In this document: positions 1 through 43,465 of the stretch, piece after piece
Position numbering within the stretch: the first letter of the stretch is position 1
Layout of the letters: each line of letters opens with the position of its first letter
Source of the DNA: Malassezia furfur
Taxonomy: Eukaryota
Length of the DNA stretch: 43,465 nt
Strand: one strand, 5' to 3'
Assembly: GCA_052055015.1 (NCBI GenBank)
Contig: JBQJIT010000045.1
Translations under genes and position numbers: made by a program
Notes under the pieces: model-generated
The model's input: the letters and a program-made list of their open reading frames with translations, nothing else
Database searches by the model: none
What the model was told of the DNA's origin: nothing

Positions 1-434
1 CCAAGCCCGCTGCGCGTGCGCCGCCGCCGGCACCGCCGGTGCGCAGCCGTGCGCCGCGCTACCGCGCCCTGTACGACTTTGCGACGGTCGAGCAAGGTGA
101 GCTGCCGCTCGTGCAAGGCGATGTCGTCGAGCTCGAAGAGAAGGAGGCGAGCGGGTGGTGGCTCGTCAAGAAGAACGGGACATCTGGCTGGGCGCCGGCG
201 GACTATCTGGAGTTGGTGCAAGACGCGCCCAAGCCGCCGCCGCCCGTCGCGCCCAAGCCGAAGCCGAGCGCGGCGAGTGCCATGCCTGCGGAGCGGCCGA
301 CATGGTCCGCGCCCGACACCAATGCGGCGCCTGTAGCCGTGATGCCCGGCATGGGCGAGCCTGGTGGATTCGCAGCGGTGCTTGCGCGCAAGAAGGCTGA
401 GGCGGCCGCCGCGGCGCAGAACAAGGGAATGTAA
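1..434 (+). CDS. MYO1: 3' end of a class I myosin (Pro-rich segment, SH3 domain, C-terminal helix); 5'-truncated by the window
   Basis: SH3 consensus (YRALYDF...GELPL..GDVV...GWWLVKK.G.SGWAPADYL) flanked by Pro/Ala-rich segments, then GGFAAVLARKK resembling the 'central' helix of fungal myosin-I tails; stop TAA 432-434. Confidence 0.7.
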   Translation, partial: KPAARAPPPAPPVRSRAPRYRALYDFATVEQGELPLVQGDVVELEEKEASGWWLVKKNGTSGWAPADYLELVQDAPKPPPPVAPKPKPSAASAMPAERPTWSAPDTNAAPVAVMPGMGEPGGFAAVLARKKAEAAAAAQNKGM

Positions 435-489
435 CAGACCCCATAGCCGCCGCCACGACCGTGCACTTTAGTCAGCAGCCAGGACGACG

Positions 490-2035
490 ATGGCGGGCGA
501 GACCCCACGCGTGCCGGCGCGTGCGCCGCACGGCGCGCACGACTCGGACACTGACGACGACGACGAGCAGGCGGGCGAGATGTTGGACCTGCTGGACATC
601 CCGTCCTCGCAGAAAGCGCGGCCCCGCGCCGTGCTCAGCCCGACCGAGGGATTATGGTAGGTGCGAAGCGTCGCGCGGCTCACACAGGATCACGGGTGTC
701 GTGCTGCTCATGGTGTTTTTGCACATCATGCCGCAGGTGTTCATCATGCTGCCCTACTACCGCGCGACGCGCTCGTTCACGTTCCAGCAGCTCCTGCGCG
801 CGCTCGTGCCCTACAACGTGCTCATTGCGTACATGTACCTCACCTACTACCTGTGCGTCACGAGCGACGCAGGCGGCGTCCCGTACGGCTGGTCACCAGA
901 CGAGGCGATGGCCGAACACGGCGTAGAGCTCACCTCGGAGCACCGCCGCTTCTGCCACAAGTGCGACGCATTCAAGCCGCCGCGCGCGCACCACTGCAAG
1001 CAGTGCAAGCGGTGTGTGTTGCGCATGGATCACCACTGCCCGTGGATCGGCAACTGCGTCGGGATCCACAACCATGCCGCCTTTATGCGCTTCTTGGTCG
1101 CAGTGAGCGTCGCAGGTGCCTATTTGCTGTCGATGATCAGCTTGCGTGTCGGCGACTGGTGGAATATGGACTGGTACTTGTCGCCGCCGTCCAACTCCGA
1201 GACGGTGATGATCGTTCTCACCTACATCATGGGCACGCCGCCGATTGCGCTCACGAGCCTCATGATGTGGTACCAGCTGTACCTGCTCACGATCAACACC
1301 ACCACCATCGAGACCCACGAACAAGACCGGGTCACACGACAGATCCGCCGCGGCCAGATCCCCTTTTTCGAGTTCCCATTCGACGTGGGTCTCTGGCGCA
1401 ACATGACCGATGTGATGGGGCCCAACATCCTGCTCTGGCTCTGGCCGTTCTCGCAGACCGAGCAGGACGGACTTTTGTACCCCGTGTCCCAACCATACCC
1501 CGAGGCCCAGTTCCTGTGGCCCCCGTACGACCGGCGCGCCAAGCAGCGCCGCCGCCGTCCTTTGCCCGAGTCGGCTTTTACCTACGGCGAAGAGCAGCTG
1601 AATCCCGACCTACAGCCTTCCCATGCGGCGGTCGAGCTTGGGCGCCGCACCCAGTACGCCGTGAACGGCTCGATCGGTGTAGACGAGGACGACTACGACG
1701 ACTACGACGACGACGGACAAGAGCACAATCGCGTGCGCATTCGCCGCGGCAGCGAAGGCATCGAAATTCGGCCGCCGCAATACAGCCGCATGCTGTACGA
1801 GATGCAGCAAGAGTACCGCCACCTGCATCCCGAAGCGTTTGCCGACGAAGCGTCCGAGCCCATCGACGCCGACGCCGATGCCGACGAACTGTCCCCCGGC
1901 ACACCCGCGCCCAAAATCGTCGACATCCAAGCGAGCGACACCACGGAATCAGAGGAAGGGATCCCGCTGGGCCATTTGGTCCGCCGCCACCTCGCCAGCA
2001 ATGCACACGGTCAGGAAGAAATGCACACTACATAA
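490..2035 (+). CDS. PFA4: DHHC palmitoyltransferase, Pfa4-like; intron 657-687 (31 nt)
   Basis: CHKC..FKPPRAHHCKQCKRCVLRMDHHCPWIGNCVG, TTIE and FPFDVG motifs. The ATG-490 frame hits TAG at 658 unless GTAGGT...CTCACACAG is spliced. Confidence 0.85.
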
Positions 2036-3018
2036 TACTGCAGTTGTCGTCGGCATCGCCGCTGAGCATACCATTTAGCCCAGCCAACTCCGGGGGCATA
2101 TCACCGAGCAACTCCTGGGGCGGGGAACCGAGCTCTTGCATTTGCGACACAAGATCCGACACACGCTTCTTGCACGCCGGGTCGGAATCATTGTAGGATT
2201 TTTCGTCGAACACGGCAAGGATGTCCCCCATGATCGCCTGCTGGTCCTTATACCGCTTCCGCTCCTCATCACTGAGCTTCTTACCCTCGTTCGATTCAAA
2301 GAAGCCGGGGAAGCGCGAGTGCATATCCTTTAGCGGCTCGTAGAGTACATCCTTGTTCATGAGGTCATCCATCATCGAGCTGAGCATCTTGGACAGCTCC
2401 GACATATCACCCCCTTCGCCATCGCCGGCATTTCCAAGCGCTTCGAGCATCTGCGCAAGGTCGGTATTTCCATCGAGACCGAGGTTGGCAAACAGGTTGC
2501 TGGGATCGTTGGCGCCTTTCGCACAGGCGTCTGCATTGGCGTCTGCATTGGACTGCTTCAGTTTGGCCATGGTCGCCTGGATCACGTCCTGGAAGCTCGC
2601 ATCCGATGATGGCGCATTAGTGGATGGCTTGTCTTCGGATGCATCCTCTTTCGCGCCTGACAACATCCGCTCAAACTGCTTCATCATCTCGTCCTCGGCC
2701 AACGTGTTCTTGTTGCCTCCCTCGGCCTTGTTATCAGGGACGGCAGGCCGCTCTGGCATGTTCTGGCCCATCTGCGCCATAAATGCCTCCATGTTCCGAG
2801 TGAGTTCCTGCACGAATTCGTCAGACAATGGGTCATCGTCCCCGTCGTCGTCGTCGTTTTTCGGCGCGGAAGCCTTCGTACTTGCAGCTGCGCTCTCCGA
2901 AGGAGTCGCAGACGCAGGCTCCTGCTGGAAATCGTCTAGGATATCTTTTGGTCAGCCATTTTCAATACATACCATCGAGATCATCGAGATCTTCCGCAGT
3001 TGGCTTGGGTGGAACCAT
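2028..3018 (-). CDS. PEX19: Peroxin-19 (PMP import receptor); intron 2945-2972 (28 nt)
   Basis: Spliced N-terminus MVPPKPTAEDLDDLDDILDDF (Pex3-binding type motif), LMNKDVLYEPLKDM, MQELGSPPQEL, and C-terminal CaaX CSIM. Confidence 0.93.
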
Positions 3019-3100
3019 CTCGCTTGTGGGGAACCTGTGTGAAACTCTTCCTCCTTACACGTGGTTTCTTTCCAGCCTCCGGCCCCCCGCACTCCTCCAC

Positions 3101-4557
3101 ATGATGGAAGACGCGCTGGTCGCGTTCGTGACCAAAGGGTCACGACGTGCACCAAAAGTCGCGCTGTCTCATAATGTACCTGGTACGTGATGCATCTCAT
3201 GTAGCCGGACGCGGTCTTGTCCTTACCGCGGACGTGGAACCCGGCGAGGTGATTCTGGAAGTACCTTCGAATGTCCTGCTCCACCCGAGTTCCTTGGCGA
3301 AACAGGGTCGACTGACCAGCGCTCCACGCAAAGCATACAGCACGGGCAAGCCATCCAAAAACACACTATCAACTCATCAGATTGTCTCCTACGCGCTCTC
3401 ACAATGGCGGTGTACTGGGCGCCCCAACTGTCCCCTTTCTCCCTTCTTGCACTCGCTGCCAACGGAATTCCCCACAGCACCGCTAACCTGGCAAGTGGAA
3501 TTCGGCCCCGACGAGAAGCTTTTGCTGAAAGCTCTCTCCTCTACTGCAAAAATTCGTGCGGATAAAGTGTTCAGAAGTTTCGAGCGCGACTGGAATCGAC
3601 TCGTCGATCTGCAGACAACGTCTCCGGACGTGCTGGAAGAAATTTGGGCATGTATGAAAACCAATACCCCTCGAAAACCACTTGTACGCACGGATCTACT
3701 CTGGGCATGGCTGTGCACCAATTCGCGTTGTGTATATATGGATTTGCACTATGAGCGGCATGAGGACAATTTTACCTTGGCGCCTTTGCTCGACATGGCC
3801 AACCATACCCCTGTCCCCTGGTTGGAGTGCAAAGTGCGCTACGACGCGCGTGGTGGCCTTGAGCTGCTTGCTCCAAACCATCCACGTCCTGACGATGCCG
3901 GTCGGATGGGCTGGCGAAAAGGTGATGAAGTATGCATCACCTATGGCGCACACGCAAATACGACGCTGCTGGCTGAGTACGGCTTCGTTCTTCCGCGTGT
4001 CCTACACCCTAATGACGAGCATTGGACGGGGAATCGATATTGCGATGTGCTTCTCGATGCGTCGGTCGAGGCACTCTTCGGAGAAGACGAAAACGGAACA
4101 TGGAAGCGCGAGCTCCTGGAAAAGGAGGGCTACTGGGCGTACGTTTCCCCATTCACACAGCGATTATTCGATGCACCCATATCCAGCGCCTGCGCATCCC
4201 TCACACCGTCTGCATACAGCGCTGCGTCTACTCTGCATGAGCGTTGACCAGCGTGCAAAACGTCCACGACTGGAGGAAGGGGAAGAGGCACCCCGGTCGC
4301 GGCAAGATGCCGAGCGTGTATGGATGCTGGCGACCCATGGCAGGACCGCCCGGATTTCACAAGCCAATGAGGAAGCAGTTCGAGCCACATTGTCTCAACT
4401 ATGTGCGACAGTTCAAAAAGATCATGAGCGTCGCCTGCAGGCGTTGGATACGCTACCGCGATCTGATTCAGAACAGATGGTGAGGCAGGTCTTGGTTGAG
4501 GAACGAACTATTGCGGAGCTGGTTCGTCAAAGTGCAGCGTGTGGAGACGAATGGTGA
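3101..4557 (+). CDS. SET-domain protein lysine methyltransferase (Rkm2/SETD4-like); introns 3183-3204 and 4139-4160 (22 nt each)
   Basis: GRGLV, WAWLCTNSRCVY, LAPLLDMANH and ITYGAH.N..LLAEYGF motifs. The second intron is required to join ORFs 3147 and 3682 (YWADYSMHPYPAPAHPS). An unspliced alternative start exists at ATG 3174. Confidence 0.8.
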
Positions 4558-5370
4558 TCATGTCGTTTTCTGTTTCTTGGGGAAGCGCTTCTGGATTGCC
4601 TGAACCATCTTGGAGAACCAGAAATAATTAAGGCTGTTCAGAATGACCAAGCCCAGCGTGTAGAAAACTTTCCACGTCAAGGGAATATGGTGCTTGTGCA
4701 GCTCCGCGGGAGCCCACAGCATGGTGATGATGGAATATGAAATGTAGACGCCAAGGATAAGGCGCATCAACACATAGCTGGACAGGAGGAAGGCGGCATT
4801 AACCAGCTGTGCCTTACTTCCGGTCATGCCAAGCTTGTCCATGAACCAGTGGATGTTCAGGAACGGCGTGCTTGCCTCCCAAATGAGAATGCCCAAGCCG
4901 TCGTACATCAAGAAGGGGTGCCAGACAAGCGTCGACGCCACCGTGGCAAGCGCACCATGTACGAAGAATTGCAGACCCTCGTACCGCAACGACTGGATCG
5001 TGTCCCAAATGAAGTACCCGTAGGAAAGAGCGTACAGCTGACCCGTGTAGTAGTCATATCCAAATACCATGTCGGTCGTATTCCGATCGGTTATCACCCA
5101 GATGTACAAGGCCGTTGGAGCAACAATTACTGAGTGGACAAGTGCGACAAAGTGCATGTCCCATTGTACCCGCTTGGTGGCGTTCATGCTGTTCATTTGC
5201 TTGGGGAAGAGGAGAGGCGACACCCCTGCCGACAAGAACTGCAGCGAGAACCAGAACAAGACTGCACGAATGACCGTTAGGAGGTGAGGAGCAAGATATG
5301 GTATTCCCAGTTCAGCGAGATAAGGAGCTGAATAGGCATGCACCATCTCTGAAAGGGTGGCACGGGCCAT
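4558..5370 (-). CDS. TLC (TRAM/LAG1/CLN8) domain ER membrane protein
   Basis: Multi-TM protein with GYFIWD, FFVHG, WEASTPFLNIHW and LNYFWFSKM motifs; C-terminal KKQKTT dilysine-type signal. Start taken at the first ATG (5370). Confidence 0.85.
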   Translation of the reverse strand: MARATLSEMVHAYSAPYLAELGIPYLAPHLLTVIRAVLFWFSLQFLSAGVSPLLFPKQMNSMNATKRVQWDMHFVALVHSVIVAPTALYIWVITDRNTTDMVFGYDYYTGQLYALSYGYFIWDTIQSLRYEGLQFFVHGALATVASTLVWHPFLMYDGLGILIWEASTPFLNIHWFMDKLGMTGSKAQLVNAAFLLSSYVLMRLILGVYISYSIITMLWAPAELHKHHIPLTWKVFYTLGLVILNSLNYFWFSKMVQAIQKRFPKKQKTT

Positions 5371-5665
5371 GATCGTACGTCGGTGCGGAAGAGGCGTCCA
5401 GGAAAACCCGTACAATAGCTGTTGCGATCGATCTAGATCGGGCAAACCCTGCGAGTCTGGGGTTAGGCAGGCGTGGCTTTATGCGAAGACTGCCGAAATG
5501 GGCTAATTTTGACGAAACGACAGGGCAGCAGCCTGCTGGCAATAGGAATCCTGACCGTGCGACACGAGCGGCCAGCCAACATCTCCACCATACTCCCTCA
5601 TGTAAGCATCCGTAGATAAATAGACAAAAGTGGTTGTTGCATTGCAGAAAAACGAAAGCTACTAA

Positions 5666-7523
5666 CTAAGCCATGTTCGAAAGGGCGCTCAGCACGGCCT
5701 TCAGACTGGTGGCCGTGATGTCGACGTCGATACCGACGCCCCAGAATCCCGTCGCCTTGTTGGCGCCAACCTTGGCGCTCTCTTCGGGGCGCACAAGCTC
5801 GACGTACGACGCAGCCTGAGCGCGAGTCTGGCCCTTCTTCGAGTCGGCCTCGCCACCGAGCTGCATGGTATGGGGGCGCAGAGCGTGCTCACTGTATTCA
5901 CGCACGTCCGCCGAGACGCCAAAGGTCTTCTCCATGGCGTCGAGCAGAGCAGAGATGGGACCGTTACCCGTGCCCGACACCTCGTGCATTTCGCCGTCGC
6001 AAGCAATCTTGCCCGAGAAGGTGCGGTAACGCGGCGTAGAGCCGTTGGCCATGTTGCCGTTGGCCGCCGAGCCGTTCACCTGGTTTTGCGTCTCCGAGAG
6101 CGAGAACGAGCGCAGGGCATACTTGCCCTCGTTCTTGCCCAGCTCGAGGCTCGGCAGGTGGTAGTGCTGGCAGAACGCCTGCGTAATGTCCTCAATGGAC
6201 AGCTCCTTGCTGGTCTGGTCGGCAATGGCCTGGATGACCTGGTAGAAGGAGACCTGCATACGGCGGGGCAGGTCGACACCGAGGGCCTGCGTGAGCAGGT
6301 AGGCGATGCCACCCTTGCCGCTCTGGCTGTTCACACGGATCACCGCCTCGTAGGTCAGACCAAGGTCCTTCGGGTCCACGGGAAGGTACGGCACGCTCCA
6401 CACGGGGTCGCCCGCGGCGTTCCGCTTCTCCTGGGCGAGGAAGCCTTTCTTGATGGCATCCTGGTGCGAGCCGCTGAACGCGGTCATCACCAGCTCACCC
6501 GCGTACGGGTGACGCGGGTGCACAGGCAGCTCGTTGCAGCTCGTCACCACTTCCACGAGCGACGGCAGGTCCGACAGGTCGAGCGGGCCGGGCTGAACGC
6601 CCTGCGAGAACAGGTTGAGGGCGAGGGTGACGAGGTCGACGTTGCCGGTGCGCTCGCCGTTGCCAAACATGCAGCCCTCCACGCGGTCCGCACCGGCCAG
6701 CAGGCCGAGCTCGGCCGCGGCAATACCGCAGCCACGGTCGTTGTGCGGGTGCAGCGAGATCTCGATCACCTCGCGGTCGCCAATCTTACGGCCAAAGTAC
6801 TCAATCATGTCCGCGTAGTGGTTGGGGGGGCCAATCTCGACGGTGGCGGGCAGGTTGAAGATGATCTTGTTGTCCTTGGTCGCCTTGCCGTAGGCCGTGC
6901 GCACGGCCTGGCAAAGCTCCACCGCAAAGTCCGGCTCGGTCTGGGTGAACGTCTCCGGGGAGTATTCGTAGCGGAAACGGGTCCCACCGTTCTCCGGCTT
7001 GCTGTAGTGGTCCATGAGCTCAGTCACGAGCTTGGTGTGGCGCACGGCGAGCTCGACCGTCTTGGCCTGGTCGTTGCCGAACACCACTTCACGGAAGAGG
7101 GGGCTGCTTGCATTGTACATGTGGAGAATGACGTTCTTGGCGCCCTTGATGGACTCAAAGGTGCGGCGAATGAGTTCTTCGCTGGCGTGTCAGACGTGGG
7201 GAAGAGACGTACCGTGCGGGGGTCAGCACCTGGATCCAGACGCCATCCGGAATGAGACCCGACTCGATAATGTGACGCACGAAGCCGAAATCGGTGTCGC
7301 TCGCGGAGGGGAACGCCACTTCAATCTCCTGGAAGCCGACTTCCACGAGTTTCTTGAAGAAAAGGATCTTTTGCCTCTCATTCATGGGGTTGGCGAGGGC
7401 CTGGTTGCCATCACGCAGGTCTACCGACGTCCAGATCGGTGCCTTGCGCAGCACCTTGTCAGGCCATTGCCGGTCGCTGAGCTTCAGAGGCTCGTAAGGC
7501 TTATACTTCTTCCCCGGATCCAT
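5666..7523 (-). CDS. LEU4: 2-isopropylmalate synthase; intron 7182-7212 (31 nt)
   Basis: [46 protein letters not shown], and GNGPISA regulatory domain. Splicing gives [15 protein letters not shown]. An in-frame upstream ATG lies at 7553. Confidence 0.96.
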
Positions 7524-7739
7524 CGCGGTGGAAACTAATTCCCACTGACTCATTTGCCGAGACGTCTTCCTTTGTCACCTGCTACGCTAGCAAACGCTGA
7601 CAAACGCTGACACATACACTAGCGTTATAGGGGCCCTACACGTGTCTTCCACGTGCTTGCAACGAGGGCCCGCGCGCCCCGCCCGTGCATATATGGGCTG
7701 GCCCGTGTTCCTAGGGTCTTCTTCTCATCTCGACCCATC

Positions 7740-9868
7740 ATGCCGTTCCAGCCTCAGGACGTTGACAAGAACGCTGTTGCGACGATTCGTATGTACCATA
7801 TCATGAGCCTCTCTAACGCCAGGCATGCTCGCCGCTGATGTGGCGGCCAAGGCCAAGTCGGGTCACCCGGGTGCGCCCATGGGTCTCGCCCCGCTGGCGC
7901 ACCTGCTGTGGAGCCGGTATGTGGCGATGTGCTGACCACAGCTTCCTGCTCTGCGACCCCAAGGACTCGCACTGGCTCAACCGTGACCGCTTCGTGCTGT
8001 CGAACGGCCACGCCTGCATTCTGCAATACACCATGCTGTACCTGCTGGGCTACAAGGTGACGCTGGACGACCTGAAGCAGTTCCGCCAGCTCAACTCACT
8101 CACCCCCGGTCACCCCGAGGCCAACCACACTGACGGTATCGAGGTGACCACTGGTCCCCTCGGCCAGGGCTTCGCCAACGCCGTTGGTCTCTCGATCGCC
8201 GCCAAGAACGCCGCGGCCGAGTTCAACCGCGACGGCTTTGAGCTGTTCAACAACCACACCTACGTGTTCCTCGGTGATGGCTGTATGATGGAGGGTGTCG
8301 CGAGCGAGGCTGCCTCGCTTGCTGGCCACCTGCGTCTCAACAACCTGATCGCCTTCTACGACAACAACAAGATCAGTATCGACGGTGACGTTGCGTGCGC
8401 CTTCACCGAGGACGTCTCGGAGCGCTTCAAGGCGTACGAGTGGAACGTGCTCAACGTCGGTGACGGTGACAAGGACTTCAACGACATCTACGATGCTATC
8501 GTGAAGGCCAAGGAGTGCAAGGACAAGCCGACGCTCATCAACATCCGCACCACGATCGGTTTCGGCTCGCTGAACCAGGGCACCCACTCGACCCACGGTT
8601 CGCCGCTCAAGGACGACGACATCCGCCAGCTCAAGGAGAAGTTTGGCTTCAACCCCGACGACAAGTTCATTGTGCCTCAGGAGGTTATCGATGCATACAA
8701 GGGCTACGCCAAGCGCGGCGCTGATGCGCACGCCGAGTGGAACAAGCTGCTCGCTGCTTACGGCGAGAAGTACCCCAAGGAGAAGGCCGAGCTGGAGCGC
8801 CGTGCCGCGCACAAGCTGCCCGAGGGCTGGGAGAAGTGCCTGCCCACGTTCACACCGGAGGACAAGCCGGCGGCCTCGCGCAAGCTCTCCGAGGGCGTGC
8901 TCACCAAGCTCTCGGCGGCGCTCCCCGAGCTTCTCGGTGGTTCGGCCGACCTGACGGGCTCGAACCTCACCCGCTGGTCGGATGCCACCGACTTCCAGCC
9001 GCCCGCGACGCACCTCGGCGAGTGGAGCGGTCGCTACATCCGCTACGGTGTGCGCGAGCACGCCATGGGTGCGATCATGAACGGTCTGCACGCCTACGGT
9101 CTGCACATCCCCACGGGCGGCACCTTCCTGAACTTCGTGTCGTACGGCCTGGGTGCTGTGCGTCTCTCGGCGCTGTCCCAGTTCCAGGTGATCTGGGTCG
9201 CCACGCACGACTCGATCGGTCTCGGTGAGGACGGCCCGACGCACCAGCCTATCGAGACGGCCGCGGCGCTGCGTGCGGTGCCGAACCTCGACTTCTGGCG
9301 CCCGGCTGACGGTAACGAGGTGTCGGCCGCATACAAGGTGGCCGTCGAGTCGTACACGACCCCGTCGGTGCTCGCGCTCACCCGCCAGAACCTGCCGCAG
9401 CTCGAGGGCTCGTCGATCGAGAAGGCTGCCCGCGGTGGTTACGTGCTGATCGAGGAGTCGGACGCGGACCTGACCCTTGTGTCGACCGGCTCGGAGGTGT
9501 CCATCTGCCGTGACGCCATCAAGCTGCTCAAGGAGAAGGGCATCAAGGCGCGTCTCGTGTCGCTGCCCTGCTTCCGCGTGTTCGACCAGCAGCCGCTCGA
9601 CTACCGCCTCAAGGTGCTGCCCGACGGCCACGCGATCCTTTCCGTGGAGGCCTACAGCACCTACGGCTGGGGCCGCTACGCGCACGTGCACCACGGTATC
9701 AACCGCTTCGGTGTGTCGGCGCCTTACGACGATGCATACAAGTTCTTCAACATGACCGACTCGGCGATTGCGGAGAAGGCTGTTAACGTCGTGAACCACT
9801 TCAAGAAGATCGGCACCCCGCTCGAGTCGCCGCTCGGCCTCGAGGCCAAGTTCCTCGCGGACAAATAA
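7740..9868 (+). CDS. TKL1: Transketolase; introns 7789-7822 (34 nt) and 7917-7941 (25 nt)
   Basis: Spliced [51 protein letters not shown] and [16 protein letters not shown] motifs. Confidence 0.97.
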
Positions 9869-9917
9869 ATAGGGTTATGATACACTAGCAACCAACCAAC
9901 CTTTTTGTCGCGAACTA

Positions 9918-10476
9918 CTACCCACGCCGGCGCGCAGGTTTGACTGTGGCACTCTCGATGTCGCTCTTGGCCGCCTCGGCACGCTGCGCCTCAAGCTCGG
10001 GGTCTGCCGCCGCTTGCGCCTGGCGCGTCTGCTCGAGCCGCCGCTGCTCGCGCTCTTGCTGCTCGGCCAGTGCCTGGGCGTGCTCCTGCTGGCGCGCAGT
10101 TTCGAGCTGCGCCTGCGCTGCCTGTTCCCGCATCTCAATCACGCGCGCATTGTGCAGCACAATGCGCTGCCGCTCCAAGTCTTGCACCAACTCCTGGATC
10201 GTGGGGGGCTGCCTCCGCGTATGCCGCATCCATGCGTCCCACTGGATGGGAATGTCCTTGGGGTTGTAGTCGGACATGTGTCGCGACTCCTTCCATTTGA
10301 TCACGCTGCGTAAGCGGCCCACATGCACACACATACCGCCGCGTATGCCGCGGGTCCTTGGACCCATTAAGTGCAGGGAACTCGTAATAGGTATTCTCGG
10401 CTAGGTCCTTGCCCACCATGTAGCGCGCATGCCCTATCCGCAACACGCGCGACAGCGTTTTCCAGAAGGACGACAT
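9918..10476 (-). CDS. NDUFAF2: Complex I assembly factor, NDUFAF2/mimitin-like (NDUFA12 family); intron 10306-10336 (31 nt)
   Basis: VGKDLAENTYYEF...RR|VIKW...IPIQWDAWMRHTRRQPPTIQEL followed by a coiled coil. Confidence 0.8.
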
Positions 10477-10492
10477 GGTGGAGGTGTGTGTT

Positions 10493-11731
10493 CTACAATC
10501 CAGCGTCGGCCCAAGCGCACCAGGTGGAGCTGCCAGGGGTGCGCAGGAGAATGTTGGACTGCTGCGGTCCAAAGTAGCCCTGTGACGCCCATTCACGCAA
10601 AGCGCTTGCGGGAAACGGTCCAAACGTCTCGGAATCGGGGTTGGCCGGGGTATTCGTAGAGCGCGCAACTTGCGCTAGGTAGGCGGGCGTCCACTTGTAT
10701 TCCCAAGTCCCGCCCGCCTGAGACTTGTCTGCTGCGTCCGGCGCACGCTCGGGCTCGGCAGGTCGTGATGGGTCCCAGTCTTCGGGAACTAATTTGGCCC
10801 TTCGGACTTGCCGTACTAGGCCCTCGTACACCTCGTCGTAGATATGAATTTGACCAAAGGACGACATGAGCAGCGTCGTGAGATGCGTGATTTTCTCGAG
10901 CAATGCCACATCCCCTCCCTTCCGCTTCGCTTGGGCGCCGATACGCTGTAATGCATCCAGAACAGACTCACCTGGCTGGAGGCATTCAGCCAACGCGCGC
11001 ATGGCGTGTTCCGCCGTGGGGTACTCGGCCTCGTCGGCCTCGGCACGCGCTTCAGCATCGCGCTCGCGCTTGAGCTGTGCATCATGTGCAGCCTTAATCT
11101 GCTTCTTGGAGTAGTTACCCTCAAGCCAGCGGTCGTTCTGCGAGAAAGGGTCCTTTTTGTTGCGGATGTAGTTACCTTCTTCGTCAAATTGACCGCTCGC
11201 CATCTCATCTTTCATGTTGAACTTTTCCATGCGGAATCCCATGCCTTTCTTGCTCTTCCGTGGATGGTCCTCGTCATCCGAGCCAGGCGGCGTACGCTCT
11301 GCATCCGCATTCGCGTCCTGGTACCGCGTATCTTGCAGCGCGCGCTCGAGCTCGTATTCTGGGTCCACATCCTCGTCCTCGTCCTCGTCGCCATCCAGCT
11401 GGGTGGTTGAACCAAACTCTTGGCCCTCGATTTCCGAGAGCTTGAGAAAGCGCGGCTCCTTCTTCGTGTCTTTCGCCTTAGTGTCGTTGTCGCCAAACAT
11501 GTCGTCGTCCTCATCCGGCTTCTTGTCCGTCCAGTTGCGCTTGTGTGTGGGGTCTTCGTCGTCTGACTCCTCGGAATCGTAGCCTTCGGTCACAACCCTA
11601 CCAGGGCGTGCCCTCTGTTGCTTGGTGGCCTGCTCGTCCAAATCTAGATCTCCGCCCTCATCTTCGCGGTGCGCGCGCTTCTCTGGTGCCTGCGACGCAG
11701 GGAATGCGGCCTTGCGTTTCGTACCGCTCAT
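10493..11731 (-). CDS. LIN1: Lin1/Snu40/CD2BP2-like U5 snRNP-associated GYF protein
   Basis: IEGQEF, MEKFNMKDEMASGQFDEEGNY, LQPGESVLDALQR, and a C-terminal GYF domain (WEYKW...FGPF...LREWASQGYF). Confidence 0.88.
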   Translation of the reverse strand: MSGTKRKAAFPASQAPEKRAHREDEGGDLDLDEQATKQQRARPGRVVTEGYDSEESDDEDPTHKRNWTDKKPDEDDDMFGDNDTKAKDTKKEPRFLKLSEIEGQEFGSTTQLDGDEDEDEDVDPEYELERALQDTRYQDANADAERTPPGSDDEDHPRKSKKGMGFRMEKFNMKDEMASGQFDEEGNYIRNKKDPFSQNDRWLEGNYSKKQIKAAHDAQLKRERDAEARAEADEAEYPTAEHAMRALAECLQPGESVLDALQRIGAQAKRKGGDVALLEKITHLTTLLMSSFGQIHIYDEVYEGLVRQVRRAKLVPEDWDPSRPAEPERAPDAADKSQAGGTWEYKWTPAYLAQVARSTNTPANPDSETFGPFPASALREWASQGYFGPQQSNILLRTPGSSTWCAWADAGL

Positions 11732-11765
11732 CGTCTTTGTCAACCTCCACCTCGACGCCGCTGCG

Positions 11766-13641
11766 ATGGAAGGGGAGACGCGCCGCGTGCAGCTTCCGCC
11801 GCGGTCCGAATACCGCATTGAACTTGATGCCGGCGAGGCACTCTCGGTTCGGTTCGTAGCAGATCCTTCGGGACACTATGGCGATGCAGAAGTGTTTGGC
11901 GCCCCGCTGATCGGTGGGACACAGGAGCGTTGGTACACGTTTGGCAACGAGGCCAAGTTTGCCATCTCGTCGTGGGGCGGCGCCGAGATTGAGCTGGCAG
12001 GGACTGCCTCAACCGAGTACATGGCGGACGAACCATCACCCGTGTACACGTACTATACCAATCTCCATCTCAATCTCGAACGCGCTCGTATTCGTGCGCG
12101 CGAACAACTGCGTACGGACAAGAACCTCGTCCAGTCGCTCAAGGAGCAGGACGTGTCCAAGACAGAGGCAGTGCCCTCCTATGATGACCCGAATGCTCCT
12201 CCGCAAAACGAACTGTACCATGCTGCAGGACAGGGGCCTCGGCTGATGGTGGTGGGCCCCGAGTGTGCTGGGAAAACCTCGCTGATCAAATTCCTCGCAA
12301 ACTATGCGATGCGCTCGCCTGCACTCGCGAGCATTGAGGAAGGGCTTGAGGCTGAGCGAAAGGCGCAACAGGATGAAGAAGAGGCACTGTCTGATGACGA
12401 AGACGGACCGTCCGCGCGCAAAGCGACAGACGGTGAAGAGTTTAGTGAGGTGGCGGGGTGGTGGCCCATGATCCTGGCTCTCGATCCCTCGGAGGGAGCA
12501 GTGCCCGTGCCTGGGTGTCTGAGCGCCATCCCGCTGCGCCCGACTCCGGTCAACTGCCTGCCGTCTCCGTCGCCTGCCTTGCCATATGGTGTAACGCCGC
12601 AAACAACAGGCGCTCTGCCCCCTACGGTGTCCACGGCTGAGAGCGTGATGCCCTTGGTGCACTGGCTGGGCAAGCAGAATGTACGCGAGAACGAGCAGCA
12701 CACCCGTCGTGTTGTTGACTGCCTTGCGCACCAGGTCGAGAAACGTATGATTAAAGACACTCGCGCGCGCATGTCGGGTCTACTGCTCGACATGCCTGGC
12801 GTTGTGACATCCGATTCGCGTACGCGTTACTCATACATCCAATACTGTGCGCGCGCCTTCAAGGTGGACATGATCGTGGTGCTGGGTCATGAGAAGCTCA
12901 ATTTGGAACTTTCCAAAATTTTTGCTGCGGATCCTACTGGGAGCGCCATCCAGATTGTAAAAATGCCGAAATCGGGAGGGGTGCGTTTTGCTACTAACCT
13001 AGGCCGTGGATGTCGACGAAGTGTATCGCCAAAAACTACAGGACCTCCAGATCCGCTCCTACTTTTATGGAATGCAACCTGCGATCCCCCAGGACGTTGG
13101 GTCGGCCGACGGCGAGGAAGGAACAGCGCTGTACGGCGGTCGTGCGCCTTTGCCAGGACACGCCGAGCCCCTTGGTGGTGTGCCTACGCTGAATCCCTAC
13201 TCGTCGTCCATCCCGCTCGATCTCCTGAGCCTTTTCCGCGTCGGGCAAGGTACGTCTGCCCCATTCACACAGACCGCATTGCCCCATCATCGGCACTCCC
13301 TATTGGGGCTGAGCGTGTGGTGTCGGAACTTCAGGTGGTCAAGTTGGACCCCGTTAACTCGTCGAGTGATACCTCTTCGCTCCTGCACTCGATCGTGGCT
13401 CTGGTGGATGTGCCCAGCGATGTGGAATTGAATGAAGATGGTCTGCCTTCGGAAATGTCGCTGCTACGCGCAGGCGTTCTGGGATTCATCCATGTCTCCG
13501 AAATCGACACCAACCGGAAAAAGATGACCGTCTTGTCGCCCAAGCCCGGCAAGCTCCCCACAAAGACGGCATTGATTGGCGTACGTATTATGGTGAATGA
13601 ATCTATTAACATGCCAGAACTTGCACTGGCAAGATGCATGA
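11766..13641 (+). CDS. CLP1: Clp1 polynucleotide 5'-OH kinase / cleavage-polyadenylation factor; introns 12981-13002 (22), 13250-13272 (23), 13581-13617 (37)
   Basis: EYRIEL..AEVFGAPL, P-loop GPECAGKTS and LDPSEG. Splicing restores KSGG|AVD..IRSYFYG, Q|DRIAPSSALPIG and ALIG|NLHWQDA*. Confidence 0.92.
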
Positions 13642-13655
13642 AAGGTCTTCGACGC

Positions 13656-14368
13656 TTAGAAGTCGCCGCCGCCCATGTCGCCCATGTCGCCGCCGCCCAT
13701 GTCGCCGCCGCCCATGTCGTCGTTCATCTGGCCCTGCATGTAGCCGTCCTGGTAGGCGTCCATTTGCATGTGGTCTGTGTGAGAGCGGGATACGTACTCA
13801 TGCCATTTGCGAGTGCCATACCACCGAGCAGACCAGCACCGCCACCCAACAGACCGGCGCCCATGCCGCCCATACCTCCACCCATGCGGCCGCCGCCGAG
13901 GCCGCCAAAGCGGCCACCGCTCATGTAAGGCTGCTGCTGCATCATAGGCTGCTGGTATTGCTGCTGGGGGTAATACGGTTGCTGATATTGTTGTTGCGGG
14001 TAGTATTGCTGTTGCGGGTAGTACCCTTGTTGAGGATACGGCTGCTGGCCCGGGCCACCGCCCGACCCACTGCCGAATTGCCTCTGTTCTTGGCCGGGTG
14101 GCGGTCCCGAAGGAGCTGAGTACTGGTTCTTCTCATCATCGGGGTGAATCCACGTCGACCGGGGTGGGTTTGCGCGTGTGTCCACATAAAAGTGCTGCTT
14201 GTAGCTGAGTGGGTAAGCGGGGATAACGTACTTTTGATCGAACTGCTTCACCCAGCCGTCCGGGAGTGGGCGGGAGTCTTCACCCTTGGCTCCACCAGAC
14301 GTGTTCTGGCTAGTGTTGCCGTTCTTCGTGCTGTCCTGGTATGCTGGGGGGTCTTCCGGTTTGCCCAT
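13656..14368 (-). CDS. Small WW-domain protein (Wwm1-like) with Q/P/Y-rich and G/M/D-rich low-complexity tail; introns 14205-14231 (27) and 13775-13797 (23)
   Basis: Spliced WW domain LPDGWVKQFDQNYKQHFYVDTRANPPRSTWIHP; GAGLLGG repeats; tail AYQDGY..DMGGGDMGGGDMGDMGGGDF*. Confidence 0.82.
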
Positions 14369-14430
14369 GATGGCTAGAGCGCGAAATGCTTGGCGCGTGC
14401 CTGGAAAGGTGGCGCCGGGGGCGGAGAAAC

Positions 14431-14450
14431 CCACGTGGAATGACGTCATT
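14431..14450. promoter_or_regulatory. Adjacent E-box (CCACGTGG) and CRE/ATF palindrome (AATGACGTCATT) about 65-80 bp upstream of the WW gene
   Basis: Exact motifs at 14431-14438 and 14439-14450, with further CACGTG/CACGTT copies near 14489 and 14512. Function is inferred only. Confidence 0.4.
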
Positions 14451-14702
14451 TTCCCCGCAGCGGGAGCCGCCCGTCAACCCTGCCGGGCCACGTGTTTTGG
14501 TGCTGGGGAAGCACGTTTGCCAAGGCAAGACTAAAATACGCTCTACGGCTGGCGTTCGCGGGAGCCATCCATCGCAGAGCGTGATTGGAGGCGCACACGA
14601 TTGGATTGTGCGAGGAGGATTGCAAGTGAGGTCACAGAAGCAATCCATGCGTTGCTTCCGACTCCCCTGGAGTAGATCGGTATATACATTCCTCCTGGAC
14701 AA

Positions 14703-15762
14703 TTATGCAGATCGGTCACCTTTCTTCTTCTGTTTGCGGGGCGGCGTCATGGGCCGGCCCATGTTGATGCCCCCATACGCGTATTTTTGCTTCTTTTCTG
14801 CAGGTTTCAAGATTTGAAAAGAGCAAAGGAGCGTCTCATCAACGCTCATCATCGCGCCTGCATTGTCGAACTCGCCACAGTAGTTCGGCGCAGAGAAAAG
14901 CGTAACCAGCTGCCGCTTCGCAAAGAACTCGTACCCATCTTCGACAACCTGATGAGCACGGCAAATGAGGTCCATGTCGTGCTTGGCCAGGAACCGTGAA
15001 ACGACATCCGGACCAAATGTGAAAGATACACCACGGTCGTTCTCCGACCAGCCCGAAATATCCTTATCGGGGTCCGACCACAGCAAATCGCACAACAGAC
15101 CCGTGTCAGGCACATCCGTGGGCCTCATGACACGGCGGATCTGCTCCATACTCTGGAGATCAGGCGAAAGACCACCGTGCATGGTAAAGATCTTCTCATC
15201 GATGATCGCAGCAATGGGCAAGCAGTTGAAGCAATCAGTAAACGTCTTCCACAGCTTGATGTTGTAGCGACGCTTGCATTCGTCGTAGAATCCGTAAATA
15301 CGGTTGATACTGGCACACTCGTGGTTGCCACGCAGAATGAAAAAGTTCTCGGGGTACTTGATCTTGTATGCCAGCAGAAGGCAGATCGTCTCCAAGCTCT
15401 GCTTGCCTCGGTCGACGTAGTCGCCCAGGAACAGGTAGTTGCTTTCCGGCGGGAATCCGCCGTATTCAAACAGACGCAGCAGGTCGTAATATTGCCCGTG
15501 AATATCGCCTAGGGGTAAGTGTTGAACCACGTACCGCAAATCTTGATCGGCGCCTCCAGCTCCAACAAGATGGGCTGGTTGATAAAGATGTCGCGCGCCG
15601 TCAGGCAGAGATACTTGATCTCATACTCCTCGAGATGCACAGGCTTTCCCGGCCGGGAGCCACGGACTGGTGGTAAGCATTGTGTGTGAGAGCGAACATA
15701 CCTTCGAGGAGCCGGTCGATGATATTGTCTATGTCGACCTCGGCAGGCTGGTTGTCCGCCAT
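14703..15762 (-). CDS. GLC7: Protein phosphatase 1 catalytic subunit; introns 15667-15701 (35) and 15509-15534 (26), plus a 5'-UTR intron at 15781-15896
   Basis: [45 protein letters not shown], and C-terminal TPPR phosphosite. Confidence 0.98.
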
Positions 15763-15780
15763 ATCGCTTTGTTATCAATT

Positions 15781-15896
15781 CTGTTACGTTAGCATGTGTC
15801 TTTAGTGAAGGGGAAGAAGCTAGGTACGCGCATGCCTCCGTCCCTTGTCCGGGGCGAGCGAGGGACGCGTGTACATATCTTCCCAAACACACGTAC
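15781..15896 (-). other. 116-nt structured 5'-UTR intron of PP1
   Basis: GTACGT donor at 15896 and GCTAAC-GTAACAG acceptor ending at 15781, 18 nt before the ATG; the interior forms one long hairpin. Confidence 0.7.
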
Positions 15897-16202
15897 AAGG
15901 TTGAGAAGGTTGAACACCACTGTGGTTTGTGGCAAATTGGTCGCCAACAATGGGATATACGAAGGTGAGTGGGCGACTGCAGGTATTCCTGTAACAGTCT
16001 CACGACACTCGGTGGAGACGGCAAAGGAAGACGGGTGTCACGTCTCGAGCCAAAGGTGGTACGATGGCGCAGGGTTTGTTCGCGGCTCGGGTTCTTTACA
16101 GCCCCGTTGTTTGGCTGGTACGGCCGAAAGAGTTTTGCAATTAAGATGCTAGGCCCGCGTGCCGGAGGGTTCGATCGGGCTCCCGATCGCCCCAACGTGG
16201 AT

Positions 16203-17201
16203 CTACGGAGGCAAGTTCGCCAGGCAGCTCCGCGCCGCAGCGCGCACGGCCGGCGGCGCTGGGTCGCTCGCATCGGCTGCATACACGTTATTCAGAAGTA
16301 GCTCGGTAGCCATTGCATCGATAGCGGGGATCTTTTCTGCCACCGCATCCCCGTCACTTTGCTTGTCCTTGTGTGCCAGGAGCTGCGCCGCGCACTGTGT
16401 CAGAGCGATGGTACCTACCATCTTGAGACCCCACAGGGTGCGCACCCACGGGCCAGACACACGGTCCGTGTGGCGCGAGTCTTCGCGCTTCAAGTTCCCT
16501 TGTCCCAGTTCGAGGATCCGCAAGTAGATCTTGTAGGCTTTGGCCCAGTCTCCCATCGTATAGAGAGTCTCAGCGTACATGAGCAGATAGAAACTGTTGT
16601 GCGGCGCGAGAAGCACGAGTTCTTCGAGCGCGTAGGCCGCTTGGGCATACTTATTCTGCTGCAGGTACAACGAAGCGAGCTCCTGCCACGCTTCCTGGTC
16701 AAGAGGGAAATGGTCGACAAAGTCTGCAAGCGCATCGGTGGCCTCATGCAGGCCATTGGGCTGTCCGCGCATTGCAGCAATGCGGCGTTTGACGATCAAC
16801 TGGGTCAGTCAAAACACGCACCAGGTGGGAAGGCTCCTTGCGCAGGAACTCTTCGTAGAGCAGCTGCGCCTCCTTGAGCAGTCCCTTGGACTCGAGCACG
16901 GTGCCTTGGAAGAGCACGACGCGCGAAGACTCCGGGAACCGCGTCGTTAGGCGAGATAGGCACAAGTCCGCAAGCTCGTACTTGCCCAGCTCCGCCGAAG
17001 CAAGGCCAAGCTGTTCCAGGAATGACCAAAGGTCGTCTCCGAGTGCATATAGCTCGTCATTTTCGAGGATCCACTCGCCGTAGCGCACAGTATCAAATGC
17101 ACTCCGCTCAGGCGTTCTGTGTAAGTTTCTGACACCTACACCCTGCGCTGCTTGAGCCACGCGAGCGCGCCCTCCAGCGTGATGGGCTCCGCGGCGGTCA
17201 T
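16203..17201 (-). CDS. EMC2: ER membrane complex subunit 2 (TPR); introns 17117-17139 (23), 16800-16821 (22), 16395-16418 (24)
   Basis: WSFLEQ...L..RFPESSRV...[29 protein letters not shown] and LWGLKM|C motifs. Confidence 0.9.
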
Positions 17202-17299
17202 GGCTGGAGTCTCCACTCGCGTTCCTCGGCCGAGGACCTGGGCGCCTCGGCGACGGGGGGCTCCCTTCTCGTCTCTAGATCGTATTTGCGTTTGGACAA

Positions 17300-17678
17300 A
17301 TGGTGCGTGGACGCGCGGGACGCTAATGCAGGGAGCCGGTCCTCGTTTCCCGTACCCCAAGGAGGTCTGGTCGCCTGCTGGTACGTGTGTGCACTGATAA
17401 ACAGGTGGCTGGTGGTCTCGGTACGCCGCACTTTCCCGTGCTCTTACACAGGCCGAAAAACTGGGCGAGCAACACGTTCGTCGTCGCGACCGGCATTGGC
17501 ATTGCGGCATACGGTCTCTGGAACTTGAGCAGTGAGCGCGAGGTATGTCGACGTGACTAACGTAGTTCCGTCACCAGGCGCCTCTGCACCCCATCCCCTC
17601 GCAGCTTGTGCGTGCTATCAACTAACCCAGTGGGCGCGCCAGTTCAAGGACGGCGAGCTGAAGGTGAAGCCCGAGTAG
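17300..17678 (+). CDS. 82-aa mitochondrial complex I accessory subunit, fungal NUUM-type; 6 exons, not in the ORF track
   Basis: Exons 17300-17302, 17332-17380, 17405-17420, 17452-17542, 17566-17607 and 17631-17678 give MGAGPRFPYPKEVWSPAGGWWSRPKNWASNTFVVATGIGIAAYGLWNLSSEREFRHQAPLHPIPSQLWARQFKDGELKVKPE. It has the family's YPK.VWSP.GGW..P.NW..NT motif and one TM helix. Confidence 0.88.
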
Positions 17679-17691
17679 ACAATAGAAGCAA

Positions 17692-18698
17692 CTACTTGGT
17701 CAACTTAACTGTGCGCTTCTCATACAGTTGGTCGAACACCGGCATGTTGGCGCTGCGTCAGTGCCGCGATACGTACTCAATGCAGCGCTGCACCTCTTCG
17801 GGATGCTGGACGGGCTGCACCGTCTCCTTGGCCTTCTCCTTAATGAAGCCCGAGCTCCCCTCGGCGGACTCATGGTACTTGCCCCACTTGGCCCAGATGT
17901 CCACTGCACCCGGGTTCCACGACAGCATGGTCTCGTCGAACGGCACGCCGAGAGCCTCGCAGTACTGCTGCAGCACCGCACCCGGGTTCTCCAGCAATAT
18001 GGAGGCACTCACGAGCGGCGGAGGCATCGCCTGTTTCTGCACCGGGAAGCTGGCGTAGCGCTCGTCTGCTTCGGCGGGCTGGTGGAAGGTGGACGACGGG
18101 TCGGCGATCCAGTCGTGCAGCAGCTTGAGCTCCTTGTAGCCCGCCTCGGCTGGGTCGAAGAAGTCAAAACCTGCGGCCTTCTCCTGGGTGCACTTGTAAT
18201 AGCTCGGGATGCTCTTTTCCGGGGTGCGAATCAGGAAGGTGTGCTGGAAGCGCTGTAGGAGCGCCGTTGGCAGCACCGTCGGGTTCTCGCCAGGCTTCAC
18301 GTTTGCCTTTTTCCCGTTCGAAGGAAACACGCGTGAGTCGGGGTGCAGCGCATGCAGCGTCTCCTGCGAGATGATGTACTGGGCCATGTCCTGGTGGTCA
18401 GTGCGCCACCTACCTTGATGAATACAAAGCGGCACGGTGTCTCGCGCGACTCATTCGCACTCTCGAGCAGGCTCAGGGCGACGCCTTCCAGCGTCTTGTC
18501 GTAGCCCTCGCTCTTGCGGCACTCCTCGTCCGAGTACCGATGGCACGCGCGCTCTTTGCCGAAATAGAAGGGATCCCCCAGCGGTTCGTGGAACGTCTGC
18601 GTGTCTTCGCGCTGTAGGAACGCTCGCTCGAAAGCGGTCGAGCACGAACGGGGATGGCACCACACAATGATCGGTTTAATGTCCTTCGCGGCGCTCAT
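17692..18698 (-). CDS. P-loop / sulfotransferase-like protein (HPRS.STAFER family); introns 18391-18413 (23) and 17753-17776 (24)
   Basis: IIVWCHPRSCSTAFERAF..R.D...HEP, FVFIK|DMAQY, HTFLIRTPEKSIPSYY and W.KYH.SA..SSGF motifs. Confidence 0.75.
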
Positions 18699-18822
18699 GG
18701 TGTCGGAATGCGTAGCCCCCCGGCCCGGACCCCAACCTCATCTCCCACGCATTCTTTGATTCGAACCCAGGCTGTGTACCGCTTAGATCCCAAACACGTA
18801 ACACGGGGTAGGAAGAGGCGGC

Positions 18823-20061
18823 ATGCGAACGTCGTCGGTGTCGCAGCATACGGTGCCTCCGGTGTATGCGTGCTACCTGCTGCGTTCGCAGGCTAAGCCG
18901 AATGTGACATACGTCGGCTCGACGCCTGATCCGGCGCGCCGCCTGCGCCAGCACAACGGGCAGATCGTTTCCGGTGCCTTCCACACGCGCTTCGCACGGC
19001 CCTGGCAGATGGATCTGGTGGTGTGTGGCTTCCCATCGCGCCTTGCAGCGCTCCAATTTGAGTGGTCGTGGCAGAAACCCAACGTCTCGCGGCACTTGCG
19101 CTGCGTGGATGTCGAGAGCCCGCAATCAATACATGCGGCGCGAAGCTCCGCCCCGCTATTCCCAGGCGACCGGCCGTTGGTGTCGAAGGACCGCAACGGC
19201 AAACGGCGCACCAAGCTGCGCGTGAGCGTCATCCCAGAGAACCGCATCCTTGTGATGCGTGCACTCCTTGCCTCGGAGCCGTTCTGTTTTTGGAACTTGC
19301 AGGTGATCTTTTTCAACGAATGGGCCTATGGCGTCTGGCTGCATTTGGAGCGCACTGCGCCGGCGCCGCTCTTTGCGAAGGGACGCGTCACCGGGCGCAC
19401 ACTCCCAGCAAACTATCCGCGCATCATGTGCGACTTTACTGGCGTGAGTGGCACTGCGACGCCGCTTGCGTCCGACACGCTATGGCCCGAGCTGCCCGAG
19501 GCCCTGACCGAGTCGGCGTGGCAGAAGCAGCAGCGCAACCCGCGCCGGCGCAAGAAACACGACGAGGACAACATCGCGGGATGGTCGGAGCGCATGCCGC
19601 TAGCGCGCTCGGCGCCTGCGCTTGGGCTCACGTGGGAGGATCTGCACCGCGCGCCGCAAGTGCCCCCACTGCCATCGTTGCGCTCCAAGGCGTCTAATGC
19701 GCCCCGGCATGACGACTATGCATGCATGACACTAGAGAAAACGCTCCTTGAGCGCAGCACTGATACCCTCCTGCCTGCCGCGAAACAGGCGTTTGTGCAG
19801 CAGACCCCGGCGTGTGGACTGTGCCACGAGCCGGTCGACCTGCACGACGCGACGGCCTACTCGCTATGCCCGTCGCGCACACACTCGTGCACCGACGTCT
19901 TCCACCTTGACTGCCTCGCAAAGCATAGCAAAGATGCGCACCCGACGCCGCGCACGTTTTGTCTGCCGGTCGAGAGCGCGTGTCCGTCGTGCAAGGGCGC
20001 TCCGGCGCCGTGGCCCGAGGTGGTGCGTCGCGTGTTCCGACGTGCCGAGCTACTGTCCTAA
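18823..20061 (+). CDS. SLX1: Structure-specific endonuclease subunit Slx1
   Basis: GIY-YIG domain (YACYLLRS..TYVGSTPDPARRLRQHNG..GA..T..RPW..ALQFEWSWQ) and C-terminal Cys/His Zn finger. Confidence 0.93.
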   Translation: MRTSSVSQHTVPPVYACYLLRSQAKPNVTYVGSTPDPARRLRQHNGQIVSGAFHTRFARPWQMDLVVCGFPSRLAALQFEWSWQKPNVSRHLRCVDVESPQSIHAARSSAPLFPGDRPLVSKDRNGKRRTKLRVSVIPENRILVMRALLASEPFCFWNLQVIFFNEWAYGVWLHLERTAPAPLFAKGRVTGRTLPANYPRIMCDFTGVSGTATPLASDTLWPELPEALTESAWQKQQRNPRRRKKHDEDNIAGWSERMPLARSAPALGLTWEDLHRAPQVPPLPSLRSKASNAPRHDDYACMTLEKTLLERSTDTLLPAAKQAFVQQTPACGLCHEPVDLHDATAYSLCPSRTHSCTDVFHLDCLAKHSKDAHPTPRTFCLPVESACPSCKGAPAPWPEVVRRVFRRAELLS

Positions 20062-22628
20062 TGTACACTCTCGCGGTACTCCAAAAATGCGCGTAGGTTC
20101 TCGACGCTCTCCTGCGTCGCCACGTAGAGCGGGACGTTGGCGCGGCGGTCCATCTGCTTAAGCACGCGCGTCGCGGGGCCGACCAGCGCCGTGAGCTGCG
20201 TCTGCAGGTTCAGCGTGCGGTACACTGGGTCCCACGGCGCGAGCTCGTTGGCGTACGTGTCCATTACCGCGTTGATCGACGCAACGAGCAGCTCGGCATG
20301 CTGTGAGTCTTGGCACGCAGCGCGCACCGCGTCGACAAACAGCTCGCCCAGCAGCCCATACACCTGGAGGTACGCGGCGGGCGGCTCCGGCGAATGCACG
20401 CGGTACGCCTGCGACCGCGCGAGCACCGCAAGCGTGCCGAGGCTCTTGACGCGGACGTCGGTCATGCGCGCGGATTGGTAGGCGGCCTGGAGCGCCGTGA
20501 CGTAGGGCGCAGGCGCATCGTCCAGCACGAGCGGCAGCTGCCCCTCGAAAATGCGCGCCAAGGACCACAGGCTGCCGAGGCACGTGTCGACGATCGCCAG
20601 CCCATCCTGCGCGGCGGTCGCGTGCGTCGTTGCGGACAGCGCCGAGGCACGCTCGTCGCCGACGCCCGTCTCGACCTCGACGACGCTCGGCACGGCGGCC
20701 CAGTGCGCGGCGATCGCAAACATCTGCTCCCAGATGCCCCGGAGCGTCTCGCCGGTGGGCGTCGGCGCCGCCGGTGCGTCCTCGAGGTACGCCGTACCGA
20801 CCCACGCGCGCCAGAGCGTGATGCGCTCCAGCGTCTCTTCGTCGTCCGGCCACTGCGACGGCGGCGGCGGCGCAAACAGCGCGAGGCGGAGCAAGAAGTT
20901 GTTCACGGCAGCGACCGCCCGCAGCTGCACGGCGCGACGCTGTGCACCGGCCGTGTCGGCCGCCTCGGATGCCGCCGAGGGCGCAGCGAGGCGCACGAGC
21001 ACCGGCAGCAGCGGCGTCTGCAGCAGCCGCGCAAACACGCAGTGGTCCAGTGCATGCGGCTCGGCGCGCTCGCCATGGTGCACCGGCTCGCGCTCCATCG
21101 CGTCGTCCTCGGCGTCGCTCGCATCCTCGAGCATCTCGAAATCGCTCTCGTCGCCGTCGTCGTCGAGCGGGAGCTGTGTGATGCTCAGCTGCTCGGCCTG
21201 CTCGTCGCCGCGGCCCAGCATACTCGCGAGCTCGGCGACGACCTCGAGCGCCAGCTCGCACATCTGCAGCGCGTCGGGCGTGCGCTGCGCTGTCAGCTCG
21301 TCCAGGTTCGCGTTCGCGAGCACCTGCACGAGGCGCGGGAGGATCTCGTGCACGGCGTACTCGCCGAGCGGCCCGTGCTCCGCGACAACGACGGGCGCAT
21401 CCAGCTGCTCTTCGGACTGCACACTGCGCTGGATGTTGCACAGCGCCGCGCTCGTAATCACGCCGAGCGCGGCTTGTGCGGGCGCAGGCCCCTCGCGTGG
21501 GAGCAGCGCGACGGCCTGCGACAGCAGCGCGAGGCGCTGGCTGCCCTGCGCGCGCTTGGCGTGCATCTCTCCGGGTGTCGGCAGCGCGACCGCCTCGTGC
21601 TCGCGCCGGCGCGCCTTTTTGGAGGTGGGCAGGCGGCTCGGCAGGCCGACGAGCGCCTTACCGAGGCCGTACTTGGCGTCGTCGCACAGCGCACACAGCG
21701 TGTTGGCACTTGCCATGCCGAGGCTCGTGAGCTGCGGCGCAAACGGCCCCTGCGGCGCGGTGCCCAGCGCCACGGCCTCACACAGCCAGGCCGCGAGGGT
21801 GTCGCCGGCAAAGGCCGAGCGCACGCCCTCGGCGTCGGCGGCGCCGAGTGCGCCCTTGTGCCAGTCCCACGACACGGCGCGCACCAGCAGCTTCTCGCTC
21901 GTCTCGCACACGCACCCGAGCACGGTGACCAGGCTCTCACATAGCTCCACCAAGCACACGGCGGCGGCGGCGTCCATCGACGCGAGGCGCTGCGGCGCGT
22001 CGGCCGCCCACCCCTGGACATCGACGAGCGCAAGCGCGTCGGGCGCAAACTCGGCATGCGCTTCCATGGTCTGCGGCGTGGTGCCGGCCTGCAGCTTGGC
22101 CGCCTGGCGCCGCTCCTTGCGGTTCATCTGCTCGACGGGCTTGGCGAGCAGCCGCTCGCGCGCCTCGCGCGCCGGCGCACGCGCGCGCTCCATCTGGCGC
22201 TCCTGGCTCTGGAGGCCGAGCGTGGCCCAGCGCAGGCACCCCTGCACGGCCTCGATGCCGCCCTTGTTTGCAATCTCGCCAAACAGGTCGCCGGAGCCGT
22301 CGATGCATAGGTTACGCAGCGCGCCGCTCGCCTCGCGGCGCACCTCGAGGTCCGTGTTCGACTCGAGTGCGTATAGGATGCGCCCCACAATGTTCTTCGA
22401 GAAGAGCAGGCGCCGGTTGCGCTCGGCGTGCTCGTCGTCGAGCAACGACGAAATCGACGCAAGCGCCCACACCTGCTCGCCGTTCGACACCTGCTCGCCC
22501 GGGCCCGCGGGCAACTTCGACAGCACAGGCACGACCTCTGCCTTCACTTCAGACACCACCGGCGCCGTGCGGCGCAGCGGGTCGTGCCGCGCCGGGCGCG
22601 TTCCCAGCGCACGACGGGATTTGGGCAT
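20058..22628 (-). CDS. SYO1: Symportin Syo1/HEATR3-like ARM-HEAT protein
   Basis: Basic N-terminus ending RHDPL, ARM motif ASGALRNL, acidic internal loop, helical repeats, and C-terminal NLRAFLEY. Confidence 0.65.
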   Translation of the reverse strand: MPKSRRALGTRPARHDPLRRTAPVVSEVKAEVVPVLSKLPAGPGEQVSNGEQVWALASISSLLDDEHAERNRRLLFSKNIVGRILYALESNTDLEVRREASGALRNLCIDGSGDLFGEIANKGGIEAVQGCLRWATLGLQSQERQMERARAPAREARERLLAKPVEQMNRKERRQAAKLQAGTTPQTMEAHAEFAPDALALVDVQGWAADAPQRLASMDAAAAVCLVELCESLVTVLGCVCETSEKLLVRAVSWDWHKGALGAADAEGVRSAFAGDTLAAWLCEAVALGTAPQGPFAPQLTSLGMASANTLCALCDDAKYGLGKALVGLPSRLPTSKKARRREHEAVALPTPGEMHAKRAQGSQRLALLSQAVALLPREGPAPAQAALGVITSAALCNIQRSVQSEEQLDAPVVVAEHGPLGEYAVHEILPRLVQVLANANLDELTAQRTPDALQMCELALEVVAELASMLGRGDEQAEQLSITQLPLDDDGDESDFEMLEDASDAEDDAMEREPVHHGERAEPHALDHCVFARLLQTPLLPVLVRLAAPSAASEAADTAGAQRRAVQLRAVAAVNNFLLRLALFAPPPPSQWPDDEETLERITLWRAWVGTAYLEDAPAAPTPTGETLRGIWEQMFAIAAHWAAVPSVVEVETGVGDERASALSATTHATAAQDGLAIVDTCLGSLWSLARIFEGQLPLVLDDAPAPYVTALQAAYQSARMTDVRVKSLGTLAVLARSQAYRVHSPEPPAAYLQVYGLLGELFVDAVRAACQDSQHAELLVASINAVMDTYANELAPWDPVYRTLNLQTQLTALVGPATRVLKQMDRRANVPLYVATQESVENLRAFLEYRESVH

Positions 22629-22675
22629 GCCGACAAAAAAGTGGAAGGAGTGCTGACTCAGCTTGGACACGGACC

Positions 22676-25649
22676 ATGGCGCAGGCAGCGCAGCCGGGCG
22701 TCCTGGCGCCGTTCGAAGGGCAGCGCCCGCTCCAGCCGGGAACACGCGTGCAGGTCGGCGAGCATGTGGTGACTGTACAGCGCTTCCTGAGCCAGGGCGG
22801 CTTCGCCCGCGTCTACCTCGTGCATGCGGATCAAGCCGTGTACCTGCCGAGCGGGGAGCGGACCACGACGCTTGTGCTCAAGCACATGTGTGTGTGGAAC
22901 AAGGATGCGCTCCGCAGCGTACGCGCCGAGGTCGAGCACCACCGCGAGCTGCGTGGCCACACGTCGATCGTCCACTTCGTCGAGGCCTCCGCCGCGAACC
23001 TGCAGGGCGACGGCTGGGAGATCTTTATCTTGATGGAGTGTGCGGCCGGTGGGGGGCTGATCGACTTTCTCAACACACGCCTACAGAAGCGCCTCGACGA
23101 GCGCGAAGTACTCGCGATCATGCGCGACGTCTGCCGCGGCGTGCAGGTGATGCATGCGCAGCGACTCGTGCACCGCGACCTCAAAATTGAAAACATCCTG
23201 CTGAGCGGGTCGACGCCGACGCGCTTCAAGCTGTGCGACTTTGGCTCGTGCTTCTCTTCGCGCGACGTACAGCCGGCACGCACGCCCGAGCAGAAGAAGC
23301 AGCTCGAAAAAGAGCTCAACATGCACACCACCATTTGGTACCGCGCCCCGGAGATGGTCGACCTGCGCCTCGAGCAGGTGATTGACGAGCGCGCCGACAT
23401 TTGGGCCCTCGGCGTGTTTCTGTACAAGCTGTGCTACTACACCACGCCGTTCGAGGGGCCGCAGGGTGGGCCCGCGGCGATCATGCGGGCGCACTACACA
23501 TTCCCGCCTACGCCGCCGTACTCGGCGGAGCTCAAGCAGCTGATTGGTACGTGATGGCACCACTCACCCAGCCTCTATGCTCACCGTCGATCCCGCCAAG
23601 CGGCCGACGATTGGGAGCGTGTTGGAACGCATCGACGCGCTGCTCACGCCGCAGGGCGCCCCGAAGGGCACGCCAAAGAGCACGCCGCAGAATACGCTGC
23701 CCCCGCGGCCTCCGAGCGCATCGGCGGTGCAGGCACCGCCCCGCAGCCGTGCGAGCCCTGCGCCGCACGCCCCAGGCACGCAGCTGCTCTCGGCGTCGCC
23801 TATGCGCATCGCGAGTCCCGAGCCCGAGTCCGTCGAGGAAGCCTCGGAGCGGTTCCCAAGCCTCGAGGAGCTCCAGCGTCAGTCGAACGTGCGCAGGCTC
23901 GCGGCGCGATTCCATACCAAGGATACGTCGCCTGCCGCGCCGTCCGTGCCGCGTGCAAAACCGCGCCGCGGCCCTTACACGATGCCCGAGCCCGCGGCGA
24001 TGCCGTCGGCGGCTGCGCCGCCCCAGCGAAAACCGGTGCAGTCGCAGGCCGACCACACCGCGGTGGATATCCAGTCAAGCGACGAGGACGAGCCGCCCGA
24101 AGATGTCGAGGCACACTACCCCTTCCGTGTGCGCAAGCGCGAGAGTGTCACGATCAACATGGAGCCGCCTGCACCGCCGCCAAGCAGTGCGCCGCCGCCA
24201 AGCAGTGCGCCGCCGCCCCGAGCACCCGTGCGCTCGCTGAGCGAGCTGCTGTCGCAGGAGGAGGCACAGGCACCGGGCGACACGTCGATGCAAGCCGAAT
24301 CGCCTGCACAGGACGAGCTGGCATCGCTTGCCGCGCACGAAAAGGCACTTGAGGCCTTGCTGCAGCCCAGCGAGGAGGACGCTGCACCGTCTGAGCCGGC
24401 CGTTGGCGACCTGCTTGGCATTGAAGGGCTCAGCGTGCACGACCGCATCAGTGCCTGGGGTCGCGACGCACCGAGCCGTGCAGCGGCGGACGCTCCTGCA
24501 CCCCCCAACGAGCCCCTCGCTCGCCGTTCGCCTGCTCCGGACGCGCCGCGCGCGCCGTCGCATGCGCCCTCGCCCGACCTCAAACCATCCGCGCCTTCGC
24601 CCGATGCGCCAGCACGCAGTCCCCACGCCGACGACGCGGAGCGCCTCTCTTCAGCGCCAGACCAAGGCGCATTTTCGCCGCCTCTGCCTGGTCCACAGGC
24701 GAAGCCCGCAGCTACTCCGGCCGCCCAACTTCCGCCGCCTTCGCGCGCACGGCCGGCGCAGTCCAAACCGGTCAAGGTGGCACCGCCACGCGAGTCGGAC
24801 GATGAATCCCCGCGGCCAACCTCGCCGCCAGCTCCGCTTGCGCCGCAGCGGTCGGCGACATGGGACGTGGCCAGTAAACCGCGCGTGGCACCCAAGGTGG
24901 AGCCAAAGCCCAAGCCGAAGCAGTATGTCGACGCCTCGACATCACCGGAGCTCAAGGGCCACGAGCTGCCGACCATCTCGCCGCGGCACGACGCCGACGT
25001 GCTGAAGGACGTGCCCAGCGTACGTGCGCGGATGGCACAGCTGCACGCCCAGCGGTCGCAACCACCGAGCGAACCAGCGCGTGCGCCGCAAAAGTCGCCT
25101 GCGCCCAGCGCAGAGAAACCTGCCGAAGAGGTCGCCGAGCGCACCGCGCGTTCAGCATCACCTTCGCCGCCGCCGGCCGTGCAGTCGCCGCCGGCTGCCG
25201 TACGCTCACCGTCGCCTGCCGTACGCTCACCGTCGCCTGCCGTACGCTCGCCGTCGCCGGCTGTACGCTCGCCGCCGCCTGCCGTGCAGTCGCCGCCGCC
25301 TGCTGTACGCTCGCCGCCACCCGCCGTACGCTCGCCGCCGCCATCTGTACGGCCGGCCAAGCCCACTGCACCCAAGCCCGGCGCGGGCGGCGCGGCAGAC
25401 ATTGGCGCAGCGCTGCTCTCTCAGCGTGCCGGCCAAGTGCGCCTCACCAAGCGCGGCACGCAGGGCGGACCCGCGGTCAAGCCATGGGAGAAAGAGGCAG
25501 CAGCCGCGCGCGAGCGTCAGGGACGCATGCTTGTACCGCACGCCGAAGCGCCGCCGCCGCCCCGCGACACGCCGTCCGACGCGGACGAGGAGGGCTTCGC
25601 GGGGGTGAATGCGCTGATTCACCGGTGGCAGACCCGCAACGTCTCGTAG
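22676..25649 (+). CDS. NAK-family (Ark1/Prk1/Akl1-like) Ser/Thr kinase with long Pro-rich tail; intron 23547-23571 (25)
   Basis: LSQGGFARVY, HRDLKIEN, KLCDFGS, TTIWYRAPEM and LYKLCYYTTPFE motifs; RFPSLEEL and GVNALIHRWQ tail motifs. Confidence 0.9.
25164..25352 (+). repeat. Coding minisatellite, 9 x 21 bp (SP[S/P]PAV[R/Q] heptads) in the NAK kinase tail
   Basis: Tandem units such as tcaccgtcgcctgccgtacgc read directly from the sequence. Confidence 0.92.
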
Positions 25650-25677
25650 ATGTACCGTCCTTTTTCACACTACGGGG

Positions 25678-27222
25678 CTATGCCATGGGCCACGCGAGCG
25701 TACGCAGCAGCATGAAACGGTCCTGCACCTCGTCGATCGCCAGTGCGGCCATCACAAGCCCGATCGTCGTAGGCGCAGTCAGCACGATGTACGACACAAA
25801 GATGGTGCCGCTGATCAGGTACTCGACGTTGCTGTTGGGGTTACCGCGCTGCGACGTGATCTGCGCGAGCGTCAAGGCCGGCGGCGAGCCGATCACAAGG
25901 CATGCGCATGCGATGAACACGGGATCGTCGACCACCTTGGACTTGGACGCAATGCACAGATACGCGAGCATCGGGATCAGGATCAGGGGCGTCAGGATCA
26001 TGCGTGCCGTCGACGCGGCGATGATTGTGCGCCACGAGTAGTCGGGCATGTCCGACTCGGATGCCTCGTCGTCGCTTGAGTCGCACTCGGTCGACGTGCC
26101 CGTGTCTGCTGCCGCAAAGTAGGCACCCAGCACCAGGATGGTGAGCGGAATGCTGCACCCACCGAGCTGTTGCAGCGCACCAACGAGCGACGTCATCGAC
26201 ACGACCGTGCGCTGCAGTGGCGGCGTCAGCGCCACGACAAAGCTCGCGACGGCCGCCCACAGCGGCACGGTCATAAAGTTGAGCACCACGCGCACCGCAT
26301 ACTGCAGTGCGCCGATCACACGGCGCAGGATGGGCGTGCGCGGCGGCGCAAAGTGCACATGGCGGTCGTCGGCCAAGGGCTCCGCAGGGTCGTCGCGATA
26401 CGGCTCTCGCGTGCTAATCTGACTCGCACTCGCGAGCTGGTCGCGGTGCACGTCGTCCACGAGGAAGTCGGTCACGTCATCCGTGAAGCCGGTGCCGGTG
26501 CGGTGGTGCAGGTGCGGCGGCGGCGGCTCGTTGGATACTTTGGCGAGCAAATTGGACGCAATGCTCCAGCGCTGCACGGTGCCGAGCGTCGAGAAGAGCA
26601 CAAGATAAGTCAGCGCACGACCCAACATGTCGTCGGGCGTGTCCGTGTCCTGTCCATTGCGCTTCCAGTGCAGTTCGGGCACCGTACCGACCAGCGACTG
26701 AATCAGCGCGACCGGCAGCGTATTCGAGTTGGGCGTAATGGAGCCTGCGTCAGCACAAAGTACGCACAAGCCACGACAAAGTAGCGCTGGCCGGCCGGGA
26801 TCCGCGTGACCCACGACATGACGTAGGCGCTCAGCGCAGATACCAGCGACACTATCACGAACCCAAGCGGCACGATAGCCAGCTCCGTGAGCCGCTCCGG
26901 GGTGAGCGAGAAGGCGACCTTGGAGAAGAGCAGTGAAGGCGTGAGAATAGATACGTTGAGCTGGGTAAGTAAAGTGATCAGCTGGTGCCCACCTTGTTGA
27001 GTTTCTGGGTGAGTACGCGTGACGAACCGTCTGGGTCTTCTTATCGAGCACACCGCGACGCGCGAGGATGTACCCGGCCAGGCACATCACGACGACCTGC
27101 AAGATGGACGCGAGTGTGACTGACACGAGCTTCATGAGCGAGCTGAGTGCGGGAAGCACCATCACCGTCGCGGCCGTGTTCACGACATCGCGACGGGCGA
27201 GGGCGTCCCAAGGTATGTACAT
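25678..27222 (-). CDS. PILS/auxin-efflux-carrier-like (Mem_trans) ER transporter; introns 27005-27027 (23), 26961-26992 (32), 26745-26767 (23); 12-nt micro-exon 26993-27004
   Basis: Spliced DKKTQT|KLNK|LNVSILTPSLLFSKVAF and AC|SITPNSNTLPVAL; NFMTVPLWAA, SIPLTILVLGAYF, DDPVF and SPPALTLAQIT motifs. Confidence 0.87.
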   Translation of the reverse strand: MYIPWDALARRDVVNTAATVMVLPALSSLMKLVSVTLASILQVVVMCLAGYILARRGVLDKKTQTVRHAYSPRNSTRWAPADHFTYPAQRIYSHAFTALLQGRLLAHPGAAHGAGYRAAWVRDSVAGICAERLRHVVGHADPGRPALLCRGLCVLCADAGSITPNSNTLPVALIQSLVGTVPELHWKRNGQDTDTPDDMLGRALTYLVLFSTLGTVQRWSIASNLLAKVSNEPPPPHLHHRTGTGFTDDVTDFLVDDVHRDQLASASQISTREPYRDDPAEPLADDRHVHFAPPRTPILRRVIGALQYAVRVVLNFMTVPLWAAVASFVVALTPPLQRTVVSMTSLVGALQQLGGCSIPLTILVLGAYFAAADTGTSTECDSSDDEASESDMPDYSWRTIIAASTARMILTPLILIPMLAYLCIASKSKVVDDPVFIACACLVIGSPPALTLAQITSQRGNPNSNVEYLISGTIFVSYIVLTAPTTIGLVMAALAIDEVQDRFMLLRTLAWPMA

Positions 27223-27260
27223 GGCACGGGGAAGGACACAGACACCTCCACATTACGAAG

Positions 27261-27741
27261 CTATGTGCGGCTGCGTGCCTGGCGCAGCCGTTTGGCGCGG
27301 TGCAGCGCGCGCATACGTTTCCGGCGACCCGCGCCGCGTTCTGTGTGAGTAGGTGTACGTACTTGCACCCGTGATGCGCACTTTCCCGTCGTTCTCCTCG
27401 AGCTTCTTGCGCGAGGCAGCAAGAATTTTGTCGACGCGACGCTCCTTGGCCTTATCGCGCTTCTTCAGCATGCCCGCGAGCTGCGTGCGCATCAGTGTGA
27501 GGTATTCCTGCTCGAACGTCGGCAGTTCTGCGGGCGGCACGACGGTGCTCAGCTTCGTTTTCCCGGTCGTCTTCCCATCCGTCGCACGGTAGAGCAGCGG
27601 CGCAGGATTGCTCGCCTCGGCGCGCTTCACCGTGACATACACGGTATGCTTCTCTGTGGCGCTCGCAAAAAGCGTCGCGAGCTTCGCAAGAAACTGGGTG
27701 AGCGGCGCGCGGCGACGCACCTCGTTCGGCGCAACGCGCAT
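27261..27741 (-). CDS. SRP14: Signal recognition particle subunit SRP14; introns 27694-27720 (27) and 27341-27362 (22)
   Basis: Spliced MRVAPNE|FLAKLATLF..TVYVTVKR, LYRATDG, KLSTVV, LKKRDK, and tail GA|KRGAGRRKR. Confidence 0.9.
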
Positions 27742-27811
27742 GGTCGTGGACGAAGAAGCACGTGACGTCGCGGCGCGCGCGTTGGACCCTGTCGATGGCG
27801 GCCAGGCCAAC

Positions 27812-30800
27812 ATGCTTGGGCGCCATGCGGATTTTGACGATGAGTGGGAGGAAATGCCCATTGAGCGCATGAGCGCTGTCGAGCTGGAAGATGAGTCAGA
27901 TGAGTCGGATACCCCGAACGTGCCGAGCCATGTCCGCAGCCAGCGCGCCCACGCCGCGCGGCGCATGCACCTCGGCAGCCGGGGCACTTTGGCGCATGCG
28001 ACGTCGAATCATGCGGGTGAACACTTGGACGTGCACGATGTGCGTGGATATGACTGGCGTACGCGCCCGGATGCGGACGAGAGCGTCGATGAGCCGCGCG
28101 GTACCGAGTATACACAGCTGCGGCTCGACGAGGCCGAAGACGAAGAGGAGCTGCACGCCGCGACCGAGTATCTGTTCCAAGAGGACATGAACCGCATCGG
28201 GGACATGGACGACGACCCGACCGCGGCGCCCATCTCGCAGCTCGCCATGACCAAACGGCTGCTCAACGAGACGCAGAAAATCGCGTATGTTGGCCTGTGC
28301 TGTATCACCGCCTACGAAATGCTGCACGAGACGCAGCATCTCGAGCCGACCGAGCCCAAGCCCGCGTCGAAAAACACGAGCGAGTGGATGCTGCGTGTCA
28401 TGGTGCGGCTGTACCAACACCTCGACATTGACATTCAAGGTACGTCGCTCTGCTGACCCAGAACAAACTATGATCGATTCGCTGGCGCACCATGGGATTC
28501 TGGCGTCCGACCTGGCACGCAGCCTGATTACAACGCACACGATTGCGAACCCCGGGTACGATCCGACGCTGGATGACAGCACGGATGAGCCACTCAAACC
28601 CGTGCTCCCGACGCAGCCTGCGGAACCGACACAGCCTGCGGAACCGACGCAGCCTACGGAACCGACGCAGCCTACGGAACCGAAGCAGCCTGCGGAACCG
28701 AAGCAGCCTGCGGAACCGGCGCAGCCTGCCCCTGCCTCCCCCTCGTCGCCTCCGCCGGCACCGGCGCCGGTGCACACGGAGGTCAAGACGCCCGTGCGTA
28801 CCGACCCAAATACCGCAGCGCAGATCGCCGAACGCGATGCGGCCGCAACCGACCCCACGACGACGGCTCCGGTCGTCGATGCACAGGCGCTGCACCGGCC
28901 GGACCCGGGTGTGCCGCCGTCGCAGAACACGCTGGAGGGCGTCACGACCGAGATCAGCGCTTCGTCCAAGACCATCACGCTCGATATTCGCTGGACGGTG
29001 CTGTGCGACCTGTTCTTGGTACTCACGGCCGACAGTGTGTACGATGCGCGCTCGCGTGTGTTGTTGGAGCGGGTCGCCCAGGCGCTGCAGCTCACGTGGA
29101 TGGATCTGACCAAGTTTGAAAAGCGCGTCACCGATGCGCTCGAGATCGAGGAGGACGTGCAGACGCTCAACGATGCACGTGTCTCAGAGCGCCGGCGTGC
29201 GTCTGCGCAGAAGAAACGCATGATGATGATGGGTCTTGCGACCGTCGGTGGCGGTCTTGTGATCGGTCTGTCCGCGGGTCTGCTGGCGCCCGTGATCGGC
29301 GCAGGGATCGGCGCGGCGCTGGGCGCCGTCGGCATCAGCGGCACGTCGGCGTTCCTGGGCGGTGGTGTGGGCGCAGCGGCGATCACCACCACGGGCACGC
29401 TTGGTGGTGCCGCGCTCGGTGGGCGCGGCATGAGTCGGCGCACGCGCAGTGTCAAGACCTTCGAGTTCCGCCCGATGCACAACCACAAGCGTGTCAACTG
29501 CATCGTGACCGTGCCCGGCTTTCTGCGTGGGCCGGAAGACGACCCGACGCTGCCGTTTGGTGTGATCGACCCCGTGATGGGCGACGCATTCAGTGTGATG
29601 TGGGAGCCCGAGATGATGCGTGAGATGGGCAACGCCATGTCGATCCTCTGGAACGAGACGCTCGTCCAGGGCGTCCAGCAGGTGCTGGCTGCAACGGTCG
29701 CCGGTGCCATGTTTTCGGCACTCGCGTGGCCGCTGTGGCTCACCAAGCTCAGCTACATCATCGACAACCCGTGGTCGAACGCGACGGAGCGCGCGCGCGC
29801 CGCAGGCCTCATCCTGGCCGACGTGCTGATGAACCGGCAGCTCGGTGTGCGGCCCATTACGCTGGTTGGGTTCAGCCTGGGGGCGCGCATGATCTACTAT
29901 GCGCTGCGCGAGCTTGCGCACAAGAAGGCGTATGGCATCGTGCAGAACGTGTATCTGCTCGGCGCGCCGGTGACTGCGGGCGAAGCCGAGTGGAAGCAGG
30001 TGCGCGCGGTGGTTTCCGGACGCTTTGTGAATGGTACGTGCCTTACTTACCCAGCCTTTTCGCGCTCCGACTGGCTCTTGGCGTACCTGCACCGCGCCAC
30101 GTCCGGTGGATTCCACTCGATTGCCGGCCTGCACCCAATCGAGTACGACTGCAACATCGAGAACGTCGACGTGACGCATCTGGTGCCGGGCCATCTCTCG
30201 TACCGCGTGCTGACGCCGCTCGTGCTCGGCGAGCTCGGATTCAAGACGACCGCCGACTACTTTGACGAGCCCGAGTCGCTCGACCAGGTGCCCGAGCGCG
30301 AGGTGGTGTTTGATGCGGGGCTCGAAACGCCGTCGACCCCCAAGTCGAAACTGAGCTTCAAAAATATTTTCTCGCGCAAGACTCCGCGCGAGGATCGTAC
30401 CGAACGGACCGCGGCGGCGCTCAGTGCCGCCGTACGCACGACTGCAGCCGATACAGGCGCGCGCGAGGAGTACGTCGTTGACGACGATGCGCCAGAGACC
30501 GAGGACGCCGAAAAGAGGACAGGTGTGGCAGAAACGCCTGCCGCGGCCGCGCAGGTGTCGGAACACGCGCCGGAACCGAGTGAAGGCATCACAAAGGCGC
30601 CTGTGGGGACGAGCGAGCCGCCGCCAAGCAAGGGCAGCGATGCACAGGCCGAGCCGGCAGGTGCGGCCGGGCAGACCGAGGCGCCTGCGTCGCGCAGCAC
30701 CGCCAACCTGGCCGCGTCTGCATCGACTGCGGACTTCGACGCTCCGTCGAAGGAAGCTGCACCCAGCGAACGTGCGGAAGAAGCAAAGGAGGTCGAGGTC

Positions 30801-31337
30801 GAGCACGCGGAAGATGTGCCGGAGCACAAAGAGCAGACAGCCTCTGCGGCGGTGACTCCGTCAGCGTCTGCCGCTGCAGCCGCCTCCACTGCGGCTTCTT
30901 CTGCCGACGCGCTCACTGAACCCCAGGAGGATGTGCCGGCTGAACCTGCCGCAGCACGCGATGAAATGCCGACAGCGACACCGCACGAAGCCACGGAAGG
31001 TGCCGAGGCGCCCTTCTCGGAGCCTGCTTCGCCTCCCGATACGACCGAGCCTGCAGATGCGCCGTCTGCACCCGCGCCGTCTGCCCCCGCGTTCGCCTCT
31101 ATCACGGCCGCTGCCGGAAACTATGGGTTGTCGTCCGAGGAAGCCGAGCGGTTGGCGTCGCAGTTCCAAGGCACTACGCTTTCTACTGCACCCACGTTCA
31201 CCGCCGACGACGCCTGGGACACACCCTCGCTTGCTATACCCCTTTCCGATTCGGCAGACGCGACGAGTGAGCCGCGCCGTGCGGCGGAGGACCGCGCGCG
31301 TCTGCCCGAATGGGCGGCCGAGAATCCGTGGGGCTGA
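27812..31337 (+). CDS. DUF726/TMCO4/Mil1-like alpha/beta-hydrolase-fold protein; introns 28440-28461 (22) and 30034-30054 (21)
   Basis: [52 protein letters not shown] and [13 protein letters not shown] (GxSxG) motifs. The start is uncertain (27812 vs 27740). Confidence 0.88.
28608..28733 (+). repeat. Coding minisatellite, 7 x 18 bp (P[T/K/A]QP[A/T]E) in the DUF726 gene
   Basis: Tandem ccgacgcagcctgcggaa-like units. Confidence 0.92.
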
Positions 31338-31395
31338 ATAGGTCGCAAATAATTTGTGTTGCTTAGTCGCGCGCGTGCGCTCGGGCCGCCCGCCC

Positions 31396-32643
31396 ATGCA
31401 CGGCCGATGGGTGCGCTGCGTCACGGCCGTCGTCCTGCTTTTGACTGTCATGCCGCTCCACCTGTCGAACTTGTTCAAGTCGCATCACCGCGGAAAGGTG
31501 CATGAACACGTCGCTGTAGGCTACTTCCCGAACTGGTCGATCTACCAGCGGAACTACAAGCCTGCAGATGTGCCGGTCGACCGACTGACGCACATTCTGT
31601 ACGCGTTTGCCAACATCCAGCCAGAAGATGGGAGCGTGGTGCTCACCGATCTGTGGTCCGACCAGCAGATCAAGTACGATGGCGATCAGGAGCAGCCCGA
31701 TGCTCTCTACGGCAACTTCCACCAGTTCCTCCGCTTCAAGAAGCAGCATCGGCACCTCAAGCTCCTCCTGTCCATTGGCGGATGGAGCTACTCGGGCAAC
31801 TTTGCATGCTTGGCCGACGAGCAGAAGCGCACGCGGTTTGTCGAGTCCGCTGTGCAGCTGCTTGCGGACAACGGTCTCGACGGCCTGGACATTGACTGGG
31901 AATACCCTGCGTCCAAGAAAGAGGCCCAGATTTATGTCGCACTGCTGCGTGCGCTGCGCAAGCAGCTGGACGCCTACGGCGCGCGCGCGACACCCGACGA
32001 CCCGCACTATCTACTCACGGTCGCCGCACCGGCGGCACCGCAAAAGTACGAGACGCTCGACATCGGCGCCATGGACGAGGTACTCGATTTCTGGAACTTG
32101 ATGACGTACGACTTCTCGGGCGCCTGGGACTCGGCGGCGAACGCGCAGGCCAACCTGTGGGGCAGCCCGCTGTCGGTGCAGCGCACGGTCGACTACTACT
32201 GCAAGCACGGCACCAAGGCACACAAGCTAGTCGTTGGCGTCCCCTTGTACGGCCGCGGCTTTGACGGCACGCAAGGTCCGGGCGCGCCGTATGCACGCGC
32301 GGCACCCGGCTCGCTCGAGGCTGGGGTGTACAGCTATAAGGAGCTGCCTTTGCCTGGCGCAGAGGAGCGATACGATGCGCGCGCGGGCGCCGCGTACTCG
32401 TACAACAGCCAGCAGGGCCAGCTTGTGTCGTACGACTCGGTCGAGTCGGCCAATGCCAAGGCCCAGTTCATTGCCGAGCAGGGTGTGCTGGGCGTCATGT
32501 TCTGGGAGCTGAGCGGCGACCGGCCGACCACGGACGCGCGCTCGCTTGTGCGTCTGTTCGCAGAAAAGCTGGCGCCGCTCGACACGAGCGCCAACCATGT
32601 GCGTTACCCCGAGAGCCGGTTTGCCAACGTGCGGTCTACATAG
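31396..32643 (+). CDS. GH18 chitinase (group A / class V type)
   Basis: GYFPNWSIY, THILYAFAN, LSIGGW, catalytic DGLDIDWEYP, NLMTYDFSG and GVMFWE motifs; in-frame ATGs at 31396 and 31450. Confidence 0.95.
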   Translation: MHGRWVRCVTAVVLLLTVMPLHLSNLFKSHHRGKVHEHVAVGYFPNWSIYQRNYKPADVPVDRLTHILYAFANIQPEDGSVVLTDLWSDQQIKYDGDQEQPDALYGNFHQFLRFKKQHRHLKLLLSIGGWSYSGNFACLADEQKRTRFVESAVQLLADNGLDGLDIDWEYPASKKEAQIYVALLRALRKQLDAYGARATPDDPHYLLTVAAPAAPQKYETLDIGAMDEVLDFWNLMTYDFSGAWDSAANAQANLWGSPLSVQRTVDYYCKHGTKAHKLVVGVPLYGRGFDGTQGPGAPYARAAPGSLEAGVYSYKELPLPGAEERYDARAGAAYSYNSQQGQLVSYDSVESANAKAQFIAEQGVLGVMFWELSGDRPTTDARSLVRLFAEKLAPLDTSANHVRYPESRFANVRST

Positions 32644-32645
32644 CG

Positions 32646-34451
32646 CTACTCGTCGTCGCCCGTCTCCTTGGCATAGATCGTCTTGGGCTGCGTCTTGGCA
32701 TACACGCTGGTCCACCGCGGGTCCTTTTCGGCCTTGTCGGCGTACTTGAGCAGCGCCTCGCGCGGGTCCTGCATACGGAGCGCCGCTTGGCCCTCGTACA
32801 TACCCTGCACCAGGTGCGTGTTGGCCGACTTGCCCACACGCCCGCCGTAGCCCTGCCCGCGAATCGGCATCTGCGGAAGCTTGGTCTTGACCGGATCGCG
32901 GCGGATACGGTTCTTGGCCTCCTTCCACGCGAGGTACTGCCGCTTCGGCTCGTCGAGCTCGTAGTAGTCCTCGTCCTTGTCCTCGGGCATAAAGATGGGC
33001 ACATCGGCCGTGACACCGCCCGGCAGCTCCTCGATGCCGAACGGATTCGAGCGCACACGTGCGCGCCGCTTGACGCCCATGAGCGCGCCGAGCTGCGACG
33101 CCTCTTCGTCGTAAAATACATTCACCACCCCGCTTCGTGTCCCGGCAAGCACCTGGTTGATGCGCGGCTGCCACGCGACACGCGTCACAGACGAGTGGTC
33201 CACGGGGTGTACGTGCTGCGTCGCGAGGTCGTCACGCGACAGCACTGCCAGTTGACCCCACACGCTCATAAGGTCATCCGGCGCATCGGGCGTCGAAGTC
33301 ATGTGTGCCTCCTTCGGCACGGACGCGGTGCCCGTGACGACGTGCCGGCCGTCCGGACTGAAGAGCACGTCGCAGTGCTCGCTGCCGACCGGCACGCCCT
33401 CCCGCACCGCGATCGGCTTCTTGAGGCTGCGTAGGTCAAAAAGTTTTACGGTATCGTCGTTGCCACGCGTCGCCAGCGTGACGTTGTCGGCGGCAACGGC
33501 GATGCTCGACGTGCCTGCGCCGAGCGCATGCGCACGCTCGAGCGATGCAGATGGGCGCGAATAGCTCCCATTCGTGGACCATACATGCAGTGCACCGTCC
33601 TGGCACCCTGCGACGATCGCACTGCCGTCAGGCGTATAGGTGACCGACGTGACTTTGGTCTTGGTGCCGCGTTGCTTGGAACGCACCACAATCACAATCT
33701 TCTGGCCGGACAAGAAGTCCACGTCCCAGATCCGAATCGTGCTGTCCGACCCGCCGGTAAGGAAGGTGCTGGCGTCGTTGGGGTGCCATCCACCACACGT
33801 CATCTCGGTCACATGCCCGTTGGTGTGTTTCATGTCGCGCATGAACACGTTGCCCTTTTTGTACTTAGCCAGCTCCTCGCCCTGGAAGTCGTACACCCGC
33901 GGCTCGGTGGTGGCGTTGATGCACAGCAAATTCCGCGAAACAGGCGAGTAGGCCAACTGCACCACGGGGTAGTTCTCCGCAGGCTCAAACGTCTTGAATG
34001 GGCGGAACGTCTGGGTCATTCCGCCAAAGTCCCACAGCTTGACCTCGTAGTCGTGCGAGCCCGTCGCGACGCGCGTGCCTGACGGATCAATGGCCAGCGC
34101 CGAGATGGTCTTGGTATGGTCTTTGAGCTCGACGTGCTGGTCGAGCGGCGCACCGCCATACTCGGCGGTGCGGCCCTCGCCGAGTTCGGCAGGGTCATGA
34201 CGGTTCGTATGGCTTTGGCTGCGCGAGGTATCGGCCGTGTCGTCGGCATGCTCCAAGTCGCTATCGTGCGCGGCCGCCGAGCTCGTCTCGCCCGGCGCTT
34301 CGGCCGCTGGGGCAGGCGGCGTAGGAGGCGCAGCAGGGGTAGGCATCTCGTCCTCTGGTGGCGCCTCGGCCTTCCTCTTGCCCGGGCGCACAGGCTCCGC
34401 CGGGCGCCCAAAGCCCATGGGCAGCATCGCCCGCAACGCGTCTTCGTCCAT
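32646..34451 (-). CDS. WDR70: WD40 protein WDR70/Gad1-like
   Basis: N-terminal LPMGFG, VKLWDFGGM..FRPF, KGNVFMRDMKHTNGH, and C-terminal DPREALLKYA..P.WT..Y..TQPK. Confidence 0.88.
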   Translation of the reverse strand: MDEDALRAMLPMGFGRPAEPVRPGKRKAEAPPEDEMPTPAAPPTPPAPAAEAPGETSSAAAHDSDLEHADDTADTSRSQSHTNRHDPAELGEGRTAEYGGAPLDQHVELKDHTKTISALAIDPSGTRVATGSHDYEVKLWDFGGMTQTFRPFKTFEPAENYPVVQLAYSPVSRNLLCINATTEPRVYDFQGEELAKYKKGNVFMRDMKHTNGHVTEMTCGGWHPNDASTFLTGGSDSTIRIWDVDFLSGQKIVIVVRSKQRGTKTKVTSVTYTPDGSAIVAGCQDGALHVWSTNGSYSRPSASLERAHALGAGTSSIAVAADNVTLATRGNDDTVKLFDLRSLKKPIAVREGVPVGSEHCDVLFSPDGRHVVTGTASVPKEAHMTSTPDAPDDLMSVWGQLAVLSRDDLATQHVHPVDHSSVTRVAWQPRINQVLAGTRSGVVNVFYDEEASQLGALMGVKRRARVRSNPFGIEELPGGVTADVPIFMPEDKDEDYYELDEPKRQYLAWKEAKNRIRRDPVKTKLPQMPIRGQGYGGRVGKSANTHLVQGMYEGQAALRMQDPREALLKYADKAEKDPRWTSVYAKTQPKTIYAKETGDDE

Positions 34452-34475
34452 CGTAGCGCTGACTAAACCCCCACA

Positions 34476-35845
34476 ATGGCGTGGACGACGCCGGCGTACA
34501 CTGTGCAGCAGGATGCACAGGCCGTGCGTGTGCGCATCGAGTGCGCGGAAAGCAATGTACGTGGTAGACTCACAAAGGCGGACACAGCCCGCGCTGCAGC
34601 AGATGGTACGACGTTCGGCTGCTTCGTCGATCCACTCTACCTGCCGTACGTGAGAGTGCTCAGACAGCCTGAAATTCCCAGAGCCCGTGGGCGCCCTGGA
34701 AGTGATTGTGCCGCTCGACGCATCGAGCAGCGGCGAAAGTTATACTTACGATGCAACTCAGCGGACACTTGAGGTCAAGCTGACCAAGGCCGTGCCAGGC
34801 ACCCACTTCCCTGGGTTGGAAGAACTCCGACCGCAGCTCCTGTCGGATGTCGAAATGCATGCGTTCGAACGCGATGCAGAGCGGATGCAGCACGAGGAGC
34901 AGACAACAAGCACGGAGAGCACCTCGTCAGGACCCACCACAAATGCATCCAAGCCAACGTACCCTGTCGGCCTGCTGTGTCAGCCCCTGAATTCCAAAGC
35001 GTACGAAGACGTCGTCGCAGGTGGACGTGTCCCCTACCTGGACGTGGTAGATCCCCAGCATACCTCACCTGCCGACCGTCTTCGTGTTGCTCTCCGCCTA
35101 GAATGCGAAAAATGGGACGAGGGGATGTACCTGTATGTGCGCATCCTAACACAGTGATGCCACGGTGGATTTCGACGAGCAAGTCGCCGAACTCTTGCAC
35201 ATGCCCCTGCGCCTTGCTACGACTCACCCAAACATTGCATCAGGCCCACTTCCGAATGACGACCGCGCGCTGCTGTTCCTTGCTCAGCTCCTCTACGCTT
35301 ACCTGTACGAAGATCGTATGTCGCTGCACGATCCTACGCCCGAGTCGGCCTGGACGGTGATCAAGCTCACGCGCTGTCTTGCATGCTGGACAGACCCACT
35401 GGAAGGTACAGGTGACCTGCATCACACACTCTGTGCCTCCTTCCGGCGCACATTGACCTATCCATTGTACCGCAGCCTCGCGGCGTGTGCGCAAATCTGC
35501 CGAGATGCTACAGAACTCCTTTCCGAGTCACCACGCGATCGTATCCTGCATATACTGCACGCACTCGATGCCTGGTTTGCTCTAGCACCGACCGGCACTG
35601 GCCTTGCCGAGCAGACCACCACCGTGCTGTCGGTCGTGTGGGACCAGTGGATTGCGCCGCTCTCCACATGGGTCGCGCACGGAGCCACAGATGCGCACTT
35701 TGCGCAGCTGCGTGAGGCCTTTGCACAGGTCACATTCACGCCTGAGGTGCTCTCCGAGATTGAAATGCCAGGTGACTGGGACCTTGCCGCGCTGAACGCC
35801 GCGGCCGCCGAGGCCCGTGCGGAGGGCGAAGGCGCATTTGTGTAG
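34476..35845 (+). CDS. SHQ1: Shq1 H/ACA RNP assembly chaperone (CS + SHQ1 domains); introns 34557-34577 (21), 34646-34667 (22), 35133-35154 (22)
   Basis: TP.Y.V.QD, P.YLP|LKFP, LTKAVPGTHFPGL, KWDEGMYL|D, LYAYLYEDR...D.TPESAWTV.KL and RRTLTYPLYRS motifs. Confidence 0.9.
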
Positions 35846-35858
35846 TTTCTTCGTATGC

Positions 35859-37148
35859 ATGCTACCTCCACCTGCGCGGAAGCGTGCAGCGTCCAACGAT
35901 GCGCGCATCCTACAGCGACCGCGCGCTGAAGACGTGCGGCTCCCGGTGGTACTTGAGTACCACCGTAACATTGCACGGGCGACGGCCGTGGTGTGGGATG
36001 CAACGGAGCCCGTGCGGTGTGACGTCGCCCAAGGTACATTAACACTGCGTGCCGGCGAAGCATGCAATGTCCTGCCACTCGACTGGCCGCTGGTAGACGG
36101 CGTATACACAGGTGAGGAGCAGGACGGTGCACAGGTTGTCACGCTTCCTGCCCACACCTCGCCGCCGTTCGCGCTTGTACCACAGTCGCCGTGGCTGCAG
36201 TTCGCGTCGGAGCAGACACCGGTTCTGGCCTTGGCGTGCGCTGCGTGCGGCAGCACATTGATGCAATGCAGCGGCGCAGCGACATTGCGTGCTCTTCCTT
36301 CCGAAAACTGGGAAGAGCTCGTGGATGCGTGGATGTGCCATGGTGACCAGCGCTTGAATGCGAGTGTCGTTCAAGGACGTGCGGATGTCGAGCCATCACG
36401 CACGCCGGAGCTCGACCAGATTTGGGTTGGTTCACTGCTGTTGCGCATGAATAGCGCGCAGCTGATGCATGTGCACATTGCAGATGCCAAGATACCCGGG
36501 CCATGGGAGGTACGTTCCGGGGGGGTATTCCCACGGACCCGCAGAAAGCTCGCACTGGAAACCCACCGTGCGCGGCTGATACTAGGGTCCTAGATTTTGC
36601 ATTCCACATACGCCGCGGCGCAGAAGCCCCCCTGCGCCGTGGCCACAATGAATGCGACACTAACGCAGGGCGACGCATTCCCCGCTTCCTGTTCCCAGTG
36701 CTCAGCAGCGCTCGGGGCCGTGCCAGTCCGCGATGCGCCGAGCGCCGCGCAGCTGCTGCAGACGAGTGTGGTACCGGTGCCACGCACACTGTCCTACACG
36801 AACTATTTCTCTGAGATCCTTGCCAACTATCTGGTGGAACAGGCTGACCGGCACGCCGTACACCACTTCCTCATCCAGGCACTTGGTGCCGAACCCCAGC
36901 CCCGCCTCCTCGTCTGGGTCTTCCAGCCGATCGTCGAGGTGTGCACCACCCAGCGGATGGCCGTATGCAAAATTCTGTACCATACGAGCACGGCCCCCCC
37001 GCAGGTGCCCTACCACCCCCTCACGCTGCCGGCGGCGCAGTGCGATCTGCTCGCGCAACTGCTCATCGAGAGCAACGCACTGTACCCTGCGGCGCGCAAA
37101 AAACTCGCGCAATGGCATGTAGGATTTTTGCTGCGTACCCTTTTCTAA
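35859..37148 (+). CDS. IPA1: Ipa1/UBE3D-like (HECT_2) protein; 159-nt intron 36510-36668 hosting an H/ACA RNA
   Basis: CAAC..LRALPSENWEELVDAWMCH, a second CxxC after the intron, LLVWVFQP, KILY, and ESN..YP...W.VGFL. Donor GTACGT and CACTAAC-GCAG acceptor keep the frame. Confidence 0.85.
36535..36662 (+). ncRNA. Intronic box H/ACA guide RNA predicted to pseudouridylate U2 snRNA U42 (snR81-like specificity)
   Basis: Hairpin 1: GGACCC/GGGTCC lower stem with pocket GCAGAA + GATACTA, complementary to U2 UAGUAUC-[UG]-UUCU; degenerate H box AGATTT at 36592. Hairpin 2: TGCATTC/GAATGCG lower stem, pocket CACATAC + CACAAT, 12-bp upper stem; ACA at 36657-36659. Confidence 0.8.
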
Positions 37149-38095
37149 ATACGCTTCACCTTGGGCATCCCCGGCACGACCACCTCGCCCTCCACGGCGC
37201 GTGCCTCGACGCCGATCCGCGGCAGGAACGCCTGGTACCGGATCGGGTCGCGCGACTTGAGGTAGCGCAGGATCTTGGCGCGCTTGTGCACGAGCTTCGT
37301 CATCGAACGCCGGTTGCTGTTGTCCTTCCGCGCGCTGCCGAGGTGCTCAGCCAGGTTGCGGATGCGGTACGTGAGAATTGCCGCCTGCACTTCGGGCGAG
37401 CCGGTATCCAGCCCCTGTCCGTCGGGGCGCGCGCCAAAGTGCTGCACGATCCGCCGCGTGTTTTCCACCTGGATGCCCTTGCCGCTCGCATTGCGCAGGT
37501 CAAGGATGCGCGCAAGCGCGTCGGCGCTCTGCTGCTGCTCGGCTTCGCTCTGCTCGTGCTCGGCAGCAAGCACCTCGGCGCCCTGGTCACGGCCAACGTG
37601 GACGCTTGCGGCGTCCAGGACACGGTCCTCGGTCATGACGCGCGGCAGCGACTTGAACAGCGTGCGGCGGTCATTCACACCCAGACCGAAGTTGAGGCGC
37701 CGCGGGCCGCCGTACGTCGACGCCTCGGCATCGACCTGCGCGTCGTCCGGCCGCGCCGTGGGTTCCACCGGCACGAGCTGCCCACGCCGGTCCTCGGCGA
37801 GACCCCACACCTCCTCCTTCGAGAGGATGATCTTGGCGAGTTCCGAGTTATTCCAGTATGCGTAGCCCTCGTCGTTCAGCTGGTGCGCCAGAACCGGGTC
37901 CGGCTTGGACAGCTGGAAGAGGCGCTCCATAATTTCGTGCCGCTGCAAGTTGGCATTCCGGCGCAGACGCGCAGCACGCCGCCGCTTGCTCTCCATCACA
38001 GGTGCACTCGTGTGTATCGCTGCGATGCTTTCCCTCGGCAGCGCCGCGCGCGCGCCCAGCGCGGCCTGCGCACGCCCAGCGATCGCGCGGAACAT
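37145..38095 (-). CDS. MRPS28: Mitochondrial ribosomal protein uS15m
   Basis: R/A-rich presequence; RILDLRNAS; S15 core DTGSPEVQAAILTYRIRNLAEHL..KD..RR....LVHKRAKILRYLK. Confidence 0.92.
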   Translation of the reverse strand: MFRAIAGRAQAALGARAALPRESIAAIHTSAPVMESKRRRAARLRRNANLQRHEIMERLFQLSKPDPVLAHQLNDEGYAYWNNSELAKIILSKEEVWGLAEDRRGQLVPVEPTARPDDAQVDAEASTYGGPRRLNFGLGVNDRRTLFKSLPRVMTEDRVLDAASVHVGRDQGAEVLAAEHEQSEAEQQQSADALARILDLRNASGKGIQVENTRRIVQHFGARPDGQGLDTGSPEVQAAILTYRIRNLAEHLGSARKDNSNRRSMTKLVHKRAKILRYLKSRDPIRYQAFLPRIGVEARAVEGEVVVPGMPKVKRI

Positions 38096-38216
38096 GGTTA
38101 GGAACAAAGCCGACCTTCGCGTCACGTGACAAAGGAAGAAAGCGGCGCGCGGCGCTCGCTTGCAAGTTGATCAAAAACGCAAGCGTACGTGGGGGGTCCA
38201 GGTGCACTAACCGCAG

Positions 38217-38365
38217 CTCCCAGCCACACCCGGTCGTCTTTTGCGGTTCGGGTGCCAAGAGGGCCAACGGTCCTCGTGGGGGTCGAGAACAAAACTGCAA
38301 CGGTATAGGAACCTGTGCACAGTTTCGACAATGACTGCGCAGTGCCGAGAAATTGTAGGACATGT
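38217..38365 (+). ncRNA. Box H/ACA snoRNA, snR34/SNORA65-like (LSU rRNA Psi2826 and Psi2880, yeast numbering), preceded by a 32-nt intron at 38185-38216
   Basis: 5' pocket GCCAC + GCCA matches rRNA UGGC-[UU]-GUGGC; H box AGAACA 38286-38291. 3' pocket ATAGGAA + GCCGA matches UCGGC-[UC]-UUCCUAU; lower stem CTGCAA/TTGTAG; ACA 38360-38362. Confidence 0.85.
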
Positions 38366-38771
38366 ATGATAGCAGTAGAGGAATGGGACATATGAGAGAG
38401 TGGTACATTGGCAGGCATGTGTAGATACTTTGTGTAGAGGCGTGCGTACGGATGCAAAGTGTGCCAGCGTTCGAATCGTGAACGCCATGCCGTATGCGCA
38501 CCGAGGAAAAGGGGAACGGCAGGCATATGCTTCCTATGTAGGAGGTGTGTATGGCGCAAAACTGCGTACCGTGTACCTTGGATGTGCATGCCAAAACCTA
38601 TTCATGACTCAATCCAATCTACTCTACTACGTTGTTTGCGTTCCCTGACCCATTCCGACCCGCGCGCCGGACCCTGCCCTTTTTTTCCTCTGTGCACAGA
38701 CGAACCAAGGCGCACGTGGGCCTAGGGTCTCTCCGCACGCCAACTTTTTTTCTGGGCTCCGTAGACGCGCG

Positions 38772-41559
38772 ATGAAGTTGTACGTGGGAGGTCTAACACA
38801 GCGCGCGCTACTTGGAGGAGAATGCGGTGGACGAGTGGCGGAAGGCATACATTAACTATCGTGGGCTGAAGAAGCTCATCAAACGCGTGCATGAGCACTA
38901 TGAGGCGCGCATTGCGCTCAAGCTGGAGGTGCCTGTGCCGAATATGCCGCAGCCGGCGCGCACACGGGCAGGAAAGATCCTGCGGCGCGGGACGAGCTTC
39001 TTTTCGAACAAGCCTGATTCACCGCCCCACTATGGGAGCATGGATGACGAGCGGTTCTCGGAACTGCCGACGGTCTCACTCGACGGCACGGGTCTCTCCT
39101 TCCCACGCAGTGTGCCGCCTGGCGCACGGAACAGCGAGGACCTTGAATCACACGGTACACATACGCCTGGCACCTCGAGCAGCGCACAGCACGGCCAGCC
39201 AAGCAAGCGATCGTCCGAGCAAGGCCCACACGTCCAGCAGCCCGGCGAGCCGGACGCCTATCCTGGCGAGACAGAGTCGACCGAGCACCCGATGCCGATC
39301 GCGTGGGTTACGCCGGACCCCAAGGCAGAGGGCGAGGACATTGACAAGCTCCTTCAGCAGCTGTTTGACTCTGAAGAGCGCAAGTTCTTCTTGGCGCTGG
39401 ACGAGGAAGTGGCGCGCATCGTGCACTTTTACGAGGAGCGCGAGCGCGAGGCGATTGAGCGCCTCTCGACGCTCGTCACGCAGCTCACCGAGCTGGCTGA
39501 GCACCGCCGCGAGTTCAAGGCACAGACGCAAAAGGTCGTGACAGGCGCAGGTCTGTCGCGCATCTTTTCCTCGGTCCCGCTCAAGATGGGCTCCGAGGAG
39601 CTGAAGCGTGCGCGGCTGAATGCGCAGCACATCCACAAGGACAAACAGCCCGAGGCGGCCGTCGATGCGGGAGACAAGCGCCGTGCGAAGGCCATGGAGC
39701 ACGTCCAGGCGCTCAACATCGACGCGCTGCAGCCCGGGACGCCTTCGTCGGAGAACCACGACGCGGCGCATATTGCGCACGACCCGGTGCAGTACCGAGC
39801 GGCGCGCAAGAAGCTGCGCACCGCCGTGATCGAGAATCACCGCGCGCTGGAGATCCTCAACAACTACCGCATCCTGAACCGGACGGGCTTCACCAAGATT
39901 TTGAAGAAGTTTGACAAGACGATGGACTCCGAGGTGCTGCAGCCCTACTACGAGACCCGTGTGGTGCCTACGCCGCTCGTGCAGTCTGAGTCGGTGCCGA
40001 AAATGCTCCGTGCAACCGAAGGTACGTGGCGCGACTCACCCAGAAATCTTCACAGTCTACTTTGAGCACGGGGACGCGAAGCGGGCGCGCGAGCTGCTGC
40101 GGGAGCCCTCGAATGTGCCGCCGGGCATGCGCGAGCACAACCACCACAAGGCTGCGTTCCGCACGGGCCTCTACCTGGGTGTCGCGCTGTGTGCCACGAT
40201 CCAGGGGCTGCGCGACGCCATGCACCCCGAGACGCGTGCGTCGATGCCCAACTGGGCGGCGGTGATGCAGCTGTACGGTGCCGAGTTTATCCCGACGATG
40301 TTCGCGCTGCTGTTTGGCCTCAATTTGGTGGGGTGGCAGACGGTGCGGATCAACACCGTGTTCATTTTCGAGTGGGATGCGCGGCATGCGCTCGAGCCTG
40401 CGCAGTACTTTGAGATGCCGGCGCTGCTGCTGCTGCTGCTGAGCATCTTTTTCTGGGTGTCGTTTGCGCAGCCGACCGCGACGTCGATTGCGCCGTCGAC
40501 GTGGCCGCTCGTGTGGCTGGTGATTGTGCTGCTGCTGCTGCTCAACCCGCTGCCGATGCTGCATCCGTCGAGCCGGCGGTGGCTTGTTGTGTCACTGTCG
40601 CGCGTATTTACGGGCGGTGTGCTGTACTCGGTCGAGTTCCGCGACTTCTTCTTGGGCGATGAGCTCAACTCGGTCATGTACTCGTTTGGCAACCTCTGGT
40701 TCCTGGGGTGCGAGTACGAAAACCACTTCCGCGTGCCCGACCAGTGCCCCATGACACGCTCGTGGTGGATCCCGGTGCTGATTGCCATCCCCGCCTTCTT
40801 GCGTTTCCTGCAATGTTTCCGGCGTTACGTGGATAGCCGCCGGATGGTGCGCATTCATCTGGTGAACGCGGGCAAGTATGCCTCCTCTGTGCTGAACGCC
40901 TTTTTCTACTTCCACTACCGCCGCCATGGCTCTGTGCGGGGCACGCCGTTTGCGCTGTGGGTGTTGTTTGCGACGATCAACTCGACGTTTACGTGCTCGT
41001 GGGACTTTATCATGGACTGGAACGTGCTGCAGCGCAACGCCAAGTACCCGCTGCTGCGTGCCAACCTGGCGTTCGCCGAGGTATGGCCGCTGTACTACGT
41101 CGCGATGGCGACGAACCTGTTTGTGCGCTTTATTTGGGTGATTTATCTGTTTGGCGGCCCTGCGTCCGTGCCGCTGCGCAGCTTTTTGGCGGCGCTGCTC
41201 GAGATGCTGCGCCGCTGGCAGTGGAACTTTATTCGTTTGGAGAACGAACACCTGGGTAACGCCGATTCGTTCAAGATTGTGCGCGACCGTACGTGTGAAC
41301 AACTGACGCAGTGCCTTTGCCCTACCCCACGACCCGGCCCAAGATGGTCCCGGTGGGTGACGACGACGACGACGACGATGACAAGGACTCGGCGCATAGC
41401 TCGTTCGGTATGCGGCCGTTCAGCATGCGCTCGGGCAACAGCCAAGCGCAGGCGAACGACGACCGCACGCACCAGACGCTGCAGCGCACGCGCGACGGCC
41501 TGCAAGAGGCACGGCGCCGCAACACGCACGAGCTCGTAGAAGATCGGGGGTATGCCTAG
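38772..41559 (+). CDS. SYG1: SPX-EXS phosphate exporter, Syg1/XPR1-like; introns 38780-38801 (22), 40022-40043 (22), 41289-41311 (23)
   Basis: Spliced MKFARYLEEN..EWRKAYINYRGLKK, LNRTGFTKILKKFDK, VEFRDFFLGDELNS, NAGKY and RRWQWNFIRLENEH..VRD|LPLPY. Confidence 0.95.
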
Positions 41560-41576
41560 GTCGTAGTTTCTGTATA

Positions 41577-43465
41577 CTAGCCGCTCCACGTCGCGCCGCC
41601 CACCTGCAGGGCCGGTACGGGGGTGTCGGAGTCGGGGCGCAGCAGTTCGCTGGGTGAGTGGGAGGAGCAACGTACTCGAGCAGGAAGGTGAGGTTCAGCC
41701 CGACGTCGTTCAGGATATGCGCGCTGCTCATCGTGATGTCCTTCGCCTCGTTGACCACCTGTGGGTCCTGGTCGACGCCGTACACCTGCCGCCGGAAGGT
41801 CGCAGCATACGCACGCACCTGGTCGGACGCCCACTGTACAAAGCCTGGGTGAGTTGCGCCACGTACCGGAAGCCATTTTGTAGTCCTTGAACGCGCTCAT
41901 GTACCAGTCGCCCGTATTTTTGATCAACGTAAAGTAGAGCATCGACAGCTCGGAAATGTACAGACTGATGTCGCCCTCGTACTTGATCTGCCGCGTGCGC
42001 CGGCGCAGCAGCTCGGTGCGCGACGCTAGCAGCAGATCGCGCGCCTCGCGGCCCTTGTCGAGGCGGAGCAGGAGCGTCGCATCGCGCACGACCGTCGCCT
42101 TGCGCTGGAACGGCGCAACGAGCTCGGCGCTGATCGCCGCGACCAGCTCACTGGCGCACGCGTTAAAGTTTTCCACGAGCAGGTACAGCGGCCCCTCGGA
42201 CACGGGCCGGTTCGCGAGGCGGTGGCGCCCCTCTTCGACGAGCGCCACAGCCTCGTCCCACTCGCGCAGCGCAATGTGTACCGCCAGGTCGTCGACGGCG
42301 CCGTTCAGCCATGGCGCAAGGCTCGCGTCCGTCTTGGGCTTCTTGTCGGCGTCGCCCGTGAGCGTGTTCGAGGAGAGGTCCATGGAGTCGCTGAGCACGG
42401 CGTCGGCACGCTTGGCGTCTGCGCGCGACTTGCGTTCGCGCTTCATCTTGTTGCCGAGGTCCTCGCCGACGCGCCGGAATGCGTTCAGCAGTGCACGCTT
42501 GTCCTGAGCCTTGTCGGTGCGGTACACATACACCTCCTTGCCGCGCTTGATCTTGAGCGCATTCTTAAGGTCCTTGCTGTCCTTGAGGTCGACCACCACA
42601 ATCTCGGACAGCCCAAAGCACTGCTCGGCGACCAGGTGGACGCGGTTGCCATAGTGGCGCTTCTTTTGCACCGCGATAAGCAGCAGGTCGTCGAGGAGGA
42701 ACAGCGCGACCGCCTGCTTCGGCTTGTATGTCGCCGCGTTCACCTCGACAAACTGGCTCGTCTCGGCGATCAGGTGCCGCCCAGGGACGTATGGCACAAA
42801 CTTTTGCGAGCCCTCGATGTTTTCCCAGAGTGCGGCGATCTGTGCTTTGTAGATCTGCTCGAGGTCCACGCGGCTGCTGCGGTGCCCCTTGACCGAGCCG
42901 AGCACCGCGTTGCTGCCCCACGGCTTCGCCGCATCCCCGGCAGGGTCCTCGATCTGGAGCTGCTGCGGGAGCTGCTTCCACTCTGATAGCAGGTCCTTGA
43001 ACTCGAGCATATCGTTCTCGAGCGTGGCGATCTCCTTGCTGATGGTGATGAACTCGGAATAGTTCTTGAACACCTGCGTCTTGAGCTGCTTCGAGGTGGT
43101 GTTCTGCATACCCGTGAGTGCATCTTGCAGGTTGCGCAGCCCTGCCTCGTTCTGCTGCTGTTGCTGCGCCGAGACAAACGCGCGCGCATCAAACGTGTCC
43201 TGCGCAAACATGCCCGCATCAATCTGGGGCGTGCGCGCAAATGTGTCCCACGACTCGCCCGCTTGCACCTGCGGCGAGGCCGCTGGAAGCGCCGGCACCG
43301 GTGCCGCGCTGGGCTGGGACGCCTGCAGGTACGCGAGCGGCTGCGGCGGCAGTGCCTTTTCCTCGGCCTCCTCGGCCTCCTCCGTGACGCTCGCAATGGG
43401 CGCGAGCATGCTCAGCCCGCCCGAGAAGGTCGGCGCGGTGGGGGCGCCGGACGCGTAGCGCATCG
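41577..43465 (-). CDS. EXO84: Exocyst subunit Exo84 (5'-truncated by the window); introns 41845-41866 (22) and 41650-41675 (26)
   Basis: Vps51-like VFKNYSEFITISKEIATLENDM, PH domain (IEGSQKFVP..PGRH..FLLDDLLLIA), and spliced MAS|GFVQWA..FRRQVY and GLNLTFLL|DELL. Confidence 0.92.
   Translation of the reverse strand, partial: MRYASGAPTAPTFSGGLSMLAPIASVTEEAEEAEEKALPPQPLAYLQASQPSAAPVPALPAASPQVQAGESWDTFARTPQIDAGMFAQDTFDARAFVSAQQQQQNEAGLRNLQDALTGMQNTTSKQLKTQVFKNYSEFITISKEIATLENDMLEFKDLLSEWKQLPQQLQIEDPAGDAAKPWGSNAVLGSVKGHRSSRVDLEQIYKAQIAALWENIEGSQKFVPYVPGRHLIAETSQFVEVNAATYKPKQAVALFLLDDLLLIAVQKKRHYGNRVHLVAEQCFGLSEIVVVDLKDSKDLKNALKIKRGKEVYVYRTDKAQDKRALLNAFRRVGEDLGNKMKRERKSRADAKRADAVLSDSMDLSSNTLTGDADKKPKTDASLAPWLNGAVDDLAVHIALREWDEAVALVEEGRHRLANRPVSEGPLYLLVENFNACASELVAAISAELVAPFQRKATVVRDATLLLRLDKGREARDLLLASRTELLRRRTRQIKYEGDISLYISELSMLYFTLIKNTGDWYMSAFKDYKMASGTWRNSPRLCTVGVRPGACVCCDLPAAGVRRRPGPTGGQRGEGHHDEQRAYPERRRAEPHLPARVRCSSHSPSELLRPDSDTPVPALQVGGATWSG

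Follow-up and report, generated by a model that had tools for sequence, protein, structure and literature searches.

Very short GT-AG introns in a 43-kb stretch of the Malassezia furfur genome

The analysed window, a stretch of 43,465 nt of Malassezia furfur DNA with a G+C content of 62%, contains 42 curated introns whose median length is 23 nt and whose mode is 22 nt, values that describe a 43-kb sample from which the genome-wide mode and floor of intron length cannot be fixed. Judging from the sequence and its protein comparators, these most probably (at roughly 90%) belong to the ordinary U2-type GT-AG class of spliceosomal introns, in a yeast of the M. furfur clade, and have been compressed to near the smallest workable size. 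The closest proteins to the products of the window are those of M. furfur, at 94-96% (best matches 96% and 94%), in agreement with the Malassezia origin proposed in the first-pass annotation.

Intron census and reading frames

We rebuilt 28 genes in the window, 20 of which carry introns (Table 1). The total of 42 counts introns of 24 and 31 nt at a site of the 17.3-kb small gene that could instead hold one intron of 67 nt (17385-17451); both models are intact. Introns of at most 23 nt make up 22 of the 42 (two of 21 nt, eleven of 22 nt and nine of 23 nt), and 32 are shorter than 30 nt, with three introns of 24 nt, two each of 25, 26 and 27 nt and one of 29 nt. The longer ones comprise four introns of 31 nt and one each of 32, 34, 35, 37, 48 and 159 nt. 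The first-pass annotation had reported 44 introns, and its counts for 21, 22 and 23 nt were identical to ours. Its 20 introns of 24-37 nt became 18, or 19 with a non-coding motif at 38185..38216; of its two introns above 100 nt one was found, and its bins left out the 48-nt intron of Pex19. Both of its worked examples, in CLP1 (12981-13002) and in SYG1 (MK/FARY, the slash marking the junction; 38780-38801), were recovered.

Below 21 nt, no candidate match in the window survived curation. Two 20-nt candidates were rejected, one (30860-30879) because a conserved C-terminus contradicts its excision and the other (39608-39627) because its removal shifts the frame within an unbroken Pfam SPX match. 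Also discarded were a 28-nt alternative in Pex19, which leaves 9 internal stops, and a 38-nt alternative to the EMC2 intron at 17117..17139, which would delete 5 residues kept in 12/12 homologues.

Table 1. Curated introns of the window. DCS, downstream codon score, spliced vs read-through; a slash within a peptide marks the junction.
Gene	Position	Strand	Length (nt)	Evidence and remarks
DHHC palmitoyltransferase	657..687	+	31	Read-through hits stop inside intron; splicing links ATG exon with DHHC frame
Pex19	2925..2972	-	48	After codon 4; model intact; stop inside intron; most atypical of the set, its branch motif being 27 nt away from 3' end
SET-domain	3183..3204	+	22	Product aligns with homologues over NVP/AGRGL; closest representative, P0173, diverges upstream of junction, as with a missed intron
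SET-domain	4139..4160	+	22	Gapless, 8/10 homologues; Pfam SET and Rubis-subs-bind in different frames; P0173 passes into wrong frame
Isopropylmalate synthase	7182..7212	-	31	Pfam profile continuous: HMGL-like 2-68 stops 5 residues short of exon end, position 76 is residue 2 of next exon
Transketolase	7789..7822	+	34	Transketolase_N position 11 exactly at exon 2 start
Transketolase	7917..7941	+	25	Transketolase_N 11-40 is whole exon 2; 43-334 from exon 3 residue 2
NDUFA12-like	10306..10336	-	31	Pfam NDUFA12 position 28 is exon 2 residue 6; DCS +0.24 vs -0.73 bits per codon
CLP1	12981..13002	+	22	CLP1_P match ends at exon 1 last residue; exact sequence present once; frame restored jointly with next intron
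CLP1	13250..13272	+	23	Pfam Clp1 domain from exon 3 residue 3
CLP1	13581..13617	+	37	Clp1 match (to 107 of 113) ends at exon 3 last residue
WW-domain	13775..13797	-	23	Strict motif; DCS +0.83 vs -1.49
WW-domain	14205..14231	-	27	Inside WW domain; in-frame, stop-free; probable intron
PP1 phosphatase	15509..15534	-	26	Pfam coordinates continue: STPPase_N ends (48/48) 6 residues before exon end, Metallophos position 8 is next exon residue 1
PP1 phosphatase	15667..15701	-	35	STPPase_N position 13 is exon 2 residue 2
EMC2	16395..16418	-	24	In-frame, stop-free; 8 read-through residues missing from 12/12 homologues
EMC2	16800..16821	-	22	Gapless, 10/12 homologues; exceptions P0138 (10-residue insert) and P0128 (deletion)
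EMC2	17117..17139	-	23	
Small gene (78-82 aa)	17303..17331	+	29	Directly after ATG; internal stop; model intact
Small gene	17381..17404	+	24	Two-intron reading
Small gene	17421..17451	+	31	16-nt micro-exon between 24-nt and 31-nt introns
Small gene	17543..17565	+	23	Internal stop; strict motif
Small gene	17608..17630	+	23	Internal stop; strict motif
Sulfotransferase-like	17753..17776	-	24	Internal stop; strict motif; spliced last exon +0.53
Sulfotransferase-like	18391..18413	-	23	DCS +0.50 vs -1.18; weak Pfam match, 3-33 upstream, 120-197 downstream
Protein kinase	23547..23571	+	25	Read-through meets stop after 2 codons
Mem_trans carrier	26745..26767	-	23	Mem_trans 36-98 then 101-340, continuous
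Mem_trans carrier	26961..26992	-	32	Donor GTGGGC; adjoins 12-nt micro-exon 26993-27004 (profile positions 32-35); next exon begins at 36
Mem_trans carrier	27005..27027	-	23	Donor GTTCGT; Mem_trans 3-30 ends one residue before exon end; that last residue plus the 4-residue micro-exon are positions 31-35
SRP14	27341..27362	-	22	Strict motif; weakest among 22-nt introns; DCS -0.01 vs -0.37
SRP14	27694..27720	-	27	In-frame, stop-free; probable intron; Pfam SRP14 position 6 is exon 2 residue 1; PDB alignments start just past it
DUF726	28440..28461	+	22	Gapless, 14/17 homologues; 8-residue insert in two; M. furfur model begins just downstream
DUF726	30034..30054	+	21	In-frame, stop-free; 7 read-through residues missing from 18/19 homologues, only the M. 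furfur model has 7 there
SHQ1	34557..34577	+	21	In-frame, stop-free; 7 residues missing from 4/4 homologues covering site
SHQ1	34646..34667	+	22	Branch CTCAG; gapless, 4/5 homologues; 8-residue insert in P0122; segment boundaries in tblastn at 34646 and 34669
SHQ1	35133..35154	+	22	Gapless, 5/5 homologues; segment boundaries in tblastn at 35133 and 35156
HECT_2 (UBE3D-like)	36510..36668	+	159	In frame, one stop; ends CACTAACGCAG; Pfam HECT_2 match resumes at 36672; alternatives 84 or 243 nt, M. japonica model implies 243 nt
SYG1	38780..38801	+	22	MK/F; exon 1 is 2 codons plus split codon; SPX position 4 is exon 2 first full residue
SYG1	40022..40043	+	22	SPX and EXS in different frames; DCS +0.55 vs -0.68
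SYG1	41289..41311	+	23	Strict motif; both frames open; codon score +0.36 vs -0.76
Exo84	41650..41675	-	26	DCS +0.27 vs -0.84
Exo84	41845..41866	-	22	Exo84_C 2-155 ends at exon 1 last residue, 157-205 begins at exon 2 residue 1

Only with intron excision do 20 gene models turn into intact reading frames: in 19 of them the spliced coding sequence is a multiple of 3 with no internal stop, and the HECT_2 gene is the twentieth with an intact frame after splicing. Independent comparators, either Pfam coordinates continuing across the junction or gapless homologue alignments, support 24 of the 42 junctions, among them both 21-nt introns and 9 of the 11 of 22 nt. Profile coordinates are continuous without loss at 15 junctions (transketolase, LeuA, PP1, Mem_trans, Exo84, SYG1, CLP1 and SRP14), and the spliced products of the DUF726, SHQ1, EMC2 and SET genes align without gaps where read-through would add 7-8 residues or shift the frame. 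For the other 18 introns, which include 5/9 of the 23-nt and 2/11 of the 22-nt class and such cases as 657..687, 2925..2972, 13775..13797 and 17303..17331, the evidence consists of frame, codon usage and motif. In the protein kinase gene, splicing fuses LKQLI with SMLTVDPAKRPT, the kind of sequence with which kinase domains commonly end. For every stop-free intron of a length not divisible by 3, the downstream codon score is lower in the read-through frame than in the spliced one.

Five short introns contain no stop and have lengths divisible by 3, so that their partial retention is possible with the protein left intact. One of them lies inside the WW domain, where read-through puts 9 residues between the motif halves; Pfam WW was not found in the read-through frame, and the PDB match is interrupted at this site. 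At junctions that are spliced here, relatives carry inserts of 8, 8, 8 and 10 residues (P0002, P0013, P0122 and P0138), which would fit orthologous introns of 24-30 nt that annotators translated through.

Internal architecture of the introns

The modular build described in the first-pass annotation (donor, short spacer, branch motif and a few nt ending in AG, here 4) is that of the GT-AG introns found here. The 5' splice site occupies 6 nt with the consensus G/GTACGT, with G at +5 in 42/42, T at +6 in 40/42 and C at +4 in 30/42 donors; GTACGT itself is present in 22 of all 42 introns and, within the 39 core introns, in 20, against an earlier count of 24 in 44. It is followed by an unconstrained spacer, 6, 7 or 8 nt long in the main class, and by a fixed 3' module, (A)CTNAC-NC-AG, with A at -6 in 34/42, C at -3 in 37/42 and T at -8 in 32/42, counted from the 3' end. 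The branch point is presumed, on the model of the branch motif in yeast, to be the A of CTNAC. In 34 of the 42 introns this A is placed 5 nt before the 3' junction, with 3 nt between it and the AG, which leaves no space for a polypyrimidine tract, as had been claimed; the spacer is 50% pyrimidine (190/378 nt, 39 core introns). In all 22 introns of at most 23 nt it falls at intron position 16-18, a slightly wider range than the 16-17 first given. The apparent universality of the branch motif is partly built in, because the motif was used in candidate scoring.

A strict pattern (GT[AGT]NGT-N3-10-YTNAY-NN-AG, 18-25 nt) has 24 matches in the window, compared with a mean of 0.90 (sd 1.07, maximum 5) in 200 dinucleotide shuffles. 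This enrichment is partly circular, since the pattern was composed after the introns had been seen; the strand asymmetry is not, with 23 matches on the sense strand of genes, all 23 of them curated introns, and 1 antisense. The motif scan also located the 32-nt intron-like motif at 38185..38216 (+), GTACGT...CACTAACCGCAG, which lies outside any reading frame and is excluded from the 42. A six-frame view gave no convincing coding frame around it, and it is possibly a 5'-UTR intron of SYG1.

Introns of this build would be recognised as single units (intron definition), with U1 and later U6 reading the 5' site, and a branch-binding protein and later U2 reading CTNAC. As the 3' site, the first AG past the branch would be chosen, no polypyrimidine tract being involved. 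A floor of 21 nt would then correspond to 6 + 6 + 9 nt, the spacer being the shortest over which the 5' site can still contact the branch A.

Known systems and alternative explanations

Very short introns in Malassezia, mentioned as known in the first-pass annotation, have indeed been published. In the 7.79 Mb of M. sympodialis, 5350 introns are annotated with a mean of 30 bp, 99% of them supported by RNA-seq (PMC5389616, Table 2), a density similar to that of the window (42 introns in 43.5 kb). For M. restricta, the tabulated mean is 37.2 and the median 30 (PMC9241646, Table 1), the minimum intron length in its annotation was set at 15-20 (PMC6473144), and a review refers to "very short introns" in the genus (PMC7426719). 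The portions of the Malassezia literature accessible to our search held no account of a 22-nt mode, a floor, the branch position or the 3' module; the histogram in Figure S8 of PMC5389616 may show a similar mode. Both species share the genus and very short GT-AG introns with the window, whose median of 23 and mode of 22 nt compare with a mean of 30 bp in M. sympodialis and a median of 30 in M. restricta.

The introns of ciliates are rich in A+T and their branch signals are weak; in Microsporidia, the spliceosome is reduced and the branch motif likewise adjoins the 3' AG. The comparison with ciliate lengths made in the first-pass annotation is borne out by Paramecium, with an average of 25 nt (PMC8997360), and Stentor, with 15-16 nt (PMC13644364), which share the length class and the GT-AG ends of the window but belong to an independent lineage, whereas the window has 62% G+C and a strong CTNAC whose spacing to the 3' end is fixed. 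Myxozoans and dicyemids, with medians of 22-27 bp (22 bp in some myxozoans), about equal that of the window and are described as independent cases of extreme shortening, but their splice-site motifs are reported as reduced (PMC13644364) where those of the window are strong and rigid. Microsporidia are a fungus-related lineage, with compact genomes and introns below 30 bp, but have kept few introns and splice them inefficiently (PMC13644364), in contrast to the 20 intron-bearing genes out of 28 seen here. The lineages with introns below 30 bp listed in the available portion of that source are ciliates, Microsporidia, Dicyemida and Myxozoa, and Malassezia is not named there.

That many of the shortest candidates are modelling artefacts or are mostly retained in mRNA, so that true lengths are longer and the floor higher, is improbable. 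This concerns above all the in-frame, stop-free and the C-terminal candidates, and it draws on the 18 introns placed without comparators, on the five that could be translated through, and on the public M. furfur model P0001, which reads through the 21-nt site at 30034..30054. Read-through models are truncated or frameshifted at other places too, which indicates annotation error; comparators favour excision for 4 of the 5 in-frame introns besides backing both of those of 21 nt and 9 of the 11 of 22 nt, and each of the 23 sense-strand pattern matches sits where a frame change or homologue gap demands it. Assembly indels, named in the first-pass annotation as a possible source of the frame breaks, are rejected here, as are sequencing indels and gene decay, with nothing found in their favour: the breaks are not of 1-2 nt but are GT...AG-bounded inserts of 21-159 nt with conserved internal motifs, and in 20 genes excision yields a full-length, conserved protein along which the profile is continuous.

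A specifically altered spliceosome, put forward in the first-pass annotation, is a more serious suggestion, although we consider it doubtful that tiny introns require one. The U2AF large subunit might be dispensable, the SF3a/b contact upstream of the branch shorter, the U1 accessory proteins trimmed, or the U1 5' end co-evolved with GUACGU. The steric argument is reasonable: the footprints of canonical U1, SF1/U2AF and SF3 exceed the space in introns of 21-23 nt, with just 6-8 nt from the 5' site to the branch motif and 3 nt from the branch A to the AG, and the 12-nt Mem_trans exon is flanked by introns of 23 and 32 nt. The frequent C at donor +4 mismatches the canonical U1 5' end; GTACGT donors, however, are common also in fungi with introns of normal size, and the window contains no Rfam snRNA match (0) and no recognised splicing factor gene. 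A precedent comes from human cells, in which SPF45 substitutes for U2AF on some ultra-short introns whose polypyrimidine tracts are truncated, but the model intron measures 56 nt and such introns make up only a minor part of those in humans (10.1101/784868). Stentor, despite introns of 15-16 nt, has conserved U2AF1/U2AF2, core U1 proteins and almost the full set of U2 proteins, and the changes conjectured are only local ones, close to the active site (PMC9505925); ciliate spliceosomes are described as largely canonical in composition (PMC9505925, PMC8997360). By analogy, this precedent would argue against a major change of the spliceosome. Under the preferred reading of ordinary U2-type introns, those of 21-23 nt approach the smallest known, and they belong to a kind that gene annotation often overlooks.

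Gene content and intron lengths

The window holds 43,465 bases without a single N, and its G+C content of about 62% rises to 82% at third codon positions of Pfam-confirmed coding stretches. Pfam scans of every open frame of at least 90 codons identified about 28 protein genes over both strands. The nearest entries in a large protein collection carry the name Malassezia furfur (96% identity for the DUF726 protein and 94% for EMC2), which places the window in the M. furfur clade and confirms its assignment to Malassezia; the next-nearest proteins are from M. psittaci, M. yamatoensis and M. japonica. A metagenome scan with the transketolase as query returned 80 loci with a top identity of 69–71% and no close Malassezia relative among them. 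Scans of the window for snRNAs (Rfam) and for tRNAs gave no match, and no splicing factor gene was recognised among its genes.

Gene models were derived with a codon table trained on the Pfam-confirmed stretches and a simple dynamic-programming gene finder, the output of which was curated by hand. The first version of the gene finder, which allowed introns of up to 400 nt, merged adjacent genes, and a relaxed version placed spurious in-frame 'introns' into genes of low codon bias; these were removed during curation, as were several GT...AG stretches of a length divisible by three in the GYF, kinase and WW genes. The curated set comprises 20 spliced gene models with intact frames, 8 apparently intronless genes and 42 introns across 20 of the 28 genes, or about one per kb. 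Further rejected candidates are listed in the table together with the other features of the window.

The part of the window that contains the SET gene has a G+C content of 55%, as opposed to 60–71% in other parts, and the codon table, trained on the rest of the window, gives this gene a negative score, which is why codon-based gene finding missed it. In G+C-rich DNA, pairs of tiny introns can also hide within long open frames: a single frame stays open for 781 codons through the whole CLP1 gene, and the true gene exits and then rejoins this frame via a 22-nt and a 23-nt intron. Several convergent genes are very tightly packed, with coding overlaps of 8 nt (DHHC/Pex19) and 4 nt (SLX1/SYO1 and HECT2/mS15), abutting ends in SET/TLC and a separation of 2 nt in GH18/WD40, so that their 3' untranslated regions must overlap on opposite strands.

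Coordinates of features discussed in the text and of rejected intron candidates
Feature	Position (strand)	Length (nt)	Remark
Region of low G+C	2001–6000		contains SET gene
Convergent gene ends	2028–2035, 4555–4560, 20058–20061, 32641–32648, 37145–37148		stop codons checked
SET intron	3183–3204		alignment spans site in those homologues reaching it
SET intron	4139–4160		junction conserved in 8/10 homologues
SET, wrong frame in relative	3183–4160		closest SET representative (P0173)
CLP1 open frame	11583–13925 (+)		781 codons
EMC2, blocks absent from M. furfur model	16395–16821		two residue blocks (P0128)
Small gene	17300–17678 (+)		78–82 residues over 5 or 6 exons
Small gene micro-exon	17405–17420	16	in one model
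Mem_trans micro-exon	26993–27004 (-)	12	4 codons; flanked by 23-nt and 32-nt introns
DUF726 intron	28440–28461	22	
DUF726 intron	30034–30054	21	
SHQ1 and HECT_2 genes	34476–37148 (+)		joined in M. japonica model P0123 (760 aa)
Second CxxC motif (CSQC)	~36669–36752		encoding stretch omitted by P0123
Intron-like motif	38185–38216 (+)	32	GTACGT...CACTAACCGCAG; in 840-nt mS15–SYG1 gap
Rejected, Pex19	2945–2972	28	yields 9 internal stops
Rejected, EMC2	17102–17139	38	the 5 residues it would drop are retained by homologues
Rejected	27246–27362	117	merges SRP14 with neighbour
Rejected	30860–30879	20	conserved C-terminus requires complete frame
Rejected	39608–39627	20	inside unbroken Pfam SPX match

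Intron lengths are strongly concentrated at the lower end: 21 nt (2 introns), 22 nt (11), 23 nt (9), 24 nt (3), 25, 26 and 27 nt (2 each), 29 nt (1), 31 nt (4), and 32, 34, 35, 37, 48 and 159 nt (1 each). The median is 23 nt, and 32 of the 42 introns are shorter than 30 nt, which is the majority that defines an ultra-short-intron set, for a sample that consists of this window only. The first-pass annotation had proposed 44 introns, and its counts at 21, 22 and 23 nt were recovered exactly by the rebuilt models. Its class of 20 introns of 24–37 nt was reproduced in large part, with 18 found (19 when a non-coding candidate is counted) and one or two missing; one of its two introns of more than 100 nt was found and the second was not, and GTACGT donors number 22 of 42 as opposed to its 24 of 44. 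For the long intron, in HECT2, the length of 159 nt is preferred over alternatives of 84 and 243 nt.

The chance expectation was assessed with a strict pattern (GT[AGT]NGT, 3–10 nt, YTNAY, 2 nt, AG; total length 18–25 nt). It has 24 matches in the window, 23 of them on the sense strand of a gene, all of which are curated introns, and one antisense, whereas 200 dinucleotide shuffles averaged 0.90 matches, with no more than 5 in any of them. The pattern was drawn up post hoc, but the 23:1 strand bias is independent of its design. Enrichment is confined to the strict pattern, as a loose one showed none overall (80 matches observed vs 70 in the shuffles). Because the strict pattern permits 18–20 nt and no intron below 21 nt was found, the floor of 21 nt holds within the sample.

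Support from protein profiles and homologues

Each exon was translated separately and searched against Pfam, and profile coordinates were compared across the junctions. Profile positions continue from one exon to the next in transketolase (Transketolase_N 11–40, then 43–334), isopropylmalate synthase (HMGL-like 2–68 plus five further exon residues, then 76–260), PP1 phosphatase (STPPase_N to 48/48 plus six further residues, then Metallophos from position 8), Exo84 (Exo84_C 2–155, then 157–205) and the Mem_trans carrier (3–30, a 4-residue micro-exon, 36–98 and 101–340). In SYG1, SPX position 4 falls on the first residue past MK and a split codon; in SRP14, exon 2 opens at profile position 6; and in CLP1, the CLP1_P and Clp1 matches begin and end at exon ends. 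The profile position missing at each continuous junction corresponds to the split codon.

In addition, full-length homologues were aligned to both the spliced and the read-through translations. Read through, the 21-nt intron of DUF726 is an exact 7-residue insert that is missing from 18 of 19 homologues, and the junction at the 22-nt intron of this gene is aligned without gaps in 14 of 17. Likewise, the 21-nt segment of SHQ1 is missing from all four homologues that span the site, its 22-nt junctions are free of gaps in 4/5 and 5/5 homologues, and the ends of its introns coincide with the ends of tblastn segments. For EMC2, a 24-nt in-frame segment is missing from 12/12 homologues, the 22-nt junction is without gaps in 10/12, and all 12 demand an intron of 23 nt, not 38 nt.

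Altogether, Pfam continuity or homologue alignment supports 24 of the 42 introns, including both of 21 nt, 9 of the 11 of 22 nt and 4 of the 9 of 23 nt. Together with the 20 intact models, these junctions bear out the proposal that intron removal restores both the frame and the conserved protein. Introns that have no comparator were placed by an internal stop or a contrast in codon usage; in this contrast, read-through gives downstream values of -0.37 to -1.68 bits per codon, and splicing always yields a higher value. Proteins from assembled public runs (P0032, P0036, P0127 and others) translate through the intron sites, as open frames of unspliced sequence would, and are therefore no evidence on splicing.

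Intron anatomy and the spliceosome

All 42 introns begin with GT and end with AG. These dinucleotides were a search criterion, and the true test is that such pairs are located where frames and homologues require them. The 5' site conforms to the extended donor consensus GTRNGT, with A or G at +3 in 41 of 42 introns (A in 34), G at +5 in all 42 and T at +6 in 40; C is found at +4 in 30 and G at -1 in 26. Among the 39 introns of the core set, donors are GTACGT (20), GTATGT (7), GTGCGT (6), GTAGGT (4), GTGGGC (1) and GTTCGT (1), with no U12-type donor ([AG]TATCC type) among them. Counted backward from the 3' junction, the most frequent bases are G, A, C (37 of 42), N, C (32), A (34), N, T (32), C (31) and A (21), which reads as the consensus ACTNAC-NC-AG. 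The YTNAY-type branch motifs of the core set are CTCAC and CTGAC (10 each), CTTAC (7), CTAAC (6) and other variants (6). While the branch motif was partly built into the scoring of candidates, its fixed position, with A at -6 in 34 of 42, was not demanded by the scoring.

The presumed branch A thus lies 5 nt from the last intron base in 34 of 42 introns and, in each of the 22 introns of up to 23 nt, at one of the intron positions 16–18, which gives the main class a build of 6 + (6, 7 or 8) + 9 nt. Only 3 nt separate this A from the AG in those 34 introns and the spacer is 50% pyrimidine, so the lack of a polypyrimidine tract noticed in the first-pass annotation is confirmed. Such a tract is typical of metazoan introns and not universal; it is dispensable in many fungi, and its absence is therefore no bar to assignment to the U2-type class. 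As judged from their sequences and positions, these are with high probability real U2-type GT-AG spliceosomal introns of an ordinary kind, with extreme size and rigidity.

The final exon 1 residue and the four residues of the micro-exon account for positions 31–35 of the Mem_trans profile, and the presence of a 12-nt exon between tiny introns argues for intron definition over exon definition. The small gene at 17.3 kb, for which alternative models exist, has a first coding exon that consists of ATG alone. Outside the coding regions, the well-formed intron-like motif between mS15 and SYG1 has no surrounding frame and may be an intron in the SYG1 5'-UTR or part of a non-coding transcript.

In the mechanism that we propose, the whole intron would be recognised as a single unit: the 5' site would be bound by U1 and then by U6, CTNAC by the branch-binding protein and then by U2, and the first AG past the branch would be used as the 3' site. 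An intron of 22 nt is too short to take the textbook footprints of U1, SF1/U2AF and the upstream SF3 contact next to one another. The suggestion, made from intron size, that crowding of U1 and U2 implies a modified spliceosome is fair as a steric point; a changed parts list does not follow from it. Stentor, with introns of 15–16 nt, is reported to have the core U1 proteins, nearly all proteins of U2 and the two U2AF subunits, and the differences conjectured for it are only local, close to the active site (PMC9505925). A specifically altered spliceosome in this lineage would be possible and on balance doubtful. To the broader reading, in which the whole intron set of the M. furfur lineage has a 22-nt mode, the branch A has a fixed place 5 nt away from the 3' junction, exons of down to 12–16 nt lie between tiny introns, and spliceosome assembly is altered or sequential, we assign a probability of roughly 0.3. 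Under this reading, the geometry would leave no room in the textbook layout for U1 alongside the branch-binding protein, U2AF or the SF3 contacts of U2, so that early assembly would have to be sequential or use altered parts; candidates would be selection of the 3' site with no functional U2AF large subunit, a shorter SF3 contact upstream, or a U1 5' end adapted to GUACGU.

Apparently missed introns in relatives, and significance

Comparison of sequences suggests that public protein models of close relatives miss introns of this kind. The M. furfur DUF726 model (P0001) is truncated at the N-terminus, beginning just past the 22-nt intron, and does not exclude the 21-nt intron from translation; the EMC2 model of M. 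furfur and the closest SET representative deviate as listed in the table; and inserts of 8–10 residues stand exactly at intron sites in models of M. psittaci, M. caprae and M. vespertilionis (P0002, P0013, P0122 and P0138). Gene finders run at default minimum intron lengths are a likely cause. The fusion of SHQ1 to the adjacent HECT_2 gene in the M. japonica model is probably an annotation merge.

That Malassezia introns are short is already published. M. sympodialis has 5350 introns with a mean of 30 bp and RNA-seq support for 99% (PMC5389616), M. restricta has 2150 with a mean of 37.2 and a median of 30 (PMC9241646), annotation of the latter used a minimum intron setting of 20 and then 15 (PMC6473144), and a review ascribes very short introns to Malassezia genes (PMC7426719). 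A large fungal intron study lists M. sympodialis as intron-poor, without comment on length in the passages that name Malassezia (PMC8476143), and the groups named in the text consulted of a 2026 paper about the shortest introns are ciliates, Microsporidia, dicyemids and myxozoans, with Malassezia not among them (PMC13644364). A full-text literature search, with subscription papers outside its range, found no description of the mode or floor of intron length, the branch position or the spliceosome in Malassezia; within that same range, the architecture, the 22-nt mode, the 21-nt floor and the annotation errors were not found in print. The supplementary length histogram for M. sympodialis (PMC5389616) may already show a similar mode.

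A rigid intron of 21–23 nt whose branch lies 5 nt before the 3' site comes near the physical limit. In contrast to those of ciliates and myxozoans, the tiny introns of Malassezia occur in a growable yeast and, since Agrobacterium transformation has been reported for M. furfur and M. sympodialis (PMC5654937), the minimal spacer and the minimal distance from branch to AG would be directly testable. Malassezia would be a further independent case of ultra-short introns, in a free-living basidiomycete and, if the broader reading is true, the splicing of tiny introns would gain its first practical genetic model in this yeast, which can be cultured and transformed.

Follow-up and report, generated by a model that had tools for sequence, protein, structure and literature searches.

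The stretch of DNA analysed in this study, comprising 43,465 nt from Malassezia furfur (hereafter termed the window), carries on its plus strand a gene of two exons, the first of which (35859..36509) begins with an ATG, while the second (36669..37148) ends with the stop codon TAA at 37146-48. Both exons matched the Pfam family HECT_2 (PF09814), with E-values of 1.8e-13 and 4.9e-19, respectively. The intron that separates them (36510..36668, plus strand) is 159 nt long and of phase 0; it begins with GTACGT and ends in CAG (the 3' end reads CTAACGCAG), and its excision unites two open frames (...IPGPWE + GDAFPASC...). An identical intron junction is annotated in protein P0001 of M. furfur CBS9595, which was the closest protein found to the host (92% identity over exon 2), the next being a protein of M. 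japonica (58%). By these sequence matches, the host gene is the ortholog of IPA1/UBE3D, a gene that has been tied to the mRNA 3'-end endonuclease (PMC7236606, PMC9385686). The gene for the H/ACA assembly chaperone SHQ1 ends 13 nt upstream of the host start codon. A rough screen of the window, in which introns were picked by eye, provided ∼20 other strong candidates, all of them short (22-37 nt), with branch sites of the forms CTAAC, CTCAC, CTGAC, CTTAC or TTCAC. A second candidate for a long intron (17381-17565) was dropped, since the structure signal was absent (z = 0.33).

The minimum free energy (MFE) fold of the 159-nt intron consists, in order, of a hairpin, an AGA hinge, a second hairpin and an ACA. 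Its energy of -68.7 kcal/mol compares with a mean of -51.4 among shuffled sequences (z = -4.27), and none of 200 shuffles was as stable. Judging from the H/ACA architecture, the mature RNA is predicted to extend over ∼128-130 nt (36533..36662, plus strand), in which the 5' end is approximate and the 3' end was placed at three nucleotides past the ACA.

The 5' hairpin of the element measures 56 nt. Its lower stem is formed by GGACCC (36535..36540) and GGGTCC (36585..36590), and the internal pocket by the strands GCAGAA (36541..36546) and GATACTA (36578..36584), which enclose an upper stem and loop (36547..36577) containing a CCCACC motif that also occurs in the relatives described below; the base of this stem covaries (helix 2 of the alignment). 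A single U lies between the hairpin and the H box AGATTT (36592..36597), such that the distance from the upper stem to the AGA (36592-94) is exactly 14 nt (36578-36591). Compared with the consensus ANANNA, the first and third A are present in the H box, and the sixth position is a T in place of the last A. The second hairpin (36598..36656) is composed of a lower stem (36598-604/36650-56), pocket strands CACATAC (36605-11) and CACAAT (36644-49), and an upper stem of 12 bp (36612-43). The ACA box (36657..36659) follows 13 nt past this upper stem and adjoins the branch site CTAAC (36660..36664), with the AG of the 3' splice site at 36667-68. The element thus displays the hairpin-hinge-hairpin-tail structure with internal pocket that is characteristic of eukaryotic box H/ACA RNAs, as seen in the MFE fold, in sub-folds and in covariation, together with their usual spacing of ∼14-16 nt between the target U and the box downstream (14 nt in hairpin 1).

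The yeast U2 substrate, as printed in the supplement of PMC8096250, reads ...GUAGUAUC, followed by the target U and then by GUUCUUUUCAG. This yeast sequence, assumed to be conserved, served as the U2 target for pairing and may differ from that of the species itself, whose own U2 gene was not found within the 43,465-nt window. Against the yeast reference, GAUACUA of the window pairs with UAGUAUC, the sequence immediately 5' to the target U, and AGAA (36543-46) pairs with UUCU beyond the unpaired G. The pocket therefore provides a total of 7+4 Watson-Crick pairs with yeast U2, leaving UG unpaired with both flanking pairs formed; only four of the pairs are on the side of the 5' strand. In yeast, the 5' hairpin of snR81 is directed to U2 U42 and the 3' hairpin to 25S U1051 (PMC8096250). 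In the yeast pocket experiments of De Zoysa et al., as far as they are drawn on here, Psi42 was retained with 5+5, 4+4 or 3+5 pairs, and was abolished at 7 pairs or with a broken flanking pair (PMC6049503). The Malassezia pocket (4+7) satisfies these yeast pairing rules and lies above the 8-bp minimum for the same site.

Many of these features had been described in an earlier, sequence-only reading of the window, in which the 159-nt intron was assigned to IPA1. Its intron boundaries agree with the phase 0 junction and the HECT_2 exons, its hairpin-hinge-hairpin-ACA fold was reproduced by MFE folding, and its coordinates for GATACTA and AGAA were all correct, as were the distance of 14 nt from the upper stem to the hinge and the degenerate reading of the H box (AGATTT rather than ANANNA). 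The proposed 7+4 pairing with UAGUAUC-UG-UUCU, in which UG is free, agrees with U2 as given in PMC8096250, and the same source confirms the statement that this uridine is yeast U2 Psi42, guided by the 5' pocket of snR81. Moreover, all five of the degenerate branch-site forms that it had listed were recovered among the ∼20 short candidates.

The frequency with which such a pocket would occur by chance was assessed with descriptors of two degrees of stringency. The strict descriptor demanded an exact GATACTA preceded, at a distance of 20-230 nt, by an exact AGAA; the upper and lower stems each had to comprise 4 bp or more, and an ANA was required at 13-16 nt. One match was obtained in the real window, whereas dinucleotide-preserving shuffling of the entire window, repeated 1000 times and searched on both strands, yielded none, and a chance origin of the pocket is excluded. 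The loose descriptor, in which G-U pairs and one mismatch were allowed, produced 28 lines of background when both strands of 263,536 bases (527 kb in all) were searched, and because of this background the loose pattern alone is no evidence.

Relatives of the host gene were collected from metagenome contigs, which were scanned by alignment with the host protein, yielding 53 IPA1/UBE3D loci. Four of these (L001-L004) are Malassezia-like according to the best match with a named protein, at 40-56% identity to M. japonica; the others are Agaricomycete-like, with best matches to Hebeloma (85-87%), Russula (72-90%), Rhizopogon (86%), Agrocybe (75%), Armillaria (75%) and others (37-60%). With the loose descriptor, 45 of the 53 loci were found to carry a U2-type pocket on the host strand, just 3' of the conserved exon, and the element was recognized by eye in three more (L001, L002 and L043), the geometry of which the descriptor had missed. 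A complete homologous element is consequently present in the same intron of 48 of the 53 loci, i.e., in all 48 that span the intron, and always occupies the same position, in sense orientation in the intron that follows the CHGDQ-motif exon of IPA1/UBE3D. Of the remaining five, L040 contains the 5' half of the element and is truncated beyond it, and L042 and L046 stop short of the intron. The final two (L008 and L032) represent spliced transcripts, from which precisely the element-bearing intron is missing, together with a neighbouring one. Their near-identical genomic partners are L010 (intron 3256-3650) and L033 (intron 3252-3636), respectively, the latter sharing 97-100% identity with L032 in the exon segments. 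The host segment is therefore spliced out in two Agaricomycete transcripts. A further GATACTA located 2 kb upstream in L007 was regarded as a chance occurrence, being exonic and beside an ordinary short intron.

The arrangement of the boxes in the relatives resembles that of the window, with some variation. The H box is found 15 nt past the upper stem in 45 relatives, and the box spacing of hairpin 2 is 14 nt in the Agaricomycetes, compared with the 13 nt of the window. In L003, as in the window, the ACA box directly precedes the branch site (ACA-CUAAC), and the order in L001 is ACA-UG-UACUAAC; in the Agaricomycete locus L033, 76 nt intervene between the ACA box and the 3' splice site. When the whole introns of L001 and L003 were folded, their MFE was no better than that of shuffled sequences (z = -0.94 and -0.26, respectively).

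The alignment of the element (A5) contains 43 distinct sequences and 307 columns, only 23 of which are invariant. These are mostly located in the guide strands, in the lower stem (GG and UCC), in A-N-A of the H box and in the two A residues of the ACA box. In the 5' guide strand AGAA, the last two A residues are invariant and the AG nearly so; in the 3' guide strand, U-GAUAC-N-A is invariant throughout the 43 sequences. The final A of the H box varies across the relatives, as does the middle position of the ACA box or its equivalent, which reads AAA or AUA in five of them. The longer motif GCAGAA is invariant across the three Malassezia-type guides. If the U2 of the species were to continue as UUCUGC, the pairing on this side would grow from 4 to 6 bp, and the invariance of the motif would be accounted for.

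The sixth position of the 3' guide strand distinguishes the two lineages. In the Malassezia type it is a U, which pairs with A36 of U2, whereas in the Agaricomycetes it is an A, G or C, mismatched in every case. This loss is compensated on the other strand, which extends up to AAAGAA and forms as many as six pairs with UUCUUU. The pairing with U2 is thus divided into five contiguous pairs (plus one distal) and four to six in the Agaricomycetes, compared with 7-8 and four in the Malassezia type, for a total of ∼11 bp in both lineages.

The proposed stems were evaluated in the same alignment. Over the 29 proposed stem pairs, 88.5% of the cells were paired, versus 36-45% in six slid controls, and 17 of the 29 pairs changed on both sides. 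The covariation score was reached by none of 500 shuffles; such shuffles ignore relatedness, and the slid controls are the fairer comparison, from which the result is clear. The lower stem (A5 columns 6-10/198-202) was 100% paired, with one pair showing 13 exchanges between CG and UA and another occurring as five pair types. The strands of the 3' pocket differ between the Malassezia and Agaricomycete lineages, and within the latter AACAA and CUAC are conserved.

Membership of the Malassezia elements in the same family as those of the Agaricomycetes was examined with models built from the latter. A covariance model of the 5' hairpin, derived from 38 Agaricomycete sequences only and searched against 56.8 kb on both strands, ranked L003 (29.6 bits, E = 6e-7), L001 (14.5 bits, E = 0.006) and the window element (13.3 bits, E = 0.012) as its top three matches; these E-values are rough, and a chance hit scored 12.1 bits. 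The latter, at positions 12115-12168 of the window, falls in coding sequence devoid of GAUAC. A sequence-only HMM, based on 40 Agaricomycete sequences, detected L003 (E = 0.0018), and the window element was its best match in the window, at a non-significant E-value of 1.4. The window element is devoid of ∼110 nt of a three-way upper part found in the Agaricomycetes, which lowers its model score. Although the score of the window element alone is marginal, its membership is accepted on the strength of the common host, intron, architecture, guide and CCCACC motif, taken together.

Rfam holds an snR81 model. Nonetheless, no Rfam family attained its gathering score, either in the window or in the 20 loci searched. 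For the window element itself there was no family match at E-values up to 10, apart from three chance hits nearby (E = 2-8), none of them to a snoRNA family, and for L038 nothing appeared at E-values up to 10. The RNA was not reported among the matches listed in literature searches for Malassezia snoRNAs and for UBE3D with snoRNA, as far as the accessible text of those matches extends, and no report was found in searches for basidiomycete intronic H/ACA snoRNAs or for Cryptococcus H/ACA RNAs and U2. An intronic H/ACA RNA recorded in a fungal screen of 17 RNAs is a different one; according to the relevant part of that paper, it resides in a vacuolar sorting gene and has an SSU target (PMC8216456). 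Together, the data support the existence of an unannotated basidiomycete family of intronic H/ACA guides for U2, recognized by sequence in Malassezia-like and Agaricomycete-like loci, with a predicted function equivalent to that of the 5' hairpin of snR81.

The resemblance to snR81 is considerable in the 5' hairpin. S. cerevisiae snR81 and the window element have in common the same target uridine, the pocket geometry and the unpaired UG. Comparison by eye with the sequence given in PMC8096250 indicated that snR81 and the family also share GGAC..AAAGAAG, GAUACUAC..GUCC and AGA, with GGAC/GUCC as the core of the lower stem; the 3' guide GAUACUA(C) and a 5' guide that ends in ...AGAA; a G+C-rich upper stem after AAAGAAG; CCCAC in the upper part; and an AGA hinge 14-15 nt past the upper stem. 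The yeast guide forms 14 pairs with U2 (PMC8096250), compared with 11 for the window guide. These likenesses, which were compared by eye with no statistic attached, suggest common descent of the snR81 5' hairpin and the family. The family is hosted by an intron, unlike snR81, which is an independent gene. In the section of Canzler et al. (2018) considered here, the snR81 family corresponds to HACA_26 and was traced only within Saccharomyces (PMC5824354).

The same cannot be said of the 3' hairpin. By eye, both of the target-adjacent pairs fail when the 3' pocket of the window (CACAUAC/CACAAU) is set against the yeast 25S-1051 substrate, and the target-adjacent pairs likewise fail for the Agaricomycete strands AACAA and CUAC. 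Nor was a fit seen by eye between the 3' pocket and the stretch of U2 printed in the supplement of PMC8096250. The substrates predicted from the pocket strands would be GUAG-UN-UUGUU for the Agaricomycete core and AUUGUG-UN-GUAUGUG for the window. The earlier designation of the element as an snR81-type guide consequently applies to the 5' pocket and does not extend to the 3' pocket, in which 25S-1051 does not fit, or to Rfam, in which neither the snR81 nor the scaRNA families that it had named for comparison match the element. By contrast, its expectation that the pocket and stems would be conserved in orthologous introns was borne out in both the Malassezia-like and the Agaricomycete-like loci.

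In light of the above, the intron very probably encodes a box H/ACA guide RNA of ∼130 nt for the equivalent of U2 Psi42. An unannotated, intron-hosted guide of this kind was what the sequence-only reading had put forward, and it stands as the best explanation of the anatomy, the shuffle controls, the conserved guide strands and the covarying stems. A fold and a complementarity that came about by chance in an unusually long intron would be in keeping with the ease with which GC-rich sequence folds, and with the 28 background lines of the loose descriptor in 527 kb. This explanation is scarcely credible in view of the absence of the strict pocket from all 1000 shuffles, the fold z-score of -4.27 and the conservation of the element, with covariation, in 48 complete orthologous introns, and it is counted as refuted.

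It is improbable, although less so, that the RNA is a genuine H/ACA RNA for which U2 is not the real or main substrate, and which would instead act through its 3' pocket on rRNA or another site, or through its 5' pocket on some other site. The 3' pocket strands are indeed well formed in all of the lineages, and AACAA and CUAC are conserved in the Agaricomycetes. It is, however, the strands of the 5' pocket that constitute the most conserved part of the RNA in the 43 sequences, and through nine invariant pairs they fit a pseudouridine site already known to depend on a guide, while the divergence of the 3' pocket between lineages fits a less constrained or lineage-specific role. The odds are longer still for a cis-acting intron structure that regulates the splicing of IPA1 and gives rise to no stable RNA, in which the pocket might function either as a decoy complementary to U2 or as a pseudo-branch site. 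Such a role could be read into the overlap of GAUACUA(C) with the sequence complementary to that by which U2 recognizes the branch site, and into the contact between the ACA box and the real branch site. A decoy, however, needs neither two hairpins, nor boxes 13-15 nt past the stems, nor a split pairing that spares UG, and yet these H/ACA features are all conserved; furthermore, the Agaricomycete element is separated from the 3' splice site by ∼76 nt, and closeness to the branch site is thus not a feature of the family.

As a guide RNA, the element would be transcribed within the IPA1/UBE3D pre-mRNA. By analogy with other intronic H/ACA RNAs, Cbf5, Nop10, Gar1 and Nhp2 would bind the predicted RNA co-transcriptionally, after which splicing and debranching would free it and exonucleases would trim it to the protected core. 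The 5' pocket would then pair with U2 through GAUACUA/UAGUAUC and AGAA/UUCU, and the U between the two duplexes (yeast U42, vertebrate U41) would be offered to Cbf5 for conversion to pseudouridine. The uridine so modified would be located just 3' of the branch-site recognition sequence of U2. The 3' hairpin is probably the second structural half of the RNP. A connection between the guide and the U2 region that reads the degenerate branch sites of the window may be entertained as speculation.

The contact between the ACA box and the branch site in Malassezia has two possible consequences. The debranched 3' end would need only a few nucleotides of trimming, and the assembly of the RNP and the binding of U2/BBP might interfere with each other, since in the predicted RNA the few nucleotides concerned would have to serve both for assembly and for recognition of the branch site. 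A guide RNA at this position would account for the retention of a single 159-nt intron amid introns of 22-37 nt, and would supply Basidiomycota with a candidate guide for a modification that ranks among the most conserved in the spliceosome. The putative family is unannotated and has a fixed host intron, such that it could be annotated in hundreds of genomes. The Malassezia form, with its 5' hairpin of 56 nt, would offer a small natural H/ACA RNA for study, and the abutting ACA box and branch site, together with the neighbouring SHQ1, would provide test cases for snoRNP assembly and splicing in one short intron.

A more far-reaching proposal, which is tentative and on the whole doubtful, is that the element is a true ortholog of the snR81 5' hairpin. 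The U2-Psi42 guide would then predate the split between Ascomycota and Basidiomycota, and would have become locked into the IPA1/UBE3D intron of the sampled Basidiomycota. In Malassezia it would have been compacted until the branch point set its 3' end, forming there one tight unit with SHQ1. If this is true, an H/ACA RNA and the assembly factor SHQ1 could originate from one transcription unit.

The putative family can be compared with several other guides. According to the pertinent part of PMC5733568, the same U2 uridine (vertebrate U41) is served by the H/ACA guides SCARNA4/ACA26, the 5' stem of non-eutherian SCARNA15 and Drosophila scaRNA:PsiU2-38.40.42, and Psi42 is restored by SCARNA4 in yeast strains deleted for snr81. 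The same source describes S. pombe pugU2-43/44 (SPNCRNA.1709), which, like the present element, is a fungal H/ACA guide acting on the U2 region that recognizes the branch site (PMC5733568). The S. pombe RNA differs in its targets, uridines 43/44 rather than the Psi42 equivalent, and in its genomic setting. Its gene reportedly lies downstream of RPC10.

A parallel for the retention of a guide-bearing intron is found in the H/ACA RNA snR191, for which an intron of NOG2 is kept in intron-poor fungi (PMC8476143). The host gene is a different one, and the target of snR191 is an rRNA as opposed to an snRNA; an IPA1/UBE3D host does not figure in the part of that paper considered here (PMC8476143). 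The animal guides belong to the Cajal-body RNAs and contain CAB boxes (ugAG). In the fungal family, the only hint of such a box is a near-invariant nnAG in the 3' apical loop, which takes the form UGAG in the Russula-like sequences and, in the window, (G)AAG.

The gene directly upstream of the IPA1/UBE3D host gene encodes SHQ1, the chaperone for H/ACA RNP assembly. It occupies positions 34476-35845 of the window on the + strand, as does IPA1, and was recognized by a match to the Pfam SHQ1 family (E 1.9e-20), together with detectable pieces of a CS domain. Only 13 nt separate its stop codon (TAG, 35843-45) from the IPA1 start codon at 35859. The same SHQ1-IPA1 tandem was observed in two of the Malassezia-like metagenomic loci (L001 and L003), and in M. 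japonica the two are annotated as a single fused SHQ1+HECT_2 protein. No SHQ1 domain was found in four Agaricomycete IPA1 proteins.

At the other end of the host gene, the annotated C-terminus of P0001, its counterpart in M. furfur CBS9595, lies in a different reading frame from the open frame of the window (37020-37148), with which the C-terminus of M. japonica agrees. Judged from the sequences, this mismatch suggests that the CBS9595 annotation contains either an indel or a wrongly predicted intron.

Within the predicted H/ACA RNA, the 3' hairpin carries in its apical loop (window 36624-36631; columns 264-271 of A5, the alignment of 43 distinct element sequences) a nearly invariant nnAG, which appears as UGAG in the Russula-like sequences and as (G)AAG in the window. 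By its sequence, this motif is similar to the CAB box found in H/ACA RNAs of Cajal bodies. The ACA box itself varied in one group of Agaricomycete loci, the last five nucleotides of the element containing AAA in L015, L017 and L021 and AUA in L019 and L023, while the rest of the RNA was conserved. In the Russula-like elements, an additional, perfectly paired hairpin separates the H box from the 3' hairpin (A5 columns 212-238; about 3520-3545 in L038); this extra hairpin is missing in the Malassezia type and in the L012 group.

A rough screen of both strands of the window, with selection by eye, yielded ∼20 strong intron candidates, 22-37 nt long, whose donors resemble GTACGT and whose branch sites (CTNAC or TTCAC) lie 3-8 nt upstream of the AG; these fit the ultra-short introns described in the sequence-only reading. 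Among the metagenomic contigs, L008 and L032 are spliced transcripts, from Hebeloma-like and Armillaria-like fungi, each lacking exactly two of the introns present in its genomic counterpart.

Follow-up and report, generated by a model that had tools for sequence, protein, structure and literature searches.

How close can the box of an H/ACA RNA come to its own host intron's branch site, and does such closeness amount to a splicing switch? Both questions are raised by an intron in a Malassezia furfur-like gene of the IPA1/UBE3D (HECT_2) type, located on contig JBQJIT010000045.1 of assembly GCA_052055015.1, of which we analyzed a stretch of 43,465 nucleotides (hereafter the window). The original prediction for this locus proposed that the ACA box of an intronic guide RNA overlaps the branch motif, and that the supply of H/ACA proteins could thereby set the choice among three 3' splice sites.

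Host gene and intron structure

The gene was delimited as follows:

35859..36509, + strand: exon 1 of the IPA1/UBE3D-like gene (from the PF09814 match and the ORF frame; the last codon, GAG, is complete)
36510..36668, + strand: phase-0 intron of 159 nt, equal to 53 codons (GTACGT ... CACTAAC-GCAG; the junction agrees with protein P0001)
36510..36515, + strand: 5' splice site GTACGT, read from the sequence
36658..36664, + strand: branch motif CACTAAC, read from the sequence (predicted branch A: 36663)
36667..36668, + strand: 3' splice-site AG, 5 nt past the branch A
36669..37148, + strand: second exon of the IPA1/UBE3D-like gene, with the stop codon at 37146–37148

Both exons exceeded the gathering cut-off of Pfam family PF09814 (22 bits), with exon 1 matching profile positions 100–193 (50.5 bits, E = 1.9e-13) and exon 2 matching positions 207–369 (68.9 bits, E = 4.9e-19), and we counted this continuation of the HECT_2 profile across both exons towards the identity of the host gene. 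Exon 2 was 92% identical to M. furfur CBS9595_001139. The annotated M. furfur protein P0001, which starts with MLPPP, reads ...GPWE|GDAFP at the exon junction of the window; in the annotated M. furfur and M. cuniculi proteins, the exon junction corresponds exactly to 36509|36669, and the M. caprae gene model, in a comparison covering the exon-1 side, has an identical exon-1 end.

Intron prediction from ORF continuity suffered from too much noise in this GC-rich DNA, and we instead measured how far each CTAAC lies from the AG that follows it. Ten of the 15 CTAAC pentamers in the window had their next AG 5–6 nt after the branch A, and CACTAAC was the only good branch motif within the 159-nt intron. 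The neighboring introns, at 17303–17630, measure 22–29 nt, such that the guide-bearing intron is 5–7 times as long. The SHQ1 gene lies 13 nt upstream of the IPA1-like gene, a linkage kept in the three Malassezia-like loci whose upstream flank is long enough to show it (L001–L003). It was not found in the flanking sequence of the other 76 loci, and we took it as a coincidence.

A predicted two-hairpin H/ACA RNA within the intron

Folding of the intron RNA gave a hairpin-hinge-hairpin-tail structure with a pocket (internal loop) in each hairpin, and such folds were also obtained for loci L001, L003 and L041. The predicted elements in the window are:

36535..36590, + strand: H/ACA hairpin 1 (predicted folds; the same elements in L001, L003 and L041)
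36535–36540 with 36585–36590, + strand: lower stem of hairpin 1 (predicted fold)
36541–36546, + strand: 5' strand of the hairpin 1 pocket, GCAGAA (predicted fold)
36547–36577, + strand: upper stem of hairpin 1 (predicted fold)
36578..36584, + strand: 3' (guide) strand of the hairpin 1 pocket, GAUACUA (predicted fold)
36592..36597, + strand: hinge (H) box AGAUUU, an imperfect ANANNA, 14 nt after the upper stem
36599..36655, + strand: H/ACA hairpin 2 (predicted folds)
36599–36604 with 36650–36655, + strand: lower stem of hairpin 2, GCAUUC/GAAUGC (predicted fold)
36605–36611, + strand: 5' strand of the hairpin 2 pocket, CACAUAC (predicted fold)
36612–36623 with 36632–36643, + strand: 12-bp upper stem of hairpin 2 (predicted fold)
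36644–36649, + strand: 3' strand of the hairpin 2 pocket, CACAAU (predicted fold)
36657..36662, + strand: ACA box (36657–36659) and 3-nt tail CUA (36660–36662), with the predicted mature 3' end at 36662

The two-hairpin fold goes beyond chance, given that its minimum free energy of -68.7 kcal/mol corresponds to z = -4.35 and that 0 of 200 shuffled sequences folded as well. The ACA at 36657–36659 immediately follows the hairpin 2 lower stem, and the distances from the upper stems to the boxes are 14 nt (upper stem 1 to H box) and 13 nt (upper stem 2 to ACA), which we counted as agreeing with the H/ACA rule of about 14–16 nt between the target uridine and the H or ACA box downstream of it. The H box ends in U instead of A in the window and reads AGAUGC in L003 and AUAUCC in L001, while it is mostly canonical in the non-Malassezia relatives (for example AGAUGA). 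In L003, a C-G pair of the hairpin 1 lower stem is replaced by U-A. The fold, the distances to the boxes, the ACA and the comparative data below agree with the proposal that the intron carries an H/ACA guide, and we regard it as a probably genuine box H/ACA guide RNA with two hairpins and a predicted length of about 129 nt (36534/36535–36662). Searches against Rfam gave no match for the window at the gathering score or at E ≤ 1, and only chance matches around the intron (three, E ≥ 2); the snR81 family (Rfam or HACA_26 of the fungal snoRNAome) gave no match around the intron at the gathering score or at E ≤ 10.

Predicted pairing with U2

That the first pocket is complementary to the part of U2 that recognizes branch sites was borne out: GAUACUA can form 7 bp with U2 U35–C41 (yeast numbering), and AAGA of the 5' pocket strand another 4 bp with U44–U47, leaving U42–G43 unpaired; that the 5' side contributes only 4 bp speaks against the assignment. 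The total of 11 bp around U42–G43 was obtained by hand on yeast U2 (nucleotides 31–78; PMC4712673), not on Malassezia U2, and can be compared with published rules, by which 8 bp are the minimum and snR81 forms pairs to either side of U42–G43 (PMC6049503). Pocket 1 is therefore predicted to direct pseudouridylation of U2 at the equivalent of yeast U42.

For the pocket of hairpin 2, pairing by hand against yeast U2 (G32–G34 / U35 A36 / G37–U40) gave a weak match of 3 + 4–6 bp, and this pocket may address U35 in the same region of U2. In other fungi, the invariant CUAC strand of pocket 2 can pair with U2 G32–G37 together with its two variable 3' neighbors, and the AACAA strand matches U42–U45 only with four target bases unpaired. 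Double guides for two U2 sites are known (PMC5473140).

If the reading that we favor below holds, this RNA would be a candidate for the missing guide of the conserved U2 pseudouridine 42 (41 in S. pombe) outside Saccharomyces, a site for which the available passages of the 2017 and 2018 literature name no guide outside that genus (PMC5824354, PMC5473140).

Conservation of the guide across fungi

At 73 of 76 informative fungal metagenome loci, the corresponding intron of this gene contained an H/ACA RNA that shares the first guide pocket, and L020 has the second hairpin only, likewise in this intron. The guide element was counted in 69 of 81 sources by regular expression and at four further loci by eye; five loci that end before the intron were uninformative, and L005 and L006 have no intron there. 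Among 41 distinct non-Malassezia sequences, AAGAA, GATAC.A, the adenines of the H box (A.A), AACAAC, GCTAC and ACA were invariant, and 13 of the 22 predicted pairs showed double compensatory changes among the relatives. As defined here, the family comprises RNAs in the same host gene and phase-0 intron with a GGAC./.GUCC lower stem and the strands AAGAA and GAUAC.A. The window RNA fits this definition, its 5' pocket strand GCAGAA retaining the AGAA of the family's AAGAA.

Profile HMMs were derived from the 41 non-Malassezia RNAs. The one covering guide and hinge had its top window match at 36573–36595, a weak hit (E = 0.057), and the window RNA was missed by those for the 5' part, for hairpin 2 and for the full length. 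Since the profiles barely recognize the window RNA, the case for its homology is mainly one of position and of the guide strand. The variable top of hairpin 1 would make a covariance model too long, and hairpin 2 of Malassezia could not be aligned. The whole-intron folds of L001 and L003 were no better than those of shuffled sequences (z = -0.94 and -0.26, respectively), and Rfam gave no match for 12 related loci and, for L070 at E ≤ 1, one chance C/D match only. We consider the RNA to be a putative old passenger of the ipa1 intron across fungi, such that a candidate U2 guide would occupy one and the same intron from Malassezia to the SPNCRNA.498 locus of S. pombe.

Overlap of the ACA box with the branch motif

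The coordinates of the proposed overlap were confirmed: the ACA box and its 3-nt tail run into CACTAAC, sharing 36658–36662 with it, and end one base before the predicted branch A at 36663. A36659, the third base of the ACA box, would also pair with U2. A second Malassezia-like lineage (L003/L004) shows this fusion as well, and in a third (L001) the two elements abut instead of overlapping (ACA-TGT-ACTAAC). The distance from the ACA to exon 2 is 12 nt in the window; L003 has 11 or 14 nt and L001 has 17 nt, compared with a minimum, median and maximum of 27, 66 and 108 nt in other fungi (51 distinct non-Malassezia rows, measured to the closest in-frame AG), where 49 of the 51 rows have a separate YTRAY motif between the ACA and exon 2. 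Because other fungi keep a median of about 66 nt (27–108), the overlap is better seen as a derived compaction than as an ancestral design, and it reads as compaction also because introns in the window are 22–29 nt long with the branch A 5–6 nt from the acceptor. The fusion of ACA box and branch motif hence looks like extreme genome compaction and not like a proven splicing switch.

We consider it probable that the intron of IPA1 harbors a conserved U2 guide, that compaction in Malassezia fused its ACA box and tail to the branch motif, and that the decoy sites are side effects. Malassezia would have lost the spacer that separated the RNA from the branch site, such that the ACA box and its 3-nt tail would also make up the 5' part of the branch motif today. 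Splicing at branch A36663 and acceptor 36668 would come first, as we infer; the lariat would then be debranched, and exonucleases would trim about 24 nt on the 5' side and 6 nt on the 3' side until they reach the H/ACA particle. The branch-like CTGAT and TACTA of the pocket would be a side effect of its complementarity to the U2 segment that reads branch sites, and the upstream AGs would presumably not be used as acceptors.

With A36659 shared, simultaneous occupancy by Cbf5 and U2/BBP is implausible, a sound inference from what is established about both complexes. The shared bases also make splicing-independent H/ACA assembly directly testable, as assembly either waits for splicing or the two compete.

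Such competition could operate even without decoys. H/ACA loading (Cbf5/Naf1, chaperoned by Shq1) and BBP/U2 would then never be found together on one transcript; either splicing would go first or some transcripts would be diverted to the guide at the cost of mRNA, and H/ACA protein supply would tune IPA1 through splicing efficiency or intron retention rather than through acceptor choice. Consistent with this are the overlap at nucleotide level, with A36659 in both the ACA box and the U2 pairing, the lower stem of hairpin 2, which fills the region just upstream of the branch, and the presence of the fusion in two Malassezia lineages with abutting elements in the third. According to the available passages of PMC9351541, yeast H/ACA proteins bind unspliced precursors co-transcriptionally and without need of splicing, and branch-point masking by an intronic snoRNA is documented for SNORD2 in EIF4A2 (PMC10324135). 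However, the exact overlap is not genus-wide, as L001 illustrates, and compaction by itself would yield the same layout in a genome with 22–29-nt introns. Moreover, deletion of ipa1 in S. pombe is recorded as inviable (supplement of PMC8476143), so that strong interference with the gene should be selected against. On balance, we regard such competition as unlikely. Somewhat less likely still is an extended form, in which guide assembly and U2 binding would take turns on the shared bases and each IPA1 transcript would become either mRNA or guide by first arrival, closing a self-referential loop between U2 modification, H/ACA supply, with SHQ1 located just 13 nt upstream, and the output of a 3'-end-processing factor.

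The position of the branch A, the base right after the predicted 3' end and thus 1 nt from the mature end, also raises the idea that a bound H/ACA particle hinders debranching, and that the guide partly persists as a stable, inactive lariat serving as a reservoir or sink. Stable snoRNA lariats of vertebrates do bind core proteins while guiding no modification, as stated in the available passages of PMC8609340, but these same passages describe a tendency of stable lariats toward C branch points, whereas an A branch is a good substrate for Dbr1. As the precedent is vertebrate and not fungal, and as a guide conserved for its pockets must mature in order to act, we judge this idea to be very improbable.

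Upstream AG dinucleotides

The intron contains seven AG dinucleotides, of which the ones that end at 36548, 36593, 36623 and 36626 share the frame of exon 2. Two of the seven had been put forward as alternative acceptors:

36584..36585, + strand: first upstream AG, formed by the last guide base and the first G of the lower stem
36591..36593, + strand: in-frame TAG holding the second upstream AG, which is the start of the hinge box

The proposed properties of these sites were all found in the window. The pocket sequence GCTGATACTAG at 36575–36585 indeed combines a branch-like CTGAT with an AG; use of acceptor 36585 would shift the frame by leaving a 76-nt intron; and acceptor 36593 would leave an 84-nt intron and add 75 nt without a stop (25 codons, in frame, with the ORF open over 36594..37148), its AG at 36592–36593 cutting through the H box as the first two bases of AGAUUU.

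What did not hold up is the switch built on them, in which H/ACA occupancy would send the spliceosome from 36668 to 36585 or 36593, with CTGAT as an alternative branch site. The A of CTGAT, at 36579, does lie 6 nt before the G of the AG at 36584–36585, which is the local spacing between branch and acceptor, and from 36593 an open frame leads into exon 2. However, the AGs are not conserved: the first is missing in L001 (CTACGG) and L003 (CTACGA), the second is missing in L001 (CATATC) and present in L003 (TAGATG), and in all L001/L002 have neither and L003/L004 lack the first. The combination of CTGAT with a next AG 5–6 nt after its A occurs at chance frequency, as it was seen for 4 of 48 CTGAT pentamers in the window versus 1/48, 7/59, 2/64 and 6/78 for control pentamers with the same AG spacing. 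CTGAT is, furthermore, a poor match to U2 and has its CT within the upper stem, 36593 has no good branch motif ahead of it, and bound H/ACA proteins would cover the upstream sites too. The annotated relatives use the equivalent of 36668, and the 25-codon insert was found in 0 of 27 listed homologues, although these are predicted proteins and hence weak evidence. Regulation by acceptor choice is therefore unsupported, though not refuted, and we give the switch a slightly smaller chance than even the lariat; the upstream AGs would rather be by-products, the first of the guide strand and lower stem and the second of the hinge box.

Finally, a GC-rich intron that folds by chance and is complementary to U2 by coincidence would fit the lack of Rfam matches and the ordinary whole-intron folds of L001 and L003, but it is contradicted by the same pockets, boxes and stems at 73 of 76 informative loci (plus hairpin 2 of L020) with compensatory changes, and by an intron 5–7 times longer than its neighbors, making the absence of a functional RNA next to inconceivable.

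Comparison with known guide RNAs

snR81 of S. cerevisiae is encoded by an independent gene and is not known to be intronic. With its 5' pocket, which pairs to either side of U42–G43, it guides U2 Psi42 (PMC6049503), and the 5' pocket of the window RNA would address the same U2 bases. The two RNAs nevertheless have no detectable sequence relationship, as the Rfam searches gave no match; the snR81 sequence family has been traced only within Saccharomyces (PMC5824354), and the 3' pocket of snR81 targets U1051 of 25S, which the 3' pocket of the window RNA does not fit.

A counterpart by position is SPNCRNA.498, an uncharacterized, predicted ncRNA that falls inside the coordinates of the orthologous S. 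pombe gene ipa1 (SPBC1734.10c), on its strand, and that PomBase lists as 'ncRNA in intron' (Table S8 of PMC8476143). In contrast to the window RNA, it is a placeholder annotation of 100 nt without class or target, and it was not named in the literature searched. Judged from position alone, SPNCRNA.498 may be the same RNA as the window guide.

H/ACA guides to the part of U2 that recognizes branch sites also include SCARNA4/ACA26, SCARNA8/U92 and SCARNA15 of vertebrates and pugU2-43/44 of S. pombe, and SCARNA4 restores Psi42 in snr81-delta yeast (PMC5733568). These guides reside in other host genes, and the available passages of the literature on SCARNA4-type guides report no fusion of a guide to the U2 branch region with the branch site of its own host intron. 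snR191, in the intron of NOG2, differs in that it guides rRNA and not U2. For the masking of a branch point, the nearest parallel is SNORD2, an intronic snoRNA that hides a branch point of its host EIF4A2 and alters splicing toward an NMD isoform (PMC10324135; reviewed in PMC11028025). SNORD2 is, however, a box C/D RNA that pairs with the downstream intron, whereas in the window the ACA box itself shares bases with the branch motif, and the alternative isoform documented for EIF4A2 has no documented equivalent for the window gene.

Gene models across the intron

Read-through of the intron affects gene models as well. In P0006, a M. japonica-like read-through ORF, the aligned box is translated as E-T-N-A-G, which implies ARA rather than ACA, as judged from the translation only, and counts against the H/ACA reading. 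We had also read the peptide LILRVLD, found in the ORF tails of P0006, P0017 and P0020, as UACUAAGG, and dropped this reading as L003 gives the same peptide from CUACGAGUC. More generally, the ipa1 intron acts as a trap for gene prediction: 22 of the 24 fetched homologues are ORFs extended into it, continuing past exon 1 as V-R or V-C (that is, GTN followed by CGN or TGY).

An H/ACA guide RNA in the IPA1 intron

By sequence, the intron of IPA1 carries a real, conserved and previously unclassified H/ACA guide, predicted to address the region of U2 that recognizes the branch site. Both ORFs flanking the intron matched Pfam HECT_2 (PF09814; profile 100-193, E = 1.9e-13, and 207-369, E = 4.9e-19), and sequence comparison assigns the host gene to the UBE3D/Ipa1 family, whose S. 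pombe member is named ipa1 in PomBase (supplementary Table S8, PMC8476143). Exon 2 shares 92% identity with a protein of Malassezia furfur (P0001), whose sequence joins ...GPWE to GDAFP... exactly at the junction 36509|36669. When read directly on the window sequence, the coordinates of the original prediction were all correct and the features it listed were present:

36510-36668, + strand: intron of 159 nt, GTACGT at the start and CACTAAC-GCAG at the end
36575-85, + strand: GCTGATACTAG, pocket region ending in AG 36584-85
36657-59, + strand: ACA box, followed by the 3-nt tail CTA (36660-62)
36658-64, + strand: CACTAAC branch motif, consensus branch A at 36663
36667-68, + strand: acceptor AG, 3' end of the intron

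The intron folds into two hairpins with an internal loop in each (MFE -68.7 kcal/mol, z = -4.35); none of 200 shuffles folded as well, and sub-folds agreed with the whole-intron fold. Hairpin 2 is followed by a single G, ACA and CUA. The modeled layout is that of a box H/ACA RNA, with an imperfect H box and a predicted 3' end, and no resembling family was found in Rfam. Its elements are:

Hairpin 1: lower stem GGACCC/GGGUCC; pocket strands GCAGAA (5') and GAUACUA (3')
Hinge box: AGAUUU; the upper stem ends 14 nt before
Hairpin 2: lower stem GCAUUC/GAAUGC; pocket strands CACAUAC and CACAAU; upper stem of 12 bp

The first pocket matches the U2 site of snR81

Pairing was assessed by hand against yeast U2 nt 31-78 (printed in the methods of PMC4712673). 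GAUACUA pairs with U35-C41 and AAGA of the 5' pocket strand with U44-U47, leaving U42-G43 unpaired, and the complementarity to U2 originally proposed for this pocket was thus borne out at the site of snR81, the S. cerevisiae H/ACA RNA guiding U2 Psi42. According to PMC6049503, this site is served by the 5' pocket of snR81 and 8 bp are enough for guide activity; the 5' pocket of snR81 and pocket 1 of the window RNA would therefore address the same U2 site. The branch-like look of the pocket (UACUA) follows from its complementarity to the stretch of U2 by which UACUAAC is recognized.

In the second pocket, the three Malassezia sequences keep CAC on the 3' side and AUAC/AUA on the 5' side, and hand pairing with U2 G32-G34/U35-A36/G37-U40 gave 7-9 bp, making Psi35 a possible second target. 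In other fungi (metagenome loci L007-L080, alignment A4) this pocket is invariant, with AACAA(C) on the 5' strand and (G)CUAC on the 3' strand (for example L070:2821-3106 and L041:2841-3107). There, pairing with U2 G32-G37 is possible for the CUAC strand together with the two variable bases on its 3' side, and the AACAA strand fits U2 U42-U45 provided that four bases are left unpaired.

Relatives in Malassezia and other fungi

A protein search returned 27 homologues, 24 of which were fetched; 22 of these were ORF calls that read through the exon end and continue with V-R or V-C. Since these residues are a translation of the 5' splice site, many Malassezia-like sequences have the intron at this position. 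Database ORF calls for IPA1 (P0003-P0026) mostly translate the intron, C-terminal tails such as ...DQQKAS... and ...LILRVLD... being the guide RNA read as protein, and P0003 appears chimeric, its N-terminus being M. furfur-like and its C-terminus that of another species. Scanning metagenome contigs with the protein alignment yielded 80 loci, among which the Malassezia-like L001 (equal to L002) and L003 (equal to L004) carry this RNA in the corresponding intron.

Other fungi have a longer H/ACA RNA (236-286 nt) with the same first pocket in the same phase-0 ipa1 intron, and the exon ends are homologous (...GGSYILF..., about 20 residues, GT). A regular expression found the guide element in 69 of 81 sources; in four further loci (L018, L019, L023 and L024) it is present but its eighth base differs, and L020 has the second hairpin only. 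Five of the remaining loci stop short of the intron, while L005 and L006 lack it, as their protein match is contiguous. Among the 41 distinct sequences of alignment A4, AAGAA, GATAC.A, TCC, the H-box As, AACAAC, GCTAC and ACA were invariant, and 13 of the 22 pairs called by RNAalifold showed double compensatory changes. With a guide-plus-hinge HMM the window RNA was the top hit (36573-36595, E = 0.057); the 5', hairpin-2 and full-length profile HMMs gave no match to it. At the sequence level, the Malassezia RNA and its counterparts in other fungi thus share only thin homology.

At guide position 6 (window 36583), which faces U2 A36, most fungi carry A (GAUACAA), whereas L032 has G and L065 has C; U occurs solely in Malassezia and the L041 group. 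Since this position is mostly not U, most fungi avoid placing a complete UACUA branch-site mimic within the intron, possibly through selection against a cryptic branch site.

For S. pombe, the PomBase 'ncRNA in intron' list pairs ipa1 (II:1076179-1079027, reverse) with SPNCRNA.498 (II:1078083-1078182, reverse), a 'non-coding RNA (predicted)' (supplementary Table S8, PMC8476143). This identifier was not mentioned in the literature searched, and the U2-guide papers examined named no S. pombe guide for U2 Psi41.

Fusion of the ACA box with the branch motif

On both strands of the window, the next AG after CTAAC (n = 15) lies at 5 nt in 7 cases and at 6 nt in 3; for CTGAC (n = 57) the counts are 12 and 4, and for control pentamers 0-4 at each distance. 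In the window, the usual distance between branch A and acceptor is thus 5-6 nt. Four very short introns (about 29, 24, 23 and 22 nt) interrupt a small gene at 17291-17680 (+), and in each of them CTRAY precedes the AG by 5-7 nt (for example GTATGT-N8-ACTAAC-GTAG).

The distance from ACA to the acceptor is 12 nt in the window, 11 or 14 nt in L003 and 17 nt in L001. Outside Malassezia (51 distinct rows out of 54; three rows without the motif), the closest in-frame acceptor candidate follows the first A of ACA at 27/66/108 nt (min/median/max), or at 50/73/108 nt when the AG closest to the conserved W..C.CG motif is used, and a separate YTRAY motif intervenes in 49 of 51 rows. The 5' spacer measures 24-26 nt in Malassezia versus about 37-76 nt in other fungi. 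The short Malassezia distances argue that the fusion is a derived, genus-specific loss of spacer, which would have gone so far that the RNA tail forms the beginning of the branch motif. The 3' end of L003 (...GGT-ACA-CTA-AC-CAG(CAG)) has a fusion identical to that of the window; in L001 (...GCA-ACA-TGT-ACTAAC-CGCAG) ACA plus 3 nt adjoins the branch motif with no common bases. From these sequences, the ACA/branch fusion reads as a compaction variant found in Malassezia.

In the MFE folds of all three Malassezia introns, 5' splice-site bases pair with bases at or beside the fusion (window 36513-36516 with 36662-36665; L001:3170-3175 with 3370-3375; L003:3185-3188 with about 3367-3371), closing the intron around the guide RNA. 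This pairing may be due to chance, as the helices are just 4-6 bp and GUAC is self-complementary.

Guide assembly, splicing and the upstream acceptors

The PUA domain of Cbf5 reads ACA together with the lower stem, and U2 snRNP proteins contact the 20-25 nt upstream of the branch site. Here, this stretch is the 3' half of hairpin 2, and A36659 is both the third base of ACA and the first base of ACUAAC that fully pairs with U2. Mutual exclusion of Cbf5 and U2 at the shared bases, the premise of the original prediction, is therefore reasonable. In yeast, H/ACA proteins load during transcription onto precursors that are still unspliced, without depending on splicing (PMC9351541), so that the two machines would have to act in order or compete on Malassezia transcripts. 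Such competition between guide assembly and splicing, a weaker claim than a switch, may occur; as precedents, SNORD2 masks a branch point (PMC10324135) and stable snoRNA-bearing lariats are described in PMC8609340.

The proposed switch among acceptors 36585, 36593 and 36668 is unsupported by the sequences. Use of 36585 would indeed shift the frame (76-nt intron), and an ORF check confirmed that 36593 would add 25 open codons; the frame of the latter is not special, however, as four of the seven AGs in the intron are in the exon-2 frame. AG 36584-85 consists of the last guide base and the first lower-stem G and is not kept in L001 (CTACGG) or L003 (CTACGA). AG 36592-93, which begins the hinge box AGAUUU (its AGA) and belongs to an in-frame TAG, is not kept in L001 (CATATC). 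In the window, an AG 5-6 nt after CTGAT was no more frequent than after control words, and GGCUGAU, whose first bases lie in the upper stem, forms two Watson-Crick pairs and three wobbles with U2. In the annotated proteins of M. furfur (P0001) and M. cuniculi (P0008), the exons are joined at the acceptor that lies downstream of the RNA. For the M. caprae model (P0009) the comparison covered the exon-1 end, which is the same and after which the model resumes.

Gene neighbourhood

SHQ1, encoding an assembly chaperone for the H/ACA enzyme Cbf5, lies directly upstream of IPA1 on the same strand (window 34654-35858; PF04925, E = 1.9e-20), with 13 nt between its stop (35843-45) and the IPA1 ATG (35859). 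This order is kept in L001-L003 and was not found in the other 76 loci within the flanking sequence examined. The IPA1 stop (37146-48, +) overlaps that of a convergent gene:

37145..38170, - strand: mitochondrial ribosomal protein S15 ORF (PF00312)

Each 3' UTR must therefore be fully antisense to the coding sequence of the other gene. The S15 gene also lies downstream of IPA1 in L001, L003 and L004. Lastly, the M. japonica model P0002 fuses SHQ1 to HECT_2, with about 28 residues skipped at the intron site, and is probably a mis-predicted annotation.
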